Under the pieces are notes generated by a model. The model worked only from the letters and a program-made list of their open reading frames with translations. It made no database searches and was not told the DNA's origin. From Candidatus Levyibacteriota bacterium (GTDB lineage Bacteria; Patescibacteriota; Microgenomatia; Levybacterales; UBA12049): a DNA stretch of 64,000 bases. Numbering within the stretch: the stretch's first letter is position 1; every line of letters starts with the position of its first letter. The stretch covers positions 121,661 through 185,660 of the forward strand of contig JAYRIM010000028.1 of the NCBI GenBank assembly GCA_041906785.1. Direction: 5' to 3'. This document shows positions 1 to 64,000 of this stretch, one piece after another. Position numbers and translations under genes: made by a program.

Positions 1-1526
1 AAAAATGGATTATATTTAAAAATAAGAAATACATTCCCTCAAGATTTAGAATCGTACAAAACCTAGTGTTGTTAAATGGTGAAAAAAGTAATTTTGATAC
101 GGAAATTGAATTATTAGATAAAAATGATGTTATTCTGGAAGATTCTTTTGACAAAGCAAAAATTTCGAAAATTATTATTTTACCTAAAAAAATTCAAACA
201 CCGTCACATGATATTTTCAAAAATGTTCAATTGACGCTCTATCCTGATTCTCTTTTCTATCCTATTAAAAATTTTTTTCATAAGCTTAAAAAACCAAAAG
301 TTCAAAATGTAAAACAATCAGTAGATTACCACATCGGATCTATGTTTACTAAATTAGTGGAACTTAAACATTTAGAAGAATCACATAAATCAGATTATCT
401 TACTAAACAAGTAGATACTATATTATCTATGCTCGATGGTTTAGATAAAATCTTACATAATAACTCGTCATCACTTGAAAATAACATAGAGATTATTCAA
501 GAAACAGTTAGTTATTTAGATAGCTTTGAGCAGTTTATTAATGAATTTAATATGGACTATATTATGTATAATGAGCCGATTTTACAAAAAATATCTTCAA
601 CTAAAAATAATTTAAAGAAAAAATATTCTTTCTTTCTAGGTTGTATCGATAATTGTTTTCTATATAAAGCAGAAATTCCACAAGCACACAAATATATATT
701 TCATATTTCAAGTTCAGAAAGAAAAAACATAGAGAAAATGAACATTTATAACTTTAATATGGATAATCCTCTGGATATTTCCTCAGCTACAGTTATTTCA
801 GGAATAACAGGATCAAATTATATTAAGATCTATCTTCATGCATTACATGTAAGTGATGAAATTAGTCTTACGAATAATCAATCAAAAAAAATATATGTAA
901 AAAATGATTCAAAAAAGTTTATTTTACAATTCAACTACCTCTCCGGTGAGGGCAAGTATCTTGTTAAAAAAAATTACTTTAATTCTATTTCTAAACATCG
1001 ATGGTTTGAAACAATTGCCTTAAAGAATAAATTTCCTGAGCAGTTTAGTGATGCGGTAAACCTGAATGATTACACTATTTTAGAAAGTATTGAGATTAGT
1101 CCGTTATTTAGAGATGGAATTAACAATAAGATTGAATTAGGAAAAATTGTAAAATATGATTTTGCGAATGATTTTTCTCTAGTATGGGAAGATGTCACTA
1201 AAAGTCAAGGATATATACCTAAACAATTACAATATACAGATGAATCTCCCATAAATAAGAAAGTTTTGCAATATCCGAAATTAGAAACCACAGAATATTT
1301 AGTATTCTCTGAGACATATGATGATGGTTGGCAAACTGATAAAAACTTTCAAAAAATTAAAGTTAGTGGTGGTTTAAATGCTTGGGCTATACCTGCTGGA
1401 TTTTATGGTAATATTGATATTTATTTCGAAAATCAAAAAATGTTTTACATAGGTATAACTATTTCTCTCGTAACCTTTGTTCTGTTATTAACAATATTTG
1501 CTAAACAATATAAAAATGGAAAATAA
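1..1526 (+). CDS. 5'-partial CDS: C-terminal extracytoplasmic domain plus final TM helix of a YfhO-like GT-C membrane glycosyltransferase. The frame is open back to the window start.
   Basis: The listed ORF 66..1526 begins with GTG, but the same frame has no stop back to nt 3. No TM helices occur until the C-terminus. The C-terminal motif ETYDDGWQ...NAWAIPAGFYGNIDIYF...ISLVTFVLLL resembles the YfhO C-terminus (xYDxGWKA...VP.G.H.V.F.Y plus terminal TM). Confidence 0.45.
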   Translation, partial: KWIIFKNKKYIPSRFRIVQNLVLLNGEKSNFDTEIELLDKNDVILEDSFDKAKISKIIILPKKIQTPSHDIFKNVQLTLYPDSLFYPIKNFFHKLKKPKVQNVKQSVDYHIGSMFTKLVELKHLEESHKSDYLTKQVDTILSMLDGLDKILHNNSSSLENNIEIIQETVSYLDSFEQFINEFNMDYIMYNEPILQKISSTKNNLKKKYSFFLGCIDNCFLYKAEIPQAHKYIFHISSSERKNIEKMNIYNFNMDNPLDISSATVISGITGSNYIKIYLHALHVSDEISLTNNQSKKIYVKNDSKKFILQFNYLSGEGKYLVKKNYFNSISKHRWFETIALKNKFPEQFSDAVNLNDYTILESIEISPLFRDGINNKIELGKIVKYDFANDFSLVWEDVTKSQGYIPKQLQYTDESPINKKVLQYPKLETTEYLVFSETYDDGWQTDKNFQKIKVSGGLNAWAIPAGFYGNIDIYFENQKMFYIGITISLVTFVLLLTIFAKQYKNGK

Positions 1527-1854
1527 TTTATTTTTGGATAAAAAAAGATTATTAGCTTTCACAATTTTTTTAATATTACTTGTAAATTTGATCAATATAC
1601 CTTATTTAAGTATTTTTTTTGAGCAAATTATTGTTTTTTATGTATTCTTTCTTTTAATACCTTTTGTATTTAGATTTTCTTTACAAGCGACGATATTTTA
1701 TACTTTGTTTTTTTTCATTGTTTGTTGCGCACTATTACTTGTTGGGGCAAATATTATCGCAGAAGAATTTGCTAATATTATTTACTTCTTACTTGTTTAT
1801 ATCTTTATTAAATTTATTATGAAAGTTAGAGAAAGTGATCTTCTTAAGAAATAA
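1498..1854 (+). CDS. small hydrophobic membrane protein (hypothetical)
   Basis: 118-aa ORF with 3-4 predicted TM segments; no recognisable motif. Confidence 0.3.
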   Translation: MLNNIKMENNLFLDKKRLLAFTIFLILLVNLINIPYLSIFFEQIIVFYVFFLLIPFVFRFSLQATIFYTLFFFIVCCALLLVGANIIAEEFANIIYFLLVYIFIKFIMKVRESDLLKK

Positions 1855-2887
1855 ACTTAAGCAATTTTAAAATTCCTAATTTTGGAAGACTTTTATTATC
1901 TGAAACATTGCTCTTTCCAACCTCTTTGAAATGTAGTCGATTTTTAACAAACCAATCGTAATTTTCTATAAACAACTCTGCATTTGTTTTTTTTGGTTTC
2001 CATTTGAGCTTTGTTTTTACTTTATGAGTATCTGAGTATAATGATCGTCCTAACATTGTATACTGATAAACTCCGAGAGGTGACAGATTAAATCTATCAA
2101 GAATTGATAAAAGTAAAATTGTGAATCCTGTAGGCAAAGAGATTACTTTTGACTTACTTTTCGCATGTTCGATAACTTCATTATAAATTTGTTTAATTGT
2201 TAATATCTGATCTGCACCTATATTATAGATTTCGAAATCCTTTCTTTTACTTGCCTTTAGTAATGCAACACATAAGTCCTGAACATTTATAAATTGGTAT
2301 TTATTATCTCCCTTTCCTAAAGTATATATATTTTTCCCGGCATGAATAAACTGAAACAATATTCCTTGTAGGCCTAATCTTCCTACACCAGACACAACAG
2401 GACAGCGAAAAATTTGGATTGGTATCTTTCCTCTGTATTCCTCTAAAACACGTTCTGCCTCTAATTTGCTTTTTCCATATATTTCTAATGGCCTTGTTAT
2501 TGTTTTTTCTGTTACTGGATTTTTAGGTGGTAATCCATATACTGTATTACTTGAAGTAAACATAAAAGACTTAGCTTTTTTTCTTAAAGCTAGTTCTATA
2601 ATATTTCTTGTCCCTTCAATATTTGTTTTCCATAGAGTGTTTTTAGAAACTGTTTTATTAGGTAGAGAAGCAGCGAGATGGAATACATAATCGATTTTCC
2701 CAATTTTTTGTTCTAGCCTTTTTAAATCTTTACTAACAAGAATATTTCCTTTTATAAAGGTAACATCTTTATTTTCTGGAGATAATAGATCAAAGACAGT
2801 TATCTTATATCCTTTTTTAAGCAGATAATTACACAGTTGAGTTCCTATAAATCCAGAACCACCTGTTATAAGTGCTTTTTTTTGCAT
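1844..2887 (-). CDS. NAD-dependent epimerase/dehydratase (SDR, nucleotide-sugar modifying)
   Basis: N-terminal Rossmann motif TGGSGFIG; length and layout typical of the UDP-sugar epimerase/dehydratase family. Confidence 0.75.
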   Translation of the reverse strand: MQKKALITGGSGFIGTQLCNYLLKKGYKITVFDLLSPENKDVTFIKGNILVSKDLKRLEQKIGKIDYVFHLAASLPNKTVSKNTLWKTNIEGTRNIIELALRKKAKSFMFTSSNTVYGLPPKNPVTEKTITRPLEIYGKSKLEAERVLEEYRGKIPIQIFRCPVVSGVGRLGLQGILFQFIHAGKNIYTLGKGDNKYQFINVQDLCVALLKASKRKDFEIYNIGADQILTIKQIYNEVIEHAKSKSKVISLPTGFTILLLSILDRFNLSPLGVYQYTMLGRSLYSDTHKVKTKLKWKPKKTNAELFIENYDWFVKNRLHFKEVGKSNVSDNKSLPKLGILKLLKFIS

Positions 2888-2897
2888 AAAAGAAGAG

Positions 2898-3434
2898 TTA
2901 TTTCTTGTCGGCAGAAGTTATAGCATTTGTTATTTCTTTCATGTTTTGCTCTGAAAAATAAAGAACATTTTTGAAATTTTCCTTGTGTTCTTTCGGAACT
3001 GTAGAGATAAATTTTTTTAAATATCTTTGGTGAACAGAAGATGCAAGTTTCAATCTTTCAAATGTTTCATCCTTGATCTTTGCAGGGTTTTGTTTTACCA
3101 AATTACTTATTAATGTCATATTATTTTCTGCTTTTAATGCAGTATCTAATGCAAGTTTATAATTTTTTTTATCTATTAGAGAATTCGCTGCATTAATTCC
3201 CTTGTCTGTTTGCAAAACATAAAAATCGACTTTTTTAATAGTATCTGTTATCAAGATGGGAGTAATCTTGTCTCTAATTTTTTTAAGTGAATACAATGGA
3301 TTATCTGGTAAAATCCCAGGATATGCGAGGGAGTAATCTGCAGATTTTTCGCCTTTTGCGAATGTTGTAGTTGGTAAAATTACTGTAGATAGTAAAAGAA
3401 CAAAGAAAATAAAAAATGCAATTTTTTGTAACAT
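2898..3434 (-). CDS. secreted/membrane-anchored hypothetical protein
   Basis: N-terminal hydrophobic signal-like segment; no catalytic motif seen. Confidence 0.35.
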   Translation of the reverse strand: MLQKIAFFIFFVLLLSTVILPTTTFAKGEKSADYSLAYPGILPDNPLYSLKKIRDKITPILITDTIKKVDFYVLQTDKGINAANSLIDKKNYKLALDTALKAENNMTLISNLVKQNPAKIKDETFERLKLASSVHQRYLKKFISTVPKEHKENFKNVLYFSEQNMKEITNAITSADKK

Positions 3435-3516
3435 GTTCTTACTATAGCACAGCTATAAAAATAGTCAATATAAATTATTTCAAAACAGATGTGCTTGATG
3501 ATATAATCAAGATATA

Positions 3517-4197
3517 ATGTTATTATCTATTATTATTCCTTCTTATAACAGTGGAGAAAGACTAGTAGAACTTATAAAGCGTCTACAAAAAATAAAAATT
3601 AAAAATATTAAAAGTGAAATCATCATTATTAATGATGCTTCAAAAGATCCAATTTATAATAAGATAAGAACACTCAGAAACATCACATATATTGAACATA
3701 AAGAAAATAAAGGAAAAGGGGGATCAGTACGAACGGGTTTTGAGAATGCTAGAGGTGATATCCTTCTCATTCAAGATGACGACTTAGAATATATACCTGA
3801 AGATATTCCAAAGTTAATAGAGCCAATTATAAAGAAAAAAACAGAAGTTGTATATGGTTCTAGAAGGCTAAATAAAAATAATAAATACTCGTCATGGACA
3901 TATTTTTTTGGTGGTGCTTTTATTAATATGCTTTTTAGAATCTTTTTAAGAACTTCTTTAACAGATGCAATCACAGGCTCTAAGGTAATTACAAGAAATG
4001 TTTACAATCATATAAAGCCAATAGAAGTAAAAGGTTTTGAGATAGAGGCAGAATTGACAGCGAAAATTTTACATAAAGGTTTTACTATTTTAGAAATTCC
4101 TATACGTTACATTCCACGTACACATAAAGAAGGGAAAAATATAAGATGGCACCATGCTTTTAGAATTATTAAAACACTTCTTTCTTATTCTTTTTAA
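3517..4197 (+). CDS. GT2 family glycosyltransferase (DPM1/polyprenol-phosphate sugar synthase-like)
   Basis: SIIIPSYNSGERL ... IIINDASKD ... LIQDDDLEY motifs (GT-A fold, DxD). Confidence 0.8.
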   Translation: MLLSIIIPSYNSGERLVELIKRLQKIKIKNIKSEIIIINDASKDPIYNKIRTLRNITYIEHKENKGKGGSVRTGFENARGDILLIQDDDLEYIPEDIPKLIEPIIKKKTEVVYGSRRLNKNNKYSSWTYFFGGAFINMLFRIFLRTSLTDAITGSKVITRNVYNHIKPIEVKGFEIEAELTAKILHKGFTILEIPIRYIPRTHKEGKNIRWHHAFRIIKTLLSYSF

Positions 4198-4211
4198 ACA
4201 CAACCATTTGT

Positions 4212-5168
4212 TCATAAAGAAACTTTTTTATCTTCTGGAGGTTCCCCATGACAAACGCCTTCACCTTTGTCTGTAAAAGTTTGCCCGTTAATTGGTTTAA
4301 ACTCCCAGCTGTAACTTTTATCATACAATGTTAATACAAGGACACCGTATGAATTGTTCTCTTTTATCTCACTGTTTCTTGCAGGTCTTCCTAAATTATG
4401 AAGCATAGTTCCACCTGTACCAACGACAAATGATCGAATTCCATACTCGTTGTCTATTTGACCTATTGGATTTAATGGTGGAAAGCGTTCATACATGTGA
4501 TCGTGTCCGGCAAGACTAATATCGCTTCCTGCATTGTAAAGTACTTCCCAAAAAGGTAAAACTGCTTGATCATTACTCGATGGTCCTGAGCTGAATCGTG
4601 GATGATGTCTATAGGCAAGTGTGCAAAAGTTTCTATGTTTATCAAGGTCTTCTTTAAGCCATGTAATCTGTTCAGAATGTTCACAATCAGGATCTTCCAC
4701 ACAAAGCTGGCTATTCAATGCAATAATATGCCATTTACCTATATCATAACTATAAAACCCTTTCCCTTCTTCTCCTGCACGTTTACCAAAATACTTAAAG
4801 TAGGCTGATGCATTCTCGGTATGATATTCATGGTTACCCACAGCTGGTCTTATTCTAGATTTCAATTTTCCCCAGGCTGGATCAAAACAATTCATGAAAT
4901 CATCCCAAGATCCATCTGGGTATCCTATATCGCCTAAAAGCGCTATTGTCCCCGGCAATTGGCCAACGAGTTGAGCAACTTTTTCATCATATTCTGAATT
5001 ACAATCTCCAATATCCCCTACTGCTATCAAAAAATGTTTTGCTACCTTATTTTTTTCAGATTCTGAGGGGTTTGTGCCATCAGTAGTAAAAATTTTATCA
5101 CTATTGTTTCTAACAATAATAATCGATATTATTACTACTATACAGATGAGCGCCAAAAACTTTTTCAT
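4212..5168 (-). CDS. calcineurin-like metallophosphoesterase (purple acid phosphatase-like), secreted/anchored
   Basis: GDIGY...GNHEY...GHDHMYER metallophosphatase signature motifs; N-terminal TM/signal. Confidence 0.75.
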   Translation of the reverse strand: MKKFLALICIVVIISIIIVRNNSDKIFTTDGTNPSESEKNKVAKHFLIAVGDIGDCNSEYDEKVAQLVGQLPGTIALLGDIGYPDGSWDDFMNCFDPAWGKLKSRIRPAVGNHEYHTENASAYFKYFGKRAGEEGKGFYSYDIGKWHIIALNSQLCVEDPDCEHSEQITWLKEDLDKHRNFCTLAYRHHPRFSSGPSSNDQAVLPFWEVLYNAGSDISLAGHDHMYERFPPLNPIGQIDNEYGIRSFVVGTGGTMLHNLGRPARNSEIKENNSYGVLVLTLYDKSYSWEFKPINGQTFTDKGEGVCHGEPPEDKKVSL

Positions 5169-5194
5169 ATTTCAGAACTAAAGTATAGTATATC

Positions 5195-6679
5195 TTGGGG
5201 TTAATAGCTATGAGAAAAAGAACACAACATTCTGTTATTGATACTGTAACAGATTTTATAATCAAAAAGAATTTTTTGTATCTAATTCCAGGTATTGTTT
5301 GGATATTTTTTAATCTTTTTTTTCTACCTTTTCAAATTGGAACTGAAGTAATGCATCGACCTTGGCTTGTAATGAGAGGAGAAATTCCTTATAGGGATTT
5401 TGAATGGATAAGAAATCCTCTAGATATCTTTTTACTTGCTAGTTCATTTAAAGTTTTTGGTTTTAATGGTTTAACACTTCGCATTTTTGTTTTTTTGATG
5501 TACACCTCTATTGCAATAACAATTTATTTTTGTGTCAGAAATATATTGAAAAATCAGGCACTTAGAAGTTTCTATATTTATATAATCATGCTTTTTCCTT
5601 TATTTATGAATACACAGATAGGAGAGGCGTTAGTAGGTTTTTTCATTTTTTTGTCGTTCTATATGTTTTGGAAGTTTACAAGTACAAACTATAATAGATT
5701 TCTTTTACTGTCTGGAGTTTTCTCCGGGCTTTCTCTTCTTACGAAACAAACATCAATAGGAATATTAACAGCGATAGGGTTAACATTATTTCTTTTTTAT
5801 TTTAGAAAGTCATTTTTAAAAAAGGTATTTATTTATATATTAGGTGTCTCTTGTATGTATTTAATTTTCATTCTCTATCTTCTCGCGAATAATGCACTGG
5901 ATGATTATTTTTATTACGCTATTTATTTTAACCTTTTCATTTATAGAGAGATTGCTGGGAGATGGGGATTAAATGAAGGAGTAAAAATGTTGATTTTATT
6001 TTTTTCCTTAGTATTTCCTTTTTCCTTTCTAAAATTAAAGAATTTTCCAAGTGTAAATAGATTTTTAATAATCTTGATTATGATCTGTATGATTCCTACT
6101 TTACTACCTTCATTCTGGTCATATAGATTGAATACGGTGCTTCCAATATTTAGCATTATTGCTTCTGTAGTGTTGTCAAAAGTATACGACCTTATCAAAC
6201 AGCGCGATAGATCTATAATTACTACATTCTCTGCTGTGATGATTCTAATCTTTCTCTATATTTTTATTTATTTCTTCAATCAATATAAGTCATTTATTAA
6301 AAACTATGGAGTTAGTTGGTCTCCTTTTATCTATGATTACTCTCAAAAAGAAATAAAAGCTGGCAAGTGGTTAAATCATAACACAGACCCCGGACAAACA
6401 ATATTTAATACAGCAAGTAATATAATTATGGTATTTAGTGAACGAGATCACCATAATAGATATATAGATGGATTACCGTGGGTTTATTATCCATATGACG
6501 AAACTTTTAAAGAAATTACGAAAGTACCTCCGAGGATTGTGATATGGGATAAGAACCTACCTTCTAATTGGCCAGAATTAAAAAATTGGAAGTTTATACC
6601 GTTTCTTAACAAAAACTATATTCTCAAAAAAAGTTTCGGAGAAATAGAAATTTATTTTTTGAAGAAAAATGTTATTTAG
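5195..6679 (+). CDS. polytopic GT-C-type membrane glycosyltransferase (GT39/GT87-like)
   Basis: At least 9 TM helices; WLVMRGEIPYRDFEWIRNPL resembles the GxxPYxDxW loop motif of GT-C mannosyltransferases. Confidence 0.45.
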   Translation: MGLIAMRKRTQHSVIDTVTDFIIKKNFLYLIPGIVWIFFNLFFLPFQIGTEVMHRPWLVMRGEIPYRDFEWIRNPLDIFLLASSFKVFGFNGLTLRIFVFLMYTSIAITIYFCVRNILKNQALRSFYIYIIMLFPLFMNTQIGEALVGFFIFLSFYMFWKFTSTNYNRFLLLSGVFSGLSLLTKQTSIGILTAIGLTLFLFYFRKSFLKKVFIYILGVSCMYLIFILYLLANNALDDYFYYAIYFNLFIYREIAGRWGLNEGVKMLILFFSLVFPFSFLKLKNFPSVNRFLIILIMICMIPTLLPSFWSYRLNTVLPIFSIIASVVLSKVYDLIKQRDRSIITTFSAVMILIFLYIFIYFFNQYKSFIKNYGVSWSPFIYDYSQKEIKAGKWLNHNTDPGQTIFNTASNIIMVFSERDHHNRYIDGLPWVYYPYDETFKEITKVPPRIVIWDKNLPSNWPELKNWKFIPFLNKNYILKKSFGEIEIYFLKKNVI

Positions 6680-8123
6680 CCTTATTACACTTGGTAATTG
6701 CTTCTTTCTCATTTCTCTGCTCAATAGTATCTTCAGTAGCATAAAAATAAAAAGTTTTAGGCTGATTTTTTTTCCAAGTAACCCGCATCTTTTTTAATGA
6801 TTCACAATCAAATACAACCTCAATTTTTTCATAATCTTTGTTATAGTAAACAGCCAAAGACCCGCTGTGCGGTAAAACACCTACATCTGTAACCCTAGAG
6901 ATTCTATTAATTTCCGGTACACCATTTCCATCAAAATATACTATAGAAAAGTTTGGTAAACTTTTAATTTTTCCTCGTATGTAGTCAAAAAGCTCTTTTC
7001 CATATCTTCTGTCTTGAGTAATTTCCTCTTGGTACTTTCGGTGTTGCATGTATTGAGGAATAAATGCCAAGCTAATAACTACAGGAAATAATAAATAAAG
7101 AATTTTATTTTTATATTGCATTAATCTCCAAATAATCCCTGCAGTTAAGATTGCATAAAAAGGTCTAATAGCGAATAAATATCGATCATAAGAAATATAG
7201 TAATCTCCAAAAATAAAAACAAATCCTGCAACCCCTAATAGTAACAATGAATATATTAATAGAAGTTTTTTATTTTTGAGTAAAAGAATAAATGTCGTTA
7301 AACATAAGAAAAATACAGATGGTAATAGAGATAGAGAAGAAAGATCAATATTGTAGATCGATAGTGTAGATGTATGAGGTATAAATACGCTCTGAACTGT
7401 TTTGGTAAAATTTTGCAATGTGTGTAAATTAAGATGTGCAAACAGCTTAGGTAACGTATGTATTTTAGAGTCAAAAAAGAAAAATCGAGGCATAACATAA
7501 TAGATTAAGTAATATATGAAAATAAAAGGTAAAAATGAAATAATTAAATATTTTATTTTTACAGATTTGACTATAAAAAGATATGTAAACAACAAATAAA
7601 GAATAAGCATATGTGCTCTATAAGGAAAGAATAAGACAGTAATGAAAGCGAAAAATATCGATATTACAAAATACTTTTTGTTATGCGTCTGAGAGTAAAA
7701 TGTAAAAGACATAAGGGTAGAAAAAAGGGTTAGTATAAATTCGTTTATTCGTATTCCTTCAGACATTGTATACAATGCATCTGATCCTACAAAAGAAAAA
7801 ATATAAAAGAAGCCAGCCATGAATGAAGAAAAGTTATTTTTAAAAAGCAGATAAGAATAAAAATAAATAACGAGAGAGGTTATTATAAATAATAAGAAAG
7901 AAAAAGCATAATAGTACACAGGTTCAAGACCAAATAGCATAATGAGTGGATTAAATATATATGACATTGCATAATAAGGATAAAAGAGAGTTTGGTTATG
8001 TCGTTGATAGTAAAGAATAGTGAAATCATCAAGTGCAAAGTTAAAAAGGAGAATAGTGCCAAATGAAAAAAATGAAAATAAAGCAAATAGAATTAAGACG
8101 ATTCTAGAGTCTCTTTTATACAT
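6672..8123 (-). CDS. polytopic membrane protein, GT-C or Wzy-like (hypothetical)
   Basis: Many TM helices followed by a C-terminal soluble domain; sits in the glycan locus. Confidence 0.35.
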   Translation of the reverse strand: MYKRDSRIVLILFALFSFFSFGTILLFNFALDDFTILYYQRHNQTLFYPYYAMSYIFNPLIMLFGLEPVYYYAFSFLLFIITSLVIYFYSYLLFKNNFSSFMAGFFYIFSFVGSDALYTMSEGIRINEFILTLFSTLMSFTFYSQTHNKKYFVISIFFAFITVLFFPYRAHMLILYLLFTYLFIVKSVKIKYLIISFLPFIFIYYLIYYVMPRFFFFDSKIHTLPKLFAHLNLHTLQNFTKTVQSVFIPHTSTLSIYNIDLSSLSLLPSVFFLCLTTFILLLKNKKLLLIYSLLLLGVAGFVFIFGDYYISYDRYLFAIRPFYAILTAGIIWRLMQYKNKILYLLFPVVISLAFIPQYMQHRKYQEEITQDRRYGKELFDYIRGKIKSLPNFSIVYFDGNGVPEINRISRVTDVGVLPHSGSLAVYYNKDYEKIEVVFDCESLKKMRVTWKKNQPKTFYFYATEDTIEQRNEKEAITKCNKAK

Positions 8124-8174
8124 GTAGTATGTTAGAATATTTCTTATAGAAATTATAACTCAACTTTTCGATAA

Positions 8175-8873
8175 ATGAAAAAACCAAATGTATCTATTAT
8201 TTTCCCTGTCCACAATGAAGAAGAGGGAATAACAGAGTTTATCAAGTACGTTTTTAAACAATTGAAACAAGTAGATTTTACATATGAAGTTTTCTTTATT
8301 GAAAATGGTTCTCGTGATAATAGTTTTAATATTTTAAAAGAATTGCAGAAGGAATTCGAATTTAAACTTTTAAAATCAAGGAAGGGGTGGGGAAATGCCG
8401 TAAAAGAAGGTTTTAAAAACGCGCAAGGAGAATATATTTGTTATATGGTTTCAGATTGGCAGGTAGATCCGAAATATATTTCGTTTTTAATGGAAAAAAT
8501 TACTAAATCAAATTTTGATATGGTGAAAGTAAGTAGGATGACAAGGGAAAATAAAACTAGATTAGTTAACTCACGATTATATAATTTACTTGCAATAATT
8601 TTATTTGGAACAAAAACATTCGATATTAACGCTACACCCAAGATAATAAAAGCAAAGATTATTAAAAATAAGCAATTTATTTCAGAAAATATAGCGTTTG
8701 ATTTAGAGTTATTATTATTTCTAAAAAAAAATAAATATAAGTGGAAGGATTTTTCAGTACCATCTTCCAAGCGAAAGACTGGAGTTTCCACAACAAATAT
8801 AAAATCTATTATTGAAATGCTCCGCTATATGATGATATTTAGATTTAGTTCACCTGTTAGAAAAGAACTATAG
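8175..8873 (+). CDS. GT2 family glycosyltransferase
   Basis: VSIIFPVHNEEEGI ... FFIENGSRDNS ... GEYICYMVSDWQVDP motifs. Confidence 0.75.
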   Translation: MKKPNVSIIFPVHNEEEGITEFIKYVFKQLKQVDFTYEVFFIENGSRDNSFNILKELQKEFEFKLLKSRKGWGNAVKEGFKNAQGEYICYMVSDWQVDPKYISFLMEKITKSNFDMVKVSRMTRENKTRLVNSRLYNLLAIILFGTKTFDINATPKIIKAKIIKNKQFISENIAFDLELLLFLKKNKYKWKDFSVPSSKRKTGVSTTNIKSIIEMLRYMMIFRFSSPVRKEL

Positions 8874-9875
8874 CACGGATTGATAGTGTTCAGTTTTTCC
8901 TTGTATTATTCCATATGTTCTACAAAGTTCTAAAACCCTTTGAGGTCTTCTCATAAACATCTCAAGTCTCTCTCTTTCGTGCCTTTGTCCAGGAGCCGGA
9001 TCTAATAAACTAGTTATTCGTCTTGCTAAAAAAGTATATGCTGGCGACACAGGTAGAAATTCGTCAGCTACTGGTTCACGATGAAAAACTTCTTTAATTA
9101 AATTATCAGATTGTGTTTTTGCTACTCCATCGGGATCTTCACCATGAATTTGGGTACGTAGCCAGGAATGAAAATCACCAATAGGGAATCCTATATGCGC
9201 TGCAAGGTCATTAATTCTTTGGATACCCCAGTTTCTGTATTCGAGCCAACGTTGCTTTGGCAGATTCTTGGGGCTGTCTAAATTATTTGCGTGTCTGTTG
9301 ATTAAGTCTTCAAATCTTTTTTCTATAGGTATAATAGTCCCCGCTACTGACCAACTTGCAATTTGTGTTATAGCTGGATCCCAATGTATATCTGATGGAG
9401 AAGTTGCAATTACAGGCCCGACGCTTTTTTCCGGAAAACCACGTGCTCGCTGTATCTTCTCCATAGTTGTAATTAAAGATAAAGGCAGACCTTCTTGTAT
9501 GGCGATAAGTGTTGCTAGATCTATATCTGTATGATCTTTCATATATATGTTAATAGCTTCATTTGCATGTCCAGCCGTTCCTTCATTTGCAAGTTTTCGT
9601 GGAGCGTGATAAGCAGCCATAGTTTCCAAAATAGTGTCTGGTTTTATCACTATTTGATCTTCTGGGGATTTTGACGAATTCGCTACAGTTATTTGCTGCA
9701 TTAGAACATCTGCCACAACGCTAGTCGTTACTATATGAAGTGATAGCATCGGTAGATCGAGCGTTTCATATTTCAATAAGTAGTGAAGCATTTCAGATGA
9801 TTGTAAAGGAACATCGTCTACTTTACCAAGACGTTCCCATGGGGCATATCGTAATCGTTCAACTTTTTGTGACAT
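8868..9875 (-). CDS. hypothetical protein (orphan) with composition atypical for the locus (~40% GC)
   Basis: 335-aa intact ORF on the opposite strand within the sugar-modification block. It is poor in K/I/N compared with its neighbours and has no motif I can assign. Confidence 0.45.
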   Translation of the reverse strand: MSQKVERLRYAPWERLGKVDDVPLQSSEMLHYLLKYETLDLPMLSLHIVTTSVVADVLMQQITVANSSKSPEDQIVIKPDTILETMAAYHAPRKLANEGTAGHANEAINIYMKDHTDIDLATLIAIQEGLPLSLITTMEKIQRARGFPEKSVGPVIATSPSDIHWDPAITQIASWSVAGTIIPIEKRFEDLINRHANNLDSPKNLPKQRWLEYRNWGIQRINDLAAHIGFPIGDFHSWLRTQIHGEDPDGVAKTQSDNLIKEVFHREPVADEFLPVSPAYTFLARRITSLLDPAPGQRHERERLEMFMRRPQRVLELCRTYGIIQGKTEHYQSVL

Positions 9876-10010
9876 GTGACTGGAATTATAAAGATTTGTA
9901 AAGAAAAAACAAGTTTAGAAGACGATTATTACTGAAAAACTTTTCTAAAAAAGACTATTGAAATTATATTTCTTGTATGATAGGATCGTAATCGTTGAGT
10001 TAAATTTTTT

Positions 10011-10937
10011 ATGGATAGAAGAAAAAAATTTAAATTAATAATGATTTCCGCAATGTATGAAAATGGCGGAAACACAACTCACCGTTTCCTCGATGGCCAT
10101 CCTCAACTATTCGTTTATCCATTTGAATCGCAACCTGGAACTTTTCTAGTCTCTGATTATTTAACGACATTATTTCCGCAGAAATACCGATGGCCTGAAC
10201 TTTCTATAGCAGGAAATATTTCTGATGATTATGAGTTATTGATTGATGAAGAATTAAAAAGACATGTTAAAACTCCATTCGCAAGTAAGTTTAAAGATGC
10301 GCATATGGATTTAACGGATAAAAACAGAAAAAAAATCTTTTTAGATATTTTAAAAAAGAAACCAAGAACACGTGCAAATATCGTAGAAGCCTACTATGTA
10401 TCTACATTTGAAGCCTGGAAAGACTATCAAAGATCAGGAAAAGAAATTGCTTATGTTGGATATAGTCCTATCATAGGAGTAGATGCAGAAAAAATTTTCA
10501 GTGATTTTCCTGATGCACATGTCATTCATGTAGTGCGTAATCCTTATTCAGCATATGGGGATACGAAGAAACGTCCAGTGCCGTATTCCATATCCCGTTA
10601 TATGCAAACATGGAATATTGTTCAACTTATGGCATTAAACTTCGCAGCAATGTATCCAAGACAATTTCATATAATTAAATTTGAAGATTTAGTAGCAAGC
10701 CCTAAAAAATTATTTCAAGAATTAGCTCCTAAACTAGGTATTAGATATGCAGAAACACTTGAATATCCTTCTTGGAACGGTAAAAAGCTTGAAAAAGTTG
10801 TCCCATGGGGAACAATTATGACTCCAACGACGGATTTTAATAAGCAAGTAAAAGGTGAATTAACAAAAAAAGAATATGATGCAATTAAAGAACAGACAAG
10901 TGTGATTAATAAACTGTTAGGATATGACCGATTATAA
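10011..10937 (+). CDS. sulfotransferase-family protein (putative carbohydrate sulfotransferase)
   Basis: N-terminal SAMYENGGNTT resembles the 5'-PSB loop (PKSGTT). IHVVRNPYSAYGD resembles the 3'-PB region. C-terminal FEDLVASPKKLFQELAPKLGIRY matches the typical sulfotransferase tail (yEDLvadPe..l..ic.FLGl.y). Confidence 0.5.
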   Translation: MDRRKKFKLIMISAMYENGGNTTHRFLDGHPQLFVYPFESQPGTFLVSDYLTTLFPQKYRWPELSIAGNISDDYELLIDEELKRHVKTPFASKFKDAHMDLTDKNRKKIFLDILKKKPRTRANIVEAYYVSTFEAWKDYQRSGKEIAYVGYSPIIGVDAEKIFSDFPDAHVIHVVRNPYSAYGDTKKRPVPYSISRYMQTWNIVQLMALNFAAMYPRQFHIIKFEDLVASPKKLFQELAPKLGIRYAETLEYPSWNGKKLEKVVPWGTIMTPTTDFNKQVKGELTKKEYDAIKEQTSVINKLLGYDRL

Positions 10938-11997
10938 GAAATTCGGTTTTTCAAAAAAAGAACTTCAAAAACATTCTTCACTTCAAAAAAAAACTTTTTT
11001 CTTAAAAACAGAATCGTGTTTTACTCCCAAAATATTTCTAGCAAACAAAAAAAAAGTTATTAAAAACAGAACAGTTAAATCAATAATTGATTTATATTTT
11101 GGCAAACAACAAGCTTCTGTTTTCGCTATTAAGAATGGTACACTTCACGTTCTTTATAGAATTGTTATTAATGATAAAGCATATATACTACGAATTAACA
11201 AGTTTTCAAAAAACTATAAAGAATTCTCGTTCTTTACTGAACAATGGATTTACGAAGTTTTACATGCTAATAAACTTTCTTCTTTAAATGTTATAGCAGT
11301 TGATATCTCTCGCAAAATTTTTCCTTTTGACTTTCAAATTATTGAAGAGGTTCCTGGAGTATCATTATTCGAATTAGGTAGAGAGCGAAAGATTGCATAT
11401 AAACAACACTATAATTTAGGTATTTATATAGCTAGTGTTCATAAAAATAAAACTTCCGGTTTTGGTCCTTTTTCAATAGATGATATTTTTCTAGAAAAAG
11501 GAATAGGTATCCATAACAGCTGGAAAGACTTCGTTTTTTTAAATCTTGAAGCGCACATTGGATACTGTATTAAACATAAGTTATTAGATAATACTAGCGC
11601 TCAAAAAATTGAGACATATTTTTCACATTTAGATAAAAGACTTTTTTACGTTGATCCTGTTCTACTTCATGGTGATATTGCAAATCATAATGTATTTGTC
11701 AAAGGAAATAAAATTTCTGGTGTAATAGATTGGGAAGATAGCATTTCTGGAGACCCAGTATATGATATAGCTTATTTTGGTACTGGTTGTTATAGAAATG
11801 AACAGTGGCTTTCGGCATTTTTAGACGGTTATAAAATAGTAAAATCTTTACCAAAAGACTTTGAAAAAAAATACTGGTTCTATTATCTACGAATTGCGAT
11901 TGCAAAATCTATTATTAGACATGCGACTAATAAAAAAAATAGAAACTTTGGAAAGAGAATAGAATATGGTTTAGAGAAACTCGAATCTCTTGTGTAA
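10924..11997 (+). CDS. APH/choline-kinase-like phosphotransferase (putative sugar or small-molecule kinase)
   Basis: Brenner and activation motifs LLHGDIANHNVFV ... VIDWEDSISGDPVYD, typical of the aminoglycoside phosphotransferase/CotS family. Confidence 0.7.
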   Translation: MTDYKKFGFSKKELQKHSSLQKKTFFLKTESCFTPKIFLANKKKVIKNRTVKSIIDLYFGKQQASVFAIKNGTLHVLYRIVINDKAYILRINKFSKNYKEFSFFTEQWIYEVLHANKLSSLNVIAVDISRKIFPFDFQIIEEVPGVSLFELGRERKIAYKQHYNLGIYIASVHKNKTSGFGPFSIDDIFLEKGIGIHNSWKDFVFLNLEAHIGYCIKHKLLDNTSAQKIETYFSHLDKRLFYVDPVLLHGDIANHNVFVKGNKISGVIDWEDSISGDPVYDIAYFGTGCYRNEQWLSAFLDGYKIVKSLPKDFEKKYWFYYLRIAIAKSIIRHATNKKNRNFGKRIEYGLEKLESLV

Positions 11998-12025
11998 TAA
12001 AAATATTGAAATTATAATACCTTAT

Positions 12026-12997
12026 ATGAAAAAGACAGTTTTAATTACTGGTGGATTAGGATTTATAGGAACAAATTTAATTCATGCACTTCTTAGAGAG
12101 ACAAATTATTCATTTATTATTCTTGATAAAGTAACATATGCAGGAAGGATTGATAATTTACCACAAAAAGTAAAAGATAGAAAAAGGATACAATTCGTTG
12201 AAGGTGACATCATAAATAAAAATATAGTTTTATCAGTTCTCAAAAATACTTCAATGGTAATCCATCTAGCAGCTAATACGCATACTGCACGTTCGTTAAA
12301 AGATCCTCTTTCATTTGTTAAAACAAATGTTTTAGGTACAACGCAACTGCTTGATGTTGCTAGTAAATATCCTATTCAGAAATTTATTTATATATCTAGC
12401 TCAGAAGTATATGGTGATAGAAAAGAAAAAACACCAATGGATGAGAATCATCCGTTAAATCCTGTTACACCTTATGCAGTCACAAAGCTTGCTGCAGATA
12501 GAATGGCTTATTCATATTATTTAACAAAAAAACTACCAATTGTTATACTTCGGCCTTTCAATACATACGGGTCTTATCAACACACCGAAAAAATGATTCC
12601 TCTTTTTATAACTCGACTTCTTAAAAATGAACCAATTACATTACATCATGGTGGACTTCAAAAAAGAGATTGGGTATTTGTCGAAGATCATGTGCGCGCA
12701 ATATTCTTAGCACTTATTACTCCTATAGAAAAGATTAATGGGGAAATTTTTAATATAGGAACAGGGAAAGCTACATCAACGAAAACTGTAGCAGAGTTAA
12801 TAGCAAAAGCATTAAATAAAAATAAGAACCTTGTTCAAGTAGAAAAAACGTCTTTACCTGGAACTATGAGTAATGTAGGGGTTTCTAAAAAAGCTGAAAA
12901 AATATTGGGATGGAAGAATGAAGTTTCGCTAGAAGAAGGTATTGCAAAGACTGCATTATGGTATAAAAAAAATCCTGATTGGTGGAGAAATATATGA
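12026..12997 (+). CDS. NAD-dependent nucleotide-sugar 4,6-dehydratase/epimerase (RfbB-like SDR)
   Basis: MKKTVLITGGLGFIGTN start (internal ATG of ORF 11990..12997); YISSSEVYGD catalytic region. Confidence 0.75.
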   Translation: MKKTVLITGGLGFIGTNLIHALLRETNYSFIILDKVTYAGRIDNLPQKVKDRKRIQFVEGDIINKNIVLSVLKNTSMVIHLAANTHTARSLKDPLSFVKTNVLGTTQLLDVASKYPIQKFIYISSSEVYGDRKEKTPMDENHPLNPVTPYAVTKLAADRMAYSYYLTKKLPIVILRPFNTYGSYQHTEKMIPLFITRLLKNEPITLHHGGLQKRDWVFVEDHVRAIFLALITPIEKINGEIFNIGTGKATSTKTVAELIAKALNKNKNLVQVEKTSLPGTMSNVGVSKKAEKILGWKNEVSLEEGIAKTALWYKKNPDWWRNI

Positions 12998-13917
12998 AAA
13001 AAAATATTGTTTTAACAGGTGGAGGAGGATTTATCGGTGCGACCTTAATTCGGAAAAGTATCAAGAAATATAATGTGCATGTCATAGCAAGGGAAGGCGG
13101 TTCATTATGGAGGTTAGACGATCTACAGAAAGATCTAACTATCCATACAGGATTACTTGAAGATTTACCAAAATTGACAAGGTTAATGCAAGAAATTCAG
13201 CCGAAAGCGATATTTCACCTTGCTACATATGGAGCTTATCCCTCACAAAATATTCCATTAAAAATGATCGATGTAAACGTGAAGGGAACAATGAATCTAT
13301 TAGAGAGCATTAAAAATGTTGAATATGACCAATGTATTGTAACAGGAAGTTCGTCAGAATATGGAAAAAAAGATAAAGAGATGCGGGAAAATGATTTTAT
13401 TGAACCAAATAATTATTATGCTGCTACAAAAGCAGCACAAACGCATTTATGCCAAGTTTTTTCAAAAACTAACAAAAAACCTTTACTCATTTTTCGTCTT
13501 TTTAATGTATATGGACCATTTGAAGAGAAAGGGAGATTGGTGCGAACAGTTATTGAATCTGTACTAAACAAAAAACCTATACCACTAGCTACTGGAAAAG
13601 AAGCAAGAGATTTTATTCATGTAGAAGACGTGGCAGATGCATTTTTACGAGGTATACATAAACGGACATTATATGGTGAAGTATTCAACATAGGTACTGG
13701 CAAGCAAACAACGATAAAGCAACTTGCTGAACATATAATCGACATTACAGGAATCAAGGTGCCTATCCAACTGAATGTTTATCCGGGACGAGAATGGGAT
13801 GCATTTCACTGGAAAGCAGATACAAAGAAAACAGAAAATGTGCTTGGTTGGAAAGCAAAATACTCTCTAGATGAAGGATTAAAGAAGACCATTGCATGGT
13901 ATAGGTTACAAAAATAG
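12994..13917 (+). CDS. NAD-dependent epimerase/dehydratase (SDR)
   Basis: MKKNIVLTGGGGFIGATL Rossmann motif; start overlaps the upstream gene (ATGA). Confidence 0.75.
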   Translation: MKKNIVLTGGGGFIGATLIRKSIKKYNVHVIAREGGSLWRLDDLQKDLTIHTGLLEDLPKLTRLMQEIQPKAIFHLATYGAYPSQNIPLKMIDVNVKGTMNLLESIKNVEYDQCIVTGSSSEYGKKDKEMRENDFIEPNNYYAATKAAQTHLCQVFSKTNKKPLLIFRLFNVYGPFEEKGRLVRTVIESVLNKKPIPLATGKEARDFIHVEDVADAFLRGIHKRTLYGEVFNIGTGKQTTIKQLAEHIIDITGIKVPIQLNVYPGREWDAFHWKADTKKTENVLGWKAKYSLDEGLKKTIAWYRLQK

Positions 13918-13918
13918 T

Positions 13919-14731
13919 ATGTCTAATTCAGAATTACATAAAGTTTCTAAAGAGATCGCATTATTAACACTTGAAATTTCTTATTTAGCAAAAACCGGAC
14001 ATGTTGGCTCTGCATTATCAATAGTAGATATTTTAACAGTGTTGTATTTCACGCAGTTAAACGTTACGCTTGAAAATTTATCCTCGGAAAAAAGAGATCG
14101 ATTTATTCTCAGTAAGGGCCACGCCGCTGCTGCGCTGTATGCGACTTTATATAAAAAAGGGATTTTATCAAAAAAGAAATTGTATAGCTTCGGTTCTGAT
14201 GAAGGAGGGTTATGTGAACATACAGAGATTGAAGATACAGGCATAGAGATGACAAGTGGTTCTTTAGGGCATGGGTTAGGTTTTGGTGTGGGCATTGCAT
14301 TAGGAATGAAGCTTGCAACTGTAAAAAGCCAGGTATATGTATTGATTAGTGACGGAGAGTGTGGAGAAGGCTCTGTATGGGAGTCGGCATATTTAGCCAG
14401 TAAATTAAGATTAGATAATTTGACAGTTATTATTGATAATAATAAATGGCAATGTTTTGGAAAGGTTTCAGACATTACAAATATTACTCCTTTTAGGCCT
14501 AAATGGGAATCATTCGGATGGCATGTAGAAGAGATAGAGGGGCACGATACGTCAGCAATTCGCAATTCATTTCAAAGAATCAAATTAGTAAAAGAAAAAC
14601 CTCATGTCATTATTGCTAATACTGTAAGTGGTAAGGGAATATCTATGATCGAAGACAAACTGATCGGTCATTATAAAGTCTTTACAGATGAGGAATATGT
14701 ATTAGCCAGAAAGGAAATTGAACAGCTATGA
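13919..14731 (+). CDS. transketolase, N-terminal (TPP-binding) subunit of a split transketolase
   Basis: GHVGSALSIVDILTVLYF ... SKGHAAAALYATL ... ISDGECGEGSVWE are hallmark transketolase N-domain motifs; ~270 aa. Confidence 0.85.
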   Translation: MSNSELHKVSKEIALLTLEISYLAKTGHVGSALSIVDILTVLYFTQLNVTLENLSSEKRDRFILSKGHAAAALYATLYKKGILSKKKLYSFGSDEGGLCEHTEIEDTGIEMTSGSLGHGLGFGVGIALGMKLATVKSQVYVLISDGECGEGSVWESAYLASKLRLDNLTVIIDNNKWQCFGKVSDITNITPFRPKWESFGWHVEEIEGHDTSAIRNSFQRIKLVKEKPHVIIANTVSGKGISMIEDKLIGHYKVFTDEEYVLARKEIEQL

Positions 14732-15681
14732 GGAAAGCCTTTATAAAAGCTTTATGCGAAATAGCAAAAAAAGACGAAAGAGTTGTACTCCTTACTGGTG
14801 ATTTAGGGTTTAACGTTTTAGAACCTTTTAAAGAACATTTCCCAGATAGATTTTTTAATATAGGTGTAGCCGAAGCAAATCTCGTAACTGTAGCCGCAGG
14901 TTTAGCTACTGCCGGTTATATTCCCTTAACGTACTCTATAGCTACATTTATGAGTATGAGACCTTTCGAACAGATACGAAACATGGTAAGTCTGCAGAAT
15001 CTAAACGTAAAAATAATAGCTGTTGGGGCAGGAATTTCCTACACAAAAGCTGGACCTACACATCATGCAATTGAAGATATTTCGCTTATGCGTTCTTTAC
15101 CGAACATGACTATTATCGCTCCTTCAGACCAAAAAGAAACATATCAAGCAACAAAAGCGATGCTAGCGTATTCAGGCCCTGTGTATTTCAGAATAGGAAG
15201 AAATCCTGCCGATAGTATTGTTATCCCAGAATCAACATTTATCATAGGTAGAGCGAGATTATTACAAAAAGGTGAGAAAATCGCATTATTGGCTACTGGT
15301 AATCAAGTAGAGATTGCATTTCAAGTTGCAAAAATACTAAAGCAATTAAATATTCAAGCGTCTATATATAGTTTTCCCACAGTTAAACCACTAGATAAAC
15401 AAACACTCAGCGAAATTTATTCTAGCCATGTAGTAATTGCTACTCTTGAGGATCATAGTATTACTGGGGGATTTGGTTCAGCGATTTGTGAAGATGTTTA
15501 TGAAGAACCGCTTGCTGTGTATCCTTCAATTGTACGCTTCGGATTTAAGCCTGGATATAGCAAATTGTCAGCATCATATAGCAAAATGATCGAAGAATAC
15601 AGTTTTTCTCCTTATCAAATTGCTGAGAGAATTCTACAAATTATGATGAAACAATTTTCTCTGCAGAACAATTCTCTTTAA
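14728..15681 (+). CDS. transketolase, C-terminal (pyrimidine-binding) subunit of a split transketolase
   Basis: FNIGVAEANLVTVAAGLA ... and C-terminal domain features; ATGA overlap with the N-subunit gene. Confidence 0.85.
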   Translation: MRKAFIKALCEIAKKDERVVLLTGDLGFNVLEPFKEHFPDRFFNIGVAEANLVTVAAGLATAGYIPLTYSIATFMSMRPFEQIRNMVSLQNLNVKIIAVGAGISYTKAGPTHHAIEDISLMRSLPNMTIIAPSDQKETYQATKAMLAYSGPVYFRIGRNPADSIVIPESTFIIGRARLLQKGEKIALLATGNQVEIAFQVAKILKQLNIQASIYSFPTVKPLDKQTLSEIYSSHVVIATLEDHSITGGFGSAICEDVYEEPLAVYPSIVRFGFKPGYSKLSASYSKMIEEYSFSPYQIAERILQIMMKQFSLQNNSL

Positions 15682-15691
15682 TTAAAATCAT

Positions 15692-16630
15692 ATGATGCCT
15701 TTCATTAGTATTGTTATACCAACATACAATGCCCAAAAATATTTAAAACAGTGTTTGAAAAGTATTTTTAAGCAGTCATATCCTCGATCATCATATGAAG
15801 TATTAATAGTTGATGGGGGTAGCAGTGATCGGACTCTCAATATTGCAAAACAATTTAAAACACGAATACTTAAAAATAAATATAAAGATGCAGAAAGTGG
15901 TAAAGCGATCGGAATTTCTAAAGCAAAAGGTCAGATAATCGCACTGATAGATGCAGATAATGAGTTAGTAAATGATAATTGGTTAGAGGAAATGGTGTAT
16001 CCATTTGTAAAACATAAACAAATTTTTGGTGTTGAATCACGTTGGTTAGTAAATAAAAAACATTCTTTGTTAAACCAGTATTTTGCTATGTTAGAGATCG
16101 CCGATCCTCTTGCAAGACGTTTTCATCCTAAAGTTCAGGTTACAGAATATAAACGATATTTTCTGCATAAAGTTAAAGTCGGTGAAACCCCCATAATAGG
16201 TGCCAATGGTTTCCTCTATAGAAAAAAATTTATAGATATCATTGGATATGGATCGAAATTTGAAGAGGTAAATTTTGTGGCCAAATTAGTTAATAAAGGA
16301 TATGTGTATTATGCAGTTCCGAAAAGTGTAGGAATTTACCATCATTATGTATCTTCACTTTCAGGCTATATTAAAAAAAGAATAAAAATCGGTAATAAAT
16401 TTATGAATAGAAAAATGCAAGGACAAGCAACATGGGTTGATCAATCAAACAATAAACACTTCTTTTCAGCTGTTTTTTATAATATAACTCTCATTGGACC
16501 GGTTATTGAGTCTATATCACAAATGAAAAAAACAAAAAATATTGCATGGTTATGGCATCCAATTATTTCTTTTGTAACTGTAGTAGTTTATGGAATAATC
16601 TTTTTAAAATATAAATTAAAGAAATTATGA
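15692..16630 (+). CDS. GT2 family glycosyltransferase with C-terminal TM helix
   Basis: ISIVIPTYNAQKYL ... LIVDGGSSDRT ... IALIDADNE motifs. Confidence 0.75.
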   Translation: MMPFISIVIPTYNAQKYLKQCLKSIFKQSYPRSSYEVLIVDGGSSDRTLNIAKQFKTRILKNKYKDAESGKAIGISKAKGQIIALIDADNELVNDNWLEEMVYPFVKHKQIFGVESRWLVNKKHSLLNQYFAMLEIADPLARRFHPKVQVTEYKRYFLHKVKVGETPIIGANGFLYRKKFIDIIGYGSKFEEVNFVAKLVNKGYVYYAVPKSVGIYHHYVSSLSGYIKKRIKIGNKFMNRKMQGQATWVDQSNNKHFFSAVFYNITLIGPVIESISQMKKTKNIAWLWHPIISFVTVVVYGIIFLKYKLKKL

Positions 16631-17391
16631 ATATTGATCATTATTACGAGAAACTAAGATACACAAATAAATCTAAAGAAGAACGTTTAGATATTTATAA
16701 AAAAAGAGTAAATGTTTACCTTGAGATTTTGAAAAAAAACTCTCTTTTTAATAAAAGAAATAAAATGAAAATATTGGATATTGGGTGTGGGGATGGTGGA
16801 TTGGGATTTGAATTGAAAAAGCATATTGCATCTGAAGTATATGGTGTGGATATTTCTAAGGCTGGTGTATCGTTGGCAAATAAATTAGGAATTAAAAGTA
16901 AAGTTGCAGACGTGCAAAAAAAGATCCCTTTTAAATCTTCATCCTTTGATGCTCTAATTGCAAACGAAATAATAGAACATTTATACGATACTGATACCTT
17001 TATTAATGAATCTAAAAGGATATTGAAAAAAAAAGGTTTATTTATTATTGGAACACCAAACCTTTCTTTTTGGTTTAATAGAGTTATTTTTTTGTTAGGA
17101 ATATATCCAATGTATCAGGAAGTGAGTATACGTCATAGAAATTTTGGGATGGGGTTTCTTCGTCGATTCGTAGATACGCAACCCGTGGGGCATGTTCGCG
17201 TTTACAATACACAAGCACTAAAAGATATGCTTTCTTTTTATGGATTTGAAATTATTTCATTACATGGAGGAAGTGTTAATTTCGAATCACAAAACTCTTT
17301 TTTAACTTCTATTTATAGACTTTTTGATACATTTTTCAGTCATTTTTCCTCTTTGTCGTCAGATATTATTATCATTGCAAGAAAAAAATAA
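16627..17391 (+). CDS. class I SAM-dependent methyltransferase
   Basis: ILDIGCGDGGLGFEL (motif I) ... FDALIANEIIEHL. Confidence 0.75.
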   Translation: MNIDHYYEKLRYTNKSKEERLDIYKKRVNVYLEILKKNSLFNKRNKMKILDIGCGDGGLGFELKKHIASEVYGVDISKAGVSLANKLGIKSKVADVQKKIPFKSSSFDALIANEIIEHLYDTDTFINESKRILKKKGLFIIGTPNLSFWFNRVIFLLGIYPMYQEVSIRHRNFGMGFLRRFVDTQPVGHVRVYNTQALKDMLSFYGFEIISLHGGSVNFESQNSFLTSIYRLFDTFFSHFSSLSSDIIIIARKK

Positions 17392-17439
17392 ACTACTGCT
17401 TTCATAATAGATTTAAATTTTTTACAATATAGATGGGTT

Positions 17440-19131
17440 ATGAAGTTTCCAGGAAAAATATTTAAACATGATAGTAAATATTTCTTTTTTCTTCTCTTAG
17501 TGTGTCTAGTAGTTTTCTATAAATTATTTTTTACCTTTTATCAGCAAGATGAATGGCATGCTTTAGGCTTTATCATATCAAAGGGTTTCAGCTATATTTT
17601 TTCTCAAGCATCTTTGCTAGATATTCTTTTTCTTGAAAATAGACCTCTTGCTCGATTCTTAAATATTTTGTTTTTTGGTTTCCTTCCGTTTAATATAATA
17701 CCTTTATCATTATTTGCTATTACTGTTCACTCAATAAATGCATTCTTGATATTTAAAATTGCAAAGAAGTTAACAAATACGATATATTTCTCGCTATTAG
17801 GCTCGTTAATTTTCCTCATAAATGATACAAGTAAACAGGCTATTATTTGGTTCGGAGCTGTTACAGGGACGTTACTTTCTACGACAGGAATATTGTTGTC
17901 TGTTTATTTCTTTCTTTTATATCTTATAGAACATAAAAAAACAAAGGCATATGCAGCAGTTATTTTTATGATTTTATCATTAGGTTTTAAAGAAAGTGGG
18001 CTTTTTCTCGTTCTTTTTCTTCCTTGTATTGAACTTTTATACCGAATATATAAAGAACACTCGTGGAGGTTAAGTAAGATATCCATCGGTATTTTTTTAA
18101 TTGGATTGTTTTTTTTAGGAGTAAAATTTTTAAAATTATTCTTTCTGACACAGAACTATTCTGGATATGTAAGCAGTAATTCAGGGGGAGGGTTATATAA
18201 AATTGTTTGGGGATTTATTACATATCCGCTAGAAACTTTTTCTCAATTACTTATCCCCGATGAATATTTTTATCCTTATTCGCATAAACTAACAAATATT
18301 ATTTTTCCCTATTTTGATACAGTTGGTTATTCCGTACAAGTATCTGAAAAAGTAATGCTTGAATTACTATCGCTTTTACTGGCATTTTTAATACTTTTTC
18401 CTATGTTTCTTTTCTTATTAAGACAAAGAAATAAATTTCCTATACTGTTCAGCACAGTACTTTATATGTTATGTTTTATACCTTTTATAGTTATAAACAA
18501 AAGCTCTGCGTATTTTGAATCAAGATATTATTACACTTTTTTGATTGCCTTCTCATTAATAATTGCTTTATTTTTTTATCAGCTATCAATTGTTTTTCAT
18601 AAAACAGTAAAATCGAAAAGAAAGTTTAATGTTCTTAAAAGACTTGGTTTTATTATGTTTGTAACTTACTTTCTAATCCAAATTTCTTCAATATCCACTA
18701 AGCTCGATTATCAAGTAGAAAGAGCATCTACTCAAAGACCTATTCTTGAACAAATGATCTCGTCAGTTCCAAAATTATCTCTAAAACATATTTTCTACAT
18801 AACGAGTGATAGAGATTTTATAACTGAAAATAATCCATTACCATTCCAAAACGGGATAGGATATACCATTTTGACTTATTATGTCGCACGTACAAATGAT
18901 TTTGGGCATAAAAAATTGCTTAATAATAATTTTTTTTGGGAATTAGGTAATCAAGGGTATAGGGAATTGTATAATGGTTATGGGTTTGGTTTCTACACCG
19001 AATTACAAAAACTTTTATTAGATAAAAAAAAATATAATTTTCAAGAAAACGACATTACTTCTTTTTACTATGATTCTAAGAAAAATTCTCTTATAAACAA
19101 TACTAATACTATAAGAAAAAAATTGCATTAA
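17440..19131 (+). CDS. polytopic GT-C-type membrane glycosyltransferase (hypothetical)
   Basis: ~12 TM helices plus a C-terminal soluble domain; context. Confidence 0.4.
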   Translation: MKFPGKIFKHDSKYFFFLLLVCLVVFYKLFFTFYQQDEWHALGFIISKGFSYIFSQASLLDILFLENRPLARFLNILFFGFLPFNIIPLSLFAITVHSINAFLIFKIAKKLTNTIYFSLLGSLIFLINDTSKQAIIWFGAVTGTLLSTTGILLSVYFFLLYLIEHKKTKAYAAVIFMILSLGFKESGLFLVLFLPCIELLYRIYKEHSWRLSKISIGIFLIGLFFLGVKFLKLFFLTQNYSGYVSSNSGGGLYKIVWGFITYPLETFSQLLIPDEYFYPYSHKLTNIIFPYFDTVGYSVQVSEKVMLELLSLLLAFLILFPMFLFLLRQRNKFPILFSTVLYMLCFIPFIVINKSSAYFESRYYYTFLIAFSLIIALFFYQLSIVFHKTVKSKRKFNVLKRLGFIMFVTYFLIQISSISTKLDYQVERASTQRPILEQMISSVPKLSLKHIFYITSDRDFITENNPLPFQNGIGYTILTYYVARTNDFGHKKLLNNNFFWELGNQGYRELYNGYGFGFYTELQKLLLDKKKYNFQENDITSFYYDSKKNSLINNTNTIRKKLH

Positions 19132-19134
19132 TAT

Positions 19135-21048
19135 ATGTTTACTTTTAGCGCAAAAGACTTACCATTTTTCTTCACAGAACAACTAGATAAATTTTCAATT
19201 ATACCTTTCGTTTGGGATTCTACCAGAGCAAATGGTTTTGGTGAAAATATTTCTTCTCTTTTATGGTTAAGAAGCTTTATATATATACCTTCTAGTTTTC
19301 TGCATAATCTTTTCAACTTTGATTGGTTCCAGATAACAATATTTTATTATTTTCTTTTTATTTTTTTTGCTCTGATTTCAATACGGACTTTTACATCTTT
19401 TTTTGAAATAAAAAATATCTTTATAAAGATATTTTTTGGAATAATTTTTATCACCAATACATATACTGCTATGCTTTTAGATGGTGGCCAATTGGGAGTT
19501 TTGTTGGCATACAGTTTAGTACCTCTCGTTTTTACACTTTTTTCAAATGTAGTTACGAAGAAAACACATAGATTTATTGATGTGATTGATGCCGGGATAA
19601 TACTAGCATTACAACTGCTTATAGATATCCGAATTGCATTACTTACAGTTTTCTGCATTTTTCTTTACTGGATTATCCATATTTTTCTATTTCCCGATAA
19701 AATAAATTTTTTAAAATTAATACTTAAATATAGAACTTCATCATTTATTATTGTATTTCTACTTCATCTGTTTTGGATAATTCCTTCATTAATAAGCTTT
19801 ATGACTTCTAGCCAATTCAATGTCCCATCGGATAGTAGACAAACCGGTCAATATTTTAGTTTTGCCAAATTTGAAAATGCTATCGCATTATTACATCCAA
19901 ATTGGCCAGAAAATATTTTTGGAAAAGTATATTTTATGAAACCTGAATTTCTCATTATTCCCCTTGCTGTTTTTTCAGTACTATTATTGATTGACTTAAG
20001 AAATAAGGAGAAAACTAAGAACATATTATTTTTTTGTCTTCTTAGTATCATTGGAATCTTTTTAGCGAAAGGGACAAATGAACCTTTTGGGTTTATATAC
20101 ACCTATATGCTTCACTATATTCCTGGATTTGTGTTCTTTCGAGATCCTACAAAATGGTATATATTGATCGCATTTTCATACTCTTTTTTATTATCGTTCG
20201 TAGTATCTACATTTGTTGGTTATATAAAAAGTAAACTGATTAAACAATGTATACTTCTGATAATCTTTTTAGTTTTTTTAAGTCCTTCGATTTCTGTAAT
20301 ACCGCCGGACAGAAATAGCGCACTTCGCATAAAAGAAGTTCCCTCGTCATATGTACAACTTAAAGATTTTTTAATTAATAAAGATTTTTCTCGAACATTC
20401 TGGATACCTGAACGCCAGACATTTGGTTATTATGATGCTATGCATCCAGCAATAAATGGCAATGAATACATGAAAGAATTTGTACCTGAGACTATCGCAA
20501 AGAAATTAATAAGTAAGAAATATGAATATATGTTTAAGGAACAATCTATTCGGTATGTTATTGTTCCTGAAGATACAAACGGTGAATTATTTCTTTCAGA
20601 TCGAAAGTTTGATCAAAGAAAATATAGAAAGGTAATTACGGCTCTGGATTCTATAGACTGGCTTAAGAAAATTGAAACATTTGGTTCAATACAAGTATAT
20701 GAGATTTATGAACCAATGACTCTTTTTTGGGATGCAAATACAAAAATGAATTTTCCGGGAAGCATGGTTAATCAGACTACTTACACAGTAAATGTAGCTA
20801 AACAAAACCGAACGAAACTTATCTTTTCAACTGGTTTTGATCCTCATTGGGAAGCAAGAATGAATGATAAAATAATCCATCCAAAATCTTATAAAACTTT
20901 AACAGCATTTAATCTGCCAACTGAAGCTAACGAGGTTTTTATCACTTATAATATTCAGCCTATAGTTAGATTTTGGTTTTTTAGTTCCTGTATGCTTTTC
21001 TTGCTGATCATTGTTGCAAGATATATAATGTGGAGGAGAAATATATGA
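19135..21048 (+). CDS. YfhO-like GT-C membrane glycosyltransferase
   Basis: N-terminal polytopic domain; C-terminal DPHWEARMNDK ... final TM resembles the YfhO C-terminus (DPGWKAxVDGK). Immediately followed by a GtrB/CsbB-like gene. Confidence 0.55.
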   Translation: MFTFSAKDLPFFFTEQLDKFSIIPFVWDSTRANGFGENISSLLWLRSFIYIPSSFLHNLFNFDWFQITIFYYFLFIFFALISIRTFTSFFEIKNIFIKIFFGIIFITNTYTAMLLDGGQLGVLLAYSLVPLVFTLFSNVVTKKTHRFIDVIDAGIILALQLLIDIRIALLTVFCIFLYWIIHIFLFPDKINFLKLILKYRTSSFIIVFLLHLFWIIPSLISFMTSSQFNVPSDSRQTGQYFSFAKFENAIALLHPNWPENIFGKVYFMKPEFLIIPLAVFSVLLLIDLRNKEKTKNILFFCLLSIIGIFLAKGTNEPFGFIYTYMLHYIPGFVFFRDPTKWYILIAFSYSFLLSFVVSTFVGYIKSKLIKQCILLIIFLVFLSPSISVIPPDRNSALRIKEVPSSYVQLKDFLINKDFSRTFWIPERQTFGYYDAMHPAINGNEYMKEFVPETIAKKLISKKYEYMFKEQSIRYVIVPEDTNGELFLSDRKFDQRKYRKVITALDSIDWLKKIETFGSIQVYEIYEPMTLFWDANTKMNFPGSMVNQTTYTVNVAKQNRTKLIFSTGFDPHWEARMNDKIIHPKSYKTLTAFNLPTEANEVFITYNIQPIVRFWFFSSCMLFLLIIVARYIMWRRNI

Positions 21049-21971
21049 TAAGTGTTGTAGTTCCAGTTTTTAATGAAGATGATGGCTTAGAAGCGTTTTA
21101 TACGAAGCTAAAATCTGTTCTTGGGCATTTTAAGGATGAACATGAAATTATCTTTATTGACGATGGATCTACTGACCAGACATTATTTAGATTAAAAGAA
21201 TTGAAAAAAAGGGACAAAACTCTTCGGATTTTTTCCTTCAGGAAAAATAAGGGTAAGTCTGAAGCATTAACATTAGCTTTTCAAAAAGCGCGAGGTGAAT
21301 ATATATTTACGCTCGATGCAGATTTAGAAGAAAATCCGGAAGAGCTTCAGAATTTACTGAAGAAAGCTCAAGAAGGGTGGGATATAGTTTCTGGTTGGAG
21401 AAAACATAGAAAACACTCTTTCGCTAGAGTTTATTCTTCTCGATTAGCGAACTATGTTCTCTCAAAATTATGGGGAATTCATTTACATGATATTAACTGC
21501 GGATTGAAAATATATTCAAAAGATGCTGCAAAGTCTCTGGAATTATATGGTGGTTTGTATCGTTTTATACCTATCATGGCGCATTTAAAAGGATTTAAAG
21601 TGACTGAAATTGTCGTAGAACATGAGAATAGAAAATTTGGAAAAGCAAAATTTGGTTTTCTAAAATTATGGAAAGATCTCCCAGATGCGTTCACAATTAT
21701 TTTTTTAACAAAATATGCTGAGCGACCGCTTCATTTTTTTGGGATGATTGGAGGTTTGCTTTTCACTTTTGGCTTTGCAATATTTTGTTATCTTAGTTTT
21801 ATTTGGTTTCAAGGAGAATCTATCGGTAGAAGACCTCTTTTCTTCGTTTGCATAGTGCTAATGTTAGCAGGTTTGCAAGTGTTTCTAACAGGTTTTTTAG
21901 CAGAACTTATTATTAATGTAACGCGAAAAGAAAAGTCTTTTTCAATAAAATATTCTTCAGATACTACATGA
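21045..21971 (+). CDS. polyprenol-phosphate sugar synthase (GtrB/CsbB/DPM1-like GT2 with two C-terminal TM helices)
   Basis: MISVVVPVFNEDDGL ... IFIDDGSTDQT ... TLDADLEENP plus two C-terminal TM helices. Confidence 0.8.
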   Translation: MISVVVPVFNEDDGLEAFYTKLKSVLGHFKDEHEIIFIDDGSTDQTLFRLKELKKRDKTLRIFSFRKNKGKSEALTLAFQKARGEYIFTLDADLEENPEELQNLLKKAQEGWDIVSGWRKHRKHSFARVYSSRLANYVLSKLWGIHLHDINCGLKIYSKDAAKSLELYGGLYRFIPIMAHLKGFKVTEIVVEHENRKFGKAKFGFLKLWKDLPDAFTIIFLTKYAERPLHFFGMIGGLLFTFGFAIFCYLSFIWFQGESIGRRPLFFVCIVLMLAGLQVFLTGFLAELIINVTRKEKSFSIKYSSDTT

Positions 21972-22186
21972 AAATACAAGATATATTTTTTTTAGGAATC
22001 TTTCTTTTTCTTATTATAAAATCTAACCCTAAACTTTCTGCTTCTTTTGGTCTTATTTGTATTGTACTGTCGATTCCCCTTTTTAGCTTATGGATATTTT
22101 TTACTGCTCAAAGACTTATCCGGTATGCTACTGCTTTTTTTCTTCTTTCAATTCTGCTTCATTTATATTACGCTAGAAACAAGTGA
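21968..22186 (+). CDS. small 2-TM membrane protein (possible GtrA-like flippase remnant)
   Basis: 72 aa, two hydrophobic helices, start overlaps the upstream gene's stop (ATGA). Confidence 0.3.
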   Translation: MKIQDIFFLGIFLFLIIKSNPKLSASFGLICIVLSIPLFSLWIFFTAQRLIRYATAFFLLSILLHLYYARNK

Positions 22187-22189
22187 TTT

Positions 22190-22729
22190 ATGAAAATTGG
22201 AATAGATATTTCACAAACTGCTTATGAAGGAACCGGAGTTGCAAATTTCCTTGAAAGATTGGTAGAAACTCTACTAAAAATTGATGAAACGAATGAATAC
22301 ATTTTATTTTATTCATCGCTTCGGAAAAAATTTCCAATTTCCAATTTCCAATTTCAAATTTCAAATAAAAACTTCACAATAAAACAGTTTAAATTACCTC
22401 CAAGCTTACTTGATATATTGTGGAATAAGTTGCATATTGTTCCCATTGAAACATTGATTGGAGATGTAGATGTATTTATATCTTCAGACTGGACTCAACC
22501 ACCTACAAGTAAAGCAAAGCAGGTGACAATTCTCTATGACTTAATTGTGTATACATATCCTGAAGAAACAGACAAAAAAATTGTTGAAGTGCAAAAAAGA
22601 AGACTACAGTGGGTAAAAAAAGAATGTGATCAGATACTATGCATTTCAGAATCCACAAAAAATGATGCAATGAGAATTCTAGGCATAGAAAAGGAGAGGT
22701 TACAGGTTATTTATCCTGGTGTACAATAA
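22190..22729 (+). CDS. GT4 glycosyltransferase, N-terminal (acceptor) domain only. Either a truncated tandem paralog or a pseudogene remnant. Contains a 35-nt heptamer repeat tract.
   Basis: MKIGIDISQTAYEGTGVANF ... ends at YPGVQ*, exactly where the GT4 C-terminal domain would begin. The next gene is a full-length paralog that has its own N-terminal domain. Confidence 0.55.
   Translation: MKIGIDISQTAYEGTGVANFLERLVETLLKIDETNEYILFYSSLRKKFPISNFQFQISNKNFTIKQFKLPPSLLDILWNKLHIVPIETLIGDVDVFISSDWTQPPTSKAKQVTILYDLIVYTYPEETDKKIVEVQKRRLQWVKKECDQILCISESTKNDAMRILGIEKERLQVIYPGVQ
22331..22365 (+). repeat. heptanucleotide tandem repeat tract (3x TTTCCAA + 2x TTTCAAA = 35 nt) inside the GT4 N-domain ORF
   Basis: Read directly from the sequence; encodes FPISNFQFQISN. 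The 7-nt unit is not a multiple of 3. Confidence 0.85.
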
Positions 22730-22733
22730 GAAT

Positions 22734-23885
22734 ATGATTATCGGAATTGATGGAAATGAAGCAAATGTTGCACATAAAGTTGGCATCAGCGAGTATGCTT
22801 TTGAACTGTTGTCACAGTTCAAAAATATCAAATATCAAATATCAAATATCAAATATCAAATTTATCTTAAAGATAAACCACGAATTGATTTACCAGCTGA
22901 ATCTGAATATTGGAAGTATCGGGTATTTGGACCGAAAAAACTATGGACGCAATGGAGATTACCGCTTGAGTTATTCGCTCATAGACCCCGACCAAATGTT
23001 TTTTTTACACCTTCTCATTATGCCCCGCGTTTCTCGCCAATTCCACGTGTGGTTTCGGTCATGGATCTTTCTTATATCCATTTTCCAGAAATGTTTAAAA
23101 AAGACGATTTATATCAACTTGTTAACTGGACAAAGTACTCAATCCAAAAATCAAAAGCTATCATTACAATCAGTGAATCAAGCCGAAATGATATAATTGA
23201 AGAGTATGGTGTTTCGAAAGAAAAAGTTCACGTTGTGTATCCAGGAATTAAAGAAATAGTAGATTTACAACCGCATATTTACGCTATGAGTGAATTACAT
23301 ACGAAATACAATATAAATAAAAATTACATTCTTTTTGTTGGAACACTCCAGCCTCGAAAGAATATTGCTCGCCTTATTGAAGCTTTTGCAAAAACGCTGA
23401 AAAATGCGGATCTAGACGCTGAAAAACGCGGAAATTTAGAATTGGTAGTGGTAGGAAGAAAGGGATGGTTATATGAAGAAATTTTAACTGCGCCTGAAAA
23501 ATATAGTATAAAAGAGCATGTTCGATTCCTCGATTATGTACCCGATGAAGATTTACCTTTACTGTATAAACAAGCTTTGTTTTATATACTTCCCAGTCTC
23601 TATGAAGGATTTGGCCTGCCTGTGCTTGAAGCGATGCAATATGAGTGTCCAGTAATAACAAGCAACATTTCGAGTCTTCCAGAGGCTGCAGGGGAGGCGG
23701 CGCTATATATTGACCCTCATAATGTTGATGATATAGCTGAGAAAATGGAAAAACTATTAAAGAGTCCTTCATTACGTAAAGAATTAATTGAGAAAGGGAA
23801 AAAGCAAGTAAAAAAATTTAGTTGGGAAAAAGCTGCAAAAGAAACACTTGCTATTTTAGGAGAAGTAGCTAAAAACAAAGTGTGA
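22734..23885 (+). CDS. GT4 glycosyltransferase (full length; contains a 35-nt heptamer repeat tract)
   Basis: MIIGIDGNEANVAHKVGISEY ... EGFGLPVLEAMQYECPVITSNISSLPE (the EX7E region). The internal ATG at 22734 is preferred over the GTG at 22719. Confidence 0.8.
   Translation: MIIGIDGNEANVAHKVGISEYAFELLSQFKNIKYQISNIKYQIYLKDKPRIDLPAESEYWKYRVFGPKKLWTQWRLPLELFAHRPRPNVFFTPSHYAPRFSPIPRVVSVMDLSYIHFPEMFKKDDLYQLVNWTKYSIQKSKAIITISESSRNDIIEEYGVSKEKVHVVYPGIKEIVDLQPHIYAMSELHTKYNINKNYILFVGTLQPRKNIARLIEAFAKTLKNADLDAEKRGNLELVVVGRKGWLYEEILTAPEKYSIKEHVRFLDYVPDEDLPLLYKQALFYILPSLYEGFGLPVLEAMQYECPVITSNISSLPEAAGEAALYIDPHNVDDIAEKMEKLLKSPSLRKELIEKGKKQVKKFSWEKAAKETLAILGEVAKNKV
22825..22859 (+). repeat. heptanucleotide tandem repeat tract (5x ATATCAA = 35 nt) inside the full-length GT4
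   Basis: Read directly; encodes NIKYQISNIKYQI; non-triplet unit. Confidence 0.85.
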
Positions 23886-23908
23886 TCTAATTTTAAGATC
23901 CTACCCAT

Positions 23909-23965
23909 GTTGTATTGTTGAATTGTTATATTGTTAGGAACAATAAAGCAATATAACAATAGCAA
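23909..23965. repeat. intergenic TTGTTATATTG inverted-repeat element, copy A
   Basis: GTTGTATTGTTGAATTGTTATATTGTTAGGAACAATAAAGCAATATAACAATAGCAA: direct TTGT(T)ATATTG units followed by their reverse complement CAATATAACAA. Confidence 0.6.
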
Positions 23966-24569
23966 TTTTAAACATATGAAGGATAAAAACGGAAACCAAC
24001 TCACTCAAAAAGAGTTGCAGCGAAAATTGAGAAATCGATTAGCCACAGTAAGTTTAGAATTTACTGTGTACTTTCTACATCTTGTCGGATGTATCCCCAG
24101 TCATACTATTCGTCGTTTTTTCTATTCATTAGCTGGTTTACAGATTGGAGAAGGTTCTACGATTCATATGCATGCCACATTGTACAATCCAATGAATATT
24201 ACTATTGGCCAGGATACTTTAATAGGTGAGGGAGTTGTTCTAGATGGGAGAGATAAACTTTCTATCGGAGATCATGTCGATATGGCTTCTGAAGTTATGA
24301 TTTACAATGCTGAACATGATGTTCAAAGTGAAGATTTTCATGCAGTCACAGCAGCTGTCCGTGTTGAAGATTATGTATTTATAGGACCTCGTGCAATCAT
24401 ATTACCCGGAGTAACTATTGGAAAAGGTGCTGTAGTAGGGGCAGGTGCTGTAGTCACAAAAACAGTAAATCCTTTTGAAATAGTAGGTGGTGTTCCTGCA
24501 AAAGTTATAGGTGAAAGGAAACAAAAAGATCTTCATTATAAACTCGGTAGAGCAGCATGGTTCAGGTAA
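23931..24569 (+). CDS. hexapeptide-repeat sugar O-acetyltransferase (left-handed beta-helix)
   Basis: Repeated [LIV]G-x4 hexapeptides: IGPRAIILPGVTIGKGAVVGAGAVV. ORF starts at a TTG; the true start may lie downstream. Confidence 0.7.
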   Translation: MLGTIKQYNNSNFKHMKDKNGNQLTQKELQRKLRNRLATVSLEFTVYFLHLVGCIPSHTIRRFFYSLAGLQIGEGSTIHMHATLYNPMNITIGQDTLIGEGVVLDGRDKLSIGDHVDMASEVMIYNAEHDVQSEDFHAVTAAVRVEDYVFIGPRAIILPGVTIGKGAVVGAGAVVTKTVNPFEIVGGVPAKVIGERKQKDLHYKLGRAAWFR

Positions 24570-24605
24570 AAGTATTTAGTATAAAGTATTATGTATTAAG
24601 TATTT

Positions 24606-25451
24606 ATGCAATTAATTTCTATTTTAATTTTGAGCTACAATACTAAAGATTTGCTCAGAATTTGTTTGCAATCTATCTATAAAAATCTATCAAACGTTTC
24701 GTTTGAAGTGATTGTACTAGACAACGCATCTAAAGACGGTAGTCCTGAAATGATTAGAAAAGAATTTCCTGATACGAAAATAATAGTTTCTGAAAAAAAT
24801 TTGGGATTTGCCAAGGGAATGAATGAAGCTGTCAAAAAAGCAAAAGGAGACTATTTGTTATTCCTTAATTCAGATGCTATCTTAACAGACTCTACAGTAT
24901 TTAATATGCTTACATTTTCAGAGTCATCGGCAGATGTTGCTATAGTTGGTGGACAGTTACTCGATGCTGATGGTACTCTACAGCGATCCTTTGGAAATTT
25001 TTATACTCTTCCCATGGCGTTTATTCTGTTATTCGCTGGAGAGAAGGTGGAATTAGCATTACAAAATACCAAAACAATAAAGCAGGTTGATTGGGTAAAT
25101 GGAGGTTTTATGCTTATTAAAAAAGATATTTTTGAGAGAGTAAAAGGGTTTGATGAACGGTATTTTATGTATGTAGAGGATATGGATTTATGTTATAGAG
25201 TAAAACAAGCAGGATATAAAACCTTTTTTTACCCCACAGCAACTGCTATTCATACAAATCAAGGCAGCTCAAACCGTTCATTTGCTATTCAACACATTCA
25301 TAAAGGATTACTCCTTTTTTATAAAAATCATAAATCTTATCTAGAATATCTGATTCTTAAAGCACTTATTCTTTTAAAAGAAACAATATTAACGTTTATA
25401 GGAATGATAACTGGTAACTCATATTTGAAAACGACATATAAACATACATAA
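24606..25451 (+). CDS. GT2 family glycosyltransferase
   Basis: ISILILSYNTKDLL ... VIVLDNASKDGS ... FLNSDA ... YVEDMDLCYR. Confidence 0.8.
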   Translation: MQLISILILSYNTKDLLRICLQSIYKNLSNVSFEVIVLDNASKDGSPEMIRKEFPDTKIIVSEKNLGFAKGMNEAVKKAKGDYLLFLNSDAILTDSTVFNMLTFSESSADVAIVGGQLLDADGTLQRSFGNFYTLPMAFILLFAGEKVELALQNTKTIKQVDWVNGGFMLIKKDIFERVKGFDERYFMYVEDMDLCYRVKQAGYKTFFYPTATAIHTNQGSSNRSFAIQHIHKGLLLFYKNHKSYLEYLILKALILLKETILTFIGMITGNSYLKTTYKHT

Positions 25452-25454
25452 AAA

Positions 25455-28400
25455 ATGAAATATTTTAAATGGTTAAAAGATAATATTCTTTTTGTTATTA
25501 CGCTTTTCTTGTTAGCTTTTATCCCGCTCTATCCAAAGAAGCCATTGTTAGACATTAAAAACACTTGGGTTTATATAAGAGCTGAAGATTTTATCGTAGT
25601 TTTAGTTATGGCTTTTTGGATATTTCTGCTTATACGGAAAAAAATTACTCTGAGAACACCGTTAACACTGCCTATCTTATTTTTTTGGCTCGCAGGGGCT
25701 ATAGCTACTATCCATGGTGTAATCCTTATTTTTCCTACAATTGCAAATGTTTTTCCCAATGTTTCATTTCTCAGTTTTCTAAGACATATAGAATACATGA
25801 GTTTATTTTTCATAGCGTATAGCGGAATGAAACATAAGCGTTTTTTACCCATTGTTATTACAACATTAACCATTACTCTTCTACTCGTCATCGGTTATGG
25901 TTTCGGACAAAAATATTTAGGATTTCCTGCATATCTAACAATGAACGAGGAGTTTGCGAAAGGAATTCCAATACGATTATCAGCTTTATCAAGAGTTCCT
26001 TCAACATTTGCTGGACATTATGATTTAGCTGCGTATCTGGTTTTAATTATTCCTATACTTGCAAGTTTAATTTTCGGCTTTCGAAATTGGTTGATAAAAA
26101 TAAGTCTCCTAATAACAATCGTGTTGGGTTTTGGATTACTTTTTATGACAGTATCACGTGTTTCATTTTTTGTTCTCTTTCTTGCACTTTTTATCGTACT
26201 CTTCTTTCATAAAAAACGATTTGTTATTTTCTCAATTCCTATTATTGCAGTATTAACGTTTATTTTTATTTCTCTTCAACCATCTCTCTTTGATAGGTTT
26301 ACAAGCACTGTTAAAGATGTAGATGTTCTTATAGACGCAAAAACCGGAGAAGCCTTAGGTCATGTAAAGTACCTATCAGCAGAACAATTTAAAAATAAAA
26401 CTATTTGGCAGCAAGATGTTCGTAGTAAGAATGAAATAGCAGCGATCATAGGTGATGAAAAAGATGAAGTACTAGAAGCATCTCCCTCAGCTTTATTTCC
26501 CTATGAAAATCTCACTCCGGAAGTTCCTGTTTTTATTGCAACTAACATATCAACTGGCGAGAATTTACCACAGGGAACAGGGTATATAAACCTTTCACTT
26601 TCTCCAGTAACAAAAAAACTCGGGTGGTTCATTTATGAACGACAATCAAATCCAGAAAAGTCTATATCTGAAAAAGTCTATGCATTAAATGGAACGTTTT
26701 TAATTAAAAGAGCAGCTGCATATGATCTATCATTTACAACACGATTTCAAGGGGAATGGCCAAACACAATAAAAGCATTTAAGAGAAATATTTTCTTCGG
26801 AAGCGGGTACGGCTCTGTGAGCCTCGCTGTTGATAATAATTATCTTCGGATGTTAGGGGAAATTGGATTATTAGGTCTACTGTCTTTTATAGGTATTTTT
26901 GTGATTATCGGAATTTATATCCGTAAAATCCTCCCTGACGTTGATTCGAATTTGGCAAAAAGTTTTGTTATTGGATTCGTAGCCGGAGTTGTCGGATTAT
27001 TTTTTAATGCATTTTTGATTGATGTTTTCGAAGCATCCAAAATTGCGTTTAGCTTATGGCTTTTGGCAGGAATAACAGTCGGACTTCTAGATTTATATAA
27101 GAAAAAGGATATAAATCTCAGCCAGGAGTTTTTACATGCAATTACTTCTCCTTTAGCAATTATTGTTTATTTAATTACTGCAGTTATAGTTCTTTATACA
27201 CCAATGATCAGTAACTATTTTATAGGTGATGATTTCACATGGTTTAGATGGGCTGATATGGGAGGAAACATTCTTACTTATTTTACACAAGCAGATGGTT
27301 TTTTTTATCGACCTGGAACAAAAATTTATTTTTATCTTATGTATTCAGTTTTTTGGCTAAACCAATCCGTATATCACGCCGTTTCTTTAGTGCTACATTG
27401 TATGATTATTATAGAGTTCTTTTTACTTGCAAAAAAAATCTTTGGGAGAACGCTTTCAGCGTCTCTCGCGGCGTTTCTTTTTCTTATTATTAGCGGATAT
27501 TTTGAAAGTATTTTTTGGATCTCATCTACAGGACATCTTTTCTCTTCCGTTTTTATTTTAGGAAGTCTTCTTTTTTATATTGTTTGGGAAGATAATAAAA
27601 AAACACTTTATTTTATTGCCTCAATTCTATCATTTATATGTAGTCTTCTCTTTTATGAATTAGGTATCGTTACGCCTCTTCTTATTTTATTGTACGCAGC
27701 ATATAAAAGAGAGACATATAATATTTCTTTTATACTTAAGAGAATAGAGTATGTATTCTATATAATTCCATTGATTTTCTATTGGCTTATTCGATATGCT
27801 GCTCAAAGCCATTGGCTAAACGGGGATTATAACTATAATATTATAAAACTACCTTTTAACGCGATTGGTAATAGTATTGGTTATTTCTCTTTAACATTAT
27901 TTGGTCCTATCGTCTTACCTTTTTATGAAAAATTAAGAGATTTCTCAAAGCTTCATGTCGGTTTGACAATGATCGTTGTTTTTTCTGCTTCTGTCCTAGT
28001 GTTCTTTTTATATAAAACACAAAGAAAAAAGATTAATAAAAGAGATAATAGTATTTTTCTTTTTGGTTTTTTCTTTTTTGTTATATCCTTAATACCATTC
28101 TTAGGATTAGGAAATATCACTTCTCGCTATAGCTATTTAGCTTCATTGGGATTAATTATAATTCTTGTTCTTGTCTTAGAGAAAATATATAACCTTTTAT
28201 CAACGAGTGGAAAAAACATCGCTTTTGGAAGTATGGTAGTTGTTCTTATGGTATTCAGTCTTTTCCATATCATGCAAATCCAGCAGATTCACAGTGATTG
28301 GTATGAAGCTGGGCAAAAGGTAAAGAGATTTTTTATAGTAATTGATGAACTATATATTGATGAATGGTCACGGGAACCACTTTCATTGTATTTTGTAAAT

Positions 28401-28628
28401 GTTCCTATACGGCATGGAGACGCATGGGTATTTCCGGTTGGTTTAAAAGATGCTTTATGGTTCTCATTTAAGAATCCTCAATTATCTGTCAACACCACAA
28501 CATCAGCGAACGATGCATTGAATGCAGCTGCGCATTCTGTAAATCCGAAAGTCTTCGAATTTAATGAAGATGGAACACTTGTAGAGCTAACAAGAGTTAA
28601 AGGAAAAATTATAAAAATTAACCGCTAA
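25455..28628 (+). CDS. 1057-aa giant membrane protein: an O-antigen ligase/polymerase-like (Wzy_C) domain fused to a second polytopic GT-C-like domain and a C-terminal soluble domain
   Basis: FGSGYGSVSLAVDNNYLRMLGEIGLLGL is Wzy_C/WaaL-like; at least 20 TM helices in total; C-terminal ~130 aa hydrophilic. Confidence 0.5.
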   Translation: MKYFKWLKDNILFVITLFLLAFIPLYPKKPLLDIKNTWVYIRAEDFIVVLVMAFWIFLLIRKKITLRTPLTLPILFFWLAGAIATIHGVILIFPTIANVFPNVSFLSFLRHIEYMSLFFIAYSGMKHKRFLPIVITTLTITLLLVIGYGFGQKYLGFPAYLTMNEEFAKGIPIRLSALSRVPSTFAGHYDLAAYLVLIIPILASLIFGFRNWLIKISLLITIVLGFGLLFMTVSRVSFFVLFLALFIVLFFHKKRFVIFSIPIIAVLTFIFISLQPSLFDRFTSTVKDVDVLIDAKTGEALGHVKYLSAEQFKNKTIWQQDVRSKNEIAAIIGDEKDEVLEASPSALFPYENLTPEVPVFIATNISTGENLPQGTGYINLSLSPVTKKLGWFIYERQSNPEKSISEKVYALNGTFLIKRAAAYDLSFTTRFQGEWPNTIKAFKRNIFFGSGYGSVSLAVDNNYLRMLGEIGLLGLLSFIGIFVIIGIYIRKILPDVDSNLAKSFVIGFVAGVVGLFFNAFLIDVFEASKIAFSLWLLAGITVGLLDLYKKKDINLSQEFLHAITSPLAIIVYLITAVIVLYTPMISNYFIGDDFTWFRWADMGGNILTYFTQADGFFYRPGTKIYFYLMYSVFWLNQSVYHAVSLVLHCMIIIEFFLLAKKIFGRTLSASLAAFLFLIISGYFESIFWISSTGHLFSSVFILGSLLFYIVWEDNKKTLYFIASILSFICSLLFYELGIVTPLLILLYAAYKRETYNISFILKRIEYVFYIIPLIFYWLIRYAAQSHWLNGDYNYNIIKLPFNAIGNSIGYFSLTLFGPIVLPFYEKLRDFSKLHVGLTMIVVFSASVLVFFLYKTQRKKINKRDNSIFLFGFFFFVISLIPFLGLGNITSRYSYLASLGLIIILVLVLEKIYNLLSTSGKNIAFGSMVVVLMVFSLFHIMQIQQIHSDWYEAGQKVKRFFIVIDELYIDEWSREPLSLYFVNVPIRHGDAWVFPVGLKDALWFSFKNPQLSVNTTTSANDALNAAAHSVNPKVFEFNEDGTLVELTRVKGKIIKINR

Positions 28629-28630
28629 TT

Positions 28631-30091
28631 ATGGCAAAACTCTTCTCAAAAAATACATTGTTGCTATTATTTGTAGTTATAGTAGGTTTTCTCTTGAGGC
28701 TTTATAAAATTGAAAATCCGATTGCTGATTGGCATAGTTGGAGACAGGTCGATACGTCAGCTGTATCAAGAACTTTCGTAACAAACGGTTTTGATATTTT
28801 ACATCCTCGTTTTGAAGATATTTCGAACGTTCCTTCGGGAAAAGATAATCCTGAAGGATATAGATTTGTAGAATTTCCTCTCTATAATATTTTTCAAGCA
28901 GGTTTTTATACTATATTTGATACATTTTCACTGGAAGTTTGGGGAAGATTAGTAACAATATGTTCCTCACTACTAGCAGGAATATTCTTATATGTATTAG
29001 TAAAGAGGCATTCAGATGAACTTACTGCATTATGTGTGTCAATCGTGTACCTTACATTACCTTTTAATGTCTATTTCGGTAGAACTGTTCTTCCGGATCC
29101 TTCTATGATTATGACAATTCTTGCTGGGATTTATTTTTTTGACAATTATGTAGAAAAAACAAATAAGAAAAAAGCACTTTACTACATGCTTGCAGTTGTT
29201 TTTACCGCTTCTTCATTTCTGCTGAAACCGTACGCATTATTTTTTACACTCCCTATGTTTTATTTGGTGATTAAAAAATATCCTCGGAGTTTTTTTAAAC
29301 AATGGCAACTTTGGCTTTTTATTTTTTTAACAGTTTTTCCTCTCCTAGGCTGGCGTCAATGGATATCGCAATTCCCTGAAGGAATTCCGGCGAGTGATTG
29401 GTTATTTAATGCAGGTAACATCCGTTTTACTGGAGCATATTTTTACTGGATTTTTGCTGATAGAATTGCACGATTAATCTTAGGATATTGGGGAATAACA
29501 TTTTTCATTTTTGGAATACTGTTTGGAAAAACAGTATTAAAAGAGAAGAAAGACTTTGGTTTTTTTATCAGTTTTATTTTTTCATCACTTTTATATCTCA
29601 TTATTATTGCTAGAGGAAATGTCCAACATGACTATTATCAAATTGCGATTGTTCCTTCTCTATCTATTTTTACAGGATTAGGATTACGTTTTTTGATTAA
29701 CAATTCTCTACACGAATTAGATAAAAAAATCACAATCACTGCAGTAACTATATTACTTTTATTTATGTATATGTTTAGTTGGTATTTTGTTAGAGATTAT
29801 TACAATATAAATAATAAATCGATAATAATAGCTGGTGCTGCTGTGGATGAGAAAACACCTAAAAATGCGAAAGTAGTTGCTCCTTATGATGGAGATACCA
29901 CGTTGCTTTATTATACATATCGACAAGGATGGGCAAGTTTTCAAAATCCTCTTCCTGAATTAATTCAAAAAGGCGCAACACATCTTGTTCTCATTAACCC
30001 TTCAGAAAAAGATCGTGAGATTGGGAAAACATATAAAATTATTGCAGATACGAAAGAATATATTTTATTTGATTTAAGAAAATCACCATGA
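28631..30091 (+). CDS. ArnT/PMT-like GT-C glycosyltransferase (GT39/GT83-like)
   Basis: N-terminal LLRLYKIENPIADWHSWRQVDTSAVSRTF is typical of the ArnT/PMT family; ~11 TM helices. Confidence 0.6.
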   Translation: MAKLFSKNTLLLLFVVIVGFLLRLYKIENPIADWHSWRQVDTSAVSRTFVTNGFDILHPRFEDISNVPSGKDNPEGYRFVEFPLYNIFQAGFYTIFDTFSLEVWGRLVTICSSLLAGIFLYVLVKRHSDELTALCVSIVYLTLPFNVYFGRTVLPDPSMIMTILAGIYFFDNYVEKTNKKKALYYMLAVVFTASSFLLKPYALFFTLPMFYLVIKKYPRSFFKQWQLWLFIFLTVFPLLGWRQWISQFPEGIPASDWLFNAGNIRFTGAYFYWIFADRIARLILGYWGITFFIFGILFGKTVLKEKKDFGFFISFIFSSLLYLIIIARGNVQHDYYQIAIVPSLSIFTGLGLRFLINNSLHELDKKITITAVTILLLFMYMFSWYFVRDYYNINNKSIIIAGAAVDEKTPKNAKVVAPYDGDTTLLYYTYRQGWASFQNPLPELIQKGATHLVLINPSEKDREIGKTYKIIADTKEYILFDLRKSP

Positions 30092-31296
30092 ATATTTTAT
30101 TAATTTCTTCATATTTGCCTTATCCGCTTTATTCTGGTGGACATATCCGACTATTTAATTTAATTAAAGAACTATCGAAAAAGCACAGAATAACATTGGT
30201 TTGCGAGAAACGTGCGTACCAAACTGAAAAGGATATTATGGAAGTCGCCAGGTACTGTGACACTGTTCATACAGTTCACAGGAATAAGCAGTGGAGTCTA
30301 AAAAACATTATAAAAACAGGTTTCTCATTTAAGCCTTTTTTATTAGTCGGTCATGACCATAATGATATGAAGAAAAAGATTAAGGAGTTACTTGAGAAAA
30401 AAAAATTTGATGTCATACATGTTGAAACATTCTACGTACTGCAAAACGTTCCGGAGACTGAAATTCCGATAATACTTGTAGAACATAATATTGAATATTC
30501 AGTATATAAACGGTACGCAGATCAGGCAAAAATTTTTCTTCGTCCATTCTTTTATATTGATGTTAAAAAACTAGAAATCGCTGAAAAAAAATCATGGAAT
30601 AGAGTACATAAAGTAATCGCAGTTTCAGAAATTGAAAAGAAAAAAATAGGAATAGATGGCGTAGAAGTAGTGCCAAATGGTGTAGATCTAGGTCTTTTTA
30701 CTTTTAGAAAACCACTAGAAAAATCATATCATTCTGTTGCTAAACAAGCGCATATGCCAGAGAAAGAGTTGTTATTCATAGGTGATTTTTCTTGGATTCA
30801 AAATCGTGATGCAGTAAAATGGATTATTAATGATATTTGGCCATATTTGTTACGCGCAGTTGAAGGAGAAATTAAAATTAAGTTCCACATCGCAGGAAGA
30901 CAGATTCCTTCGGAAATTAGATCTTTAAGCACATATGACAGCATTATATATACAGAAAATTCACCAAATACTGTAGAACTTTTTAAGAATGCAGATGTAC
31001 TATTAGCGCCGATACGAGTAGGGGGTGGAACGAGCTATAAAATATTGGAAGCAATGGCTACAGGCGTCCCCGTAGTAACAACATCGTTAGGTATTGAAGG
31101 TTTACAGGCCAAACCTGATGTTCATGCTATATGTGCAGACGAAACACAAGCTCTGGTTGAAAAAACAGCTCGGCTTTTGAGAGATACAACTCTCTATGAG
31201 AATGTAGGAAAAAATGCACGGAAACTCATAGAAGAAAAATATAATTGGAAAGTAATTGCAAAGAAATTAGAAGAAGTGTATGAAGCTATAAAATAA
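30088..31296 (+). CDS. GT4 family glycosyltransferase
   Basis: C-terminal GGGTSYKILEAMATGVPVVTTSLGIEG donor-binding region. Confidence 0.8.
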   Translation: MNILLISSYLPYPLYSGGHIRLFNLIKELSKKHRITLVCEKRAYQTEKDIMEVARYCDTVHTVHRNKQWSLKNIIKTGFSFKPFLLVGHDHNDMKKKIKELLEKKKFDVIHVETFYVLQNVPETEIPIILVEHNIEYSVYKRYADQAKIFLRPFFYIDVKKLEIAEKKSWNRVHKVIAVSEIEKKKIGIDGVEVVPNGVDLGLFTFRKPLEKSYHSVAKQAHMPEKELLFIGDFSWIQNRDAVKWIINDIWPYLLRAVEGEIKIKFHIAGRQIPSEIRSLSTYDSIIYTENSPNTVELFKNADVLLAPIRVGGGTSYKILEAMATGVPVVTTSLGIEGLQAKPDVHAICADETQALVEKTARLLRDTTLYENVGKNARKLIEEKYNWKVIAKKLEEVYEAIK

Positions 31297-31360
31297 TTGT
31301 TATATTGCTAAATTGTTATATTGTTTTAGGATTAGAGCGATGTAACAATACAACAATCCT
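31294..31360. repeat. intergenic TTGTTATATTG inverted-repeat element, copy B
   Basis: AATTGTTATATTGCTAAATTGTTATATTGTTTTAGG...GTAACAATACAACAATCC between the GT4 stop and the GT2 start. Confidence 0.6.
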
Positions 31361-32266
31361 ATGTTTGATCTCTCGATAATTATCATTTCTTTTAATACAA
31401 AAGAATTTTTAAAAAAATGTTTACTTTCGATTAGAGAAAATACCTCGAAACCATTAAATTATGAAATTATCGTTGTTGATAATAACTCTTCAGATGGAAC
31501 AAAGGATGAGATTTCCAATTTTTCTTCTCAAATTTCCAATTTCAAATTGATTGAGAATGAAGAGAATGTTGGGTTCGCAAAAGCTTGCAATATTGGTGTA
31601 AAACAAGCAAAAGGCAGATATATATTATTTCTTAATCCTGACACGCATATTTTTAAACATACTTTAAATGAAATGGTTTCCTTTATGGATTTTCATAAAG
31701 AAGCTGGAGCCGCAACATGTTTTGTAGAATGGCCAAATCGAAAACTAGATGATGGTGCTCATAGAGGATTTCCAACTCCCTGGAATGCTTTTTGTTATTT
31801 TTCTGGTTTAGCGAAATTATTTCCGAAATCTTTATTGTTTAATGGGTATAATTTAGGGTTTAAGCATCTTGATACTGTGCATGAAATTGATGCACTAACT
31901 GGAGCTTTTATGATAGTAAGAAGAGAGGCTGGAGAAGAAATTGGATGGTGGGATGAAGATTATTTCTTTAATGGTGAAGATCTGGATTTTTGTTTTAAAT
32001 TAAAAGAAAAAGGTTGGAAAATATATTTTATTCCGACTGTAAAAGTCTTACATTATAAAGGAGTCTCGAGTGGCATTAAATCTATATCACGTGATATTAC
32101 TACTGCCGATAAAGCATTACGAATAAAAATAACAAAGGCGAGGTTTGATGCAATGCGATTATTCTACAAAAAGCATTATAAGAATACATATCCAGGAATT
32201 CTTACTTGGTTAGTAATGCTCGGGGTATCCTTAAAAGAAAAATTAGCGCTTCGAACAATATCCTAG
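31361..32266 (+). CDS. GT2 family glycosyltransferase (carries an in-frame insert of ATTTCCAATTT repeats)
   Basis: LSIIIISFNTKEFL ... IIVVDNNSSDGT ... FLNPDT ... FFNGEDLDFCFK. Confidence 0.8.
   Translation: MFDLSIIIISFNTKEFLKKCLLSIRENTSKPLNYEIIVVDNNSSDGTKDEISNFSSQISNFKLIENEENVGFAKACNIGVKQAKGRYILFLNPDTHIFKHTLNEMVSFMDFHKEAGAATCFVEWPNRKLDDGAHRGFPTPWNAFCYFSGLAKLFPKSLLFNGYNLGFKHLDTVHEIDALTGAFMIVRREAGEEIGWWDEDYFFNGEDLDFCFKLKEKGWKIYFIPTVKVLHYKGVSSGIKSISRDITTADKALRIKITKARFDAMRLFYKKHYKNTYPGILTWLVMLGVSLKEKLALRTIS
31510..31541 (+). repeat. two ATTTCCAATTT copies separated by 10 nt inside the GT2 gene. Shares the 18-mer AATTTCCAATTTCAAATT with the tract at 22331-22365.
   Basis: GAGATTTCCAATTTTTCTTCTCAAATTTCCAATTTCAAATTG encoding EISNFSSQISNFKL in the loop after the DGT motif. 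Confidence 0.7.
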
Positions 32267-32359
32267 ATATATATTTCGATCTTCTTAGTCATGAAAGCTA
32301 TGTTATACTTGAGGTATGACCCTTCGGTAAACTCAGGGTCATAGTGAGTTTATGGAACT

Positions 32360-33499
32360 ATGAAAATCGGGATTGATGTTCGACTCTGGAATGAGACTGG
32401 AGTAGGTCGGTATATTCGGAATTTGGTTAAAAACTTGCATGAGATTGATAAAGTTAATGACTATATTTTATTTGCAAGAGCAACTGATGTAGAAAGTATT
32501 AAGTATTATGTATCAAGTATTAAGTGGAAAATAGTTGTTGTAAATATTCGATGGCACTCTTTTAAAGAACAGTTGAAGTTTCCCCAAATTCTCTATAGAG
32601 AGAATCTAGATCTTATGCATTTTCCTTATTTCTCCGTTCCATTTAACTATAGAAAACCTTTTATTGTAACCATACATGATCTTATCATTTATCATTATTC
32701 GACAGGAAAAGCATCGACGCTTCCTTTACCTTTTTATCAGTTGAAACGTTTAGGATATAAATTTGCTATAAAGCAAGCTATTCATAACGCTAAAAAAGTA
32801 ATTGTCCCTCTGCAATCGGTTAAAGAGGACGTTATAGAAACCTTACAAGCTGATCCAAAAAAGATTATAGTAACTCAAGAAAGTGTTGATGAAGAAATTA
32901 ACAATGCTAATAGACAAATGATCAATCCACAATTAAAATCAGAGAATTATTTTCTTTATGTTGGTAATGCTTATCCACATAAAAATATTCAAACGTTACT
33001 GCAGGCGTTCGAATCATTTAAAAAACAAATTGTCCATCATAACGTTAAGCTATTTTTAGTTGGAAAAAAAGATTATTTTTATTCTCAGTTAGAAAACAAT
33101 TTAAAAGAAAAACAGGGAAATGCAGTACATATTTTTCATACCATTGATGATTCTATGTTACATGAATTGTATGATAATGCGATTGCTCTCATAGCACCAT
33201 CTTTTATAGAAGGTTTTGGTTTAGTACCCTTAGAGGCAATGGCGAACAATTGTCTGGTAATAGCGTCTGATATTCATGCGCATCGAGAAGTTTGTCAAGA
33301 CGCTGCGGTTTACTTTCCTGCTCATGATCAATCAGAATTAACAAATAGAATGATTGAAGTTTTTACACAGACTAATAATTCAATATTTGAAAATTTGAGA
33401 CAAAAAGGATTGAAAAGAGTAAAAAACTTTTCCTGGAAGCGTATGACTCAGGAAACATTGAAAATCTATGAAAGTTGCATTAGTGTACGACAGAGTTAA
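32360..33499 (+). CDS. GT4 family glycosyltransferase (carries an in-frame AGTATTAAGT repeat insert)
   Basis: MKIGIDVRLWNETGVGRYIRNL ... EGFGLVPLEAMANNCLVIASD. Confidence 0.8.
   Translation: MKIGIDVRLWNETGVGRYIRNLVKNLHEIDKVNDYILFARATDVESIKYYVSSIKWKIVVVNIRWHSFKEQLKFPQILYRENLDLMHFPYFSVPFNYRKPFIVTIHDLIIYHYSTGKASTLPLPFYQLKRLGYKFAIKQAIHNAKKVIVPLQSVKEDVIETLQADPKKIIVTQESVDEEINNANRQMINPQLKSENYFLYVGNAYPHKNIQTLLQAFESFKKQIVHHNVKLFLVGKKDYFYSQLENNLKEKQGNAVHIFHTIDDSMLHELYDNAIALIAPSFIEGFGLVPLEAMANNCLVIASDIHAHREVCQDAAVYFPAHDQSELTNRMIEVFTQTNNSIFENLRQKGLKRVKNFSWKRMTQETLKIYESCISVRQS
32494..32526 (+). repeat. AGTATTA(A/T) repeat insert inside the GT4, near-identical to intergenic 24583-24607
   Basis: AAGTATTAAGTATTATGTATCAAGTATTAAG (in-gene) versus AAAGTATTATGTATTAAGTATTT (intergenic upstream of the GT2 at 24606). 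Confidence 0.65.
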
Positions 33500-34553
33500 T
33501 AAATGGGGCGGGGCAGAAAGAGTACTTTTAGCCTTTCACGAATTATTTCCAGATGCTCCTCTATATACATCGGTTTATAATCCTGAGACTGCTCCATGGG
33601 CAAGTGCGTTTACAATAAAGACTTCGTTCCTACAAAATCTGTCATATTTTCGTAATAAACATGAACTGCTTCCTCTCCTTATGCCAATCGCTTTCGAAAG
33701 CTTTATTTTTGATGAATACGATCTTGTTATTTCTATAACAAGTGAATTTGCGAAAGCAATAATTACGAAACCTGGGACAAAGCATATTTGCTATTGTTTA
33801 ACACCTACCCGCTATTTATGGAGTGGATATGATGAATATTTTAAAAACAAAGTTTTACGGACTTCTACGAAATTCTTAATACGAAATCTACGAAAATGGG
33901 ATCGAATTGCAGCACAAAGACCAGATGCATATATCGCTATATCGAAAGAAGTACAGGGGAGAATTAAAAAATATTATGGAAGAGAATCAGAAGTTGTGTA
34001 TCCACCAGTAAGTTTACAAAATTCAAGATTTAAGATTCAAGATTTAAGAATAAATAAAAAAGAACAATATTTTTTAATTGTGTCACGGCTTGTAAGATAT
34101 AAAAGAATCGATCTTGCGATACGAGCATGCAATGAACTGCAATTTCCACTTAAAATTATTGGTATTGGAAGTGAGGAAAAAAGATTAAGGACAATTGCTG
34201 GTCCTACAATTGAATTTGTGGGCTCTGTAGATGAGGAAACACTTGCGCGATACTATTCTCAATGTCAAGCACTTCTTTTCCCTGGATACGAAGATTTTGG
34301 ATTAGCAATGGTTGAAGCACAGCTTTTCGGAAAGCCAGTGATCGCATTCCATAAAGGTGGTGCAGAGGAGATAGTTCTTCATGGAAAAACAGGTTTACTC
34401 TTCGATTCACAAACAGTTGCATCTTTGTCCTCTGTTTTAGGAGCATTTGAAAAAAATGACTTTGATAAGGAAGTTATTATGAAACACGCAGCTCAATTTA
34501 ATAAAGAACATTTTAAGAAAGCTTTCTTATCTGAATTAAAGAAATTATTATGA
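33468..34553 (+). CDS. GT4 family glycosyltransferase
   Basis: MKVALVYDRVNKWGGAERVL ... EDFGLAMVEAQLFGKPVIAFHKGGAEE. Confidence 0.8.
   Translation: MKVALVYDRVNKWGGAERVLLAFHELFPDAPLYTSVYNPETAPWASAFTIKTSFLQNLSYFRNKHELLPLLMPIAFESFIFDEYDLVISITSEFAKAIITKPGTKHICYCLTPTRYLWSGYDEYFKNKVLRTSTKFLIRNLRKWDRIAAQRPDAYIAISKEVQGRIKKYYGRESEVVYPPVSLQNSRFKIQDLRINKKEQYFLIVSRLVRYKRIDLAIRACNELQFPLKIIGIGSEEKRLRTIAGPTIEFVGSVDEETLARYYSQCQALLFPGYEDFGLAMVEAQLFGKPVIAFHKGGAEEIVLHGKTGLLFDSQTVASLSSVLGAFEKNDFDKEVIMKHAAQFNKEHFKKAFLSELKKLL
34021..34052 (+). repeat. 2x 14-nt direct repeat (ATTCAAGATTTAAG) inside GT4 33468..34553
   Basis: AAATTCAAGATTTAAGATTCAAGATTTAAGAATAAA encoding SRFKIQDLRINKK in the inter-domain linker. 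Confidence 0.6.
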
Positions 34554-34618
34554 GAGAATTATAGGATCTTTTAGGTGCCAAATTTGAATTCCTACTCATC
34601 ATTTAGTAGAATAAGTAT

Positions 34619-35704
34619 ATGAAGATCGTTCTCTTCGCAGGTGGTGTCGGTTCGAGATTGTGGCCGTTATCTAGGAAAAACTCTCCTAAACAGTTTGAGA
34701 AAATCATAGCAGATCGTTCAATGCTTCAGATAGCAGTTCATAAACTTTTTCCTGAATTTAAATGGGAAGATATTTATATTTCGACGGGGAAAACATATAA
34801 AAACATTATTATAGAACAGCTCCCTCAGCTTCCGAAAAACAATATCATTATTGAACCTGAAATGCGTGATGTTGGTCCGGCTGTGGGGTTAATCATCGCT
34901 CAGTTTGCGAAAACTAATCCAGACGAACCCATTGTTCTCCTTTGGGGAAGTGATCATTTAGTAAAGCGAGAAGATTATTTTAGAAAAATTCTTAGAACTG
35001 CTGAAAAACTCGTGTTAGAAAAACCAGAAAGCATTGTTTTTATAGGTCAAAAACCTCGATATGGAAATCAAAATGTTGGTTATATAGAGTTCGGTCGTGA
35101 GCAAACAAAAAGAGATGATTTGTCAGTATATGAATTTAAGAGTTTTCAATATGCTCCTCCTCTTGAAATTGCACAAAGATACGCGAATGACGGAAAACAT
35201 GCCTGGAATTTGGGATATTTTGTCACAACAGCTGGATTTTTATGGAAATTATTTGAGAAATTTTCTCCAGAATTATTTAAACAGTTGAAGCAAATTCAGG
35301 ACGCCTTCGGCACACCAGCATATGAGAAAGTATTACAAAGGATTTATCCTACTATTGAAAAAATCTCTTTTGACCATGCGGTCCTTGAAAGAATGGATCC
35401 AGAATCCGGTATGGTAATTTCAGCAGATATTGGCTGGAGTGACATAGGTGCGTGGGAAGCTATGAAAGAGGCATTAAGCGATACTGTAGAATCAAATGTT
35501 ACGAAAGGTAAAATTATTCTCGAAGATTGTACAGATTCAATAGTTCATAATTCTACAGAACAATTAGTAGTAGGAATAGATTTAAATGGATTAGTTGTTG
35601 TCAGTACTGATGATGTAATACTTATTTGCCCGAAAGATTCAGTACCCAAAATTAAAAAATTTGTTACAAGTCTTAAGGGCACTGAGCATGAACATCTAAC
35701 TTAG
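34619..35704 (+). CDS. manC: mannose-1-phosphate guanylyltransferase-like sugar nucleotidyltransferase
   Basis: MKIVLFAGGVGSRLWPLSRKNSPKQF nucleotidyltransferase motif; ~360 aa and lacks an isomerase domain. Confidence 0.7.
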   Translation: MKIVLFAGGVGSRLWPLSRKNSPKQFEKIIADRSMLQIAVHKLFPEFKWEDIYISTGKTYKNIIIEQLPQLPKNNIIIEPEMRDVGPAVGLIIAQFAKTNPDEPIVLLWGSDHLVKREDYFRKILRTAEKLVLEKPESIVFIGQKPRYGNQNVGYIEFGREQTKRDDLSVYEFKSFQYAPPLEIAQRYANDGKHAWNLGYFVTTAGFLWKLFEKFSPELFKQLKQIQDAFGTPAYEKVLQRIYPTIEKISFDHAVLERMDPESGMVISADIGWSDIGAWEAMKEALSDTVESNVTKGKIILEDCTDSIVHNSTEQLVVGIDLNGLVVVSTDDVILICPKDSVPKIKKFVTSLKGTEHEHLT

Positions 35705-35705
35705 C

Positions 35706-36371
35706 ATGCACTACATAGAAGTTAAAAAGAGTCGCAGATACGAAGTAACAAAACGATTCATAGACATAGTTTTTTCTTTCATTTTACTCATATTATTTCT
35801 TCCTATTATTATTGTCGTTGCAATAGCAATAAGGTTGGAAACGGAAGGGCCTATTTTTGCTGACACTCCTCCTCGAGTAGGAAAAAAAGGTAAATTATTT
35901 AAAATGTATAAGTTCAGATCAATGGTCCAGAATGCATACGAATTACTTAAATCTGATCCAGAATTTGCGAAGCTCTATCAAGAATATAAGCTTGGAAGTT
36001 ATAAATTAAAAAATGATCCACGAGTTACGAAAGTAGGTAAATTTATTCGAAAGCATTCTTTAGATGAAGTGCCTCAACTAATGAATAGTTTAAAAGGAGA
36101 TATGAGCGTCGTTGGGCCACGTGCATATTATCCTGATGAACTGAAAGAACAACAGCAACGATACCCTCAAACGAAAGAAGCAGTTAAGATTGTGCTTTCT
36201 GTAAAACCAGGAATTACAGGTTATTGGCAGGTATCGGGAAGAAGTGAAATAAATTTTGATAAACGTATCCATATGGATGCTGAGTATGTGAAAAAACGTT
36301 CGATACTTTTTGATTTACACATCATTGCTAAATCACCTTGGGCTATGATTTCAGGAAAAGGAGCACACTGA
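35706..36371 (+). CDS. polyprenyl-phosphate hexose-1-phosphate transferase (bacterial sugar transferase; WbaP/WcaJ C-terminal-domain type), initiating enzyme
   Basis: One N-terminal TM, then DEVPQLMNSLKGDMSVVGPRAY, the signature of the Bac_transf family. Confidence 0.8.
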   Translation: MHYIEVKKSRRYEVTKRFIDIVFSFILLILFLPIIIVVAIAIRLETEGPIFADTPPRVGKKGKLFKMYKFRSMVQNAYELLKSDPEFAKLYQEYKLGSYKLKNDPRVTKVGKFIRKHSLDEVPQLMNSLKGDMSVVGPRAYYPDELKEQQQRYPQTKEAVKIVLSVKPGITGYWQVSGRSEINFDKRIHMDAEYVKKRSILFDLHIIAKSPWAMISGKGAH

Positions 36372-36375
36372 AAGT

Positions 36376-36425
36376 TATGAGTTATGAGTTATGAGTTATG
36401 AGTTGTAGGTTGTAAGTTGTAGGTT
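36376..36425. repeat. heptamer tandem repeats (4x AGTTATG, then 3x RGTTGTA) with a GC-rich imperfect hairpin downstream (to ~36470)
   Basis: AAGTTATGAGTTATGAGTTATGAGTTATGAGTTGTAGGTTGTAAGTTGTAGGTTG followed by CCCGCCTGCAACG...GCGGGCAGG. Confidence 0.8.
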
Positions 36426-36504
36426 GCCCGCCTGCAACGTTTTGCGTAGCAATGCGGGCAGGTGGGTTGGGAATTAAAAAATAAAGTGTAGTTACATTTG
36501 ACAT

Positions 36505-38517
36505 TTGAAATTGGTAGTATTTGACATTCTTATTATTGGTTGGGTATCATGTATTAGCTATATGGCTGGATTCAATAAAATAGATCTGAATACTGATGTA
36601 AAAGCTGGGAATCAGCCTAAAAATGATTCACTTTTTATGACTGTAAAAAAGAAACGTTCTTTACGATTTAAAAATAAAAAACTGGTTCTTGTAGCTGGCG
36701 GAATTATAGTTTTCTTCCTCCTATTGGCAGCTATAACAGCGGTGCCTGCATTTAATACTTATACAGCTGGAATGGCTACGTATCGTCAAGCGAAAATGAT
36801 CGCAACAGCTATGAAACAGCAGAACGTCACTTTGGCTTCAGAAGAATTAGAAAAAACAAAACAGAGTTTACAAACGACTAGGAAACATTTCGATCAAATG
36901 TTTTATCTTAAGTTTGTTCCTATTGTGAATTTCTATTATGGCGATGCCGATCATGCACTGAGAGCAGGTGAGTATGGTTTAAAAAGCGCTACCATCGTAA
37001 TCGATTCGCTGAAACCATATGCTGATGTTTTAGGTTTAAAAGGCCAGGGAAGTTTTAGTGCAGGTTCTGCTGAAGATCGAATTAAAACAGCTGTCATGAC
37101 AATGGGTAGAATTACTCCAAAGGTTGATGAGATTGCAGATTCCTTACTGCTCATTCAAAAGGAAATTGATCAAATAAATCCTGGACATTATCCAGAGTTA
37201 CTCTTCGGTAAAAAACCGAAAACAGAACTTACCCAGATTCGTGACCTAACGGATCAAAGTGTTGAATTGGTAAATGAAGCTCGTCCATTGATAAAAGTTC
37301 TTCCTTCATTACTTGGAGAATCAGAAGAAAAAAAATACTTGGTTCTTTTCCAAAATGATAAAGAACTACGTGCTACAGGTGGATTTATTACTGCATATAC
37401 AATTATGAAAATAGATAAGGGACGAATATCGATCGAACGGTCTGACGATATTTATCCTTTAGATGATTCAATTCCAAATAAACCAGAGGCTCCCGATCCA
37501 ATTGTTAACTATCTTCCAAAAGTTCCACGACTCAATTTACGTGATTCGAATCTCTCTCCAGATTTTGTTACATCCATGAAAACATTCAAGTCGCTTTATG
37601 ATAAGGCAGGACAGGGTGTAGATGTAGATGGAATTATCGCAATTGATACACATGTACTTGTTTCTACTATTAAAGTACTTGATGATCAAGTACAGGCAGC
37701 AGGAATGACATTTACGACACAAGTAGATAAACGATGTGATTGTCCCCAAGTTATTTATGAACTCGAAAATGATATCTCTCGCCCTGTAAATTATGTAAAG
37801 ACAGACCGTAAATACCTTATTCGAGAATTGATGAATACCATTATGGTGAAAGCATTGTCTTCTTCACCAAAGGCATACTGGGGGAAACTATTCCAAACAA
37901 TGCTTATGCTTACGAATCAGAAACACATCCTCTTTTATCTCTACGATAAAGACGCACAATCAGGTATAGAAGCTCTTGAAGCATCAGGAAAAATAGTTGA
38001 TTTTGAGGGCGATTATTTACATATTAACGACACAAATTTCGGGGGACAAAAGTCAAATCTTTTCACAAAGCATACTGTAGAAGTTGCTTATGATAAAAAG
38101 AATGATGGAAAAATAGAAAAAACCATAACTATTAATTATAAGAACACATTTCCACCTTCTAATTGTGATTTAGAAGCAGGGCAGCTCTGTCTAAACGCTC
38201 CATTACGTAACTGGCTTAGAGTTTACGTGCCGAAAGGAAGTAAGCTCGTCTCTAGTAAAGGTTCCCAAGTAAAACTACAAACATATGATGAATTAGGAAA
38301 AACTGTATTTGATGGATTCTTAACAGTAAGACCGTTAGGGTCTGCGAAATTTACGATCACCTATACCTTACCATTTAAAGTAGATTCAAACTCATTACCT
38401 ATTCTTATCCAAAAACAAGCGGGAACAGAAGGTCATGAGTATATAATTACTGCCAATGGTAGACCTGTCCAAAAATTCCAACTTTTTGCAGATAAAGAAA
38501 TGGAAATAAAGTTATAA
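36505..38517 (+). CDS. membrane-anchored extracytoplasmic protein (DUF4012-like), hypothetical envelope protein
   Basis: Single N-terminal TM then a ~600-aa hydrophilic domain. This family is commonly linked to cell-wall glycopolymer loci. The start codon is uncertain. Confidence 0.4.
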   Translation: MKLVVFDILIIGWVSCISYMAGFNKIDLNTDVKAGNQPKNDSLFMTVKKKRSLRFKNKKLVLVAGGIIVFFLLLAAITAVPAFNTYTAGMATYRQAKMIATAMKQQNVTLASEELEKTKQSLQTTRKHFDQMFYLKFVPIVNFYYGDADHALRAGEYGLKSATIVIDSLKPYADVLGLKGQGSFSAGSAEDRIKTAVMTMGRITPKVDEIADSLLLIQKEIDQINPGHYPELLFGKKPKTELTQIRDLTDQSVELVNEARPLIKVLPSLLGESEEKKYLVLFQNDKELRATGGFITAYTIMKIDKGRISIERSDDIYPLDDSIPNKPEAPDPIVNYLPKVPRLNLRDSNLSPDFVTSMKTFKSLYDKAGQGVDVDGIIAIDTHVLVSTIKVLDDQVQAAGMTFTTQVDKRCDCPQVIYELENDISRPVNYVKTDRKYLIRELMNTIMVKALSSSPKAYWGKLFQTMLMLTNQKHILFYLYDKDAQSGIEALEASGKIVDFEGDYLHINDTNFGGQKSNLFTKHTVEVAYDKKNDGKIEKTITINYKNTFPPSNCDLEAGQLCLNAPLRNWLRVYVPKGSKLVSSKGSQVKLQTYDELGKTVFDGFLTVRPLGSAKFTITYTLPFKVDSNSLPILIQKQAGTEGHEYIITANGRPVQKFQLFADKEMEIKL

Positions 38518-38518
38518 C

Positions 38519-38556
38519 TCACGAATCACACGAATTTCTTTACGAATGATGCGAAT
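38519..38556. repeat. array of ACGAAT/GCGAAT hexamers upstream of the GxxExxY gene; the inverted counterpart (ATTCGC x3, with the palindrome AATTCGCGAATT) lies at ~38925-38960
   Basis: CACGAATCACACGAATTTCTTTACGAATGATGCGAATTTG upstream; AATTCGCGAATTTCGCAAAAAGATTCGCATAA at the 3' end of the gene. Confidence 0.65.
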
Positions 38557-38964
38557 TTGTGTATGAGCCATGTCCTCTATAAAGAGCTCAGCTATGAAAT
38601 TGTTGGTGCATTATTTGAAGCCTATAATTCACTTGGTGCTAATTATCATGAAAGGTACTGCCAACGCGCTGTTGAGAAATTCTTAATTAAAAGGAATTTA
38701 AGGTATAAAAAAGAATATCCTGTTGATATTCTTCTTGAAGAAGATGTCATCGGTAAACACTATCTAGATTTTCTTATAAATGAAGTTGTTGTCTTAGAAA
38801 TTAAGAAAGGTAATAGATATAATATGTCAGATATAAAACAAGTTTTAATGTATTTAAAAACAACAGGGTTAAAACTTGGAATCTTGGCTTATTTTGGTAC
38901 TGATGGTGTATTCTATAAAAGAATAATCAATTCGCGAATTTCGCAAAAAGATTCGCATAATTAG
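38557..38964 (+). CDS. GxxExxY family protein (PD-(D/E)xK nuclease fold)
   Basis: IVGALFEAYNSLG (GxxExxY) ... VVLEIKKG ... TTGLKLGILAYFG are diagnostic of this family. Flanked by inverted CGAAT repeat arrays. Confidence 0.7.
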   Translation: MCMSHVLYKELSYEIVGALFEAYNSLGANYHERYCQRAVEKFLIKRNLRYKKEYPVDILLEEDVIGKHYLDFLINEVVVLEIKKGNRYNMSDIKQVLMYLKTTGLKLGILAYFGTDGVFYKRIINSRISQKDSHN

Positions 38965-39590
38965 TGAATATGAGAACATTTAAGACAGAAGGGATTGTTA
39001 TAAAGAGAAGGAATGTTGGCGAAGCAGATCGGATAATTACTATTTTTTCTAAAGATCATGGTAAATTACAAATAAAAGCTTCAGGTGTTAGAAAAATCAC
39101 AAGCCGCCGATCTCCTCATATCGAATTATTAAACTACGTTAATCTTACATTGTATACAGGTAAGACGTATCCTATATTAGTAGAAGCACAATCGAAAGAA
39201 AATTTTTCTACACTCAAAGAAGATTTACATAAAGTAGGACTCGCGTATCATATTTGTGAATTAATTGATGGTCTCTGCCCTGAAGGTCAGGAACACGAAT
39301 CAGTCTTTGAATTATTAAAAAGAACACTTGTCATCCTGAGTCCCGATGGATATCTGGGCGAAGGATCCCCAATGTACAATGATGCCGGAGATTCTTCGTC
39401 CTTCGACAAACTCACGACTCAGAATGACTTAGTTTTTATAATTCATGAATTTGAAGTAGAGCTTTTAGCATTGTTAGGTTATTGGAGAGGTTCACAAGAA
39501 GTAGCAAAAACGCTTGACACTCAACATATGATAGAGAATATTCTTGAAAGAAAATTAAAAAGCCGTAACATCTTCGCAAAACTTAGTTAA
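38964..39590 (+). CDS. recO: DNA repair protein RecO, carrying a 33-codon in-frame palindromic-element insertion
   Basis: MRTFKTEGIVIKRRNVGEADRIITIFSKDHGKLQIKASGVRK is the RecO N-terminal OB fold. Confidence 0.7.
   Translation: MNMRTFKTEGIVIKRRNVGEADRIITIFSKDHGKLQIKASGVRKITSRRSPHIELLNYVNLTLYTGKTYPILVEAQSKENFSTLKEDLHKVGLAYHICELIDGLCPEGQEHESVFELLKRTLVILSPDGYLGEGSPMYNDAGDSSSFDKLTTQNDLVFIIHEFEVELLALLGYWRGSQEVAKTLDTQHMIENILERKLKSRNIFAKLS
39330..39428. mobile_element. MITE-like palindromic element copy (99 nt, 33 codons), in frame inside recO
   Basis: Left arm GTCATCCTGAGTCCCGATGG; right arm ...GACTCAGAATGAC; GGATCC near the centre. Encodes VILSPDGYLGEGSPMYNDAGDSSSFDKLTTQND. Confidence 0.6.
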
Positions 39591-39628
39591 TACCTTCTAA
39601 CTCGACAATAGAATGGTATAATCATGAG

Positions 39629-40504
39629 ATGCATAATTGGAAAGGTTTTTCTGCGTTATTAATCACTGGTTTTCTCTCTGGGACAGTAGGTATTTTTATC
39701 CGCTATCTTAATAAGTATATCAGCGGTCCTCAACAGATAATTTATTTAAATGTATTTGTTTTTTGTTTGTTATTGTTATTAGTATTAGTGCTAAGAAAAA
39801 AGATTTCATTTGATAAAAAAATGATCAAGTTTATTTTTCTGTATGGAATTTTTTATGGTTTTGGAGGGACACTTTATACACTATCAATATTGACCACAAA
39901 AATTTCGACAACGGTATTTGGTATATATGCAAGTATACTCTGCTTCTCATTACTTTTCGGTTTTTTTCTTTTTAAAGAAAAAATTACTACTAAAAAAGTA
40001 TTAGCTCTTATTCTCGCATGTATCGGCTTCTTTTTATTTACCTATCCATTATCTTTTCAAAGGTTTGATATAGGCTTAGGATTTAGTTTAGTTTCTGGCT
40101 TTATGGCAATTGCTGCAAACTCTATTGGAAAATATTTAGGAAATAAAGTGGATAACATACTGTTAGTTTTAGCGCGAACTATTGGAATAGGATTAGGGGG
40201 CGTGATATTCGCACTTTATCAGAAAGAATCACTTATTCCTGCTTTTACTTCAGAGTCATTTATTCTCTTGTTTATACTTGCAGGGATAATCTTAACAGCA
40301 TCATTTACAATCCTTATCGGTTTTAACAATTTCGATTTAAATTTAGGTGCGATACTTGTTTCCTCGGAGTTACTTTTCGCTACAACATTTGCCGCTGTAT
40401 TTTTTAAAGAATATCCAAAAAACTTGGAATATATCGGTGGTTTTTTTATTTTATGTGCGATTTGTATAGCTAACCTTTCATTTAGGAAAAAAAAGCAGAA
40501 CTAA
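39629..40504 (+). CDS. EamA/DMT-family transporter
   Basis: 10 TM helices arranged as two 5-TM repeats. Confidence 0.55.
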   Translation: MHNWKGFSALLITGFLSGTVGIFIRYLNKYISGPQQIIYLNVFVFCLLLLLVLVLRKKISFDKKMIKFIFLYGIFYGFGGTLYTLSILTTKISTTVFGIYASILCFSLLFGFFLFKEKITTKKVLALILACIGFFLFTYPLSFQRFDIGLGFSLVSGFMAIAANSIGKYLGNKVDNILLVLARTIGIGLGGVIFALYQKESLIPAFTSESFILLFILAGIILTASFTILIGFNNFDLNLGAILVSSELLFATTFAAVFFKEYPKNLEYIGGFFILCAICIANLSFRKKKQN

Positions 40505-40549
40505 TCGAACTCTTTCCGTAAAGAAATTTATCTGCTATCATACCCACAT

Positions 40550-42055
40550 ATGGCTGAGAACATTATGGATAAAATTGTCGCACTTGCAAAACGCCGTGGG
40601 TTTATCTATCCAGGTTCAGATATATATGGTGGTCTGGCTAATACATATGACTATGGACCAATGGGTACTGAGTTACTCCGTAATATAAAAAATCTTTGGT
40701 GGAAAACATTTGTTCATAATAGAGAAGATATAGTAGGTCTTGATGCAAGTGTGATTTCTCATCATCGTATATGGGAAGCGTCTGGACATGCGACAGGGTT
40801 TTCCGATGCACTTGTTGATTGTAAAAAATGTAAAAACAGAAAACGAGCTGATCATCTAATAGAAGAGTGGTTAGAGGAACACAGTAAAGATGTCGATATT
40901 GATGTCATCTTGAGTGGAACGAAGGATCTTATGCAAGATTCTTCGCCAAGGGCTCAGAATGACAAGGCAGTCAAAATAACAAAAGAAGAGTTAGAAAAAG
41001 CTCTTGAACTTAAAAAAGTTGAAGGTTGGTCTGAAGAAAAGATGGATGAGTTTATTAAAAATACTCGTATTCCATGTCCTCAATGTAAAGCAGTTGATTG
41101 GACACCTGTGCGTAGATTTAACCTTCTTTTTCCGGTAAAGCTCGGAATTGTCGAAGGAGAACAAAGTCTGGCTTATCTTCGTGGAGAGACAGCCCAAGGA
41201 ATGTTTGTTGATTTTCGACACGTAGTCGATTCCACTCGTGTTCGTTTACCATTTGGTATCGCACAGTTAGGAAAAAGTTTTAGAAATGAAATAACGTTAG
41301 GTAATTCCGTCTTTAGAACAATAGAGTTTGAACAAGGAGAAATAGAATATTTCTTCGATCCGGAAAAAACACTTTGGGAGAAATTATTTGAAGAATGGAA
41401 GGAACAGATGTGGAATTTCGTTTTGTGGGAACTTGGAATTAATGAGAAAAATGTCAGATGGCGAGTACATACAGATGAAGAACGATCTTTTTATAGTAAA
41501 CGGACAGAAGATCTCGAGTATAATTTTCCTTTCGGATATAAAGAATTATGGGGATTAGCATATCGAACTGATTATGATTTAAAACAGCACATGCAGTTTT
41601 CAGGAAAAGATCTTTCTATCACTGATCCTTATACCCAAAAGAAAGTTATTCCTCATGTTATCGAGCCTGCTGTTGGTATTAACCGTTTGCTTTTGATGGT
41701 GTTATGTGAAGCATATTCTGAGATAGATGACCGGGTAGTGCTAAGTTTGAAACCAAAACTTGCTCCATATAAAGTCGCAGTATTTCCATTACTTGCGAAT
41801 AAAGAAGAATTAGTGAAAAAAGCGAGAGAAATCTACGGTTCTTTAAAGCCTCATATGAATATCGCATGGGATGATAGAGGAAATATTGGTAAAAGGTATT
41901 TATACCAAGATGAGATTGGTACACCATGGTGTGTTACAGTAGATTTTCAAACACTTGAAGATGGAACAGTAACTGTTCGCGATCGCGATACGGCAGAGCA
42001 AGAAAGAGTGAAAGTTGAAGAGCTTACAACACACTTTAATAGCAGGTTAGCATAA
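40550..42055 (+). CDS. glyQS: glycine--tRNA ligase (dimeric alpha2 class II type)
   Basis: GLANTYDYGPMGTELLRNIKNLWW, class II motifs, C-terminal anticodon-binding domain. Confidence 0.9.
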   Translation: MAENIMDKIVALAKRRGFIYPGSDIYGGLANTYDYGPMGTELLRNIKNLWWKTFVHNREDIVGLDASVISHHRIWEASGHATGFSDALVDCKKCKNRKRADHLIEEWLEEHSKDVDIDVILSGTKDLMQDSSPRAQNDKAVKITKEELEKALELKKVEGWSEEKMDEFIKNTRIPCPQCKAVDWTPVRRFNLLFPVKLGIVEGEQSLAYLRGETAQGMFVDFRHVVDSTRVRLPFGIAQLGKSFRNEITLGNSVFRTIEFEQGEIEYFFDPEKTLWEKLFEEWKEQMWNFVLWELGINEKNVRWRVHTDEERSFYSKRTEDLEYNFPFGYKELWGLAYRTDYDLKQHMQFSGKDLSITDPYTQKKVIPHVIEPAVGINRLLLMVLCEAYSEIDDRVVLSLKPKLAPYKVAVFPLLANKEELVKKAREIYGSLKPHMNIAWDDRGNIGKRYLYQDEIGTPWCVTVDFQTLEDGTVTVRDRDTAEQERVKVEELTTHFNSRLA

Positions 42056-42228
42056 TGAAAAGTAATTATTTTTTTGAACTTGCAACAGCATTTTGGATTA
42101 ATTTAGCTGCTGGTTATTTTCTAGCAATTGCAATAAGTCCTTCAGTTATAGAAAAAATAAATTCTACTATTTACTGTTTTCTTTGTTTTGGTATAGCATA
42201 TTATTCAAGAGAGCAACAAAAATAATTT
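42055..42228 (+). CDS. possible 57-aa small membrane protein (start overlaps the glyQS stop, taATG)
   Basis: Short ORF with a hydrophobic core (LAAGYFLAIAISPSVI) and taATG overlap coupling. Below the 60-aa ORF-track cutoff. Confidence 0.2.
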
Positions 42229-42407
42229 TCGAGTTTGTAGTCTAGATATAATATGGTATAATTTATGTAATTAAAGTTTGTTTATGCAAAATATTTCGGA
42301 AATAATTACTAGTGCACAGATTGCAACAGGTCTTGCAATAATTGCGTTTATACTATTGGTTCTTGCTTTTAAGAAGCATTCGCATCGTAAGTAGAGATAA
42401 GTTTCTT

Positions 42408-43202
42408 CTAGGCAACTTTTCTGTAAAACTGAGATAAAGGAATAGGAGATTGATCTTGGGGAACAACAATTGTTCCAGGTATTATGACACGCATACGTAA
42501 ATCTTCACCTCGAAATTCACCATCTGTATCCAATCCACATCCTTCAAGCCATCCATTCGGGGTATAGTATCCAGGAAATCTAATCGGTTTTTTCAAGAAT
42601 TGTTCCTGTTCCTCATGTTCTGCTCCCCTTTTTATAAATAACACACTTTCTTCTAAATTCGGATACAGTTCAGCAAGTCTCTCTCTAACTGCAAGTATAC
42701 TAAAACCTGTATCAAGTACATCATCTAACGTGATAACTGGCCCTGTTGAAGGTCTTAGTCTTTCTAATTCCTGTTGTATAAAACGAGGTTGTCTGTTCGA
42801 TGTCATTTTATCGTCATAACTTGAGACATGGAGTGAATGATAACTAAAATCTTTAATATCTCTTCGTTGAAGCGCAGAGAATAACCAACCTGCGAAAGGT
42901 AAGCCTCCTTCTAACATAATTAAAAATTTTGCTTTCTGCTTTCGAATCTCAGGAGCCATTTTATCTGCAATTTTGTCTACTTCTTCAAGAACTTGTTCAT
43001 GGGTTAATAAAAGTTCATATTCCACACCATTTTCTACATAGTACATACTTTTTTCAGAATGAGGGTTGGGTTGTGTTCCGGCTCCTTCAGGAATATGCAC
43101 CTTTGGTAATCCATTTGGTGTTAATATGCTGCTTTCGCCATTGGGTCGTAAAACAGTTCGATATCTTTCCGGTGTATAGATTATTCCTTCTTTTATTGCC
43201 AT
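42408..43202 (-). CDS. phosphoribosyltransferase-domain protein (HGPRT-like)
   Basis: VITLDDVLDTGFSI matches the PRPP-binding motif (hydrophobic4-DD-x-x-DTG); intermediate GC. Confidence 0.55.
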   Translation of the reverse strand: MAIKEGIIYTPERYRTVLRPNGESSILTPNGLPKVHIPEGAGTQPNPHSEKSMYYVENGVEYELLLTHEQVLEEVDKIADKMAPEIRKQKAKFLIMLEGGLPFAGWLFSALQRRDIKDFSYHSLHVSSYDDKMTSNRQPRFIQQELERLRPSTGPVITLDDVLDTGFSILAVRERLAELYPNLEESVLFIKRGAEHEEQEQFLKKPIRFPGYYTPNGWLEGCGLDTDGEFRGEDLRMRVIIPGTIVVPQDQSPIPLSQFYRKVA

Positions 43203-43228
43203 ATTTTATGTATAAAATTTTGGTGATT

Positions 43229-43258
43229 GGGGGGCCCCGATGTGAAATCGGGACCCCC
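43229..43258 (-). terminator. GC-rich hairpin at the left boundary of the high-GC island (candidate terminator of the minus-strand phosphorylase gene)
   Basis: GGGGGCCCCGAT-gtgaa-ATCGGGACCCCC (11-bp stem with one mismatch); an A/T-rich run follows on the minus strand. Confidence 0.4.
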
Positions 43259-43304
43259 TCCGCACCAGTTGACTCGAGTTGAAGGCGTCAGTGAGTGTAG
43301 CTTC

Positions 43305-44351
43305 TTACTGCTGGGACAGCGCTTCCTGGTAGACCTCAGGCCGGTGGATGAGCAACTCCCGGCACGTACAGTTCGTGGGGATAGGAGCTGTCTCAAGCAG
43401 GAGAGCCTCGAATTCCAGAATCCGCCGCGGGAGCTGCTTGACGTAGAGGCTGTCGAGCGTCGTGTTCAGGCCGAACTTGGGGTCGGTTACATCCTGCCCT
43501 TCGCAGTCGTTCGCGACGATGCAATAGTAACCTTCGTCCATACCAAGATGCCTGCACAGGATTGGCGTAACGCTATCACCGTGGAGCATGGCGAAGGGGG
43601 ATCCTTCGCGCTCGGAGATGGTCTGCATCATGTGTCGCCAGACCATAGTTTCGCCTTCGCTCTCGAACGTGCCGCCTGTTGGACTCCGCAAGATTACGCG
43701 GACGTCGCTGGGGCGGTGAACCTTCGGGAAGAACTCGAGGTCCTCTGCCAGGTCTGCCATCCACCCGCTCAGGCTGACGCAGAAGGGATCCTTCATGCGT
43801 GCCAAGTTCGGGAGGACCCCGCCTATCCCAGTGCCGGGGAGATGCCCGGCCATGTTATCGTTCCGATAAAAGGACCATGGGAAGACGATGTCGCCGGGAC
43901 GAATCGCGTCCTGAAGGTTGGCTGGTGAGCGGGGGTCGTTGACCCCATGGGTACCACCGACGAAGAGAACACGAACGCCAGCCTTCCACAGAATCCAGAA
44001 GAGACGCCATTGTCCTTCATGGGGATGCGTGAATCGTTCACCCCGTACCCCGCCGTAGGACGGAATCCAGATGACGTCACGTCCGGATGAGGTGGTGAAC
44101 TGAGTAACCAGCGGGCCGAGGCCGTAAGGCGTGCGCACACGGGCGTTGAAGTTGAGTACCCAGCCCCTCGCCTGGCGGTCGGCGATGACCTGCTCAGGCG
44201 TGACGCCCCAGAGCGGCGAGCCAGTGATGCTCGCCACGGATGCTGACGGTCCATCATAGGCGAAGTTCAGAACAGCGGGATCTTTATATCCTCCCAACAT
44301 CGGTGCCTCCATAGATATGTTGCATGATGCGTGCCTCCACTGTGGAAACAA
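43305..44351 (-). CDS. MTAP/PNP-family nucleoside phosphorylase (high-GC island). True start probably an internal Met (~44312).
   Basis: LFWILWKAGVRVLFVGGTHGVNDP ... IRPGDIVFPWSFY ... CIVANDCEG parallels MTAP ([23 protein letters not shown] ... PGDIVIIDQFIDRT ... ATDYDCW). Confidence 0.45.
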   Translation of the reverse strand: MFPQWRHASCNISMEAPMLGGYKDPAVLNFAYDGPSASVASITGSPLWGVTPEQVIADRQARGWVLNFNARVRTPYGLGPLVTQFTTSSGRDVIWIPSYGGVRGERFTHPHEGQWRLFWILWKAGVRVLFVGGTHGVNDPRSPANLQDAIRPGDIVFPWSFYRNDNMAGHLPGTGIGGVLPNLARMKDPFCVSLSGWMADLAEDLEFFPKVHRPSDVRVILRSPTGGTFESEGETMVWRHMMQTISEREGSPFAMLHGDSVTPILCRHLGMDEGYYCIVANDCEGQDVTDPKFGLNTTLDSLYVKQLPRRILEFEALLLETAPIPTNCTCRELLIHRPEVYQEALSQQ

Positions 44352-45147
44352 CGCGCATGAAACCGAGTGACAGGACTGCGCTGGCGATTGCCAGGTCGAC
44401 GAGCAAGTCCATCCGATACCGTGTAGTGAAGGTGTACAACAACCACCCGAGGCCGCCGCCGGCTGTCAGCCATTCCACGACCACTGCTGAGAGGATTACC
44501 ACACTCGCCGACGTCTTCAAAGCTGCGAAGAGCATCGGCAGCGAATAGTAGATCCGTACATGGCGGAACGTGGCCCATGGCGTGATGCCTGGCAAGGTCT
44601 GGGTATAGTCCATCACGTCCGACTCCACTTGATGCAACCCTGTGAAGAAGTTGATCAAGGTGGGGAAGAACGTTGCCAACGACACGAGCGCGACTCTCAT
44701 CTTCCAGTTAGGGCCGAGGACGAGCATCAGCATCGGGATCAGAACGATAAACGGCACGCTCTTCACCCAGACTGATGTTCGGAGTACGACCGGTTTTAGC
44801 CATGGCACGAATACCATGACGATCGACAGCATGATCGCGATGCTGTTGCCGACCACGAACCCGGATAGAGCATCTAGCAGCGTTAGGCCGATGTTCTGGA
44901 TGATCCAGATACCGTTCGGAATCCGTAATGCCAGATCCTGTTCCCACAGGGCAACGATGACCTTATGGGGAGCAGGGAGTATGAACTGCACATAGTCGGG
45001 GGCGAAGTGAAGGTAGATGTAGACGAGTAGTATCAGCCCCCCGATGTGCAGGATTAGCCCAAGACGTTCGACGAACTGAGTAGCTCCGCGCTTGAGTAAC
45101 GAGAGCCAACCAGTTGGCTGAGGATGATGTTTCAATGCTACTCTCAT
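44284..45147 (-). CDS. ABC transporter permease (NitT/TauT / binding-protein-dependent family)
   Basis: 6 TM helices; conserved EAA-like region ...ALKTSASVVILSAVVVEWL; high GC. Confidence 0.7.
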   Translation of the reverse strand: MRVALKHHPQPTGWLSLLKRGATQFVERLGLILHIGGLILLVYIYLHFAPDYVQFILPAPHKVIVALWEQDLALRIPNGIWIIQNIGLTLLDALSGFVVGNSIAIMLSIVMVFVPWLKPVVLRTSVWVKSVPFIVLIPMLMLVLGPNWKMRVALVSLATFFPTLINFFTGLHQVESDVMDYTQTLPGITPWATFRHVRIYYSLPMLFAALKTSASVVILSAVVVEWLTAGGGLGWLLYTFTTRYRMDLLVDLAIASAVLSLGFMRVVSTVEARIMQHIYGGTDVGRI

Positions 45148-45159
45148 ACGTAGCCCTCC

Positions 45160-46239
45160 TTACTTCAGGTAGTCGAGTGTCATCAGCTCCTGGAGTGTGG
45201 GACGGCGGCGAATCACGTTGTTTGTCATGTAGAAGTCGAGTGCTTCCTCGATCCGCTTGCCGTCCATCCAGAGAAGACCGTTAGACTTGGTAGACTCGCT
45301 AGTCATCATCGGCGCCTGGAGTTGAATACGGCGCCTCAAGATTTGCTCGGTTTCCGAACCACCGAACGCGAGGGCGGTCTTGACGGTGAAGTCCTGGTCG
45401 TTGATCATGCGCTGCATGCCGTTGCGCAGGCCGCGCAAGAAGGCACGCATGACCTGCTTGCCTTCAGGGGTTTCGAGAAACGACCGCTTGGTGAACACGA
45501 TGTCCGCGTAGAACGGTACACCCCACTGGTTATAGCGGAGCGCCTTCCAGGGCAGGCCCTGCTGCTCGAGTGCGAGGGGTTGATTGACAACCCAGTATGA
45601 AGCGAAATCCACCGACTGCGTGAGCAAATCGGCGGGATTTTCGCCTCCGATGCGGACGATGGTGACGTCACGATCATTTACGCCGTTCTTGTGGAGAAGG
45701 GCGATGAGCTGCGCCTCGCTTTGGACACCGACACGCTTGCCGATCAGGTCCTTGGGCGTGAGCTCGCGCGCCCGCTGCTCTGGCGTCAGGTTTTTCTCCA
45801 GAATGACATATCCGAGAGGATGCTCCTGGAGAATCGCACCCGTCATTACGATGGGTACGTTTTCCGCGACCTGCGGCACGATGCCGTCCAGGCTGGCGGT
45901 AACACCGATCTCAGCCTCGCCGGACAGAACGTTGTTAAGAGCGGGAACTTGAGGCCCACCCTCCTTGAACGTGACGGCGAGTCCTTCTTGTTCGAAGTAT
46001 CCGCCTTTGACAGCATTGTACAGGGCGCAGGACTCGCAGTTATGTCGCCAGGGAAGCTGGACGACGAGCGGGCGAAGGGGTTTGGGAGTAGCGGTAGCAG
46101 CAACGGCGACAGTCGGTGCGGCTTTCGGAGCCGCCGTAGTGACGGCCTTAGGTGCGGCCGCCTGAGGAGCGGGCTGCTGGCAGCTGATGAGCAGGCCAGC
46201 AAGGACAAGCAGAACCAAGAGACGTGGAACACGCTGCAT
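45160..46239 (-). CDS. ABC transporter substrate-binding lipoprotein (NMT1/THI5-SsuA-like)
   Basis: MQRVPRLLVLLVLAGLLISC lipobox, then an Ala/Pro-rich linker and an SBP domain. The ORF track extends 25 codons upstream to 46314. Confidence 0.7.
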   Translation of the reverse strand: MQRVPRLLVLLVLAGLLISCQQPAPQAAAPKAVTTAAPKAAPTVAVAATATPKPLRPLVVQLPWRHNCESCALYNAVKGGYFEQEGLAVTFKEGGPQVPALNNVLSGEAEIGVTASLDGIVPQVAENVPIVMTGAILQEHPLGYVILEKNLTPEQRARELTPKDLIGKRVGVQSEAQLIALLHKNGVNDRDVTIVRIGGENPADLLTQSVDFASYWVVNQPLALEQQGLPWKALRYNQWGVPFYADIVFTKRSFLETPEGKQVMRAFLRGLRNGMQRMINDQDFTVKTALAFGGSETEQILRRRIQLQAPMMTSESTKSNGLLWMDGKRIEEALDFYMTNNVIRRRPTLQELMTLDYLK

Positions 46240-46397
46240 GGTAATCCTCCAGTGAACTGATGCTTTGAGTTGGTTGAGACATGGTAGACCACATTCAAAT
46301 AATGTGATCTCCACTGTTCCATACTTGTCTTTCCTAAGGACAAGTGAGAAATCTAAGGAACAGCAGAATGAAAAATGCCAAACATTTTAAAGGTTCC

Positions 46398-46470
46398 AGG
46401 AGAGACAAAAGAGCCAAATGGGCCAAAGGTTTAGTACCCTTCTGTCTCTTTTGGCTCCTCGGTCCCATTT
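46398..46470. repeat. hairpin repeat family 2 (AATGGGCCAAAGG core), copy 1
   Basis: GAGACAAAAGAGCCAAATGGGCCAAAGGTTTAGTACCCTTCTGTCTCTTTTGGCTCC: an inverted repeat forming a long stem. Confidence 0.55.
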
Positions 46471-46647
46471 TTCCCTTATTATCCCTTGACATTCTTTATA
46501 CTGCTGCTCCTTGATAAGTTGAAAAAATAAATAGCCTTCAACTTGTCAAGGTGCGAAAAATAGTTATTTCTGCAAGCGACGTCTTTTCGCGATTGAAAAT
46601 ATGTTGCTTGGAAAAAGAAAAAAAATATTTCTGTCTCTAAACGAAAA

Positions 46648-46672
46648 AACTCCTCGCGTGTGAGGAGTTTTC
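46648..46672. terminator. bidirectional intrinsic-terminator-like hairpin in the gene-free spacer
   Basis: AACTCCTC-gcgtgt-GAGGAGTT, followed by TTTTC on the + strand and preceded by the complement of TTTTTTCG on the - strand. Confidence 0.45.
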
Positions 46673-46859
46673 AGAATATTGACAGCAAGTAATTATTAAT
46701 AGAAGACAGGGCTCGATGAGATTATTAAAAAGTAAATAAAGCGGTTTAGTAATGACGTTTCTCAACAGCATCACTACTATAGTATTATGTGATTTTTATC
46801 ACATGTCAATAGGGAATTGTCTAGTTTTTGTCTAGTTTTTGTTTGAAAATTTGAAGCAT

Positions 46860-46887
46860 TTGACAAACAAGTGTAAGTTGTTACAAT
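46860..46887 (+). promoter_or_regulatory. near-consensus sigma70 promoter (TTGACA-16-TACAAT) abutting the start of the 46899 gene, giving a leaderless or near-leaderless mRNA
   Basis: TTGACAaacaagtgtaagttgtTACAAT; the predicted TSS is ~5 nt before the ATG at 46899, leaving no room for an SD. Confidence 0.45.
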
Positions 46888-46898
46888 GTAACTAATTG

Positions 46899-47411
46899 AT
46901 GAATAATCAAAAGTTATTTATTGGTTTTGGCATATTGTTAGTTGTACTCCTCCTTGGTGGTGGTTTATTTATTATGTCGTCCGGTAAAAAATCTAGCCAA
47001 TCTCCTACACCTTCTGCTGAGCAATTCATGATAGAAAAACTTTCTCCAGAAGATATTGGTCTAGAATTAATTCCAAAAACGCTTCCAAATGATGGAAAAC
47101 AGATAAAAGTTATAGTGAGTAAAGTTGCTGATATAAAACATTTAGCATATGAAATTACATACGAAGCAGATATTCCGAAAAGTGAATTGCCTCCAGGTGA
47201 GACAGAAGGACGTGTTGAGCGTGGTGTAGGAAATGATGATGTATCGATCAATTCATCTGATAAAAAATACGAATCGAAGTTTTTAGATTTCGGATCTGAG
47301 TCAAAAGGTGTGGTTCGATATGACACAGGAGTAACTGAAGCGAAGATCGTGATGAAAGTCACGAAACGGGACGGAAAAGTCTATCAGGTTGAAGATTCAG
47401 TGAAATTCTAA
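46899..47411 (+). CDS. secreted/membrane-anchored hypothetical protein
   Basis: N-terminal TM/signal (LFIGFGILLVVLLLGGGLFI); ATG at 46899 preferred over TTG at 46896. Confidence 0.4.
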   Translation: MNNQKLFIGFGILLVVLLLGGGLFIMSSGKKSSQSPTPSAEQFMIEKLSPEDIGLELIPKTLPNDGKQIKVIVSKVADIKHLAYEITYEADIPKSELPPGETEGRVERGVGNDDVSINSSDKKYESKFLDFGSESKGVVRYDTGVTEAKIVMKVTKRDGKVYQVEDSVKF

Positions 47412-47503
47412 TTGTTATATTGCTCTATTGTTATATTGTTAACTTCGCACAAGCGAAGTTTTTTATTTGTTTAGCAATAAAACAATACAACAATATAACA
47501 ATT
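47410..47503. repeat. intergenic TTGTTATATTG inverted-repeat element, copy C (longest, with a central stem-loop)
   Basis: AATTGTTATATTGCTCTATTGTTATATTGTTAACTTCGCACAAGCGAAGTT...AGCAATAAAACAATACAACAATATAACAATT. The central AACTTCGC-ACAA-GCGAAGTT hairpin is followed by TTTTTTATTTG. Confidence 0.6.
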
Positions 47504-47566
47504 TCTTCTTTGTCTCTACATATAGTGTTTTATAGTTTCATGAACTCAATTTTTTGAGAATTCTTC

Positions 47567-47595
47567 TTGACACGACCATTAATTTGTATTGTAAT
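47567..47595 (+). promoter_or_regulatory. sigma70-type promoter of mraZ/dcw operon (TTGACA-17-TGTAAT)
   Basis: TTGACA cgaccattaatttgtat TGTAAT, about 55 nt upstream of the mraZ ATG. Confidence 0.55.
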
Positions 47596-47604
47596 AGAAA
47601 GTAC

Positions 47605-47634
47605 TGGCGATTTCTGGTGATTACTGGTGATTTT
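47605..47634 (+). promoter_or_regulatory. putative MraZ operator: three direct 10-bp repeats TGGCGATTTC / TGGTGATTAC / TGGTGATTTT
   Basis: 10-bp periodic direct repeats with a TGGnG core between the -10 box and the mraZ start. This matches the published architecture of MraZ boxes (direct TGGGN-type repeats at 10-bp spacing in PmraZ). Confidence 0.55.
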
Positions 47635-47649
47635 TAAAATTGAAAATAT

Positions 47650-48093
47650 ATGTTTCAGGGACAATACCGTGTTAAAATAGGAGAATTTTTTCGAGTTGCG
47701 TTTCCGAGAACATACAGAGATCGACTGGGTGAGAAGATTATTATCACGTACGGGTTTGAGAGTTCACTAATAATCACATCTGAGAGCCAGTGGGATGCGC
47801 TTTACAAAAAGGAAATTGAAGGTAAATCGTTCCTATTCCCAAATGTTCGGGATATAAGAAGATTTTTTCTCGGTGGAATAGCGACAATTGAATTTGATAA
47901 ACAAGGAAGATTTATTATTCCTGAATATTTACGCACATACGGAGAACTAGTAGATCAAAAAGAAGTGACATTCGTATGGCAGAAAGAATACGTGGAACTT
48001 TGGAATTCGAAGAGATGGGCTGAGAAAGAAAAAGAATTATTACGAAATATTAGCGTTATCGCAGAAAAATTATCGGAAACTGATAAGGTTTAA
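47650..48093 (+). CDS. mraZ: transcriptional regulator MraZ
   Basis: MFQGQYRVKIGEFFRVAFPRTYRDRL ... a duplicated MraZ-domain protein of 147 aa; first gene of the dcw cluster. Confidence 0.9.
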   Translation: MFQGQYRVKIGEFFRVAFPRTYRDRLGEKIIITYGFESSLIITSESQWDALYKKEIEGKSFLFPNVRDIRRFFLGGIATIEFDKQGRFIIPEYLRTYGELVDQKEVTFVWQKEYVELWNSKRWAEKEKELLRNISVIAEKLSETDKV

Positions 48094-48184
48094 TTTCCAG
48101 TTTCGAATTTCCAGTTGCCAATTAATTTGAAATTAATGAATTAATCAATTTACCGGAAATTGGAAAATCGAAATTCGAAACTAA
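48094..48184. repeat. ~90-bp imperfect palindrome filling the mraZ-rsmH spacer
   Basis: TTTCCAGTTTCGAATTTCCAGTTGCCAATTAATTTGAAATTAATGAATTAATCAATTTACCGGAAATTGGAAAATCGAAATTCGAAACT, centred on TTAATGAATTAA. Contains the TTTCCA(A/G) motif and its complement. Confidence 0.55.
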
Positions 48185-49057
48185 ATGGATACTTATCATA
48201 CACCTGTCCTTTTACAAGAAACAATTGAATTTTTAGATGTTCAGTCAGGAAAACGATACATTGATGCAACATTAGGTGGTGGTGGACATACTGAAGCTAT
48301 ACTGAAGCTTGGTGGTACTGTGTTGGGAATAGATACGGATGAAGAGGCTGTTACACACGTTCAAGAGAAACTAAAAATTAAAAACGAAAAAATAAAAATT
48401 ACTAAGGGGAATTTTAGGAATATTGACGAAATAGCAAGAGTGAATGGGTTTGAAAATGTAGATGGCATACTGTTTGACCTGGGTGTTTCAAGTCATCAAT
48501 TCGATAGCGCTGAACGGGGTTTTAGCTTTTTAAAAAAAGGACCATTAGATATGCGTATGGATCGAAGGCTTGGTGTAACTGCGAAAGATTTACTTGCGGT
48601 GCTATCTAAAACAGATCTGGCGAAATTATTTATAGAATACGGAGAAGAGCGATTCGCACATAAAATAGCTGATGCTATCGTAAAACGAAGAGAAATTAAG
48701 CCTATTGAAAGCACAGAAGAGTTAGAAGCATTAATTCGAATGGTAGTTCCTAAGAAGGAAGTCATCCATCCAGGAACACGGGTATTTCAGGCCTTACGAA
48801 TAGCAGTAAACACAGAACTTGAAAATATAGAAGAGGCATTGCCCAAAGCGATCGAATTAGTACACGTAAAAGGCAGAATTGCGGTTATCAGCTTTCATTC
48901 ATTGGAAGATAGAATTGTAAAACGTACATTTGCGGATTGGGAAGAAAATAACATTGGAAATATACTTACGAAGAAACCTGTGATACCAAGCGAAAAGGAG
49001 ATTGCAGAAAATCCTAGAAGCAGAAGCGCAAAATTAAGAGTTTTTGAAAAAATATGA
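48185..49057 (+). CDS. rsmH: 16S rRNA (cytosine1402-N4)-methyltransferase RsmH
   Basis: YIDATLGGGGHTEAIL ... FDLGVSSHQFD motifs. Confidence 0.9.
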   Translation: MDTYHTPVLLQETIEFLDVQSGKRYIDATLGGGGHTEAILKLGGTVLGIDTDEEAVTHVQEKLKIKNEKIKITKGNFRNIDEIARVNGFENVDGILFDLGVSSHQFDSAERGFSFLKKGPLDMRMDRRLGVTAKDLLAVLSKTDLAKLFIEYGEERFAHKIADAIVKRREIKPIESTEELEALIRMVVPKKEVIHPGTRVFQALRIAVNTELENIEEALPKAIELVHVKGRIAVISFHSLEDRIVKRTFADWEENNIGNILTKKPVIPSEKEIAENPRSRSAKLRVFEKI

Positions 49058-49329
49058 AAAAAAGATTTGTCGTCATTTTATTATCTATCACAATACTCCT
49101 TTCCTGTATCCATGTTGTGATATCTAATATGCTTTCGACTGCTGGGGTAGAACTCGATGAAATACAAGAAAAATTAACCCAATATAAAAAAGAAAATTTA
49201 TTACTTCATGAAGATATTTTAGAACATTCTTCTCTGTATTCTATTGCCTCTGCATCAGCGACAATGGGATTTGTCAGTGAAAAATCGCATGTTTATATTT
49301 CCGCGCCTTTACCACTCGCTAAAAGATAA
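49054..49329 (+). CDS. ftsL: FtsL-like small bitopic cell-division protein
   Basis: 91 aa with one TM plus a coiled region, located between rsmH and ftsI. Confidence 0.45.
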   Translation: MKKRFVVILLSITILLSCIHVVISNMLSTAGVELDEIQEKLTQYKKENLLLHEDILEHSSLYSIASASATMGFVSEKSHVYISAPLPLAKR

Positions 49330-49337
49330 TTTTTGAT

Positions 49338-49422
49338 AAGGAGTCAAAAGAGACAAAGGAGACAAATGGGCCAAAGGAATCTAACTTCTGTCCCTTCTGG
49401 TTCTTTGGTCTCTTTTGGTACC
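49338..49422. repeat. hairpin repeat family 2, copy 2 (between the ftsL-like gene and ftsI, overlapping the annotated ftsI 5' end)
   Basis: AGTCAAAAGAGACAAAGGAGACAAATGGGCCAAAGGAATCTAACTTCTGTCCCTTCTGGTTCTTTGGTCTCTTTTGG. Confidence 0.55.
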
Positions 49423-51115
49423 TTTTATTATGACTTTTCGTTATAGAAGCTTATTGGGATTTTTCGCTTGTATTTTCTTCATTATATTTGCGCGGTTATT
49501 CTATTGGCAGGTTGTTCGTGCACAAGAATTAGCAGAACTTGGAGAGATGCAATATGGCCAATTTATAAAACAGATTCCTAAACGAGGAGAAATACGCACG
49601 AGTGATAACTTTCCTATTGCCGCGAATAAAATAAATTACCTTGTTTTTCTTAATCCGAAAACAGTCCCAGATGATGAGAAAGAAAAAATTTCTCCATTAC
49701 TCGCGCCTCTACTCGAAGTAGATCCAGCAAGTATTAGTGCGAAACTTATGATGAACAGGTATTGGGTAGCCTTAAAACCAAATGTGGAACATTCGGTAAA
49801 AGAACAGATTGAAAAGCTCAAGTTACAAGGAATAGGATTCGAAGAACAAACAGTTCGGTTTTATCCAGAGGCTTCATTAGCAGCCAAATTAATAGGATTT
49901 GTCGGGAAAGATGATGAAGGAAATAATAAAGGGTATTTCGGATTAGAAGGATATTATGATCTACAGCTTTCAGGAAAACCTGGTTTGGCTATGCAGATAA
50001 AGGACGCGTTGGGAAGACCGATATTGGCCAAAATGAATAACAGTTCTGCAAAAGTGGACGGTAGAAATATTATTCTCTATGTAGACCGGAGTGTGCAGTT
50101 TATCCTTGAAGAGGAATTACGGAAAGGCCTAGAAAAATATGGCGCTCAAGGTGCTATGGGTGTCATTATGGACCCGAAAACCGGTGGCATTTTAGGAATG
50201 AGTGCTTTTCCGTCTTTCGACCAGCGAAATTTCCAAGAATATTCAAGTGATTTATATTTAAATCCTATCATTTCCAACGCTTATGAGCCCGGATCGACCT
50301 TTAAGCCACTTGTCATGGCTGCAGGAATAGATAGTGGCGTTGTAAAACCTGAAACCCAATGTCCTATTTGTGATAAGCCTGTTGAAATAGGGGGGTACAC
50401 TATAAAAACCTGGAATAATGAATACCAACCCGGTATTACAATGGCAAACGTCATCCGAGATTCTGATAATACAGGAATGGTTTATGTCTCACAAAAACTG
50501 GGATTAAAGAAAATGTATTCTTATTTAGAAAAATATGGTATAGGGTCTTTAACAGGAGTAGATCTTCAAGGCGAGATGTCCCCTGATTTACGTTCCATAG
50601 ATTCTTGGTACCCTATAGATGTTGCGACTGCAAGTTTCGGACAGGGAATATCTGTTACAGCGATTGAATTAGTAAGTGCTTTTGCAAGCTTAGCAAATGA
50701 TGGAAAACGTATGCAGCCGCATGTAGTCTCTAGTGTCGAGACCCCGGAAGGGGAAATTATTCCAATAGCACCGAAAGAAGTGAATCAAACAGTTTCGCCT
50801 ACGACGACGAAAATAATGCGGGAAATTTTAGTTAATGCTGTGAAAAAAGGCGAGGCTAAATGGGCTGCTCCGAAGGGATACAGAATCGCGGGGAAAACTG
50901 GTACTGCACAGATTCCTATTGAAGGTCATTATGATTCAGAAAAAACCATTGCGTCTTTCATAGGATATGCTCCAGCAGATGATCCGAAGTTTGTAATGTT
51001 GATAGTCTATGATCGTCCGACAAGTTCTATTTATGGATCGGAGACTGCAGCGCCGACGTTTTTTACTATTGCCACGAAATTATTAGCTTACTATAAAATT
51101 CCGCCATCAGAATAA
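49415..51115 (+). CDS. ftsI: peptidoglycan D,D-transpeptidase FtsI (class B PBP)
   Basis: STFKPLVMAAG (SxxK), SDN, KTGTAQ motifs; N-terminal TM. True start possibly ATG ~49430. Confidence 0.85.
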   Translation: MVPFIMTFRYRSLLGFFACIFFIIFARLFYWQVVRAQELAELGEMQYGQFIKQIPKRGEIRTSDNFPIAANKINYLVFLNPKTVPDDEKEKISPLLAPLLEVDPASISAKLMMNRYWVALKPNVEHSVKEQIEKLKLQGIGFEEQTVRFYPEASLAAKLIGFVGKDDEGNNKGYFGLEGYYDLQLSGKPGLAMQIKDALGRPILAKMNNSSAKVDGRNIILYVDRSVQFILEEELRKGLEKYGAQGAMGVIMDPKTGGILGMSAFPSFDQRNFQEYSSDLYLNPIISNAYEPGSTFKPLVMAAGIDSGVVKPETQCPICDKPVEIGGYTIKTWNNEYQPGITMANVIRDSDNTGMVYVSQKLGLKKMYSYLEKYGIGSLTGVDLQGEMSPDLRSIDSWYPIDVATASFGQGISVTAIELVSAFASLANDGKRMQPHVVSSVETPEGEIIPIAPKEVNQTVSPTTTKIMREILVNAVKKGEAKWAAPKGYRIAGKTGTAQIPIEGHYDSEKTIASFIGYAPADDPKFVMLIVYDRPTSSIYGSETAAPTFFTIATKLLAYYKIPPSE

Positions 51116-51117
51116 GT

Positions 51118-51184
51118 GTCATTCTGAGCGTAGCGAAGAATCCAAGAGGTCGTTTAAAAGATGTTTCGCTTCACTCAACATGAC
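51118..51184. mobile_element. short copy of the same palindromic element, immediately 5' of the GIY-YIG gene
   Basis: GTCATTCTGAGCGTAGCGAAGAATCC ... GATGTTTCGCTTCACTCAACATGAC. The GIY-YIG ATG (51180) lies in the right arm; the ftsI stop is 2 nt upstream of the left arm. Confidence 0.55.
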
Positions 51185-51467
51185 AAATATATATTGGGTT
51201 TATATTCTAACGAACTGGAACAATAAAGTACTCTATGTTGGTGTAACCAATAATTTAATTAAAAGAATATATGGACATAAAAATAAATTAGTTGAAGGAT
51301 TTAGCAGTAAATATAACCTTACTAAGTTAGTATATTTTGAAGAGTTCAATTATATAAATGATGCGATTGCAGCTGAGAAAAAAATTAAAGGATGGGTGAG
51401 GATTAAGAAGAATAAACTAATTGAATCAGTGAATCCAGAGTGGGAAGATTTGACTTTGTCATTCTGA
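51180..51467 (+). CDS. GIY-YIG nuclease-domain protein (stand-alone, 95 aa)
   Basis: IYWVYILTNWNNKVLYVGVTNNLIKRIYGHK matches the GIY-x10-YIG core. Its start and stop codons lie inside palindromic element arms. Confidence 0.8.
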   Translation: MTNIYWVYILTNWNNKVLYVGVTNNLIKRIYGHKNKLVEGFSSKYNLTKLVYFEEFNYINDAIAAEKKIKGWVRIKKNKLIESVNPEWEDLTLSF

Positions 51468-51554
51468 GTGAAACGAAGAATCTTTCGTAATTGATAAGAT
51501 CCTTGCGCCACCGCTAAAGCTTTAGCGACACGCGGTCACTTCGTTCAGGATGAC
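51458..51554. mobile_element. palindromic element copy immediately 3' of the GIY-YIG gene
   Basis: GTCATTCTGAGTGAAACGAAGAATCT ... GTCACTTCGTTCAGGATGAC with an internal perfect palindrome CGCTAAAGCTTTAGCG. The GIY-YIG stop TGA is the TCTGA of the left arm. Confidence 0.6.
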
Positions 51555-51556
51555 AT

Positions 51557-51886
51557 TTATTTGATTGATGTTCCTGGGGGGACTTGGTCGTCTATTTTTA
51601 AGGGTAATGGTTTTTCGCCATCTGCTGCGAGGATCATTCCTTGGGATTCTTCACCCATAAGCTTTCGTGGTTCTAGATTGATAACGAAAATAAATTGTTT
51701 ACCAACTAATTCTTCAGGTTGGTACCAAGGAGCAATACCGCTTAAAATATTTCGAATACCTTCTTCACCAAAATCCACAGTTAGTCTAAGCAATTTTTCA
51801 GATCCTTCTTTACGAACACATTCGTTAATAGTCCCAACGCGAAGGTCAAGTTTTGCGAAATCATCAAATGTTATAGTAGGTTTCAT
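51557..51886 (-). CDS. tRNA-binding domain protein (CsaA/Trbp111-like EMAP-II fold)
   Basis: DLRVGTINECVRKEGSEKLLRLTVDFGEE ... is typical of the tRNA_bind OB fold. Confidence 0.7.
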   Translation of the reverse strand: MKPTITFDDFAKLDLRVGTINECVRKEGSEKLLRLTVDFGEEGIRNILSGIAPWYQPEELVGKQFIFVINLEPRKLMGEESQGMILAADGEKPLPLKIDDQVPPGTSIK

Positions 51887-52176
51887 GTTTTCCTCTTTCT
51901 TTTTTTTGGCAGAGCATGCGTCATCCGTTCTAATGAAGCTCCGATATTATACGCGATCCACATATAAAAAAGAAGCGTGGTTGGGAAAACAAACAGAAGG
52001 AAAGGATAGGTAATAATATGAAACATTTGGCCGAGCATGAAAAAGGGAAAGTTGAAAATTATCAAGCTATAACCACATGAAATCTTACATGACATTTCGC
52101 TGATAAGAATGATGATACTAACTATAAGAACACTAAAACCAAACACTTTACCTATTAAAGAAGGAAACCTACTCAT
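51883..52176 (-). CDS. small membrane protein (hypothetical)
   Basis: 97 aa, 3 TM helices. Confidence 0.3.
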   Translation of the reverse strand: MSRFPSLIGKVFGFSVLIVSIIILISEMSCKISCGYSLIIFNFPFFMLGQMFHIITYPFLLFVFPTTLLFYMWIAYNIGASLERMTHALPKKRKRKT

Positions 52177-52234
52177 GTATATTGATTGTAATTCAAATTA
52201 AATCTCTTGAAAAGATATTTGTTATACTAAATTC

Positions 52235-52813
52235 ATGACAGGTCGGACACATGATTTAGCAGCATTTACAGCATTGACTTATGTTATCGCTACACAACCT
52301 CTTTCGAAAATGTCGCTTGCCACTGCGATGGTTGCGTTTAGTGCGAACATGATTGGTGGTTTAGCACCTGATATCGACCAACCTACCGCTGCTCTTTGGC
52401 AGCGAATCCGTGCCGGTTCACTGCTCGGTAAAATCATCCAACCTCTTCTCGGTGGACATCGCTATATCTCACATTCGCTTATTGGAATAATAATTTTCGG
52501 CATAGCCTTAGATATTATTTTAGATTCATTAAGAACAATACTTTTAGTGGATATGACTGTGGTATGGTGGTCGTTTATGATTGGTTTTCTTTCACACCTT
52601 CTTATGGATATGTTTACACGTCAAGGTGTGCCATGGCTGTTTCCCATTCCTATCCGTTTCGGGTTTCCCCCATTTTCATTTATGCGCATGAAGACCTCAG
52701 GGTTAGTTGAAAAATCATTTGTTTTTCCAATGCTTCTTTTGACAAACGTGTATCTTATTTATAGCAATTATCATAAATTTGTCGATTTCTTTAAGCATTA
52801 TATTATTAAATAG
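52235..52813 (+). CDS. membrane-bound metal-dependent hydrolase (YdjM/DUF457-like)
   Basis: MTGRTHDLAAFTALTYV start and ~5 TM helices with conserved His residues. Confidence 0.5.
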   Translation: MTGRTHDLAAFTALTYVIATQPLSKMSLATAMVAFSANMIGGLAPDIDQPTAALWQRIRAGSLLGKIIQPLLGGHRYISHSLIGIIIFGIALDIILDSLRTILLVDMTVVWWSFMIGFLSHLLMDMFTRQGVPWLFPIPIRFGFPPFSFMRMKTSGLVEKSFVFPMLLLTNVYLIYSNYHKFVDFFKHYIIK

Positions 52814-52864
52814 TATTGTTAAGCGATTAGACATTAGAAAACAGAAATCTTATAATACTTTTCC

Positions 52865-54172
52865 ATGTGGCAATCACTGAAGAACACCTACCATCTTGCC
52901 CAGTCTTTTTTGGCGAACGTCTATTATGGATTTCCGGCAAAAAAACTGACTATTATCGGTGTGACCGGTACGAGTGGTAAAACGACAACTGCTTTAATGA
53001 TCTATTCGATGCTGCAAGCCGCAGGGTATAAAGTCTCTGTGTTAACGACTATTAAAGCTATAATCGCTGGAAAAGAGTATGATACAGGTTTTCATGTGAC
53101 GACACCTGATCCTCACGTTCTTCCTAAATATCTAAAACAAGCTGTAGATAATGGTGACACACATTTCGTCCTTGAAGTTTCTTCTCACGCTCTCGATCAG
53201 AACCGTGCTGCTTTTGTGCCTTTTAAGATTGGAGTTCTTACAACATTGGCACATGAGCATTTAGATTATCATAAAACTTTCATAAATTATGCTCGAGCGA
53301 AATTTAAGCTATTATTCGCATCAGAATGCTCCGTTTTGCCTAAGGGTTTATTTAATAATGCAGAAATTAGAGATTTACTGGATGATCTTACAAAAAAGAA
53401 AAAAATAAAAACATTTGGTCTGAATTCTGGAGAAGAAACACAAAAAAAATGGCATTTTAAACTGACAATGCCAGGTGAATATAGTTTACGTAATGCATTG
53501 GCTGCTGCAACTGTAGGAGATTACCTTGGGATAGATAAAAAAACGATCACTGAAGCGCTTGAGAATTTTTCAGCAATACCTGGAAGATTTGAAGAAATTC
53601 CAAACAGACGAGGTTTACGTATTATTATTGATTTCGCGCATAAACCAGACGCACTTGAGGCTGTTTTACATGTTGCACGATCTCTTGTGAAAGAGAAAGA
53701 AAAGGTGATTGTTTTATACGGATGTGCAAGTGAACGCGATGTATTAAAGCGGCCAATTATGGGGAAAATAAGCGGCCTCTTATCAGATGTGACCGTATTG
53801 ACAGATGAAGATCCACGAAGAGAAGATCCAATGAAAATAATTGATGAAATAGCACAGGGGTGTCTTGAAAGTGGTGCTAAGGAAGGTGTCATTCTGAGCG
53901 ATAGCGAAGAATCTAATGGCGATTTGTACAAAGTTGCAGGGGATCCTTCGTCCGATGGGAATCGGACTCAGGATGACAAACAACATATATTTTTTAAAAT
54001 TCCAAATAGAGAGGAAGCGATTGACTTTGCAATTAATACAATTGCAAGAAAAGGAGATATCATTCTACTTTGTGGAAAAGGACATGAGCAGTCGATGAAC
54101 TATAATGGCGTTGAGAAACCTTGGAGTGAACACAAAGCAGTAGAAAAAGCATTGAATAAAAAAGATTTATGA
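52865..54172 (+). CDS. murE: UDP-N-acetylmuramoyl-tripeptide synthetase MurE-like Mur ligase, with a ~30-aa in-frame palindromic-element insertion near the C-terminus
   Basis: GVTGTSGKTTT P-loop; C-terminal CGKGHEQ; sits within the dcw cluster. Confidence 0.8.
   Translation: MWQSLKNTYHLAQSFLANVYYGFPAKKLTIIGVTGTSGKTTTALMIYSMLQAAGYKVSVLTTIKAIIAGKEYDTGFHVTTPDPHVLPKYLKQAVDNGDTHFVLEVSSHALDQNRAAFVPFKIGVLTTLAHEHLDYHKTFINYARAKFKLLFASECSVLPKGLFNNAEIRDLLDDLTKKKKIKTFGLNSGEETQKKWHFKLTMPGEYSLRNALAAATVGDYLGIDKKTITEALENFSAIPGRFEEIPNRRGLRIIIDFAHKPDALEAVLHVARSLVKEKEKVIVLYGCASERDVLKRPIMGKISGLLSDVTVLTDEDPRREDPMKIIDEIAQGCLESGAKEGVILSDSEESNGDLYKVAGDPSSDGNRTQDDKQHIFFKIPNREEAIDFAINTIARKGDIILLCGKGHEQSMNYNGVEKPWSEHKAVEKALNKKDL
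53888..53976. mobile_element. palindromic element copy inserted in frame inside murE
   Basis: GTCATTCTGAGCGATAGCGAAGAATCT ... GGATCCTTCGTCCGATGGGAATCGGACTCAGGATGAC. Encodes the extra loop VILSDSEESNGDLYKVAGDPSSDGNRTQDD, which is absent from canonical MurE. Confidence 0.6.
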
Positions 54173-55596
54173 ATAAAGATTTAAGACTGAAAAAGATTCA
54201 TTTCGTAGGAATTAAAGGCGTAGGAATGACTCCCCTCGCTATTATCGCAAAAGAAGCAGGAATAAACGTAACAGGTTCCGACGTGAATGAAGTTTTTATT
54301 ACGGACGAGCCTTTAAAAAATGCGGGAATAAAATCATTCACTGAATTTTCTCCTGATCATATAACAGATGATATCAATCTCGTTATCACTACTGGTGCTC
54401 ATGGAGGATTTCAAAATCCAGAAGTCTTGAAGGCTAAAGAAATGAATATTCCTGTACTAACACAAGGGGAAGCTGTCGGCGTTTTTATGGATGGAACAAT
54501 TCTTGGACGGAAAACACTGGGGATCTCTGTAGCTGGAACACATGGTAAGACAACAACAACAGCCATGATCGCTACTGTTTTAAAAAAATCAAAACAGGAT
54601 CCTTCTTATGTTATCGGGACAAGTACTATACCTTCTTTAGGTAATGCAGGTCATTATGGAAAAGGAAACTATTTTGTGGCTGAAGCAGATGAATATGCTA
54701 CCGAGCCGATGTCTGATAGAAGAGCGAAATTTTTTTGGCAACATCCGAATATTGCTGTTATCACTAATATCGAGCTTGATCATCCTGATATCTATGAGAA
54801 TGTTAGCGTTATGCGGAATACTTTTTTACAGTTTGCACAACAAATTCCAACTGAAGGAGTACTCGTCGCGTGTGGGGATGATCATGAAGTCCGCACATTA
54901 TTAAAAGAATATACTGGTCGTGTTATTACCTATGGCTTTTCCCCTGCGAATGATTTTATTATAGAACATACTTCTTTTTCAGCTCAGTCGACTTTTTTTA
55001 GAGTAAAAGCGTATGGGACCAGTCTAGGAGAGTTCTTTCTTCATGTATCGGGAGAACATAATTGTTTGAATGCGCTTGCATCAATTATCGTGGGATTTGA
55101 AGTTGGGTTGTCGTTGGATGTAATCTCAAAATCATTAGCTGAGTTTAAAGGTACTAAAAGAAGGCTAGAGTTTATCCGAACCCTAGAAACCGGAGCCTTG
55201 CTTTATGATGACTATGGGCATCATCCAACTGAAATTCAGAAAACGCTTGCAGGGCTTCGATCAGTGTACCCAAAAAAGAAAATTACTTGTATTTTCCAGC
55301 CTCATACATATTCACGCACAAAAGTCCTTTTTGAGGAGTTTTCTCGGGCCTTTCAAGAAGCAGACGAGGTCATAATAATTGATATTTACCCTTCTATGCG
55401 GGAACAGCCAGATTCGAGTGTCTCTTCAAAATTACTAGTTGAATCCATTAAAAAACATCATCGGTCAGCTCTATTCCTCCCAAAACTTCATGATGTGGTA
55501 AAATATATCGATGAAAAACGACCGGGGGAAGGTACGGTTGTCGTCACAATGGGTGCAGGCGATATTTATAAGCTAAATGAGTTGATGACAATCTGA
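54169..55596 (+). CDS. murC: UDP-N-acetylmuramate--L-alanine ligase
   Basis: IHFVGIKGVGMTPLAIIAKEAGINVTGSD N-terminus and GTHGKTTTT P-loop. Confidence 0.85.
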   Translation: MNKDLRLKKIHFVGIKGVGMTPLAIIAKEAGINVTGSDVNEVFITDEPLKNAGIKSFTEFSPDHITDDINLVITTGAHGGFQNPEVLKAKEMNIPVLTQGEAVGVFMDGTILGRKTLGISVAGTHGKTTTTAMIATVLKKSKQDPSYVIGTSTIPSLGNAGHYGKGNYFVAEADEYATEPMSDRRAKFFWQHPNIAVITNIELDHPDIYENVSVMRNTFLQFAQQIPTEGVLVACGDDHEVRTLLKEYTGRVITYGFSPANDFIIEHTSFSAQSTFFRVKAYGTSLGEFFLHVSGEHNCLNALASIIVGFEVGLSLDVISKSLAEFKGTKRRLEFIRTLETGALLYDDYGHHPTEIQKTLAGLRSVYPKKKITCIFQPHTYSRTKVLFEEFSRAFQEADEVIIIDIYPSMREQPDSSVSSKLLVESIKKHHRSALFLPKLHDVVKYIDEKRPGEGTVVVTMGAGDIYKLNELMTI

Positions 55597-55620
55597 CCAT
55601 TTTTCCGGCTTTATAGTATT

Positions 55621-56952
55621 ATGGAGAAATTTGTTATCAAAGGTGGTAATACATTACAGGGTACTGTAAAAATTTCAGGAGCTAAAAACGCTGCATTAAA
55701 AGCTCTCGTTGCTGCATGTTTAACAGACGAGACTGTCACACTTCATAATGTTCCTCATATTGCTGATATTTTCGTCATGATCGATATTATGAAAAACCTA
55801 GGTGCTGAGGTTGTGCTTCATGATCATAGTTTATCGATTACCATGAAAAAGTTTAACCATTTTTCTATCCCGCTGGATAAAGCGGCACTTGCGCGTACAT
55901 CAGCCATGTTTATCGCGCCATTGCTTGCACGCACAAAGGAAGCAATTATTCCAAATCCAGGTGGCTGCCGTCTTGGAGCACGACCAATTGACCGAACAGT
56001 AGAAGGAATAGAGAAAATGAATACAGAAATTACGTATCACAGCGAAGATGGATATTTTCATGCTAAAACTACGGGTTTAAAAGGTATTACATACCGATTT
56101 GCAAAAAGTACACATACAGGTACAGAGACAATGATTCTTGCTGCAGTGTTGGCTAAAGGAAAAACAGTTTTAGAGAATGCAGCAGAAGAGCCTGAAATAG
56201 ATGATGTGATCAATTTACTAAATGCAATGGGAGGAAAGGTGAAACGAAATGGAAAAAGACAAATAACTATTGAAGGCGTTGAGAAACTTCATGGAGCTGA
56301 CTTTACCATAAGTCCTGATAGGATAGAAGCTGTAACATTTGCTATCTGTGCCTACATTACTGGTGGAGATATCTTCGTGAAAGATGCACATAAAACACAC
56401 ATAAAAGCGTTTCTTGAGAGATTAGATCAGATCGGAGCACGTTATGAAATAAAAGAAGATGGTATTAGATTCTTTACAAACGGTATATTAAAAGCTGTTG
56501 ACGTGACAACTGATATTCACCCAGGTTTTTTAAATGATTGGCAAGCACCATGGGCGGTATTAATGACGCAAGCTGAAGGAGTGTCAACAATTCATGAGAC
56601 AGTATTCGAAAATAAACTTGGCTATGTGAAAGATTTAAAAAAAATGGGTGCAAAAGTACAACTATTTAATCCTCCAGTATCTAATAAAGAGGAGGTTTAT
56701 AATTTTAATTTGGAAGATGATCGGCCTGAATATTTTCATGCAGTAAAAATTACCGGTCCGGCGAAATTACATAACGCGGTTATGACGACACTGGATATTC
56801 GTGCGGGCGCAGCAATAGTTTTGGCTGCTTTAGCAGCAAAAGGTACAAGCATTATTTATGGTGTCGAAAAACTGGATCGTGGATATGAACGTTTTGAAGA
56901 ACGTTTAACATCACTCGGTGCAAATATAAAAAGGGTAAAGGAGGTAATATGA
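55621..56952 (+). CDS. murA: UDP-N-acetylglucosamine 1-carboxyvinyltransferase
   Basis: FVIKGGNTLQGTVKISGAKNAALKALVAA ... EPSP-synthase-like fold. Confidence 0.9.
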   Translation: MEKFVIKGGNTLQGTVKISGAKNAALKALVAACLTDETVTLHNVPHIADIFVMIDIMKNLGAEVVLHDHSLSITMKKFNHFSIPLDKAALARTSAMFIAPLLARTKEAIIPNPGGCRLGARPIDRTVEGIEKMNTEITYHSEDGYFHAKTTGLKGITYRFAKSTHTGTETMILAAVLAKGKTVLENAAEEPEIDDVINLLNAMGGKVKRNGKRQITIEGVEKLHGADFTISPDRIEAVTFAICAYITGGDIFVKDAHKTHIKAFLERLDQIGARYEIKEDGIRFFTNGILKAVDVTTDIHPGFLNDWQAPWAVLMTQAEGVSTIHETVFENKLGYVKDLKKMGAKVQLFNPPVSNKEEVYNFNLEDDRPEYFHAVKITGPAKLHNAVMTTLDIRAGAAIVLAALAAKGTSIIYGVEKLDRGYERFEERLTSLGANIKRVKEVI

Positions 56953-57704
56953 AAAAGATAGGCGCAATTATTTTAGCGGGTGGCAAAGGCACACGAATGA
57001 AAATGAAAACGACAAATAAAGTTACGATGAAACTTGGGGAAAAACCTATGGTGAAACATATCGTTGAGTTTATGCAAGGATTAGGAATAGATACGATTGT
57101 CGTTGTTGTCGGCTTCGCGAAAGAGTCAGTCATGGATGCATTAAAAGGTAAGGACGTCATCTTTGCAGAACAAAAAAAGCGTCTAGGTACTGGACATGCT
57201 ATCGTTTGTGCATTACGCACATTACCTAAAGATATTACCGATGTATTAGTTGTCTATGGAGATGATGCAGTATTATATGCAGAAAAAAATATTCCTACAA
57301 TTAAAAAATTATTTGAAGTGCATGACGAAAGAAATGACGCTGTGACTTTTTTAACTATAGAACAACCGAATCCATTTGGTTTAGGCAGGATTATTCGAGA
57401 TAAAGAAGGAAAAGTACAGGCCATTATTGAAGAAAAGGATGCTACAGAAGAGCAACGAAAAATTACTGAAATAAATCCGGGATGTTTTCTTTTCTCAGTT
57501 TCTTTTCTTAATAAATATCTTTCAAAAATAAAGAAAAGTCCAATAACAGGGGAGTATTACATTAATAGTTTTATAGATCTTGCGATTGCGCATGGAGAGC
57601 TAGTGAAGACAGTTCAAGGAGGATATATGGCTTGGCGAGGAGTAAACACGCATGACGAACTGCACCAAGCAGAGCAGTTGTTTACCAATGTTCGTTCTGC
57701 TTAA
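56949..57704 (+). CDS. sugar-phosphate nucleotidyltransferase (GlmU N-terminal-domain-like, stand-alone)
   Basis: GAIILAGGKGTRM ... YGDDAVL motifs. Confidence 0.75.
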   Translation: MKKIGAIILAGGKGTRMKMKTTNKVTMKLGEKPMVKHIVEFMQGLGIDTIVVVVGFAKESVMDALKGKDVIFAEQKKRLGTGHAIVCALRTLPKDITDVLVVYGDDAVLYAEKNIPTIKKLFEVHDERNDAVTFLTIEQPNPFGLGRIIRDKEGKVQAIIEEKDATEEQRKITEINPGCFLFSVSFLNKYLSKIKKSPITGEYYINSFIDLAIAHGELVKTVQGGYMAWRGVNTHDELHQAEQLFTNVRSA

Positions 57705-57709
57705 CATCT

Positions 57710-58348
57710 ATGGAGCAATATTCTCATAATACTTTTTTCGATATTTCAGAATTTCCTTATAAAGGCGTTTTTGAAAATGTCTACTCTGTCTGGGAAGCGA
57801 TAGGAAGATTAAAATTTTATATAGATGAACTCTTCAGTAGTAAGATAATTCAGGCTAATTATCAGAAAGCTCCTTTAGTATTTCTAGGGAAGAATGTCGT
57901 GATAGACGAAGGAATAAAGATAGAAGGTCCGGCTATCATAGGAGATAACAGTGTCATTAGGCATGGAGCATTGCTGCGAGCGTATTGTTTACTAGGCAAT
58001 AATGTCATCATCGGACATGGATGTGAAATAAAACATAGCATTTTTTTAAATAATGCTTCTGCTGCACACCTGAATTATGTTGGTGATAGTATTATCGGAA
58101 ATAACGTAAATATTGCAGGTGGTGCTATTACTGCAAACTTTCGACTTGATAAACAGAAAGTTAGAATCAAACATGGTACTAAAATCCTTGATACTCAGTT
58201 AGAAAAGTTAGGTGCTGTTATAGGAGATGGTTCAAATATAGGCGTAAATGCTGTTTTGAATCCAGGAACACTACTTGGAAAAAATACCATCGTATATCCA
58301 TTAACTTCAGTAAGAGGTGTACACGACAATAACGCAATTATAAAATGA
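57710..58348 (+). CDS. left-handed beta-helix acetyltransferase (GlmU C-terminal-domain-like, stand-alone)
   Basis: Hexapeptide repeats (IGDNSVIRHGA ... IGHGCEI ... IGNNVNIAGGAI). Confidence 0.6.
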   Translation: MEQYSHNTFFDISEFPYKGVFENVYSVWEAIGRLKFYIDELFSSKIIQANYQKAPLVFLGKNVVIDEGIKIEGPAIIGDNSVIRHGALLRAYCLLGNNVIIGHGCEIKHSIFLNNASAAHLNYVGDSIIGNNVNIAGGAITANFRLDKQKVRIKHGTKILDTQLEKLGAVIGDGSNIGVNAVLNPGTLLGKNTIVYPLTSVRGVHDNNAIIK

Positions 58349-58827
58349 AAAAAGATACGATCGTTCTTTTCGATATCGATGATGTTTTATTTGATACACA
58401 GCATTTTATAGAGACAAATCTCGAAGAATTTAGATTATATGAAGATGCTGAAGCAGTTTTGAAAAAAATAGCGCCCTTTGCTGAGATAGGAATATTATCT
58501 CAAGGTGAATATGATTTTCAATTAAAAAAGCTTATCCAGACAGGCATTAGACATGAAATCGTTTCGGAACATATGCATATAGTACCTGCGAAAGATCAAA
58601 CAATGGTAAAAGTATTAGAAAAATATAGAATTAATAGCAAGAGAGTTTTTTTTATAGATGACCGTTTAAATGGTTTATATCACACGAAAATGATCCTACC
58701 TCAAATAACAACAATTTTATTAAAACGAGGACGATATATTGATAACCAAGAGGAAATTAATGATTTTAAACCCGATAGAATCATACACAAACTCGAAGAG
58801 ATTATTGATATAATCAAAGGCGAATAA
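58345..58827 (+). CDS. HAD-superfamily hydrolase/phosphatase
   Basis: LFDIDDVLFDT (DxDx[TV] motif I). Confidence 0.55.
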   Translation: MKKDTIVLFDIDDVLFDTQHFIETNLEEFRLYEDAEAVLKKIAPFAEIGILSQGEYDFQLKKLIQTGIRHEIVSEHMHIVPAKDQTMVKVLEKYRINSKRVFFIDDRLNGLYHTKMILPQITTILLKRGRYIDNQEEINDFKPDRIIHKLEEIIDIIKGE

Positions 58828-58832
58828 CGACT

Positions 58833-60611
58833 ATGTGCGGAATATTTGGATATATCGGTACTAAAAAAGATGCACCTATGATGGTATTTGAAGGTTTAAA
58901 ACTTCTTGAATATCGTGGCTATGATTCCTGGGGGATTGCTACGAAAAATAGCAGTGGTGAATTAAAAGTTGAGAAATACACGGGTAAAATTGCTGAAAAT
59001 GAGAAAAACATTCAGATTGTAAAGCTTCCATCAAACATGGCGATTGGTCATACTCGTTGGGCAACCCATGGTGGAGTAACAGTGACAAACGCTCATCCTC
59101 ATTTCGACTGCAATAAACAATTAGCTCTTATCCATAATGGTATTATCGAAAATTATGTTGAGCTTCGCGATGAATTACTCGAAAAAGGACACAAATTTAT
59201 TTCAGAAACAGATACTGAAGTTGCGGTCCATTTGATTGAAGAAAATATAAAAAATGAAGGTTTCGCATCCGCGGTTCGAGATAGTTTTAACAGAATGAAA
59301 GGGTTAAATGCAATCGTAGTAATGAACGCTGCATCCCAAGAAATTATTACAGCGAAAAATGGTTCACCAATCGTCATTGGGAAGGACAGCACTGGATTAT
59401 ATATAGCATCTGACGCATCAGGAATTATAAAACACACACGAGATGTACTTTTTCTCGAGGATAATCAAATGGCGATTTTAGGAAAAACATTAAAAGTAAT
59501 TAAACTTCCGGAAGGTGAACCTATTACTCCTGAATTCCGAACTATAGAGTGGAAATTTGAAGAAAGTACTTTAGGAGACTATCCACATTATTTGTTAAAA
59601 GAAATACATGAACAACCACGTGTTTTGCGAAATATAGCGCTTTCATATGCTGATGAAACGAAACGGTTTGCCAATTTAATAGAAAAAGCGTTCGGTACAT
59701 TTATGTTAGGTTGTGGTACAGCTTCATACGCAGCGTTAAGTGGTACGTATCTTTTTTCGAAAATTGCTAAAAAACATGTTAATTTTGCTGTCGCGTCAGA
59801 ATTTAATTATTTGGAAGATTATCTAACCTCTGAAAGTCTCCTTATTCCAATATCTCAGAGTGGTGAAACAATTGATGTTGTGGAATGTGTAGGTAATGCA
59901 AAAAAACATGGTGCTAGAATTGCAGCGATAGTTAACGTTCTCGGTTCCACATTATATCGTCAGGCAGATAGTAGTGTTTTACTTGGTGCAGGTCCTGAGC
60001 GAGCCGTAATAGCTACAAAAAGCTTTATTGCAATGATTTCCGTGCTTCTTCTTACAGCCTATACATTAGCTGATAAACAAAAAGAAGGCATGAAACTTCT
60101 CGAACAAACAGCAGATGACATAGATGCAATATTAAAACCTTCGTATGTCGAGCAGGTTGTAAAACTTGCTGAAAATTTGAAAAATAAAGATCATGTTTTT
60201 ATCATAGGCCGAGGACTTTCATATGCAACATCACTTGAGGGTGCTTTAAAACTGAAGGAGACATGTTATATCCATGCTGAAGGTTTCGCTGGTGGGGAAT
60301 TAAAACATGGTGTTATAGCATTAATTGAACCTGGAACACCATGTATAGTTTTCGCACCCGATGATGAAACGTATGATGCAATAATTTCAAATGCTCAAGA
60401 AGTGAAAGCCCGTGGTGGATATATTATTGGTATTGGTCCTAAAAAGCATATCGTTTTTGATACATTCTTGCAGACAGCAGATGCTAAAGAAGCGACAATG
60501 ATTCCCCAAGTAGTTATCGCACAGCTATTAGCATATCACTTAGCATTAAAAAAAGGAATTAAAGATCCTGATAAACCGCGTAACCTTGCTAAGAGTGTTA
60601 CTGTGAAATAA
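58833..60611 (+). CDS. glmS: glutamine--fructose-6-phosphate aminotransferase
   Basis: MCGIFGYIG N-terminal nucleophile; two SIS domains; C-terminal ...KSVTVK. Confidence 0.9.
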   Translation: MCGIFGYIGTKKDAPMMVFEGLKLLEYRGYDSWGIATKNSSGELKVEKYTGKIAENEKNIQIVKLPSNMAIGHTRWATHGGVTVTNAHPHFDCNKQLALIHNGIIENYVELRDELLEKGHKFISETDTEVAVHLIEENIKNEGFASAVRDSFNRMKGLNAIVVMNAASQEIITAKNGSPIVIGKDSTGLYIASDASGIIKHTRDVLFLEDNQMAILGKTLKVIKLPEGEPITPEFRTIEWKFEESTLGDYPHYLLKEIHEQPRVLRNIALSYADETKRFANLIEKAFGTFMLGCGTASYAALSGTYLFSKIAKKHVNFAVASEFNYLEDYLTSESLLIPISQSGETIDVVECVGNAKKHGARIAAIVNVLGSTLYRQADSSVLLGAGPERAVIATKSFIAMISVLLLTAYTLADKQKEGMKLLEQTADDIDAILKPSYVEQVVKLAENLKNKDHVFIIGRGLSYATSLEGALKLKETCYIHAEGFAGGELKHGVIALIEPGTPCIVFAPDDETYDAIISNAQEVKARGGYIIGIGPKKHIVFDTFLQTADAKEATMIPQVVIAQLLAYHLALKKGIKDPDKPRNLAKSVTVK

Positions 60612-60645
60612 AGTATTTTTTATTATTGAAAATCCGTTAGAAATC

Positions 60646-62307
60646 TTGCTAACATTATTCGATAATCCTGCCACTACGTCCCTGCCTTTTTCTATGAATA
60701 TTCTTTTCGTGTTAACAACATGCTTTTTTTATATTTGGATCATTCGTAATATATCTTTTTGGTTGTTTCACCTGCAAGAAAACGAATATCGCGGATATGC
60801 TTTATTTCAAAAAAAGTATTTCTTTAATAAAAACCTCGTTATATTATTATTATTGCAAGCTCTAGGAATAGCTGGATATATACTGTCTATCTTTATTGAC
60901 TCAGTTTCCCAAATAAGTCATATAATCATTTTCTCGGTATATCTATTTCAAGGCACAATTCTCTTTAGAGAAATCGTTTCACATCAATTTTTGATACCTA
61001 AAATAACGAAAAAATTTTTATTCCTTTTTTTACCTACTTTTTGCATTCTATACATTTTATTTTCTATACCACTTTTAGATAAATTTGTCTGGCTAATTGT
61101 TCTAGATCGGTTAACACTGCCTATTATCTTGTTTTTTGTTTTCAGCTATTCCTTTCCCATGGAAGTTTATAACGATATTATTTTGGAACGTGTGAGTAAA
61201 AAAAGAAAAACATTTAAACAAACGAAAATTATATGCATAGCTGGTGATGAATTAAAAAATCTTATTGCTTATTTTTTAGGTGAAATAGTTGCTAAATCCT
61301 ATGAAGTCATCCTGACGAAAGGCTCTCCTTATCTTCTTGAAGGTATATCAGAAGTTATAAACAAAGAAATTACAGATAATAAAACCGCTGTAATAATCCC
61401 CATTGAAGGGAATAACCGTGAAGATCTCAGCATTATTGTACAGACTTTAGGACCTGATATCGGAATCTATACTGATGTAGTGGGATTTCCGCTAAAAGGA
61501 ATAGAAGAAAAAGCCTATGTGCAGAAAATTAGTGAATTTTTTTTGCAAAATACATACTCCATACAGTTTCTTTCGTTAACTGGTAAGTACGCAGAAAAAT
61601 GTATAGATCTTATCATTAAAAAAAATGTAGATAAAAATATTCATACTCTTCGTTTAAAAAGTTCGGAGCCAAACTTAGCCATCGAAGATACTTCGAATAT
61701 GTATTTATATGTGAACGAAATGAATAAGCAGGGTGCAAGTTTTACTCTTAGATACAAGCAGAAAATATATACGTTAAAAACATCTATGAAAGGGGAACAA
61801 ACAATCTGGGCTTTATCGACAGCTGTATATATAGCTGATTACCTTGGCATTCCCTCTATAGATATCGAAGAAAAAGTTTCTGAGATAAAAGTTCCTGAAG
61901 GGTATATGTCCCATCATGCTTTTCTAAAAAGTCAGATTATTGATGCATCTGCATTTTCTAGTACATATATATTGGCAATTCTTCGGTATCTACATTTTTT
62001 TACAGGGAAAAAACTTATTATTCTGTCAGACGAAGGATTAAATAACAAAATAGTTCGTGAGGTTTTATTCGAGTTAAAAAATAGTGCTCCTGGAGAGTAC
62101 ACTTTTTTAGCGAATGATGAGATATATAAAAAATTGATTCGTCATTTTTCACCATTATCACCTATACGTTTAATACTATACTCCAGAAACGAACAGGTAA
62201 TTCGTCTGCTGAAACATTATCTAAAAGGAAAAGAAGATATTGCTGCATTTTTGGGTAATGCATCTAAATCTTTAATAGAAAATATTCTCAGAGAGCTGGA
62301 AAGTTAG
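60646..62307 (+). CDS. MurF-like Mur-ligase homolog with a degenerate P-loop, fused to a ~170-aa N-terminal 5-TM domain
   Basis: By eye it aligns block by block to MurF: KIICIAGDELKNLI vs KVVAITGSSGKTSV; AVIIPIEGNNREDL vs AVIELGANHQGEI; GFPLKGIEEKAYVQKISEFF vs AAHLEGFGSLAGVAKAKGEIF. It lies between the glmS end and mraY, where murF is expected. Confidence 0.45.
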   Translation: MLTLFDNPATTSLPFSMNILFVLTTCFFYIWIIRNISFWLFHLQENEYRGYALFQKKYFFNKNLVILLLLQALGIAGYILSIFIDSVSQISHIIIFSVYLFQGTILFREIVSHQFLIPKITKKFLFLFLPTFCILYILFSIPLLDKFVWLIVLDRLTLPIILFFVFSYSFPMEVYNDIILERVSKKRKTFKQTKIICIAGDELKNLIAYFLGEIVAKSYEVILTKGSPYLLEGISEVINKEITDNKTAVIIPIEGNNREDLSIIVQTLGPDIGIYTDVVGFPLKGIEEKAYVQKISEFFLQNTYSIQFLSLTGKYAEKCIDLIIKKNVDKNIHTLRLKSSEPNLAIEDTSNMYLYVNEMNKQGASFTLRYKQKIYTLKTSMKGEQTIWALSTAVYIADYLGIPSIDIEEKVSEIKVPEGYMSHHAFLKSQIIDASAFSSTYILAILRYLHFFTGKKLIILSDEGLNNKIVREVLFELKNSAPGEYTFLANDEIYKKLIRHFSPLSPIRLILYSRNEQVIRLLKHYLKGKEDIAAFLGNASKSLIENILRELES

Positions 62308-62355
62308 GATATCAATTGTTGAATAGATATGCTAATACCAGTATAATTAACAGAT

Positions 62356-63360
62356 ATGGCATCTTTATTAGGTTTGACCATAATGGCCTTTTTTATTACT
62401 ATAATACTTTTGGTTCCTTTCATAGACTTTCTCTACGCTGTAAAGCTGAAAAGACGAACACAGAAAACTCGTGATCCTTTTGATAATAGAACTCCCTTAT
62501 TTGATAAATTCAATGAATGGAAAGTAGGTACTCCTTTCGGAGGAGGCTTGTTAATAATCATTATTGTACTTGTTCTATCGTTATGGGCATATGGGATGCT
62601 GGATATAAATGTAAATCCATGGGAACTTTTCGTGCTCATTTTTTCACTTGTTGGCTTTGGTTCTTTAGGATTATATGATGATTTTAAGAAGCTGGTGAGT
62701 GGATCGAACGAGTTTTTTGGTTTGCGATTACGGTATAAATTTATTATTCAATGGATTTTAGCATTCATAATCGCAAGCGTCTTCTATTTAAAACTCGGTT
62801 ATGATTTTATTTATCTTTATGGGAGTGTTATGAATATCGGAGCATTTTTTATACCTATAGCGGCTTTCGTTATCGTAGCTTTTGTAAATGCGTTTAATAT
62901 TACTGATGGCTTAGATGGGCTCGCTTCAGGATTATTATTAATCTGTTTGTTAGCTCTTTTGGCTATAACAGCACAGATTCTGGATCAGACGCTCGGTATT
63001 TTTATCGCTGTGCTTGTAGGCAGTGTAGGAGCATTCTTGTACTTTAATACATATAAAGCGAGGTTATGGCTGGGAGATGTGGGATCACTTTCTTTAGGTG
63101 CAGCACTTGCTGTTATGGGACTACTTACAGGAAAAACACTTGCGCTTGGAATTATCGGCGGTGTATTTGTCGCTGAAGTAGCTTCTTCTTTTTTACAATT
63201 AACGAGTAAAAAATTCTTCAACAGGAAAGTACTACCAGCAGCTCCTTTACATCTATGGCTTTTAAAACGAGGATGGGAAGAACCAAAAATCGTAATGCGT
63301 GCATGGATTGTTGGGTTTTTCCTCGCTATTTTGGGATTGTATTTAGCTTTGGTACGTTAA
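62356..63360 (+). CDS. mraY: phospho-N-acetylmuramoyl-pentapeptide transferase
   Basis: NAFNITDGLDGLASG and a ~10-TM topology. Confidence 0.9.
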   Translation: MASLLGLTIMAFFITIILLVPFIDFLYAVKLKRRTQKTRDPFDNRTPLFDKFNEWKVGTPFGGGLLIIIIVLVLSLWAYGMLDINVNPWELFVLIFSLVGFGSLGLYDDFKKLVSGSNEFFGLRLRYKFIIQWILAFIIASVFYLKLGYDFIYLYGSVMNIGAFFIPIAAFVIVAFVNAFNITDGLDGLASGLLLICLLALLAITAQILDQTLGIFIAVLVGSVGAFLYFNTYKARLWLGDVGSLSLGAALAVMGLLTGKTLALGIIGGVFVAEVASSFLQLTSKKFFNRKVLPAAPLHLWLLKRGWEEPKIVMRAWIVGFFLAILGLYLALVR

Positions 63361-63406
63361 TCTCCTTTTTTTCGACTTCGTTATCCATGGTATGATAATA
63401 CTAGAC

Positions 63407-64000
63407 TATGAAACGTTATGATTTTATACTTTTTTCATCTATTATTTTCCTCACATTATTCGGAATATTAATGATTTATAATGCTTCGTCTGTTATTGCA
63501 TTCAGAGATTTCGGAAATAAATATCATTATTTCACTGAACAGCTGACATGGATCATTCTAGGCTATTCAGCAATGATTTTTATGTCATATATAGATTATC
63601 ATTTGTATTATAAACTTGCTGTTCCTTTACTTATGATTGCCATTATTTTTCTGCTAGCTGTCTTTATACCTGGAATTGGCATATATGCTCTTGGAGCGCA
63701 TCGATGGATAAATTTACATTTTTTCGTTCTTCAACCAGCAGAATTTATTAAACTTACACTTGCTATCTATCTTTCTGCTTGGTTTTCGCATAAAGAACGT
63801 GAACGGTTTTTAGCTTTCTGTTTACTAATAGGCACAGTATTACTTCTTGTTATGTTACAGCCAGATATGGGAACCGCTTCAGTTATACTTTTCGAGGCAT
63901 TAGTTGTTTATTACTTGTCCGGTGGAAATATTATGCAGTTTGTATTTTTAATCCCTGTCTTGGCTATCGCTGGCTTTTTACTCATTAAAATCGCTCCATA
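63407..64000 (+). CDS. ftsW: 3'-partial SEDS-family FtsW/RodA (runs off the window end)
   Basis: ATG ~63407; IFLTLFGILMIYNASS ... LQPDMGTA motifs; no stop before nt 64000. Confidence 0.75.

Follow-up and report, generated by a model that had tools for sequence, protein, structure and literature searches.

The window, a stretch of 64,000 nucleotides of Candidatus Levyibacteriota bacterium DNA, carries three intergenic palindromes, which a first-pass annotation had located at 23909..23965, 31294..31360 and 47410..47503 (no strand assigned). All three are present there, and an independent Logan assembly (run SRR26835457) reproduces them with 0 mismatches. Copy 1 occupies the spacer between a GT4 glycosyltransferase gene (22719..23885, + strand; Pfam Glycos_transf_1, E = 1e-41) and a hexapeptide-repeat acetyltransferase gene (23976..24569, + strand; Pfam Hexapep), whose ATG (23976) is also the start called on Logan contig L259. 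Copy 2 lies between another GT4 glycosyltransferase gene (30088..31296, + strand; Pfam) and a GT2 glycosyltransferase gene (31361..32266, + strand; Pfam Glycos_transf_2, E = 1e-30). Copy 3 is found at the dcw cluster, at the 3' end of an ORF of 171 aa (46896..47411, + strand) that has no Pfam match and is conserved 5' of mraZ in the relatives L201, L202 and L204; the next gene is mraZ, the first of the cluster (47650..48093, + strand; assigned by Pfam MraZ and synteny). The nearest genome match to the RsmH of the window is from Levybacteria (56%). The copies had been described as starting near a stop codon and ending just before the next start. Copies 2 and 3 indeed overlap a TAA, and copy 1 begins 24-28 nt past the stop. 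As for the other edge, the description fits copies 1 and 2, the former ending 11-16 nt 5' of its ATG, but not copy 3, since mraZ starts 147 nt further on, after an interval that contains the mraZ promoter and three MraZ-box-like repeats. Binding of MraZ to the element was considered and discarded, the MraZ-box repeats being a separate array of 10-nt period (47604-47633).

The repeating unit, taken at first for an 11-mer, is actually the 8-mer ATTGYTAW, for which TRF reports a period of 8 and 2.9-3.9 copies per arm. The left array of copy 1 (23914-23937) has three clear units, ATTGTTGA ATTGTTAT ATTGTTAG, and meets the right array (23937-23960; GGAACAAT AAAGCAAT ATAACAAT) with nearly no loop (GG). 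Copy 2 has four units on the left (31296-31327), a loop at 31328-31333 (aggatt) and two or three units on the right (31334-31357), and copy 3 has four on each side (47411-47442 and 47471-47502). Direct units followed by their reverse complement, the organization originally proposed, are thus found in all three copies, with the reservation that the right arm of copy 2 is short and degenerate. A repeat search grouped the three left arms as one family (D5), those of copies 2 and 3 being 94% identical; it also paired the two arms of copy 3, 33 nt each and 88% complementary (inverted repeat I5), and detected arm complementarity across copies (inverted repeats I16 and I22). The loops of the three copies (GG, aggatt and a terminator) are mutually unrelated. 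With up to one mismatch, TTGTTATATTG occurs 17 times in the window, as compared with 3.9 ± 2.0 times after shuffling (0 of 100 shuffles reach 17), and 11 of these 17 occurrences fall inside the three copies. Each unit contains a single G, and G-runs are absent from the three copies, which makes a G-quadruplex impossible. At gathering thresholds Rfam gave no match in the whole window, where neither tRNA nor tmRNA genes were found. A CRISPR was discarded for lack of spacers, and an integron attC site because the order of the GTT and AAC motifs is wrong and gene cassettes are lacking.

Folding of the three copies, which the first-pass annotation had proposed, gave stable sense RNAs of -18.3 kcal/mol for copy 1 (z = -4.3), -17.0 for copy 2 (z = -4.1) and -32.8 for copy 3 (z = -8.4). 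The central GC hairpin and T-run of copy 3 had been noted as terminator-like, and a terminator scan does call this hairpin at 47441-47460 (loop hairpin z = -4.0). The complete intrinsic terminator (47441..47466, + strand) consists of a stem AACTTCGC / GCGAAGTT with an ACAA loop, followed by the T-run, and most likely ends the transcript of the 171-aa ORF begun at the promoter at 46860-46887. The same scan left copies 1 and 2 uncalled, their stems being AU-rich and the T-run absent. A true intrinsic terminator is therefore present only in copy 3, and of the terminator-insulator role suggested for a REP/BIME-like element, termination applies to that copy alone.

An SD-like 4-mer precedes 8 of the 59 genes of the window, and leaderless mRNAs seem to be common in the source genome, their -10 element lying 6-9 nt 5' of the ATG. 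The left-type array could itself be read as a run of overlapping extended -10 promoter elements, with transcription from each arm heading into the loop. In the unit one can read the consensus TG-n-TAWATT, TGTTATATT resembles TGnTATAAT, the promoter at 46860-46887 uses TTGTTACAAT as its extended -10, and the apparent leaderless mRNAs would fit such a placement. We nevertheless regard promoter activity as very unlikely. A sigma-70 consensus scan detected no promoter at the elements (its totals were close to shuffle expectation, 49 versus 52 in one region and 31 versus 23 in the other), the position corresponding to the -11 A is just 60% A, a terminator directly follows the array of copy 3, and one arm would have to drive antisense RNA between tandem genes. 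Furthermore, among the matches listed from other genomes, arrays beside gene starts face away from the gene in 26 cases and towards it in 6, and the distance from the last unit to the start codon is not fixed, as it would be for an SD-like or -10-like element.

We then looked at metagenomes with a pattern that specified the left arm alone and left the right arm free. At least 120 metagenome contigs match it. The matches listed contain 206 arrays in 0.72 Mb, while unrelated bacterial loci totalling 1.26 Mb contain 3. In 42 cases among the matches listed an array is followed within 120 nt by its mirror, the reverse order being found in none (binomial p = 5e-13). The loop is 38 nt or shorter in 40 of these 42 listed pairs and measures 90 and 108 nt in the other two. 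Viral contigs carrying the left-arm pattern (51 loci, 66 arrays) yielded 0 pairs (Fisher p = 3e-6). The commonest arrangement among the matches listed is 4+4 units, with hardly any correlation between the unit counts of the two arms (r = 0.14, same matches). Arrays lacking a partner arm, of which the listed matches include 129, fill spacers as well, 107 of the 129 being intergenic. The motif is the same in listed genomes of GC content from 0.30 to 0.54; contigs L171 and L116, at 0.53-0.54, belong to Peregrinibacteria. A literature search found nothing relevant on the ATTGYTAW motif itself and nothing specific on intergenic repeats of the candidate phyla radiation (CPR). The three sites in the window thus belong to a dispersed family of non-coding palindromic repeats, which is multi-copy both in the source genome and in many other uncultivated bacteria, Peregrinibacteria included.

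These arrays could have arisen as functionless by-products of replication slippage, that is, as long-unit simple sequence repeats (SSRs) born independently in each spacer and persisting where harmless, with the palindrome generated by template switching at hairpins. The window is rich in other arrays of 7-9-nt units in 4-5 copies, some of them within coding regions; the number of units varies, orthologous spacers change fast, and contigs L084, L189 and L152 carry long perfect arrays. Slippage is also the published explanation for the bacterial excess of heptamer SSRs (PMC4692102). We consider such an origin unlikely all the same, on several grounds. One degenerate unit recurs at many unrelated loci, in distant lineages and at very different GC contents. 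Anchoring solely on the first ARCAAT past the left-arm match, which leaves the later units unselected, we found A (.8), R, C (.7), A (.7), A (.8) and T (.9) kept in the units at +8, +16 and +24, with the two spacer positions weakly conserved; uniform decay predicts otherwise. The arms co-occur far beyond chance (in the window, 3 of 3 left arrays and 3 of 3 right arrays have their partner), the reverse arrangement never appears among the matches listed, and the mirrored arms that template switching predicts were not observed. Finally, copies within a genome may have identical or similar loops (L108, L160, L171/L132/L187), and composite modules recur in L083 and L149. The sharing of loop sequence by copies of one genome points to duplicative spread.

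The gene context of the elements was then compared. Among the matches listed, the two neighbouring genes point the same way at 27 of 35 elements, diverge at five and converge at two or three. At the co-directional sites, element edges are usually 0-20 nt away from the flanking stop and start. The junctions are therefore mostly tandem, but not always convergent or tandem, as the first-pass annotation had asked. An intercistronic RNA role cannot apply in the divergent or convergent settings. A polarity relative to transcription (AACAAU before starts, AUUGUU after stops) was considered and dropped: the ATTGYT strand merely runs away from the nearest gene end, which follows from the geometry of half a palindrome. 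The 63 genes flanking 33 related loci represent 112 Pfam families with no common theme (GyrA, MreB, ClpP, CarA/B, RelA and L14 among others), and no transposase appears among the 25 of these families that were listed. The element is not conserved at orthologous positions. It is absent from the orthologous spacer in the syntenic relatives L201, L202 and L204, although L201 has one in another spacer. Other spacers turn over as well: that between mraZ and rsmH is occupied by a different repeat family in the window, L201 and L204 and is a mere 13-nt gap in L202, and that between ftsL and ftsI holds different families in the window and in L201 and none in L202 and L204.

Two identities had been put forward for the element besides a REP/BIME-like one, namely a MITE and an operator bound by a dimeric regulator of the glycan locus. 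Two of the three window copies do lie between glycosyltransferase genes, and the arms do form inverted repeats. An operator of that locus is hard to reconcile with the position of copy 3 at the dcw cluster, with the diversity of genes around the related loci, with the lack of the element in the spacers of relatives and with its location between stop and start codons instead of at promoters. With regard to a MITE, the best direct repeat at the boundaries averages 2.03 nt, and random exchange of flanks among elements gives 2.04 ± 0.17, revealing no target-site duplication, and the flanks contain no insertion motif or other conserved motif. The window copies share no internal sequence, and their arms are variable tandem arrays that change in length by whole units. 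A larger mobile element having the arrays as its ends would leave a long-range excess of convergent pairs, the mark of a parent transposon; beyond 120 nt, the matches listed contain 13 convergent and 19 divergent pairs. Since these tests go against both identities, we conclude that the element is neither, and consider either of them extremely improbable.

The 27 listed elements that were folded are stable (-14 to -37 kcal/mol). The sense strand folds better in 14 of them and the antisense strand in 13, also among the matches listed, so that the G.U signature expected of a sense-strand RNA is missing. Co-variation between the arms at the variable positions 5, 7 and 8 was 0.58, 0.58 and 0.51, against 0.66, 0.56 and 0.44 (sd about 0.035) for a null in which arms were paired from unrelated elements. 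As mirrored units do not co-vary above this null, pairing as such is not visibly selected. Hairpins within the loops were significant in just 7 of 23 elements among the matches listed, and these extend the palindrome with unique sequence.

By analogy with known protein arrays, the elements may instead be double-stranded DNA sites for a small oligomerising protein that recognises every ATTGYT core, at an 8-bp period. Over the arms it would build two convergent filaments of some four protomers, with a ribbon-helix-helix or nucleoid-associated protein as the candidate and a roadblock, an insulator or a structural site as the outcome. MetJ on its 8-bp metboxes, ParG on its ACTC+4 boxes and omega on its heptads are ribbon-helix-helix proteins that bind 7-8-bp units laid head to tail without gaps, in direct and convergent orientations, and their conserved core alternates with free spacer positions, as in our element. 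The strict 8-nt period with a 6-nt core and two free positions fits this model, and so do the lack of arm co-variation and of transcript-strand bias. Also consistent with it, among the matches listed, are the strictly convergent arrangement (42 to 0), the preference for four units per arm, the persistence of the motif across GC 0.30-0.54 and the occurrence of lone arrays. On the other hand, the sites of MetJ, ParG and omega are promoters or plasmid partition sites, few per replicon, whereas ours are stop-start spacers within operons at many unrelated loci, and the orthologous spacers of relatives lack them. Other unit families with the same architecture fill equivalent spacers and each would need its own protein, and the 7 of 23 listed loops that prolong the palindrome with unique sequence suggest a hairpin over an operator. 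We therefore think DNA binding of this kind improbable, if conceivable.

The explanation that we prefer, at somewhat less than an even chance, is that the element is a co-transcribed intercistronic stem-loop belonging to a dispersed, duplicating repeat family. The family would have spread by duplication, in the manner of REP/REPIN elements, and its arms would later have been altered by slippage. Given its location inside operons, the element would be co-transcribed, and the transcript would contain an AU-rich stem-loop of 20-35 bp joining the stop codon of one gene to the start codon of the next. Its effect would most likely be on the RNA, by protecting or processing the upstream message, by damping read-through, or by hiding the start region of the next gene until the ribosome on the preceding one opens the stem; such occlusion would matter because the genome is nearly devoid of Shine-Dalgarno sites. 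In copy 3, the arms simply bracket the genuine intrinsic terminator. The strong conservation of the ATTGYT core beside free spacer positions suggests that a protein recognises the unit, either for its spread or for binding. Several results weigh against this explanation: the arms show neither co-variation nor a sense-strand bias, their unit counts hardly correlate, and the 129 lone arrays among the matches listed fill spacers too. Also against it, no mobilising enzyme was found, nor any target-site duplication or insertion motif, and just three copies were detected in about 74 kb of the source genome (the window plus an extension of about 10 kb through Logan contigs, where no further copies were found).

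A broader proposal, to which we assign a small probability, is that ATTGYTAW arrays are a cis-element across CPR lineages that is read by a conserved putative trans-acting factor. This factor might be an octamer-binding protein that follows the 8-nt spacing on DNA or RNA, or else a domesticated mobilising enzyme in the style of REPINs. Array, loop and mirror would organise expression between cistrons in genomes largely devoid of Shine-Dalgarno sites, perhaps by bringing the stop codon next to the start codon so that translation can re-initiate. If this were true, the preference for four units in Xanthomonas and Nostoc and the rule that the G-strand points into the spacer would be a general principle unrelated to G-quadruplexes. 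CPR genomes are tiny and dense, with hardly any regulatory signals described so far. A repeat that fills their scarce spacers, with the same 6-nt core at GC contents from 0.30 to 0.54, is either selfish DNA that has prospered or a signal shared between lineages. In both cases it could serve as a marker for binning and strain comparison and as a compact test case for operon expression without Shine-Dalgarno sites. Gene callers should be used with caution around it, since TTG start codons occur in the arrays and hydrophobic peptides can be read from them.

Several known families of repeats resemble the element in part. Correia/NEMIS, ERIC and BOX elements are intergenic as well and form long mRNA hairpins that can be processed (by RNase III in the case of Correia), and BOX elements are modular, the middle module being repeated in tandem. 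Unlike our element, these families have a fixed consensus that is longer (about 100-150 nt), Correia elements duplicate a TA target, and to our knowledge none of these families is made of octamer arrays. The nearest parallels are REP/REPIN elements and the convergent GGGAATC heptamer arrays of Xanthomonas. With REP, BIME and REPIN sequences the element shares its short length, its multi-copy extragenic distribution over many genomes, its hairpin-forming inverted pairs, its position within operons or at gene 3' ends, its rapid turnover between relatives and the roles proposed, mRNA stabilisation and termination. The REP/BIME-like candidacy of the first-pass annotation therefore survives in these respects, but fails in structure. 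A REP unit is an imperfect palindrome of 20-40 nt, whereas each arm here is a non-palindromic array of octamers and only both arms together are palindromic. REP classes are defined by a GTAG/CGTC tetranucleotide at the unit end (PMC3733652); this head is absent from our elements, whose units begin with ATTG and whose flanks have no conserved motif, and their copy density is low (3 in about 74 kb).

The GGGAATC arrays of Xanthomonas form 70-75 convergent opposite-strand pairs per genome, which are able to form stem-loops, and the GGGGA(C/T)T arrays of Nostoc/Anabaena are STRR-type repeats of cyanobacteria (PMC4692102). Like ours, the heptamer arrays of both genera consist of tandem units in the 6-9-nt range, show a strong intergenic bias and prefer four units, and those of Xanthomonas occur as convergent pairs; the location is mostly between co-oriented ORFs and rarely between divergent ones (PMC4692102). 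The G-bearing strand is likewise the coding strand downstream of an ORF, or the non-coding strand upstream of one (PMC4692102). Here, by contrast, the hosts are CPR bacteria, and the unit is an AT-rich octamer with a single G and no G-tracts for a quadruplex, degenerate at three positions where the heptamers are near-perfect. Moreover, most Xanthomonas repeats have the same flanking genes in both of the xanthomonads compared, whereas our elements are absent from relatives, which are much more distant. The authors of that work invoked a G-quadruplex for the four-unit preference (PMC4692102). An octamer that shows this preference and the same convergent geometry with no ability to form a quadruplex suggests that the G-quadruplex explanation of the Xanthomonas and Nostoc arrays may be unneeded.

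All three intergenic copies reported by the first-pass annotation, at 23909-23965 (copy 1), 31294-31360 (copy 2) and 47410-47503 (copy 3), read as described in the window sequence, and their presence, with 0 mismatches, in an independently built Logan assembly of run SRR26835457 rules out assembly artefacts. Allowing one mismatch, the window has 17 matches to TTGTTATATTG, whereas dinucleotide shuffles average 3.9 ± 2.0 (0/100 reach 17), and 11 of the 17 fall within the three sites. A repeat search of the window placed the left arms of all copies in one direct-repeat family (D5), with 94% identity over 32 nt between copies 2 and 3, and found the 33-nt arms of copy 3 to be 88% complementary. The repeat unit had been taken for an 11-mer; since TRF returns a period of 8 (2.9-3.9 copies) in every arm, the true unit is the octamer ATTGYTAW, the 11-mer being one unit plus the beginning of the next. 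RNA folding, suggested as a check, supports a hairpin, the sense strands of copies 1, 2 and 3 reaching -18.3, -17.0 and -32.8 kcal/mol (z = -4.3, -4.1 and -8.4) and the antisense strands folding about equally well. The likeness to a terminator applies to copy 3, whose centre is a textbook intrinsic terminator (47441-47460) with a T-run, but not to copies 1 and 2, which have none.

To look for the family elsewhere, we scanned metagenome contigs with a pattern describing one arm only (ATTGTTATATTGYTNNATTGTT), which matched at least 120 contigs, and then located arrays of at least 3 units with 8-nt spacing and at most one mismatch per core. The matches listed (0.72 Mb) contain 206 arrays, forming 42 pairs in which an array is followed by its mirror and none in the reverse order (binomial p = 5e-13; 36 vs 0 with a stricter regular expression). 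Because the right arm was absent from the query, this independently confirms the array-mirror architecture. Unrelated bacterial loci (1.26 Mb), used as a control in which pairs were not counted, gave 3 arrays. Viral contigs carrying the same pattern (51 loci, 0.47 Mb) gave 66 arrays and no pair in either order (Fisher p = 3e-6 against the metagenome set); this negative control shows that AT-rich DNA alone does not produce the palindrome. Among the matches listed, the loop measures -8 to 38 nt in 40 of 42 pairs (90 and 108 nt in the other two), four units per arm is the commonest arrangement of the pairs, and at distances above 120 nt convergent neighbours (13) are as frequent as divergent ones (19); pairing is a short-range property. 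Two high-GC host contigs among these matches are Peregrinibacteria: the CarA of one (L171) shares 68-74% identity with proteins of Peribacteraceae and Peregrinibacteria, and the other (L116) has one exact protein match, named Peregrinibacteria at NCBI. The family is therefore found at GC contents between 0.30 and 0.54 and in two or more lineages; an LpxB match in one flanking gene warns that some hosts may not be candidate-phyla-radiation (CPR) bacteria.

The anatomy of the unit was read without bias by anchoring on the first ARCAAT after the left-arm match and reading the unselected units at +8, +16 and +24. Their consensus is A(.77-.87), R, C(.64-.79), A(.68-.74), A(.66-.83), T(.85-.91), followed by two weak spacer positions (W; T.62), and the most frequent units are ATTGTTAT (25%) and ATTGTTAA (12%). 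The octamer core is truly conserved and the spacer positions are not.

In the window (GC ~32%), a long one-strand glycan locus is followed by a high-GC transporter island and by the division/cell-wall (dcw) cluster mraZ-rsmH-ftsL-ftsI, whose RsmH has its closest genome matches in Candidatus Levybacteria (56%) and a Patescibacteria bacterium (55%). These matches make a CPR source probable, though as a weak assignment. Rfam and tRNA scans of the window gave no matches. Copy 1 separates a GT4 gene from an acetyltransferase gene, copy 2 separates a GT4 gene from a GT2 gene, and copy 3 lies 3' of a conserved 171-aa ORF (46896-47411) with no Pfam match, its own terminator and a strong promoter at 46860-46887 (TTGACA, 16 nt, TG-extended TACAAT). 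Copy 3 had been said to stop just before the next start, but mraZ begins 147 nt beyond it.

We compared this region with three syntenic relatives (contigs L201, L202 and L204), whose RsmH proteins are 61-67% identical. Homologues of the 171-aa ORF (164-172 aa) stand directly upstream of mraZ in all three, which also retain an mraZ promoter and MraZ-box repeats, and neither palindrome nor terminator was found in the spacer orthologous to copy 3 in any of the three. L201 carries an ATTGYT element of its own in the YdjM|MurE spacer. At mraZ|rsmH, a different repeat family is present in the window, in L201 and in L204, and L202 has a gap of just 13 nt; at ftsL|ftsI, the window and L201 differ in their families, and L202 and L204 have no repeat.

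Several other features of this region were observed. The likely mraZ promoter (47567-47595; TTGACA, 17 nt, TGTAAT) is followed, immediately 5' of the mraZ ATG, by three CTGGYGATT direct repeats of 10-nt period (47604-47633) that look like an MraZ operator; promoter and repeats are kept in L201, and their place is taken in L202 and L204 by three AGTAG/GGTAG boxes with the same 10-nt period. The genes of the island (42408-46314, minus strand; 57% GC, the window averaging ~32%) specify components of an ABC transporter, among them an NMT1/THI5-like binding protein and a permease. L201 has the island too, again GC-rich (0.54 vs 0.36). L202 and L204 lack it, and their genes on either side are much closer together (GlyRS then a 166-aa ORF in L204, one gene intervening in L202); the island is probably a horizontally acquired insert, not an assembly chimera.

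Other spacers of the window (48092-48184, 49338-49426, 46390-46470, 36373-36426, 24570-24604 and 38518-38556) hold arrays or array palindromes of different 7-9-nt units, among them ATTTCCA between mraZ and rsmH, CAAAGGAGA-type units after ftsL and near 46400, AGTTATG/GTTGTAG, AAGTATT and CACGAAT; some hold yet other unit families in relatives, such as GAATCAN x4 plus mirror in L204. Palindromes of the TGTCATTCTGAGCG...GAAGAATC type occur at 51117-51180, 51457-51555 and 40903-40928, and in L201 the spacers mraZ|rsmH and ftsL|ftsI are occupied by related elements of GTCATCCYGA type. Heptamer arrays of 4-6 copies also lie within coding regions (22329-22366, 22823-22861, 32494-32525, 34017-34049 and 48368-48398). 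One of them, with 5.6 perfect copies of AAATATC, falls near the N-terminus encoded by the GT4 gene at 22719-23885, and another falls in the neighbouring 179-aa GT4-like ORF. Since adding or losing a single 7-nt unit would change the frame, these glycosyltransferase genes could be phase-variable. Both breaks of the matching Logan contig (L259), at 22832 and 36402, fall inside a perfect heptamer array. The 179-aa ORF (22190-22729) resembles only the N-terminal half of GT4, with a full-length GT4 gene directly 3', and could be a gene copy that was truncated or frameshifted.

As to gene context, the expectation that copies lie at tandem or convergent junctions held for most of 35 paired metagenome elements (27 co-directional, 2-3 convergent), but 5 are divergent. 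Typically 0-20 nt separates an element from the stop codon before it and from the start codon after it; in many cases the first unit shares bases with the TAA (TAATTGTT) and the last CAAT is followed by the ATG. The 129 lone arrays among the matches listed likewise occupy spacers. Genes beside 33 paired-element loci belong to 112 Pfam families (GT2, FemAB, GyrA, MreB, PilB-type ATPase, ClpP, CarA/B, RelA and ribosomal protein L14 among them) with no common theme, which essentially excludes an operator of the glycan locus. We also considered and set aside a polarity of lone arrays relative to transcription: the mRNA carries ARCAAU 26 times and AUUGYU 6 times in the 40 nt before a start (p = 5e-4), and AUUGYU 22 times and ARCAAU 11 times in the 40 nt after a stop, counts that mean only that the ATTGYT strand always heads away from the nearest gene end, which is half-palindrome geometry and no demonstration of transcription polarity. 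In some contigs (L096 2980-3011, L089 and others) an ATTGYT array lies within an ORF and is read as a hydrophobic stretch, in L096 as ...ILVLIVILLYCYIAFS... in a signal-peptide-like N-terminus; this reflects either occasional recruitment into coding sequence or ORFs over-extended by gene callers.

Duplication is suggested by loop sequences common to copies within one genome (L108, L160), by one shared among L171, L132 and L187 in different gene contexts, and by a composite module of AGTTAAA array, ATTGTT array and CCGTCATTCTGA palindrome found four times in L083 and twice in L149; in both contigs the palindrome fused to the arrays is of the TGTCATTCTGAGCG...GAAGAATC or related GTCATCCYGA kind. 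A MITE, also proposed, is essentially excluded, as there is no target-site duplication at the element boundaries (2.03 vs 2.04) and no motif in the flanks. The ATTGYTAW palindromes are a real, dispersed, fast-turning-over family in which the arm order is fixed and the core conserved; they have no tie to glycan genes and no MITE hallmarks. We infer that the family spreads by duplication, like REP/REPIN, and that slippage then alters the arms.

Within operons, the element would be transcribed as a long AU-rich stem-loop linking stop to start, and on account of this position its likeliest effect would be on the message: how stable it is, how it is processed, how much read-through occurs, or how accessible the following start codon is. 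Copy 3 would merely bracket a terminator; 7 of 23 loops of at least 14 nt, this one included, contain a significant hairpin of their own. No RNA-strand signature was detected, 14 elements folding better in sense and 13 in antisense, with no G.U signature. Mirrored units match at positions 7/8/5 at rates of 0.58/0.51/0.58, resembling unrelated arms (0.56/0.44/0.66, sd ~0.035), so arm complementarity comes from the shared core and not from compensation. This lack of covariation, together with the lone arrays and the conserved core, keeps alive two alternatives, a DNA-level protein-binding array, which we regard as rather improbable, and functionless products of slippage, to which we give the same low weight. 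That the units act as promoters is unlikely: TGTTATATT resembles TGnTATAAT, but orientation, spacing and terminator data speak against it, and the distance from last unit to start codon has no preferred phase, which argues against an SD-like (Shine-Dalgarno) or -10-like role. An SD-like 4-mer precedes only 8 of 59 window genes, and a TATAAT-like hexamer stands 6-9 nt before the ATG of many (e.g. 39629, 40550, 52235, 52865, 62356, 34619 and, on the minus strand, 8868-9875). This sequence pattern suggests widespread leaderless mRNAs in this organism and implies that internal cistrons would have to use coupling or re-initiation.

The elements are short-unit intergenic array palindromes, and a literature search for the octamer motif found no published occurrence; the family appears to be undescribed and is widespread in uncultivated bacteria. 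The proposed kinship with REP/BIME elements holds as a functional likeness to REP/BIME/REPIN, but two of their defining features are missing, since the unit here is not a palindrome and has no GTAG/CGTC head. The closest published case is that of the GGGAATC heptamer of Xanthomonas and the GGGGA(C/T)T heptamer of Nostoc (PMC4692102), whose function is unknown (PMC4692102). Like ours, these arrays are intergenic, prefer four units and lie mostly between co-oriented ORFs (PMC4692102), and convergent pairs, 70-75 per genome in Xanthomonas (PMC4692102), are found here too. Their authors tied the four-unit preference to G-quadruplex formation (PMC4692102); unlike the heptamers, our octamer has one G per unit, yet displays the same preference and geometry.

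Follow-up and report, generated by a model that had tools for sequence, protein, structure and literature searches.

Period-7 tracts in three glycosyltransferase genes

What are short direct repeats doing inside three glycosyltransferase (GT) genes of a bacterium known from metagenomes only? An earlier note on the window (the whole stretch of 64,000 nucleotides analysed here) had described a shared repeat seed inserted in frame in one family 2 (GT2) and two family 4 (GT4) genes. All of the sequences that it quoted were present where it had placed them, and a domain search agreed with its classes for the three hosts (Table 1). All three repeats belong, as degenerate members, to a class of 7-nt microsatellites that is found across the lineage: TRF resolved each as a period-7 (heptanucleotide) tandem tract, translated in frame. 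The shared short seeds are present and of microsatellite type, although all are one thing, worn period-7 tracts, and of unequal significance.

Table 1. Heptamer tracts of the window and the GT genes that host the three tracts under study
Position	Strand	Feature	Gene or context
22329..22366	+	related tract (AATTTCC)3(AATTTCA)2, in frame	ORF 22190-22729, N-terminal GT4 domain only
22823..22861	+	related perfect tract (AAATATC) x5.6	GT4 22719/22735-23885
24570..24604	+	intergenic tract, AAGTATT type	occupies entire spacer, stop end 24569 to ATG 24606
31361..32266	+	family 2 glycosyltransferase, 301 aa	PF00535, 1.3e-30
31511..31548	+	decayed heptanucleotide tract, ATTTCCA/ATTTCAA type	GT2 gene, codons about 51-63
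32360..33499	+	family 4 (GT-B) glycosyltransferase, 379 aa	PF00534 + PF13439; AlphaFold model
32494..32525	+	heptanucleotide tract (AAGTATT)2 ATGTATC AAGTATT AAG	GT4 32360-33499, codons 45-56
33468..34553	+	family 4 (GT-B) glycosyltransferase, 361 aa	domain search
34017..34049	+	heptanucleotide tract CAAGATT x4.7	probable interdomain linker of GT4 33468-34553, codons about 184-194
36373..36426	+	intergenic (AGTTATG) x4.6, then (GTTGTAG) x3.6, then GC-rich hairpin	
48092..48182	+	two inverted heptamer-unit arms, 48092-48123 and 48155-48182	long hairpin between mraZ and rsmH, z -5.4
48368..48398	+	weak heptamer tract, AAACTAA type, 79% matches	in rsmH (48185-49057)

Tract significance was scored as lag-7 self-matches out of 21, window against shuffles. 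The GT4 tracts scored 17/21 (32494-32525) and 18/21 (34017-34049); the window held 8 sites at ≥17/21 and 4 at ≥18/21, where shuffles gave 0.06 and 0. The GT2 tract reached only 14/21, a threshold at which the window had 19 sites against 6 expected. An excess over the expectation for AT-rich DNA was found by shuffling for both GT4 tracts and for an 18-mer within the GT2 tract, but the GT2 tract alone was not significant. This 18-mer, AATTTCCAATTTCAAATT, had been reported as common to the GT2 tract and a GT4 tract, and was exact at 31531-31548 and 22343-22360; at ≤3 mismatches it gave 10 matches (1.1 expected), a count reached in none of 100 shuffles. The GT2 tract encodes ISNFSSQISNFKL, and TRF placed its repeat at 31528-31548 (x3.0). 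We classed it as a decayed tract on two grounds only: it contains the exact 18-mer, and in four orthologues (L034, L123, L090 and L052) perfect (AATTTCC)4-5 of equal length occupies its site.

The tract at 32494-32525 (TRF: AAGTATT x4.6, 84% matches) is translated as SIKYYVSSIKW. A perfect AAGTATT repeat would carry an in-frame TAA, which the variant unit of this tract abolishes. Its near-identity to intergenic DNA, also reported before, was borne out: AAGTATTATGTATCAAGTATTAAG (32501-32524) has the same base as 24584-24607 at 21 of 24 positions, where the expected number of matches is 0, and the two tracts have an ATGTAT variant unit in common. The tract at 34017-34049 can also be read as a perfect 14-mer, ATTCAAGATTTAAG (TRF: 14 x 2.1); the two exact tandem copies that had been described start at 34021 and 34035. 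No dispersed copies of this 14-mer occur elsewhere in the window.

The tracts occupy structurally permissive positions, the beta2-alpha2-beta3 connection of Rossmann-type domains and the GT-B interdomain linker, and translate to stop-free heptad peptides of 7 residues (e.g. IKYQISN, FKFQISN). A loop position, as first proposed, is roughly right. Residues 45-56 of GT4 32360-33499 span the last part of helix 41-48 and the loop that leads to strand 56-60 (AlphaFold, pLDDT 90). The tract of GT4 33468-34553 appears to lie in the interdomain linker, judging from an alignment and the low-confidence linker of the former model. The word "inserted", by contrast, does not describe the sites, where lengths are the same as or similar to those of orthologues. 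The modal length at the GT4 32360-33499 site is 46 aa with and without a tract alike, the GT2 segment of 41 aa compares with orthologue modes of 38, 41 and 43, and the GT4 33468-34553 linker of 20 aa falls in a family range of 14-55 aa.

All three tracts have degenerated to no more than about 2 perfect units (or 2 x 14 nt), and a k=31 assembly of reads from the source sample passed through all three unbranched; on both grounds they are poor candidates for active switching. They share with SSR contingency loci a unit that is not a multiple of 3 within an ORF (three ORFs), and lack the length and perfection needed for frequent slippage. They are mutationally decayed, in frame (on) and probably near-stable.

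Other heptamer tracts in the window

Microsatellite-type tracts were found in both coding and non-coding DNA across the locus, as had been claimed. The window contained 5 period-7 and 6 period-14 tracts, compared with 0 in shuffles. Intergenic tracts fold into strong hairpins, and the rsmH site held clear tracts in 7 of 26 orthologues. Rfam (gathering threshold) and tRNA scans of the whole window found nothing.

One Logan contig (L001) begins within the tract at 22823-22861, and both Logan contigs break at 36373-36426. Contig breaks were rejected as a sign of heterogeneity, a break at a 39-nt perfect tract being expected at k=31. A break at the 32-nt tract (36373-36404) is suggestive but amounts to a weak hint only, since the 26-nt overlap matches no simple two-allele graph.

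Distribution among related genomes

The comparison set comprised 162 related loci (1.77 Mb), mostly from Candidatus Levybacteria MAGs. It contained 233 tracts of period 7, 152 of period 14 and 18 of period 21, compared with at most 9 of any other period and 0 in triplet shuffles. Exact-7-nt tandem repeats in these Levybacteria-like Patescibacteria hold fixed sites in envelope GT genes, in rsmH and in short spacers, and are restricted to envelope-related operons and to spacers beside start codons. Sites were fixed in orthologous GT4, GT2 and PMT_2 genes, all three window sites among them, with units that differed between genomes. Of 80 loci, 29 bore a tract at the GT4 32360-33499 site (orthologous aa 41-71), as did 60 of 153 in a larger set; at the GT4 33468-34553 site (aa 180-211) the figure was about 22 of 76 orthologues. 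Unit diversity was high (90 units among 186 tracts), and genic tracts made up 162 of the 186 (87%) counted in the window and the first set of 80 loci.

Tract density per kb was 0.323 in GT genes, 0.340 in rsmH, 0.002 in 639 other genes and 0.41 in intergenic DNA; an independent metagenome set gave 0.365 for GT genes, 0 for other genes and 0.19 for intergenic DNA. RsmH was the single exception among non-GT genes, and sporadic new tract sites arise almost exclusively in GT genes. Relaxed constraint or base composition was ruled out as the source of the GT enrichment, since GT and other genes are similar in GC content (35.4% and 37.5%) and in identity (53% and 56%). Perfect runs in relatives peaked at 4 copies (66 cases), with 35 runs of 3 copies, 19 of 5 and only 2 of 6 or more.

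Length variation and reading frame

Virtual edits of ±7 or ±14 nt at each of the three tracts led to truncation within about 12 codons of the tract, with products of 49-67 aa or 190-197 aa. Near-identical relatives differed in indels only by 7 or 14 nt, inside tracts. A single 14-nt unit-pair indel between two loci (L082 and L083) frameshifts an orthologous GT4 (343 aa versus 380 aa), a further GT4 (in L042) is frameshifted exactly at (AGATCAA)n, and the sole indel that separates L138 from L048 and L140, loci 99.5% identical, is one of 7 nt in an intergenic tract. At the linker site (site B), lengths in tract-bearing orthologues were spaced by about 7 aa.

Real "off" alleles numbered 1 among about 325 tracts in consensus assemblies, plus one polymorphic pair, and fewer than 1% of genic tracts were off. 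Five of six off-allele candidates from virtual ±7/±14-nt edits were artefacts in which intergenic tracts fused neighbouring genes. Proteins clustered at 90% identity were almost always identical in length (e.g. 14 x 389 aa, 6 x 388 aa). A search of 19 such clusters for further length polymorphism yielded one tract indel only (the P0158 allele); remaining differences were due to alternative starts, contig-end fragments or a divergent C-terminus. The potential for phase variation that had been extended to this part of the locus therefore stands in part: unit changes would shift the frame and indels occur in relatives, but the tracts of the window itself are degenerate and in frame. Programmed -1 frameshifting was rejected, as only AAATTTC-type units fit the X XXY YYZ heptamer (AAGTATT and CAAGATT do not) and shifted frames stop within about 12 codons.

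Origin and maintenance of the tracts

The reading that we favour, with a probability of about 0.55, is that the tracts are slippage-prone heptanucleotide microsatellites at permissive linkers, possibly retained as low-frequency contingency switches. Replication misalignment (slipped-strand mispairing) would make, homogenise and resize them, and some exchange between tracts within one genome may add to slippage. A change of ±1 or ±2 units would turn the enzyme off; ±3 units would alter the linker by 7 residues. Compared with other genes that match them in composition and divergence, GT genes have a tract density about 200 times higher, and therefore selection probably retains the tracts as switches, which would serve surface-glycan variation at low frequency. 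Few off alleles, short perfect runs and constant lengths in clusters count against switching, as does the presence of tracts in rsmH, which is not a surface gene.

Low copy numbers, an off fraction below 1% and stable lengths among close relatives would also be expected of a neutral by-product, that is, if a replication or repair bias of the lineage made and homogenised 7-nt repeats wherever sequence is unconstrained and frameshifts were deleterious accidents. GT linkers and the alpha2 segment would require only a K/N/Q/S/aromatic composition, so that tracts could persist there without benefit. The decay of the window tracts, the occurrence of tracts at similar density in rsmH and intergenic DNA, and the equal length with and without a tract at the GT4 32360-33499 site, as length-neutral homogenisation predicts, are consistent with such an origin. 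It is difficult to reconcile, however, with genes that are equally or more divergent and free of tracts, namely a 1057-aa protein (47% identity), RecO (49%), MraZ (45%) and DUF4012; about 800 kb of such divergent non-GT coding sequence held 1 tract. Tracts fill about 10% of GT gene length, yet their density equals that of intergenic DNA, and the near-confinement of new sporadic sites to GT genes likewise argues against a purely neutral process, which we regard as unlikely.

A mobile seed, as the earlier note had suggested, would spread tract sequences by ectopic gene conversion or as a small mobile cassette. Some sharing of sequence points weakly in this direction: two window genes hold the exact 18-mer in common; an imperfect cassette, GTAGAAAGTATTAAGTATTATGTATCAAGTATTAAG, is nearly identical in four GT families (those of GT4 32360, GT2 31361, GT2 24606 and GT4 33468) and in at least 7 genomes; a single unit is used at three sites in some genomes (e.g. 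L016 and L048); and tract pairs within a genome have an identical unit in 4.8% of cases, 2.7 times the background of 1.8%. Yet 95% of same-genome pairs differ in unit, the orthologous sites are fixed and unchanged in length, and there was no sign of element ends, terminal repeats, target duplications or an associated transposase, which makes copying of this kind improbable. The VESIKYYVSSIK cassette offers a possible handle on exchange between tract sites. MITE or REP-like elements were rejected, given orthologous length-neutral sites, the diversity of units, only one cassette across families and the lack of ends.

The confinement of tracts to envelope-related operons and start-adjacent spacers, together with the strong intergenic hairpins, would suit sequence-specific DNA or RNA binding sites for an envelope-operon regulator that happen to be translatable, but we consider this very improbable: 90 units among 186 tracts do not fit the DNA-binding motif proposed earlier, orthologous pairs at the same site agree in unit in only 2.5% of cases, and there was no Rfam match. 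An array of regulator binding sites was rejected on the two figures for unit identity, within genomes and within sites. Chance likeness in AT-rich DNA or assembly artefact is already refuted for the tract class as a whole, and its residual probability is negligible, for although chance could account for the score of the GT2 tract by itself and the 14-mer is confined to one site in the window, shuffles yield no tracts at ≥17/21 and dozens of independent assemblies bear tracts at the same sites in ORFs that stay open. Orthologues do carry tracts at the GT2 site, which speaks against chance there too.

Comparison with known repeat systems

Helicobacter pylori FutA and FutB carry heptad (21-nt) repeats of variable number that serve as a "molecular ruler". 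These too are seven-residue repeats in a glycosyltransferase, and the ±3-unit linker changes proposed here may be analogous; the DNA unit of FutA/FutB, however, is 21 nt and frame-neutral. The heptanucleotide STRR repeats of cyanobacteria, which Mazel et al. are said to have described in 1990, reportedly comprise few conserved units and are mostly intergenic; we know of no established function for them. Their likeness to our tracts is a lineage-wide excess of exact-7-nt tandem repeats. Membership in an STRR-type family was rejected: the period fits, but Levybacteria units are highly diverse and the tracts predominantly genic.

The O-acetyltransferase gene neuO of E. coli K1 (prophage CUS-3) has a heptanucleotide VNTR, AAGACTC, in its 5' coding region; slippage alters the number of copies (3-53), a full-length product is made only when that number is divisible by 3, and the gene is off in 66% of genomes (PMC13001214). 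Here as there, a 7-nt unit lies in the gene of an enzyme that modifies surface polysaccharide and is translated as heptad peptides. The tracts of this lineage differ in having 3-5 copies (maximum 11) and <1% off, and in being spread over many genes, with several sites per gene, dozens of units and sites kept across a deep lineage. The Neisseria protein-glycosylation glycosyltransferase gene pglE likewise contains a heptanucleotide repeat, which sets glycan extension on or off (PMC7157529), but there only one gene is involved, the pathogen is host-adapted and switching is frequent. By analogy, the Levybacteria tracts resemble neuO and pglE, in weaker form. The 7-bp tandem promoter repeats of HMW1A/HMW2A in Haemophilus influenzae, reported to modulate expression (PMC8262952), are comparable, as non-coding repeats upstream of a gene, to those found at 24570-24604 and 36373-36426 in intergenic DNA of the window. 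The HMW repeats have far more copies, and their effect on expression has been shown to be graded. Literature searches covering CPR, Patescibacteria and Levybacteria turned up nothing relevant on SSRs or phase variation.

Implications for Patescibacteria

Tracts of this kind disrupt short-read assemblies and may yield spurious "split" GT genes in MAG annotations. Reads of metagenomes already available would allow a direct check of the idea that they are switches.

The strict 7-nt unit hints at an unexplained mutational or enzymatic bias. A rather doubtful extension is that a dedicated process working in a 7-nt register, which could be an unusual polymerase, primase, repair activity or recombination system, writes and homogenises heptamers specifically at the domain linkers of envelope-glycan enzymes in Levybacteria, and perhaps in other Patescibacteria. 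If true, such a process would lead to programmed off/on switching, tuning of linker length, or shuffling of donor and acceptor domains between paralogous glycosyltransferases, and would amount to a new form of targeted hypervariation among ultra-small episymbionts.

Genomes of Patescibacteria are tiny and encode few regulators, and most members of the group are believed to live attached to host cells. If the reading of the tracts as low-frequency contingency switches is true, frameshift-prone repeats in GT genes would be a first candidate mechanism of surface-glycan variation in this uncultivated group, and such variation could mean escape from phage, hosts or predators.

The three tracts in the window

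The sequences that the earlier note quoted from three glycosyltransferase genes were all found where it placed them. The 18-mer AATTTCCAATTTCAAATT is found without mismatch at 31531-31548 and again at 22343-22360; when three mismatches at most are allowed, it has 10 matches in the window against 1.1 expected, a number reached in none of 100 shuffles. The segment 24584-24607 agrees at 21 of 24 positions with a 24-mer of the first GT4 tract, where no such match was expected. The 14-mer of the second GT4 tract is present as two exact tandem copies, with no dispersed copies elsewhere in the window. The note overlooked that all three belong to one class of object, tandem repeats of a 7-nt unit.

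Significance, measured as lag-7 self-similarity (matches of the sequence with itself 7 nt on), is unequal among the three: by its score and its site count, the GT2 tract is not significant when taken on its own. In a DNA alignment, four orthologues (in loci L034, L123, L090 and L052) carry a perfect (AATTTCC)4-5 where the window reads GATTTCCAATTTTTCTTCTCAAATTTCCAATTTCAAATTG, with zero length difference, which marks the GT2 tract as a decayed copy. GC content of the window is about 32%, and neither rRNA nor tRNA occurs in it.

Tracts, conserved tract sites and other features (window coordinates unless residues or a related locus, L, are named; arrays from Tandem Repeats Finder; families named by window start coordinate)
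Feature	Position	Details
GT2 tract	31511-31548	gene 31361-32266; array 31528-31548, x3.0; lag-7 14/21, 19 window sites vs 6 in shuffles
First GT4 tract	32494-32525	gene 32360-33499; array AAGTATT x4.6; lag-7 17/21, 8 sites vs 0.06
Second GT4 tract	34017-34049	gene 33468-34553; array CAAGATT x4.7; lag-7 18/21, 4 sites vs 0
Further period-7 arrays	22329, 22823, 24570, 36373, 36402, 48092, 48368	
GT4_32360 sites	aa 41-71; aa 176-214	29/80 occupied; about 30 occupied
GT4_33468 site	aa 180-211	about 22/76 occupied
GT2_31361 site	aa 42-64	6/60 occupied
GT4_30088 sites	aa 200-218; aa 245-262	
GT2_24606 site	aa 48-67	5 occupied
GT4N_22190 site	aa 45-59	5 occupied
Longest tract	L008 464-547	(ATAAATC) x11, perfect
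GC-rich mid-tract hairpins	L030 1139-1157; L022 about 2262-2283; L013 about 378-397; L051 about 9236-9262	
Early ORF stop	L022 1502-1540	start of (AGTTCGA)n
Contig break	36377-36402	32-nt AGTTATG run; 26-nt overlap
Intergenic period-8 hairpins	23900-23965; 31290-31362	shuffle z -3.2; -4.1
Intergenic heptamer fold	36368-36475	-40 kcal/mol, z -6.2
mraZ-rsmH spacer hairpin	48088-48186	z -5.4
Similar inverted tract pairs	L041 15633-15704 + 16605-16670; L048 4971-5060	
CTGGTGATTT x3, period 10	47604-47633	just upstream of mraZ start 47650
GC-rich island, minus strand	42400-46320	44-57% GC vs about 32% elsewhere
N-terminal GT4 domain ORF	22190-22729	179 aa

Distribution across related loci

The nearest homologues of the GT4 are 46-59% identical, and the named ones belong to Patescibacteria, in most cases to Candidatus Levybacteria. 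Eighty related loci came from a scan with a single genome for each species and another 80 from metagenomes (1.77 Mb resulting), with a conserved order of GT4_30088, GT2_31361, GT4_32360, GT4_33468, nucleotidyltransferase, priming transferase and DUF4012. At a threshold of at least 18/21 self-matches, with periods 2 to 20 and 21 compared, we counted 233 tracts of period 7, 152 of period 14 and 18 of period 21. The remaining periods from 2 to 20 gave at most nine each, and triplet-shuffled sequence gave zero. Perfect runs hold 3 (35 cases), 4 (66), 5 (19), 6 (1) or 11 (1) full copies; the longest tract fills the spacer between two co-directional genes.

Glycosyltransferase genes (GT4, GT2 and PMT_2) carry 150 tracts in 464 kb of the genome-derived set (0.323 per kb) and 90 in 246 kb of the metagenome loci (0.365 per kb), which form an independent set. 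Other genes have one tract in 659 kb (639 genes; 0.002 per kb) and none in 144 kb, respectively. Seven tracts were found in 21 kb of rsmH (0.340 per kb), a gene absent from the metagenome loci, and intergenic DNA has 21 in 52 kb (0.41 per kb) and 3 in 16 kb (0.19 per kb). Tract-free families include the nucleotidyltransferase (68 orthologues), Bac_transf (64), DUF4012 (62), RecO (56), ProRS (50) and a 1057-aa protein (48). Composition or divergence as the cause of this enrichment is ruled out: GC content (35.4% in glycosyltransferase genes, 37.5% in others) and mean identity (53% and 56%) are similar, and some tract-free families exceed the glycosyltransferases in divergence.

Orthologues bear tracts at fixed residues, and all three tracts of the window coincide exactly with such sites. 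They had been described as insertions; instead, lengths at all three sites fit those of orthologues. The span between the GVGRY and WH anchors of GT4_32360 has a mode of 46 residues in tract-bearing (n=60) and non-periodic (n=61) orthologues alike, the GT2 segment is 41 residues (orthologue modes 38, 41 and 43), and the GT4_33468 linker is 20 (range 14-55). The interdomain linker of GT4_32360 has extra modes about 7 residues longer in tract-bearing orthologues, the outcome expected from changes of ±3 units; it is also the lowest-confidence region of the AlphaFold model, in which residues 45-56 span the tail of a short helix (41-48) and lie in the loop that leads to a strand (56-60; pLDDT 90).

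Some GT2 orthologues contain GC-rich hairpins of about 21 nt, in frame mid-tract (for example GCCCCGATTAAATCGGGGT, encoding QPRLNRG), and proteins P0013, P0036 and P0091 have similar inserts at the GT4 site. The N-terminal-domain ORF ends at the domain boundary and precedes a complete GT4; its homologues occur in 22 related loci, at up to 74% identity.

The repeated sequences had also been proposed as a binding motif, which was not borne out, as 90 distinct units were present among 186 tracts (first set). Units are mostly A-rich on the coding strand (in 136 of 157) and contain no stop codons. Tract pairs share an identical unit in 4.8% of cases at different sites of the same genome, 2.5% at the same site in different genomes and 1.8% in the background. 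The imperfect cassette GTAGAAAGTATTAAGTATTATGTATCAAGTATTAAG, the same sequence as the window's GT4 tract, recurs in four glycosyltransferase families and at least seven genomes. This cassette and the sharing of units lend limited support to exchange between tracts, which would account for the "shared seeds" of the note.

Mutability and reading frame

Where two loci share 99% identity or more (about 100 kb of alignment), internal indels are confined to heptamer tracts. A 14-nt (two-unit) indel between L082 and L083 splits the GT4_32360 orthologue of L082 into ORFs of 52 and 343 aa, and a 7-nt indel in an intergenic tract distinguishes L138 from L048 and L140. In L042 the GT4_30088 orthologue is frameshifted exactly at (AGATCAA)n, where one additional unit restores 405 aa; this is the lone off allele found among about 325 tracts. 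At any of the three window tracts, a change of ±7 or ±14 nt would cut the protein short no more than about 12 codons on, and ±21 nt keeps the frame.

Lengths are constant within 90%-identity clusters. Window positions 22832-36402 are reproduced exactly in a Logan contig of run SRR26835457, and the k=31 assembly of the source-sample reads is unbroken across the three tracts and breaks at the two perfect ones. The single off allele, the constant cluster lengths and the unbroken assembly at the three tracts point to a low rate of such changes.

The GT4_30088 ORF call in L022 stops early at its tract, possibly a nonsense or frameshift allele. Two Logan contigs of the source sample (L001 and L164) end and begin inside an AGTTATG run that has no repeated 31-mer; the break may reflect copy-number heterogeneity within that sample, or low coverage or contig-end trimming.

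Other features of the window

The arms of the period-8 hairpins are repeats of the TTGTTATA type facing AACAATA, and one of the two hairpins sits immediately upstream of the GT2 start. The tract at 36368 folds on itself via G.U pairs, and a GC-rich hairpin (CCCGCCUGC...GCGGGCAGG) comes after it; Rfam gives no match. Inverted heptamer-repeat tracts form the arms of the long hairpin in the mraZ-rsmH spacer. The CTGGTGATTT repeats presumably resemble a MraZ operator of direct repeats. The GC-rich island, encoding a phosphoribosyltransferase, an unknown protein, an ABC permease (BPD_transp_1) and an NMT1/THI5-like binding protein, is either a horizontal acquisition or a chimeric assembly join.

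Interpretation

Heptanucleotide switching of surface-glycan enzymes is already known. The surface-glycan enzyme gene neuO (unit AAGACTC) has 3-53 copies across genomes, is on only at copy numbers that are multiples of 3, and is off in 66% (PMC13001214); the glycosyltransferase gene pglE is switched by a heptanucleotide repeat (PMC7157529); and HMW1A is controlled by seven-bp promoter repeats (PMC8262952). The present tracts differ in lineage, number and positional conservation: they occur in environmental Patescibacteria, in many genes and sites with an exclusive 7-nt period, and their sites are conserved with unit turnover, at low copy number and with rare off alleles. A literature search on simple sequence repeats or phase variation in CPR, Patescibacteria or Levybacteria returned nothing relevant; given its incomplete coverage, novelty is unproven.

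The best supported mechanism is slipped-strand misalignment at heptanucleotide microsatellites. Their strong restriction to envelope glycosyltransferases, with no cause in composition or divergence, suggests that selection retains them as rare on/off (or linker-length) switches. Off alleles are nearly absent and the tracts short, an argument for switching far less often than classical contingency loci do, which makes a neutral origin a serious rival. One version of this rival, based on PimA-type enzymes, is that glycosyltransferase linkers and the membrane-facing alpha2 segment would accept any K/N/Q/S/aromatic peptide.

The original observation was thus real but mis-described: microsatellites with frameshift potential stand, insertions and a binding motif do not, and the three copies in the window are decayed. 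The broader period-7 pattern deserves read-level follow-up.

Follow-up and report, generated by a model that had tools for sequence, protein, structure and literature searches.

We identified a widespread and apparently undescribed type of genomic cassette, in which a small nuclease gene lies at the centre of a palindrome. One copy occupies positions 38519-38967 of the 64-kb stretch of DNA analysed here (hereafter, the window). In this 449-bp unit, a gene of the GxxExxY family (PF13366) is enclosed within a 39-nt imperfect inverted repeat, each arm of which is an array of short units. From the sequence comparisons, the odds are about even that this is a palindromic cassette, similar to the intervening sequences (IVS) of 23S rRNA or to the REPIN/RAYT systems, with the array units as putative cis sites of the cassette's own nuclease. 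The interest of the finding lies less in the single window copy than in the general pattern that it exposed.

Organization of the cassette in the DUF4012-recO spacer

The cassette fills the whole spacer between two plus-strand host genes, a DUF4012 gene (36505..38517) and recO (38970..39590), which form the left and right borders of the insertion site. The 5' arm (38519..38557, plus strand) begins 1 nt past the DUF4012 stop codon and occupies the entire 45-nt gap between this codon and the GxxExxY start codon. It consists of four heptamers with a spacing of 9/12/9 nt, namely CACGAAT at 38520-26, CACGAAT at 38529-35, TACGAAT at 38541-47 and TGCGAAT at 38550-56; the first-pass annotation had described them as four ACGAAT/GCGAAT units, which are present at 38520-38556. 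The 3' arm (38929..38967, plus strand) carries the inverse array, ATTCGCG at 38930-36, TTTCGCA at 38939-45, ATTCGCA at 38951-57 and ATTAGTG at 38960-66, and its 9/12/9 spacing mirrors that of the 5' arm; the heptamer form in the window is YRCGAAT or its inverse, with four units per arm. This downstream array had been reported as three copies of ATTCGC; its inverse orientation holds, whereas the three copies are in fact two exact and two degenerate units. The 12-bp palindrome AATTCGCGAATT reported in the same place was located at 38929-38940, inside the 3' arm. The two 39-nt arms were the longest inverted pair detected in the region by a repeat search. They are only 72% complementary, which we count against the cassette reading.

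The GxxExxY gene (38563..38964, plus strand) most likely starts with the ATG at 38563 and ends with the TAG stop codon at 38962-64. It encodes 133 amino acids, not 135 as initially annotated, and its product is 100% identical to a database protein of the same length (P0001, 133 aa). The final 12 codons of this gene, with the C-terminal tail INSRISQKDSHN and the stop codon, lie within the 3' arm, which stops 2 nt short of the recO ATG at 38970.

Chance frequency of the hexamers had been named as an observation that would speak against the unit, and it was found for the CGAAT word as a whole (62 observed vs 67 expected in the window) but not for its clustering. The pattern CGAATN{3,8}CGAATN{3,8}CGAAT matches only at this unit, against 0.01 matches expected per window in a pattern scan, and 0/100 shuffles reached the observed count of two matches. 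The window also contains many other short arrays. Only one copy of the GxxExxY cassette is present, and no ORF-less CGAAT palindrome was found within the 64-kb window; there is thus no sign of cassette activity in this genome. The region 38300-39200 gave no Rfam match at E<=1, promoter consensus scans returned promoter-like sites no more often than in shuffles, and the terminator scan found one weak minus-strand site only, inside the 12-bp palindrome. Folded alone, each arm forms no structure beyond that of shuffled sequences (z about -0.4).

Inverted arrays around GxxExxY genes in other genomes

The sample comprised 80 loci with GxxExxY relatives (40-74% identity) from species-representative genomes, nearly all of them Patescibacteria; the loci are mostly metagenome-assembled fragments with flanks of 1.5-4 kb. 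The check proposed by the first-pass annotation, that other GxxExxY copies should carry the same kind of flanks, gave a positive result on this set, which confirmed that the gene and its inverted arrays form a real recurrent unit. Most of the 80 loci possess four TAC-N-AAT units upstream (TACGAAT, TACAAAT, TACTAAT, TACGAAA and other variants) and the inverse ATT-N-GTA array downstream. At least three units of one type were found upstream in 49/80 loci, with the opposite orientation in 1/80, and at least three inverted units of one type downstream in 41/80 loci, with the opposite orientation in 2/80. Local alignment of each upstream flank with a reverse-complemented downstream flank gave 22.3 for flanks of the same locus and 13.9 between loci, as compared with 10.2 for shuffled sequences and 12.4 for the direct orientation, and 21 of the 80 loci had their own second arm as the best partner. 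The arms are coupled inverted repeats: an identical unit variant is present in both arms of 27 out of 31 qualifying loci (permutation mean 10.7, p<=1e-4), although, with related loci that are phylogenetically non-independent, fewer independent events underlie the permutation p-values than these suggest.

The modal arm has four units with a spacing of 7-8 / 10-11 / 8 nt, and the 9/12/9 spacing in the window follows this 2+2 plan in a slightly stretched form. Across units, the consensus reads T(0.65) A(0.75) C N(G 0.49, A 0.30, T 0.19) A A T(0.76). Readthrough into the 3' arm gives the homologous proteins their C-terminal tails (NSR, DSR, NSRL and similar), and the odd tails annotated at the N- and C-termini of this family can be explained as readthrough into the arms. 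In a plasmid collection, only two distant matches were found, in Persicobacter and Gemmatirosa, and the informative flanks came from the latter. The Gemmatirosa kalamazoonensis replicon (Gemmatimonadota) has a GxxExxY gene, 31% identical to that of the window, in the same layout but with an 11-mer unit, GTCCTTCTTCA repeated four times upstream and TGAAGAAGGAC three times downstream.

Fold and family of the GxxExxY protein

The assignment of the gene to the GxxExxY family, made in the initial annotation, was upheld by profile searches. The protein matches TIGR04256 over model positions 1-116 of 116 (E 6.6e-20, 71.6 bits, cut-off 35) and PF13366 (PDDEXK_3) with E 1.9e-21 and 77 bits (cut-off 22); the family comprises 15,673 clusters at 50% identity and E<=1e-3. 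A survey naming PF13366 gives its function as unknown (PMC3424549). Residues E30, D69, E79, K81, Q93 and Y97 are invariant across 32 aligned sequences, are all present in the window protein, and correspond to the E/D/ExK/QxxxY set of RecB-type nucleases.

The structure predicted by AF2 (pLDDT 92.3) has Cas4 SSO0001 (4ic1) as its best Foldseek match (E 1e-5, TM 0.57), followed among solved structures by lambda and LHK exonucleases, MGME1 and the nuclease domain of AdnAB, whereas the catalytic domain of I-Bth0305I is a weak match at rank 26 (E 8e-3). The predicted fold is Cas4/lambda-exonuclease-like with intact catalytic residues, and the product is classed as a minimal RecB/Cas4-like PD-(D/E)XK nuclease. 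At the sequence level, matches to Cas4 HMMs are weak, defence-system profiles detect only weak similarity to Cas4 and DRT nucleases, and neither a PHROG match nor a relative in PDB was found. PF13366 is the only domain recognized, with no transposase domain. Membership in Cas4 was rejected: despite the RecB-like fold, the protein lacks the four-cysteine Fe-S cluster, having a single cysteine in its mature form, and is not associated with cas1/cas2, its neighbours being DUF4012 and recO without any CRISPR context.

Sister cassettes with PF05635 genes

We further scanned the fetched loci for inverted array pairs of any sequence and identified three ORFs in other inverted arrays, all three (3/3) from PF05635, the '23S rRNA intervening sequence protein' family. 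A metagenome scan with one of these three proteins yielded 80 loci. Their arms are arrays of 8-mers, (N5)TAG upstream and CTA(N5) downstream, the upstream 8-mers including GCGTCTAG, GGGTTTAG, GTGGATAG and GTTTTTAG. Arm alignment gave 15.8 for the same locus, 9.1 between loci and 7.2 for shuffled sequences, and the own second arm was the best partner in 23/69 loci.

The array unit class is almost perfectly specific to the gene family. TAC-N-AAT arrays occur in 93 arms of GxxExxY cassettes vs none of the PF05635 arms, and (N5)TAG arrays in 90 arms of PF05635 cassettes vs two in the GxxExxY set (Fisher p 1.6e-51). As a point against the reading preferred below, shared ancestry within each type of cassette may account for part of this specificity. 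No rRNA was detected in 40 related loci scanned, and these cassettes thus lie outside rRNA genes. The PF05635 protein is a non-catalytic four-helix bundle; since it has no known catalytic activity, the sister cassette would not be self-mobilizing in the same way.

ORF-less palindromes and empty sites

Palindromes that have the same arms but no ORF adjoin such genes. One related locus (L051) contains two ORF-less palindromes whose arms directly abut (...TTACGAAT|ATTCGTAA...) and are nearly identical to the arms around a GxxExxY gene at a distance of 0.5 kb. Where the gene is present, the exact centre of the palindrome is taken up by a Shine-Dalgarno sequence and the ORF. The rpsK-rpsD spacer is occupied by a filled cassette in L051 and by an ORF-less TACGAAT palindrome in L042. 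Two further ORF-less copies in L078 have loops with a different nested palindrome. In general, ORF-less arrays are over-represented in the vicinity of the gene cognate to their class (odds ratio 12, p 5e-5). As RNA, the ORF-less palindromes fold strongly (z -5 and -8.4).

The gene order DUF4012-GxxExxY-recO was also found in L081/L082, where the GxxExxY protein is 79% identical to that of the window. The DUF4012-recO site is filled in the window, L081/L082 and L083. Empty sites, which the first-pass annotation had suggested looking for in relatives, were found in the close relatives L084, L086 and L087, whose spacers of 98, 95 and 39 nt, respectively, lack GxxExxY. These empty spacers contain other small palindromes. 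Compared with the filled L081, the empty L084 is no more distant from the window genome (GlyRS 76% identity in L084 vs 71% in L081, DUF4012 75% vs 71%): the cassette was either lost in L084 or gained twice. Orthologous intergenic sites in same-strand operons differ in whether they contain the cassette. It leaves no target-site duplication: among 32 well-delimited elements, the lengths of abutting repeats equal those of the shuffled control. The presence/absence pattern could have arisen from deletion rather than insertion.

Age and selective constraint of the window copy

Between the window and L081, fourfold-degenerate sites of host genes are saturated (0.367 identical, n=515), and identity at such sites in the GxxExxY gene, 0.48 (n=31), is not clearly different from the host value of 0.37. 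This comparison gives no support to a recent horizontal arrival of the copy at the same site. The GxxExxY gene shows dN of 0.13 and dS of 1.39 (dN/dS about 0.09). The non-coding 5' arm is identical at 29/39 positions (74%, p=1.9e-6 against the neutral expectation of 0.367) and the 3' arm at 34/39 positions (87%, p=1e-10). The comparison shows an old copy, with the ORF and both arms under purifying selection; selection on the ORF implies that the copy has been maintained and is neither a fresh insertion nor a decaying relic. A recent selfish insertion is contradicted by the occurrence of the unit at the same site in L081, by the saturated synonymous sites of this relative and by the constraint on the ORF and arms.

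Proposed role of the arrays and alternative explanations

In the reading that we prefer, the units would act as recognition sites for the cassette's own nuclease and would be read at the DNA level, not as an RNA stem. No component apart from the protein is co-inherited with the arms, whose position-specific conservation implies a sequence-specific reader; we infer from this that the protein may be this reader. The four-unit organization of the arms and their family-specific class likewise point to recognition sites rather than to simple terminal repeats. The cassette would then behave as a semi-selfish element of the REPIN/RAYT or IVS type. The most likely route, although a speculative one, is that palindromes of the matching class are the substrate of the nuclease and that arm-arm recombination copies the ORF module into such palindromes or loses it from them. 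Once present in the operon transcript, the arms could also pair with each other on either side of the ORF, in the manner of the intervening sequences of 23S rRNA.

The strongest alternative, which we nevertheless consider unlikely, is a device that operates at the RNA level. The arms would pair in the operon transcript and RNase III would cut the stem, releasing or insulating the mRNA of the ORF, so that pairing itself would be the selected trait. In line with this, the 5' and 3' arms are joined in a stem in both the MFE and the centroid RNA folds of 38505-38985 (z -2.08), and the arms of young cassette copies are near-perfect over 33-38 nt. The cassettes are located in operon spacers, with the upstream neighbour on the same strand in 71 of 75 cases and the downstream neighbour in 74 of 77, and the median distance from the cassette end to the next start codon is 9 nt. 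A precedent is the Coxiella IVS of 428-444 nt, which has a PF05635 ORF within a 28-bp terminal stem and is excised by RNase III (PMC4990558). However, G·U mismatches between the arms are not in excess of A·C mismatches on the sense strand, either in GxxExxY cassettes (54 vs 49 under strict alignment) or in PF05635 cassettes (21 vs 38), which argues that transcript pairing is not what selection maintains, in a test of modest power that may leave room for an additional RNA role. Pairing alone also cannot explain the presence of four copies of one unit in each arm, the conserved T-A-C and A-A-T positions flanking a free position 4 and drifting spacers, or the dependence of the unit class on the gene family. 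Finally, the window and L081 arms are conserved in sequence relative to the saturated host sites, and the differences between them (e.g., G -> A at unit position 4) are uncompensated in the opposite arm; complementarity is not restored, which further argues against pairing as the selected trait.

Alternatively, the gene may have been domesticated by the host, with its mobility gone and the units serving as operators or looping sites that regulate both the gene and the flanking operon. This explanation, which we regard as improbable, agrees with the conservation of the ORF and both arms at saturating host divergence, with the tight fit of the 5' arm into the stop-to-ATG gap and of the 3' arm against the recO start, and with the lack of visible activity of this copy within the window. 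It does not account for neighbouring spacers that contain ORF-less palindromes with identical arms, for the variety of genomic contexts in which close homologues lie, or for the empty sites in the closest relatives. The various readings overlap in part: a long-established cassette may by now be of use to the operon, and its transcript may still fold.

A minimal transposon, with the GxxExxY nuclease as a cut-and-paste transposase that binds the arms as its terminal inverted repeats, seems still more doubtful. Inverted ends with multiple subterminal sites resemble those of Mu and Tn7, the DUF4012-recO site is polymorphic for cassette presence, the ORF-less derivatives resemble MITEs, and several copies occur in some genomes (L031, L076, and four assemblies that supply two loci each). 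On the other hand, target-site duplications are at chance level, the Cas4/RecB-like fold has no known transposase relative, the protein of the sister cassette is a non-catalytic bundle, and the window copy, itself under purifying selection, has the same gene neighbours in a deeply diverged relative. With neither a target-site duplication nor a transposase-type domain, the reading of the unit as a terminal-inverted-repeat transposon, suggested by the first-pass annotation, is not borne out.

That an AT-rich pentamer clustered by chance, or that the arrays are generic low-complexity intergenic sequence, is hardly credible: although the overall CGAAT frequency equals expectation and other short arrays abound in the window, the explanation is refuted by the shuffled pattern scan, which finds the rare cluster only at this unit, by the mirrored spacing of the other arm, by the recurrence of the architecture in one fixed orientation at most of the 80 homologous loci, and by the association of units with gene families.

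Comparison with known systems and implications

The cassette belongs to neither the 23S rRNA IVS nor the REPIN/RAYT systems, and shares several features with each. The IVS of Leptospira and Coxiella, which carry PF05635/S23p ORFs, have a common size with the cassette of about 430-450 nt and likewise enclose a small ORF in stem-capable terminal inverted repeats of 28-39 nt (PMC4990558). Both are sporadic among relatives and co-transcribed with the host unit, and PF05635 genes outside rRNA share the array-palindrome design. In contrast to the IVS, the cassette is located between protein-coding genes (DUF4012 and recO) and not in an rRNA helix, encodes a PD-(D/E)XK nuclease and not a four-helix bundle, and has four-unit arrays as arms without the wobble signature of an RNA stem.

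As in REPIN/RAYT systems (REPtron; PMC3116915, PMC3337134), inverted copies of a short repeat lie on both sides of the gene; the ORF-less palindromic doublets in intergenic spacers of the relatives L042, L051 and L078 may correspond to the dispersed doublets of those systems. Neither system produces target-site duplications; in both, the repeat class is matched to the gene, inheritance is largely vertical and the gene is under purifying selection. The cassette protein is, however, Cas4/RecB-like and not an HUH/Y1 (IS200/IS605-like) transposase, which makes the cassette an analogue and not a member. In addition, its arms are tandem arrays of 7-11-nt units and not one REP hairpin each, and no ORF-less doublet of the window's unit class was found in the 64-kb window.

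Correia elements of Neisseria are MITEs that are processed as RNA, have TA duplications and contain no cognate internal ORF. Like the cassette, they are short palindromes bounded by terminal inverted repeats in operons and are able to fold as RNA hairpins, whereas the cassette lacks the duplication and has a cognate ORF-bearing form. Homing endonuclease genes, free-standing or borne on introns and including PD-(D/E)XK types (I-Ssp6803I, I-Bth0305I), are similarly small nuclease genes that are present or absent at the same site among relatives; unlike the cassettes, which sit in many unrelated spacers, they carry no inverted arrays of their own and are directed to a single conserved site. With the Cas4, RecB and lambda-exonuclease domains the cassette protein has a common fold and motifs (E, D, ExK, QxxxY), differing in its size of only 133 aa.

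In the literature searched, we found no description of such flanks for GxxExxY/PF13366 genes or for PF05635 genes outside rRNA. The ORFs of rRNA IVS have been without an assigned function since the 1990s (PMC4990558). The occurrence of GxxExxY and PF05635 genes in the same kind of palindrome, each with its own units, provides a testable hypothesis that the protein reads the arrays flanking it. A broader reading, which we offer as a tentative and rather doubtful one, is that small proteins of unrelated folds (GxxExxY, PF05635 and perhaps GIY-YIG), each reading its own array class, would constitute a large unrecognized group of palindromic cassettes in operon spacers, and sometimes in rRNA, across phyla. 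GxxExxY would then be the PD-(D/E)XK counterpart of REPIN/RAYT, generating and maintaining ORF-less palindromes, and the IVS would be a special case. If the REPIN-like part of this reading is true, intragenomic palindromes would gain a second kind of replicator, with a different mechanism; if the broad grouping is true, the 30-year-old IVS puzzle would become one special case.

The GIY-YIG ORF in the window (51180-51467) is bracketed by a 31-nt inverted repeat with 84% complementarity. Its likeness to the GxxExxY unit, pointed out in the initial annotation, extends to the inverted repeat but not to the hexamer array, its repeat being a unique sequence of another family. The arrays themselves provide a simple sequence signature for finding cis elements, and many short 'arrays' in Patescibacteria spacers were identified as parts of structured palindromes.

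Boundary of the GxxExxY cassette with recO

The recO gene has two candidate starts in the ORF list (window 38964-38972), a GTG at 38964 that overlaps the GxxExxY stop and an ATG at 38970, of which the latter is backed by a database protein of 206 aa (P0121). There is no clear Shine-Dalgarno sequence for recO (38964-38972), because the 3' arm of the GxxExxY cassette fills that position.

Array repeats in spacers and long ORFs

Three ORF-less palindromes composed of ATTGTTA / TAACAAT arrays were found in the window (23914-23961, 31296-31360 and 47411-47502), each directly past a gene end and with nearly identical arms; the 64-kb window has no cognate ORF for them. The third copy (47411-47502) contains a nested terminator-like hairpin, AACTTCGC...GCGAAGTTTTTT, and demonstrates a strong fold as single-stranded DNA (z -8.4). 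The spacer at 48.1 kb harbors a further array palindrome, TTTCGAATTTCCAG... / ...GGAAATTGGAAAATCGAAATTCGAAA (48093-48185), and upstream of the DUF4012 gene there are four tandem GAGTTAT heptamers followed by three GGTTGTA-like ones and a GC-rich hairpin (36376-36421). Short tandem arrays of 7-8-nt units also occur within long ORFs (22330-22362, 22819-22861, 31511-31543, 32494-32521, 33866-33895 and 34025-34044), which are apparently glycosyltransferase-type genes. Their units are ATTTCCAA, ATATCAAA, AAGTATT, AAGATTT and TACGAAA, and they give the impression of spacer-type repeats that have been inserted in frame.

The GIY-YIG unit and nested palindromes

The GIY-YIG ORF (51180-51467, 95 aa; PF01541, E 6.7e-15) is enclosed by a 31-nt inverted repeat with 84% complementarity (51157-51187 / 51455-51485), which overlaps both its start and its stop. 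The arms (TGTCATTCTGAG..CGAAGAATC) are unique sequence and not a short-unit array. Together with the left arm, an extra direct copy of the repeat (51117-51142) makes up a palindrome without an ORF; all of these parts lie within 51117-51485.

Palindromes of the type flanking the GIY-YIG ORF, GTCATTGCGAG...CTCGCGATGAC, fill the empty DUF4012-recO spacer of a close relative that lacks the GxxExxY gene at this site (L086, 3905-4000). At a GxxExxY locus (L078, 5500-5600 and 6080-6180), such palindromes are nested inside the loops of TACAAAT-array palindromes. Other palindromic elements seem to favour palindrome centres as insertion points. In a further locus of the GxxExxY set (L062, ~4385-4430), the GC-rich hairpin GCCTGCCTGCCGGTAGGCAGG, another small nested palindrome, breaks the spacer of the ATTAGTA array in the 3' arm.

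Related cassettes and GxxExxY variants

Inverted arrays of (N5)TAG 8-mers flank PF05635 ('23S rRNA IVS protein') genes outside rRNA (loci L090-L169). The conserved triplet is TAG in one arm and CTA in the other; repeated with an 8-nt period, it puts a stop codon into each of the three reading frames.

Among the GxxExxY cassettes, a GC-rich one from Gemmatirosa kalamazoonensis (NZ_CP007129.1; L089, 150-830) possesses arrays of an 11-mer, GTCCTTCTTCA, with ACACGTACGTGGAGC as an inner inverted repeat, and a second cassette starts directly at its end. Two GxxExxY domains are present in many ~265-aa representatives among the family-search matches listed; these proteins are either tandem cassettes that are read through or true fusions.

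Follow-up and report, generated by a model that had tools for sequence, protein, structure and literature searches.

Palindromic repeats that are inserted into genes and read as part of the encoded protein are known from Rickettsia. The Rickettsia palindromic elements (RPEs; Ogata et al., 2000, 2002) occur in frame in many genes, where they are considered compatible with the fold of the encoded protein (PMC10969869, PMC1779305), and a 2024 review of MITEs calls a similar process in other prokaryotes only "conceivable" (PMC10969869). Two further systems and one protein family bear on the present case. Classical MITEs such as Correia, ERIC and QMITE are multicopy, gene-less elements with terminal inverted repeats and occasional in-frame fusions to ORFs (PMC10969869). 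REP sequences are dispersed palindromic repeats with a single flanked small nuclease gene, that of the RAYT, an HUH Y1 transposase, and vary with the clade of the enzyme. The UPF0213-type proteins were classed as bacterial Slx1-like by Dunin-Horkawicz et al. (2006), who noted a GIY-YIG domain "very recently inserted" in an HsdR gene and asked if more members of the family are molecular parasites (PMC1564403).

The window, i.e. the whole 64-kb stretch of DNA analysed here, contains five copies of a palindromic repeat, three of them inside genes and two on either side of a gene for a small GIY-YIG protein:

38970-39590, + strand: recO, 206 aa from the ATG at 38970 (208 aa from the GTG at 38964 that the ORF tool uses); assigned by Pfam, NCBIfam and fold.
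39330-39428, + strand: palindromic element in recO, 99 nt, with arms at 39330-39368 and 39388-39428 and the centre at 39369-39387.
40904-40963, + strand: GlyRS copy, 60 nt, in frame in the glycyl-tRNA synthetase ORF 40550-42055; reads VILSGTKDLMQDSSPRAQND.
51118-51184, + strand: intergenic copy upstream of the GIY-YIG gene, 67 nt; its degenerate right arm holds the ATG of the gene.
51180-51467, + strand: GIY-YIG gene, Slx1-like (UPF0213), 95 aa; its TGA is part of GTCATTCTGAG, the left end motif of the element that follows.
51458-51554, + strand: intergenic copy directly downstream of the GIY-YIG gene, 97 nt.
53888-53977, + strand: Mur ligase copy, 90 nt, in frame in ORF 52865-54172; reads VILSDSEESNGDLYKVAGDPSSDGNRTQDD.

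Like RPEs, these are short palindromic repeats found in both intergenic and coding sequence, the genic copies of which are in frame, free of stops and read as extra peptide segments that the fold of the host protein accommodates; the genome is likewise small and compact, and aminoacyl-tRNA synthetases are among the hosts. Taken alone, the insert in recO is an RPE-like insertion and thus a known kind of event. The repeat family as such differs from RPEs by host range, size and its GIY-YIG partner, and probably also in sequence. The host belongs to the candidate phyla (Patescibacteria-like) and relatives of the element occur in many phyla, whereas RPEs are found in Rickettsiales. Copies of the present family measure 52-146 nt compared with 100-150 nt for RPEs. 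The ends (GTCATYCTGAG), compared by description, are not reported for RPEs, and neither is a partner equivalent to the GIY-YIG gene that is found here between the arms (PMC10969869, PMC1779305). Finally, the present family has made many independent hits in one loop of one protein.

A sequence-only reading of this DNA had taken the host of the first copy to be recO, an assignment borne out by domain profiles and fold. Pfam recognizes RecO_N (PF11967; 1e-18) and RecO_C (PF02565; 7.6e-10) in the ORF, and residues 7-126 alone give 96.5 bits with the NCBIfam model TIGR00613, the cutoff of which is 48.7. The insert occupies residues 121-153 of the 206-aa protein (123-155 in the 208-aa numbering), and both the RecO_C and the TIGR00613 alignments end near its start, at residues 122 and 126, respectively. 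The ATG at 38970 is the likely true start and gives a product of 206 aa, the same as database protein P0001. An AlphaFold2 model based on an alignment of 87 sequences (mean pLDDT 84, pTM 0.80) keeps the N-terminal OB fold and the helical domain of solved RecO structures, and Foldseek matches it at a probability of 1.0 and TM of 0.51-0.61 to RecO from D. radiodurans (1u5k, 1w3s), E. coli (3q8d), T. thermophilus (8ab0) and C. jejuni (7ymo). The 168-176 columns aligned to these structures correspond to the length of the protein minus the insert. All invariant columns of the homolog alignment are intact in the window RecO. A separately assembled Logan contig (L001) carries an identical recO with an identical insert, which is therefore not an assembly artefact. 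By sequence and modelled fold, ORF 38964-39590 encodes an intact RecO, for which a function as recombination mediator is predicted.

The element in recO is an imperfect palindrome with 13-nt terminal arms (GTCATCCTGAGTC / GACTCAGAATGAC) that are 92% complementary and an inner stem formed by GGCGAAGGATCC / GGAGATTCTTCGTCC. Each arm has a Box A (GTCATYCTGAG) and a Box B (CGAAGRATC) with a mini-hairpin of 12-13 nt between them. Folded as RNA, the 99 nt reach -39.4 kcal/mol compared with -25.8 +/- 3.6 in 200 dinucleotide shuffles (z = -3.8), none of which folds as well. The sequence between 39330 and 39428 is as the earlier reading had quoted it, a 99-nt palindrome that continues the frame of ORF 38964-39590 for 33 codons without a stop (peptide VILSPDGYLGEGSPMYNDAGDSSSFDKLTTQND); the remaining two frames of each strand contain stops.

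The same reading gave the size of the insert as 33 aa. This is true of the element, with its 33 codons, but the protein is only ~25 aa longer than its relatives (25-26 over the norm of 180-181 aa) because eight native loop residues are absent. These residues have the consensus xRLSxxxD, and their places are filled by VILS at the start and TQND at the end of the insert. Since native residues are missing, the event in recO was not a simple insertion. The expectation of a G/S/D-rich surface loop agrees with the model, in which the insert is a low-confidence loop between helices 112-125 and 153-171, with pLDDT of ~50 at residues 131-150 and above 83 in the flanking helices; VIL prolongs the first of these helices and QND begins the second. 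Two other kinds of intervening sequence were considered and rejected. An intein needs Cys, Ser or Thr at its junctions and a terminal Asn, and the 33-aa insert starts with Val and is followed by Leu. A self-splicing intron is ruled out by the size of the insert and by Rfam, which gave no match to the element at E up to 1. The three insert peptides of recO, GlyRS and the Mur ligase likewise had no match in NCBIfam at E up to 10. In-frame insertion of a mobile repeat into recO, with the repeat read as a loop of the protein, is very probable, and the insert, by analogy with RPEs, is presumably translated and tolerated.

The relationship of the recO element to those flanking the GIY-YIG gene, suggested at the outset from their likeness, is confirmed by a shared end motif and by an arm profile. 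The window has 11 occurrences of GTCATYCTGAG at no more than one mismatch, where 1.36 are expected, and 0 of 100 shuffles reach this count. A profile made from 368 distinct arms, all from other genomes or loci (consensus TTGTCATCCTGAGCGAAGCGAAGGATCTC), finds nine arms in the window at E <=0.0025 and nothing else: the two arms in recO (E 5.9e-5 and 5.2e-4) and seven others. Two partial motif hits, at 43768 and 61306, reach an arm-profile E of 0.75 at best and were dismissed as chance matches or too weak. Box A and Box B are conserved in each arm of the family. The mini-hairpin between the boxes that characterizes the recO arms is found also in the right arm of the Mur copy, which is of the same subtype as the recO left arm. 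The GC content of the elements is 0.43-0.51 compared with ~0.32 for the genome. At a mean column identity of 56%, the window copies are diverged and thus give no sign of recent activity in the window. Searched in its entirety, the window yielded no RNA family in Rfam at gathering thresholds and no tRNA genes. The GIY-YIG gene lies 12 kb from the recO insert, and recO, GlyRS and the Mur ligase have all been hit within 15 kb.

The frame in which a copy is read is constrained by its ends, each of which holds a TGA in one of the three frames (G TCA TYC TGA G on the left and TCA GRA TGA C on the right). Genic short copies from the window and from contig L002 are multiples of three in five out of five cases and are read in the frame VILS...(Q/R)(N/D)D. 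In the three genic copies of the window, frame 0 is free of stops on both strands, unlike in the two intergenic copies. Among 48 non-genic copies, lengths modulo 3 are distributed 18/14/16, and a scan of metagenome contigs returned 127 short elements, of which the 112 not spanned by a long ORF are distributed 38/39/35. In-frame copies are found also outside the phylum, with 87 nt in a 926-aa helicase-like ORF (L192, a contig of 60% GC) and 66 nt in L100. An exception is a copy of 86 nt in L103 that lies within an apparently continuous ORF of 1184 codons. The other hosts of the family comprise GlyRS, Mur ligase, a glycosyltransferase and a helicase-like protein.

Comparison of the window RecO with its best 120 homologs (121 aligned sequences) agrees with an in-frame insertion. 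The loop between ..TL and IHxFE.. has 12 residues, the modal length, in 61 of the 121 sequences and at most 18 in ~80. Homologs that share the insert peptide while lacking the DNA repeat were looked for in this alignment, and none was found. The closest relative (P0002, contig L003) is 63% identical overall and 75% outside the loop, and its RecO has 180 aa and no insert; no relative closer than 63% identity was found in the databases searched. L003 is syntenic with the window (DUF4012 - RecO - EamA - GlyRS - PRTase - PNP - ABC - NMT1 - MraZ), and its GlyRS is 20 aa shorter, which is the exact size of the 60-nt element in the window GlyRS. For the inserts in GlyRS and the Mur ligase, comparison with relatives yielded no exact empty site, the flanks being too diverged.

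The RecO loop has been a site of insertion also in other lineages. In around 30 of the 120 homologs the loop holds some other insert, 20-106 aa long, with differing junctions and frames. Many of these are clear copies of palindromic repeats, and the element-type signatures among them (VILS..QDD, SLSFRP..RDD, HSDRS..GLGMT, ..RLRGND and ..SLEMT) represent several reading frames. At the DNA level, palindromic elements are present in the loop in five further genomes (L204, L205, L002, L206 and L207). The arm profile matches both arms in L204, L205 and L002 (E 1e-10 to 3e-4), and the elements of L206 and L207 have the variant ends GTCATTCCGAC.. and TGTCATTTCGA... Counted in nucleotides of the gene, the element starts at 361 in the window, at 378 in L204 and L205, and at 381 in L002. 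Such scatter of the junctions over ~30 nt points to a selection filter, with only this loop being tolerant, rather than to a sequence-specific target. A separate conserved insert in the loop, EIDDYTLGTFGI, is that of a single clade. P0121 (201 aa, in the P0002 cluster) was considered as a filled allele and rejected, its extra length being due solely to an N-terminal extension at the start site. On a neighbour-joining tree of 119 sequences made from the loop-masked alignment, Fitch parsimony places an uninserted state at the root and counts ~24 state changes. Distinct types of junction or end in the RecO loop number at least six, a conservative figure, and the parsimony estimate is near twenty. 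Judged from these alignments, the window recO insert is one in a recurrent series in the same RecO loop.

The gene between the two intergenic copies encodes a protein of 95 aa that matches Pfam PF01541 (GIY-YIG) at 6.7e-15 and has no extra domain. A profile of its family finds the Slx1-like/UPF0213 proteins 1zg2 (2.9e-7) and 1ywl (9.8e-6) in the PDB, and the catalytic residues Y8, Y19, R29, H33, E66 and N85 are invariant in 27 GIY-YIG sequences. The protein belongs to the bacterial Slx1-like UPF0213 family and, by its family, is predicted to be a nuclease. We fetched 80 loci with close relatives of the gene from species-representative genomes of many Patescibacteria classes, Bacteroidota, Planctomycetota, Chloroflexota, Elusimicrobia and deltaproteobacteria. 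Within 250 nt of the gene, the end motif is present upstream in 66 of the 80 loci, downstream in 65 and on both sides in 61. Up to 100 nt from the gene it occurs at 4.6 per kb, compared with 0.4 per kb elsewhere in the same loci. The typical unit consists of GTCATTCTGAG-N-CGAAGAATC, 3-40 nt, the GIY-YIG ORF and then GATYCTTCG-N-CTCAGRATGAC. Many of the ORFs end in ..DPSLRSG*, the stop being the TGA of the terminal CAGGATGAC. From this arm-ORF-arm layout it follows that the arms typically form a single large palindrome with the GIY-YIG gene as its loop.

At the median, full units measure 359 bp (334-445) and gene-less short copies 75 bp (52-146); the size distribution is bimodal (40-150 nt and 334-445 nt) with no intermediates. 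No remnant of a GIY-YIG ORF was found in the interiors of the short copies, which, given also the bimodal sizes, are not visibly deletion derivatives. GIY-YIG relatives at 40-52% identity on IMG/VR contigs are bracketed by inverted repeats of at least 16 nt, for which the calculated chance expectation is ~6e-4 per locus. The ends of these are related but different (CGTCATTCCCGCGAA, CTGTCATCCCAGCGA, GGTCACCCCGGACTTG and TTCATCCTGCCCGAGG), and such variation with the GIY-YIG clade is as expected for a cognate protein-DNA pair. Relatives below 40% identity in large phage genomes had no such inverted repeats, and a distant blastn search with the GIY-YIG unit against plasmids gave no match. Dunin-Horkawicz et al. 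(2006), in contrast, treat the family as mainly vertical repair proteins and report neither inverted arms nor gene-less palindromes (PMC1564403).

Target-site duplication was looked for in 91 elements. In 72 of these the flanks do not match at all, and in the others a match extends over 1-5 nt, which is at chance level. The flanking bases are biased, with T at -1 in 72-81% and A at +1 in 78% of the elements. The absence of target-site duplication means that a classical transposase-type mechanism is not indicated. The family shares with classical MITEs its terminal inverted repeats, its gene-less and multicopy nature and the occasional in-frame fusion to ORFs, but we found no insertion sequence with a DDE transposase that could be its parent, the sole associated gene being that of the GIY-YIG nuclease of ~90 aa. 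Lacking both target-site duplication and a transposase-bearing parent, it departs from a classical MITE in two defining features. The likeness to REP/RAYT systems is in the overall arrangement, i.e. dispersed palindromes, a single flanked small nuclease gene and repeats that vary with the enzyme clade. Here, however, the enzyme is of the GIY-YIG type (PF01541, Slx1-like) instead of an HUH Y1 transposase, and whereas REPs are extragenic, the present family is also found in frame inside genes. Left and right ends differ in T/C versus G/A, but this asymmetry is uninformative as to whether pairing takes place at the level of RNA or DNA. A literature search by sequence, peptide and keyword, incomplete in coverage, found no description of the repeat family.

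The explanation that we consider best overall, and probably correct, is that a gene-less palindromic mobile repeat was inserted in the inter-helix loop of RecO and filtered for frame. A copy of the repeat would have entered the DNA for the loop between two helices in the helical domain. Being stop-free and a multiple of three in length, it would be read as part of RecO, contributing ~25 disordered, G/S/D-rich residues. Purifying selection in a compact genome would spare only in-frame, stop-free copies in tolerant surface loops, and the same filter would also explain the repeated occupation of the RecO loop in other lineages. The short copies may be moved in trans by a structure-specific GIY-YIG nuclease that acts on a hairpin or cruciform and leaves no target duplication. 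As the mobilising enzyme of the repeats, the GIY-YIG nuclease is a putative candidate that we put forward tentatively. With slightly greater reserve, the recO insert may belong, as a gene-less form, to a class of prokaryotic mobile element that is so far undescribed. In its full form of ~360 bp, such an element would consist of two inverted arms and a minimal Slx1-like GIY-YIG gene; it would be present in many phyla and on some viral contigs, move through a hairpin or cruciform without target duplication, and, in the compact genomes of candidate phyla, remodel core proteins at their surface loops.

The main rival to mobilisation by the GIY-YIG protein is that its gene is a homing-endonuclease-like parasite of pre-existing palindromes, with the repeats spreading in some other way and the recO insert representing an "empty" target. 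Homing would fit the clean presence or absence of the ORF, with neither intermediate sizes nor remnants in the short copies, and the position of the window gene between two complete short elements and not within one. Slx1-type GIY-YIG nucleases, moreover, cut branched or hairpin DNA by structure and not by sequence (PMC1564403). We nevertheless find homing rather unlikely. The centres of the short copies vary strongly in both length and sequence and thus offer no conserved homing site; the inverted ends vary with the GIY-YIG clade, as expected if the protein recognises them; and no other candidate mobilising gene is linked to the repeats. A different question is the age of the insert in the RecO loop, which could be ancient and vertically inherited, with the 12-aa loops resulting from repeated loss or excision and far fewer insertions in total. 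Palindromes are deletion-prone. Four homologs (P0026, P0029, P0028 and P0021) share the start at nt 378, as seen in the DNA for L204/P0028 and L205/P0021 and in the alignment for the rest. Some filled and empty recO genes have 89-92% protein identity outside the loop, and DNA identities in the same group are 0.69-0.80 and star-like and do not separate filled from empty genes; for the nt-378 copies, one old gain followed by losses is therefore inseparable from several gains. Comparison of the four filled genes with two empty ones (P0040 and P0036), at ~75% DNA identity and with an ambiguous junction, defined no footprint or target. For the loop at large, an ancient insert is improbable in view of the uninserted root and the many changes in the parsimony analysis and of the 12-aa loop shared by half of the aligned sequences. 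The window copy has another junction (nt 361) and another arm subtype, and the elements of L206, L207 and P0067 differ in ends and reading frames.

The insert peptide might alternatively have been co-opted for RecO function, e.g. as a partner-binding or regulatory loop, which would be in line with an ORF that is kept open, with end codons of the element that are part of the flanking helices, and with genic copies that are stop-free on both strands. This is very unlikely for a peptide that is unconserved, low in model confidence and G/S/D-rich, and that is replaced in the loop of other lineages by 20-106 aa of unrelated sequence; the family also inserts into proteins unrelated to RecO (GlyRS, Mur ligase, glycosyltransferase, helicase-like). 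It is hardly credible that the segment is a native loop expansion of this lineage with a chance palindrome, or that the gene is a pseudogene or an artefact of assembly, for which only the lack of any close relative could be cited. Both arms match a profile from unrelated genomes and four more copies lie in the window, the independent assembly (L001) is identical, and the ORF, which is intact, retains every invariant residue of RecO as well as its fold.

In conclusion, the insert in recO gains interest from the repeated colonisation of the RecO loop, from the presence of inserts in three core genes within 15 kb, and from the cross-phylum pairing of the repeat with a GIY-YIG gene. Inserts of this type disrupt profile matches, as seen for RecO_C and TIGR00613, and yield many spurious "VILSEAK...QDD" hypothetical peptides in annotations. 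In-frame selfish palindromes have so far been regarded as a peculiarity of Rickettsia, and a second, apparently unrelated family in an organism of the candidate phyla suggests that such insertion is a general way of gaining protein loops in genomes with little intergenic space. The pairing of repeat and GIY-YIG gene provides a concrete and testable enzyme candidate for such repeats, and it suggests a selfish role for at least the palindrome-flanked part of the large Slx1-like (UPF0213) family.

Copies of the palindromic family (repeats with ends GTCATYCTGAG, one of which lies in frame within recO) are read in frame in other genes of the window and in other genomes, as listed here.

In-frame copies of the palindromic family outside recO
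Window 40904-40963: 60 nt (20 aa) in glycyl-tRNA synthetase, in frame in an insertion domain
Window 53888-53977: 90 nt (30 aa) in a Mur ligase ORF, in frame in a variable region
L192 (60% GC genome) 1212-1298: 87 nt in an ORF for a 926-aa helicase-like protein
L002 (contig with a recO loop insert) 1758-1814: 57 nt in the glycosyltransferase adjoining recO

The glycyl-tRNA synthetase of L003, the syntenic contig that carries the closest uninserted RecO relative, is shorter by exactly 20 aa. For the Mur ligase copy, no exact empty site could be defined by comparison with L002. In-frame palindromic copies are not confined to one genome or phylum. An element of 86 nt, not a multiple of three, lies within an apparently continuous 1184-codon ORF on a 57% GC contig (L103 9743-9828), and short elements form tandem runs of 4-5 at the ends of two IMG/VR contigs (L218 8546-8969 and L227 9003-9429), with starts spaced by ~65-160 nt.

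One gene is wedged upstream of recO:

Window 38557-38964: PD-(D/E)XK_3 (PF13366) gene, between the DUF4012 gene and recO

It ends just short of the recO start (ATG 38970) and is missing from the corresponding position in L003 and in three contigs with recO loop inserts (L002, L205 and L206), and it is therefore probably another inserted selfish gene. Further along, positions 43200-46300 form an island of 55-60% GC in a genome of ~32% GC, with minus-strand genes for a PNP/MTAP-like protein, an ABC permease and an NMT1-like binding protein. L003 carries the same block in matching gene order, at 54-56% GC; the island is therefore a foreign block common to the window and L003 rather than a misassembly. 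The 64 kb of the window (1-64000) yielded no tRNA, no rRNA and no match to any Rfam family.

The GIY-YIG gene (Slx1-like nuclease) is bracketed by repeats of the palindromic family:

Window 51118-51554: GIY-YIG gene with one complete short element on each side

Its ATG lies within the arm of one element and its TGA within the end motif of the next, unlike the arrangement in most other genomes, where a single palindrome encloses the gene. More distant GIY-YIG genes on IMG/VR contigs (L247, L248, L253, L259, L263, L271 and L273-L277) have inverted ends of at least 16 nt on both sides, and these are of other types (GTCATTCCCGCGAA, TGTCATCCCAGCGA and GGTCACCCCGGAC).

The RecO loop itself accommodates more than one kind of insert. 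In a single clade of homologs (P0033, P0042, P0053, P0054, P0057, P0092, P0102, P0103, P0113 and P0119), it is filled by an insert of another kind, conserved and 30-47 aa long, that contains EIDDYTLGTFGI and at the peptide level is without a VILS../..QDD-type end signature, as seen in palindromic-family copies read in frame. In another homolog, P0067, the loop holds '..RLRGND', a peptide consistent with the first end type of the distant GIY-YIG genes.
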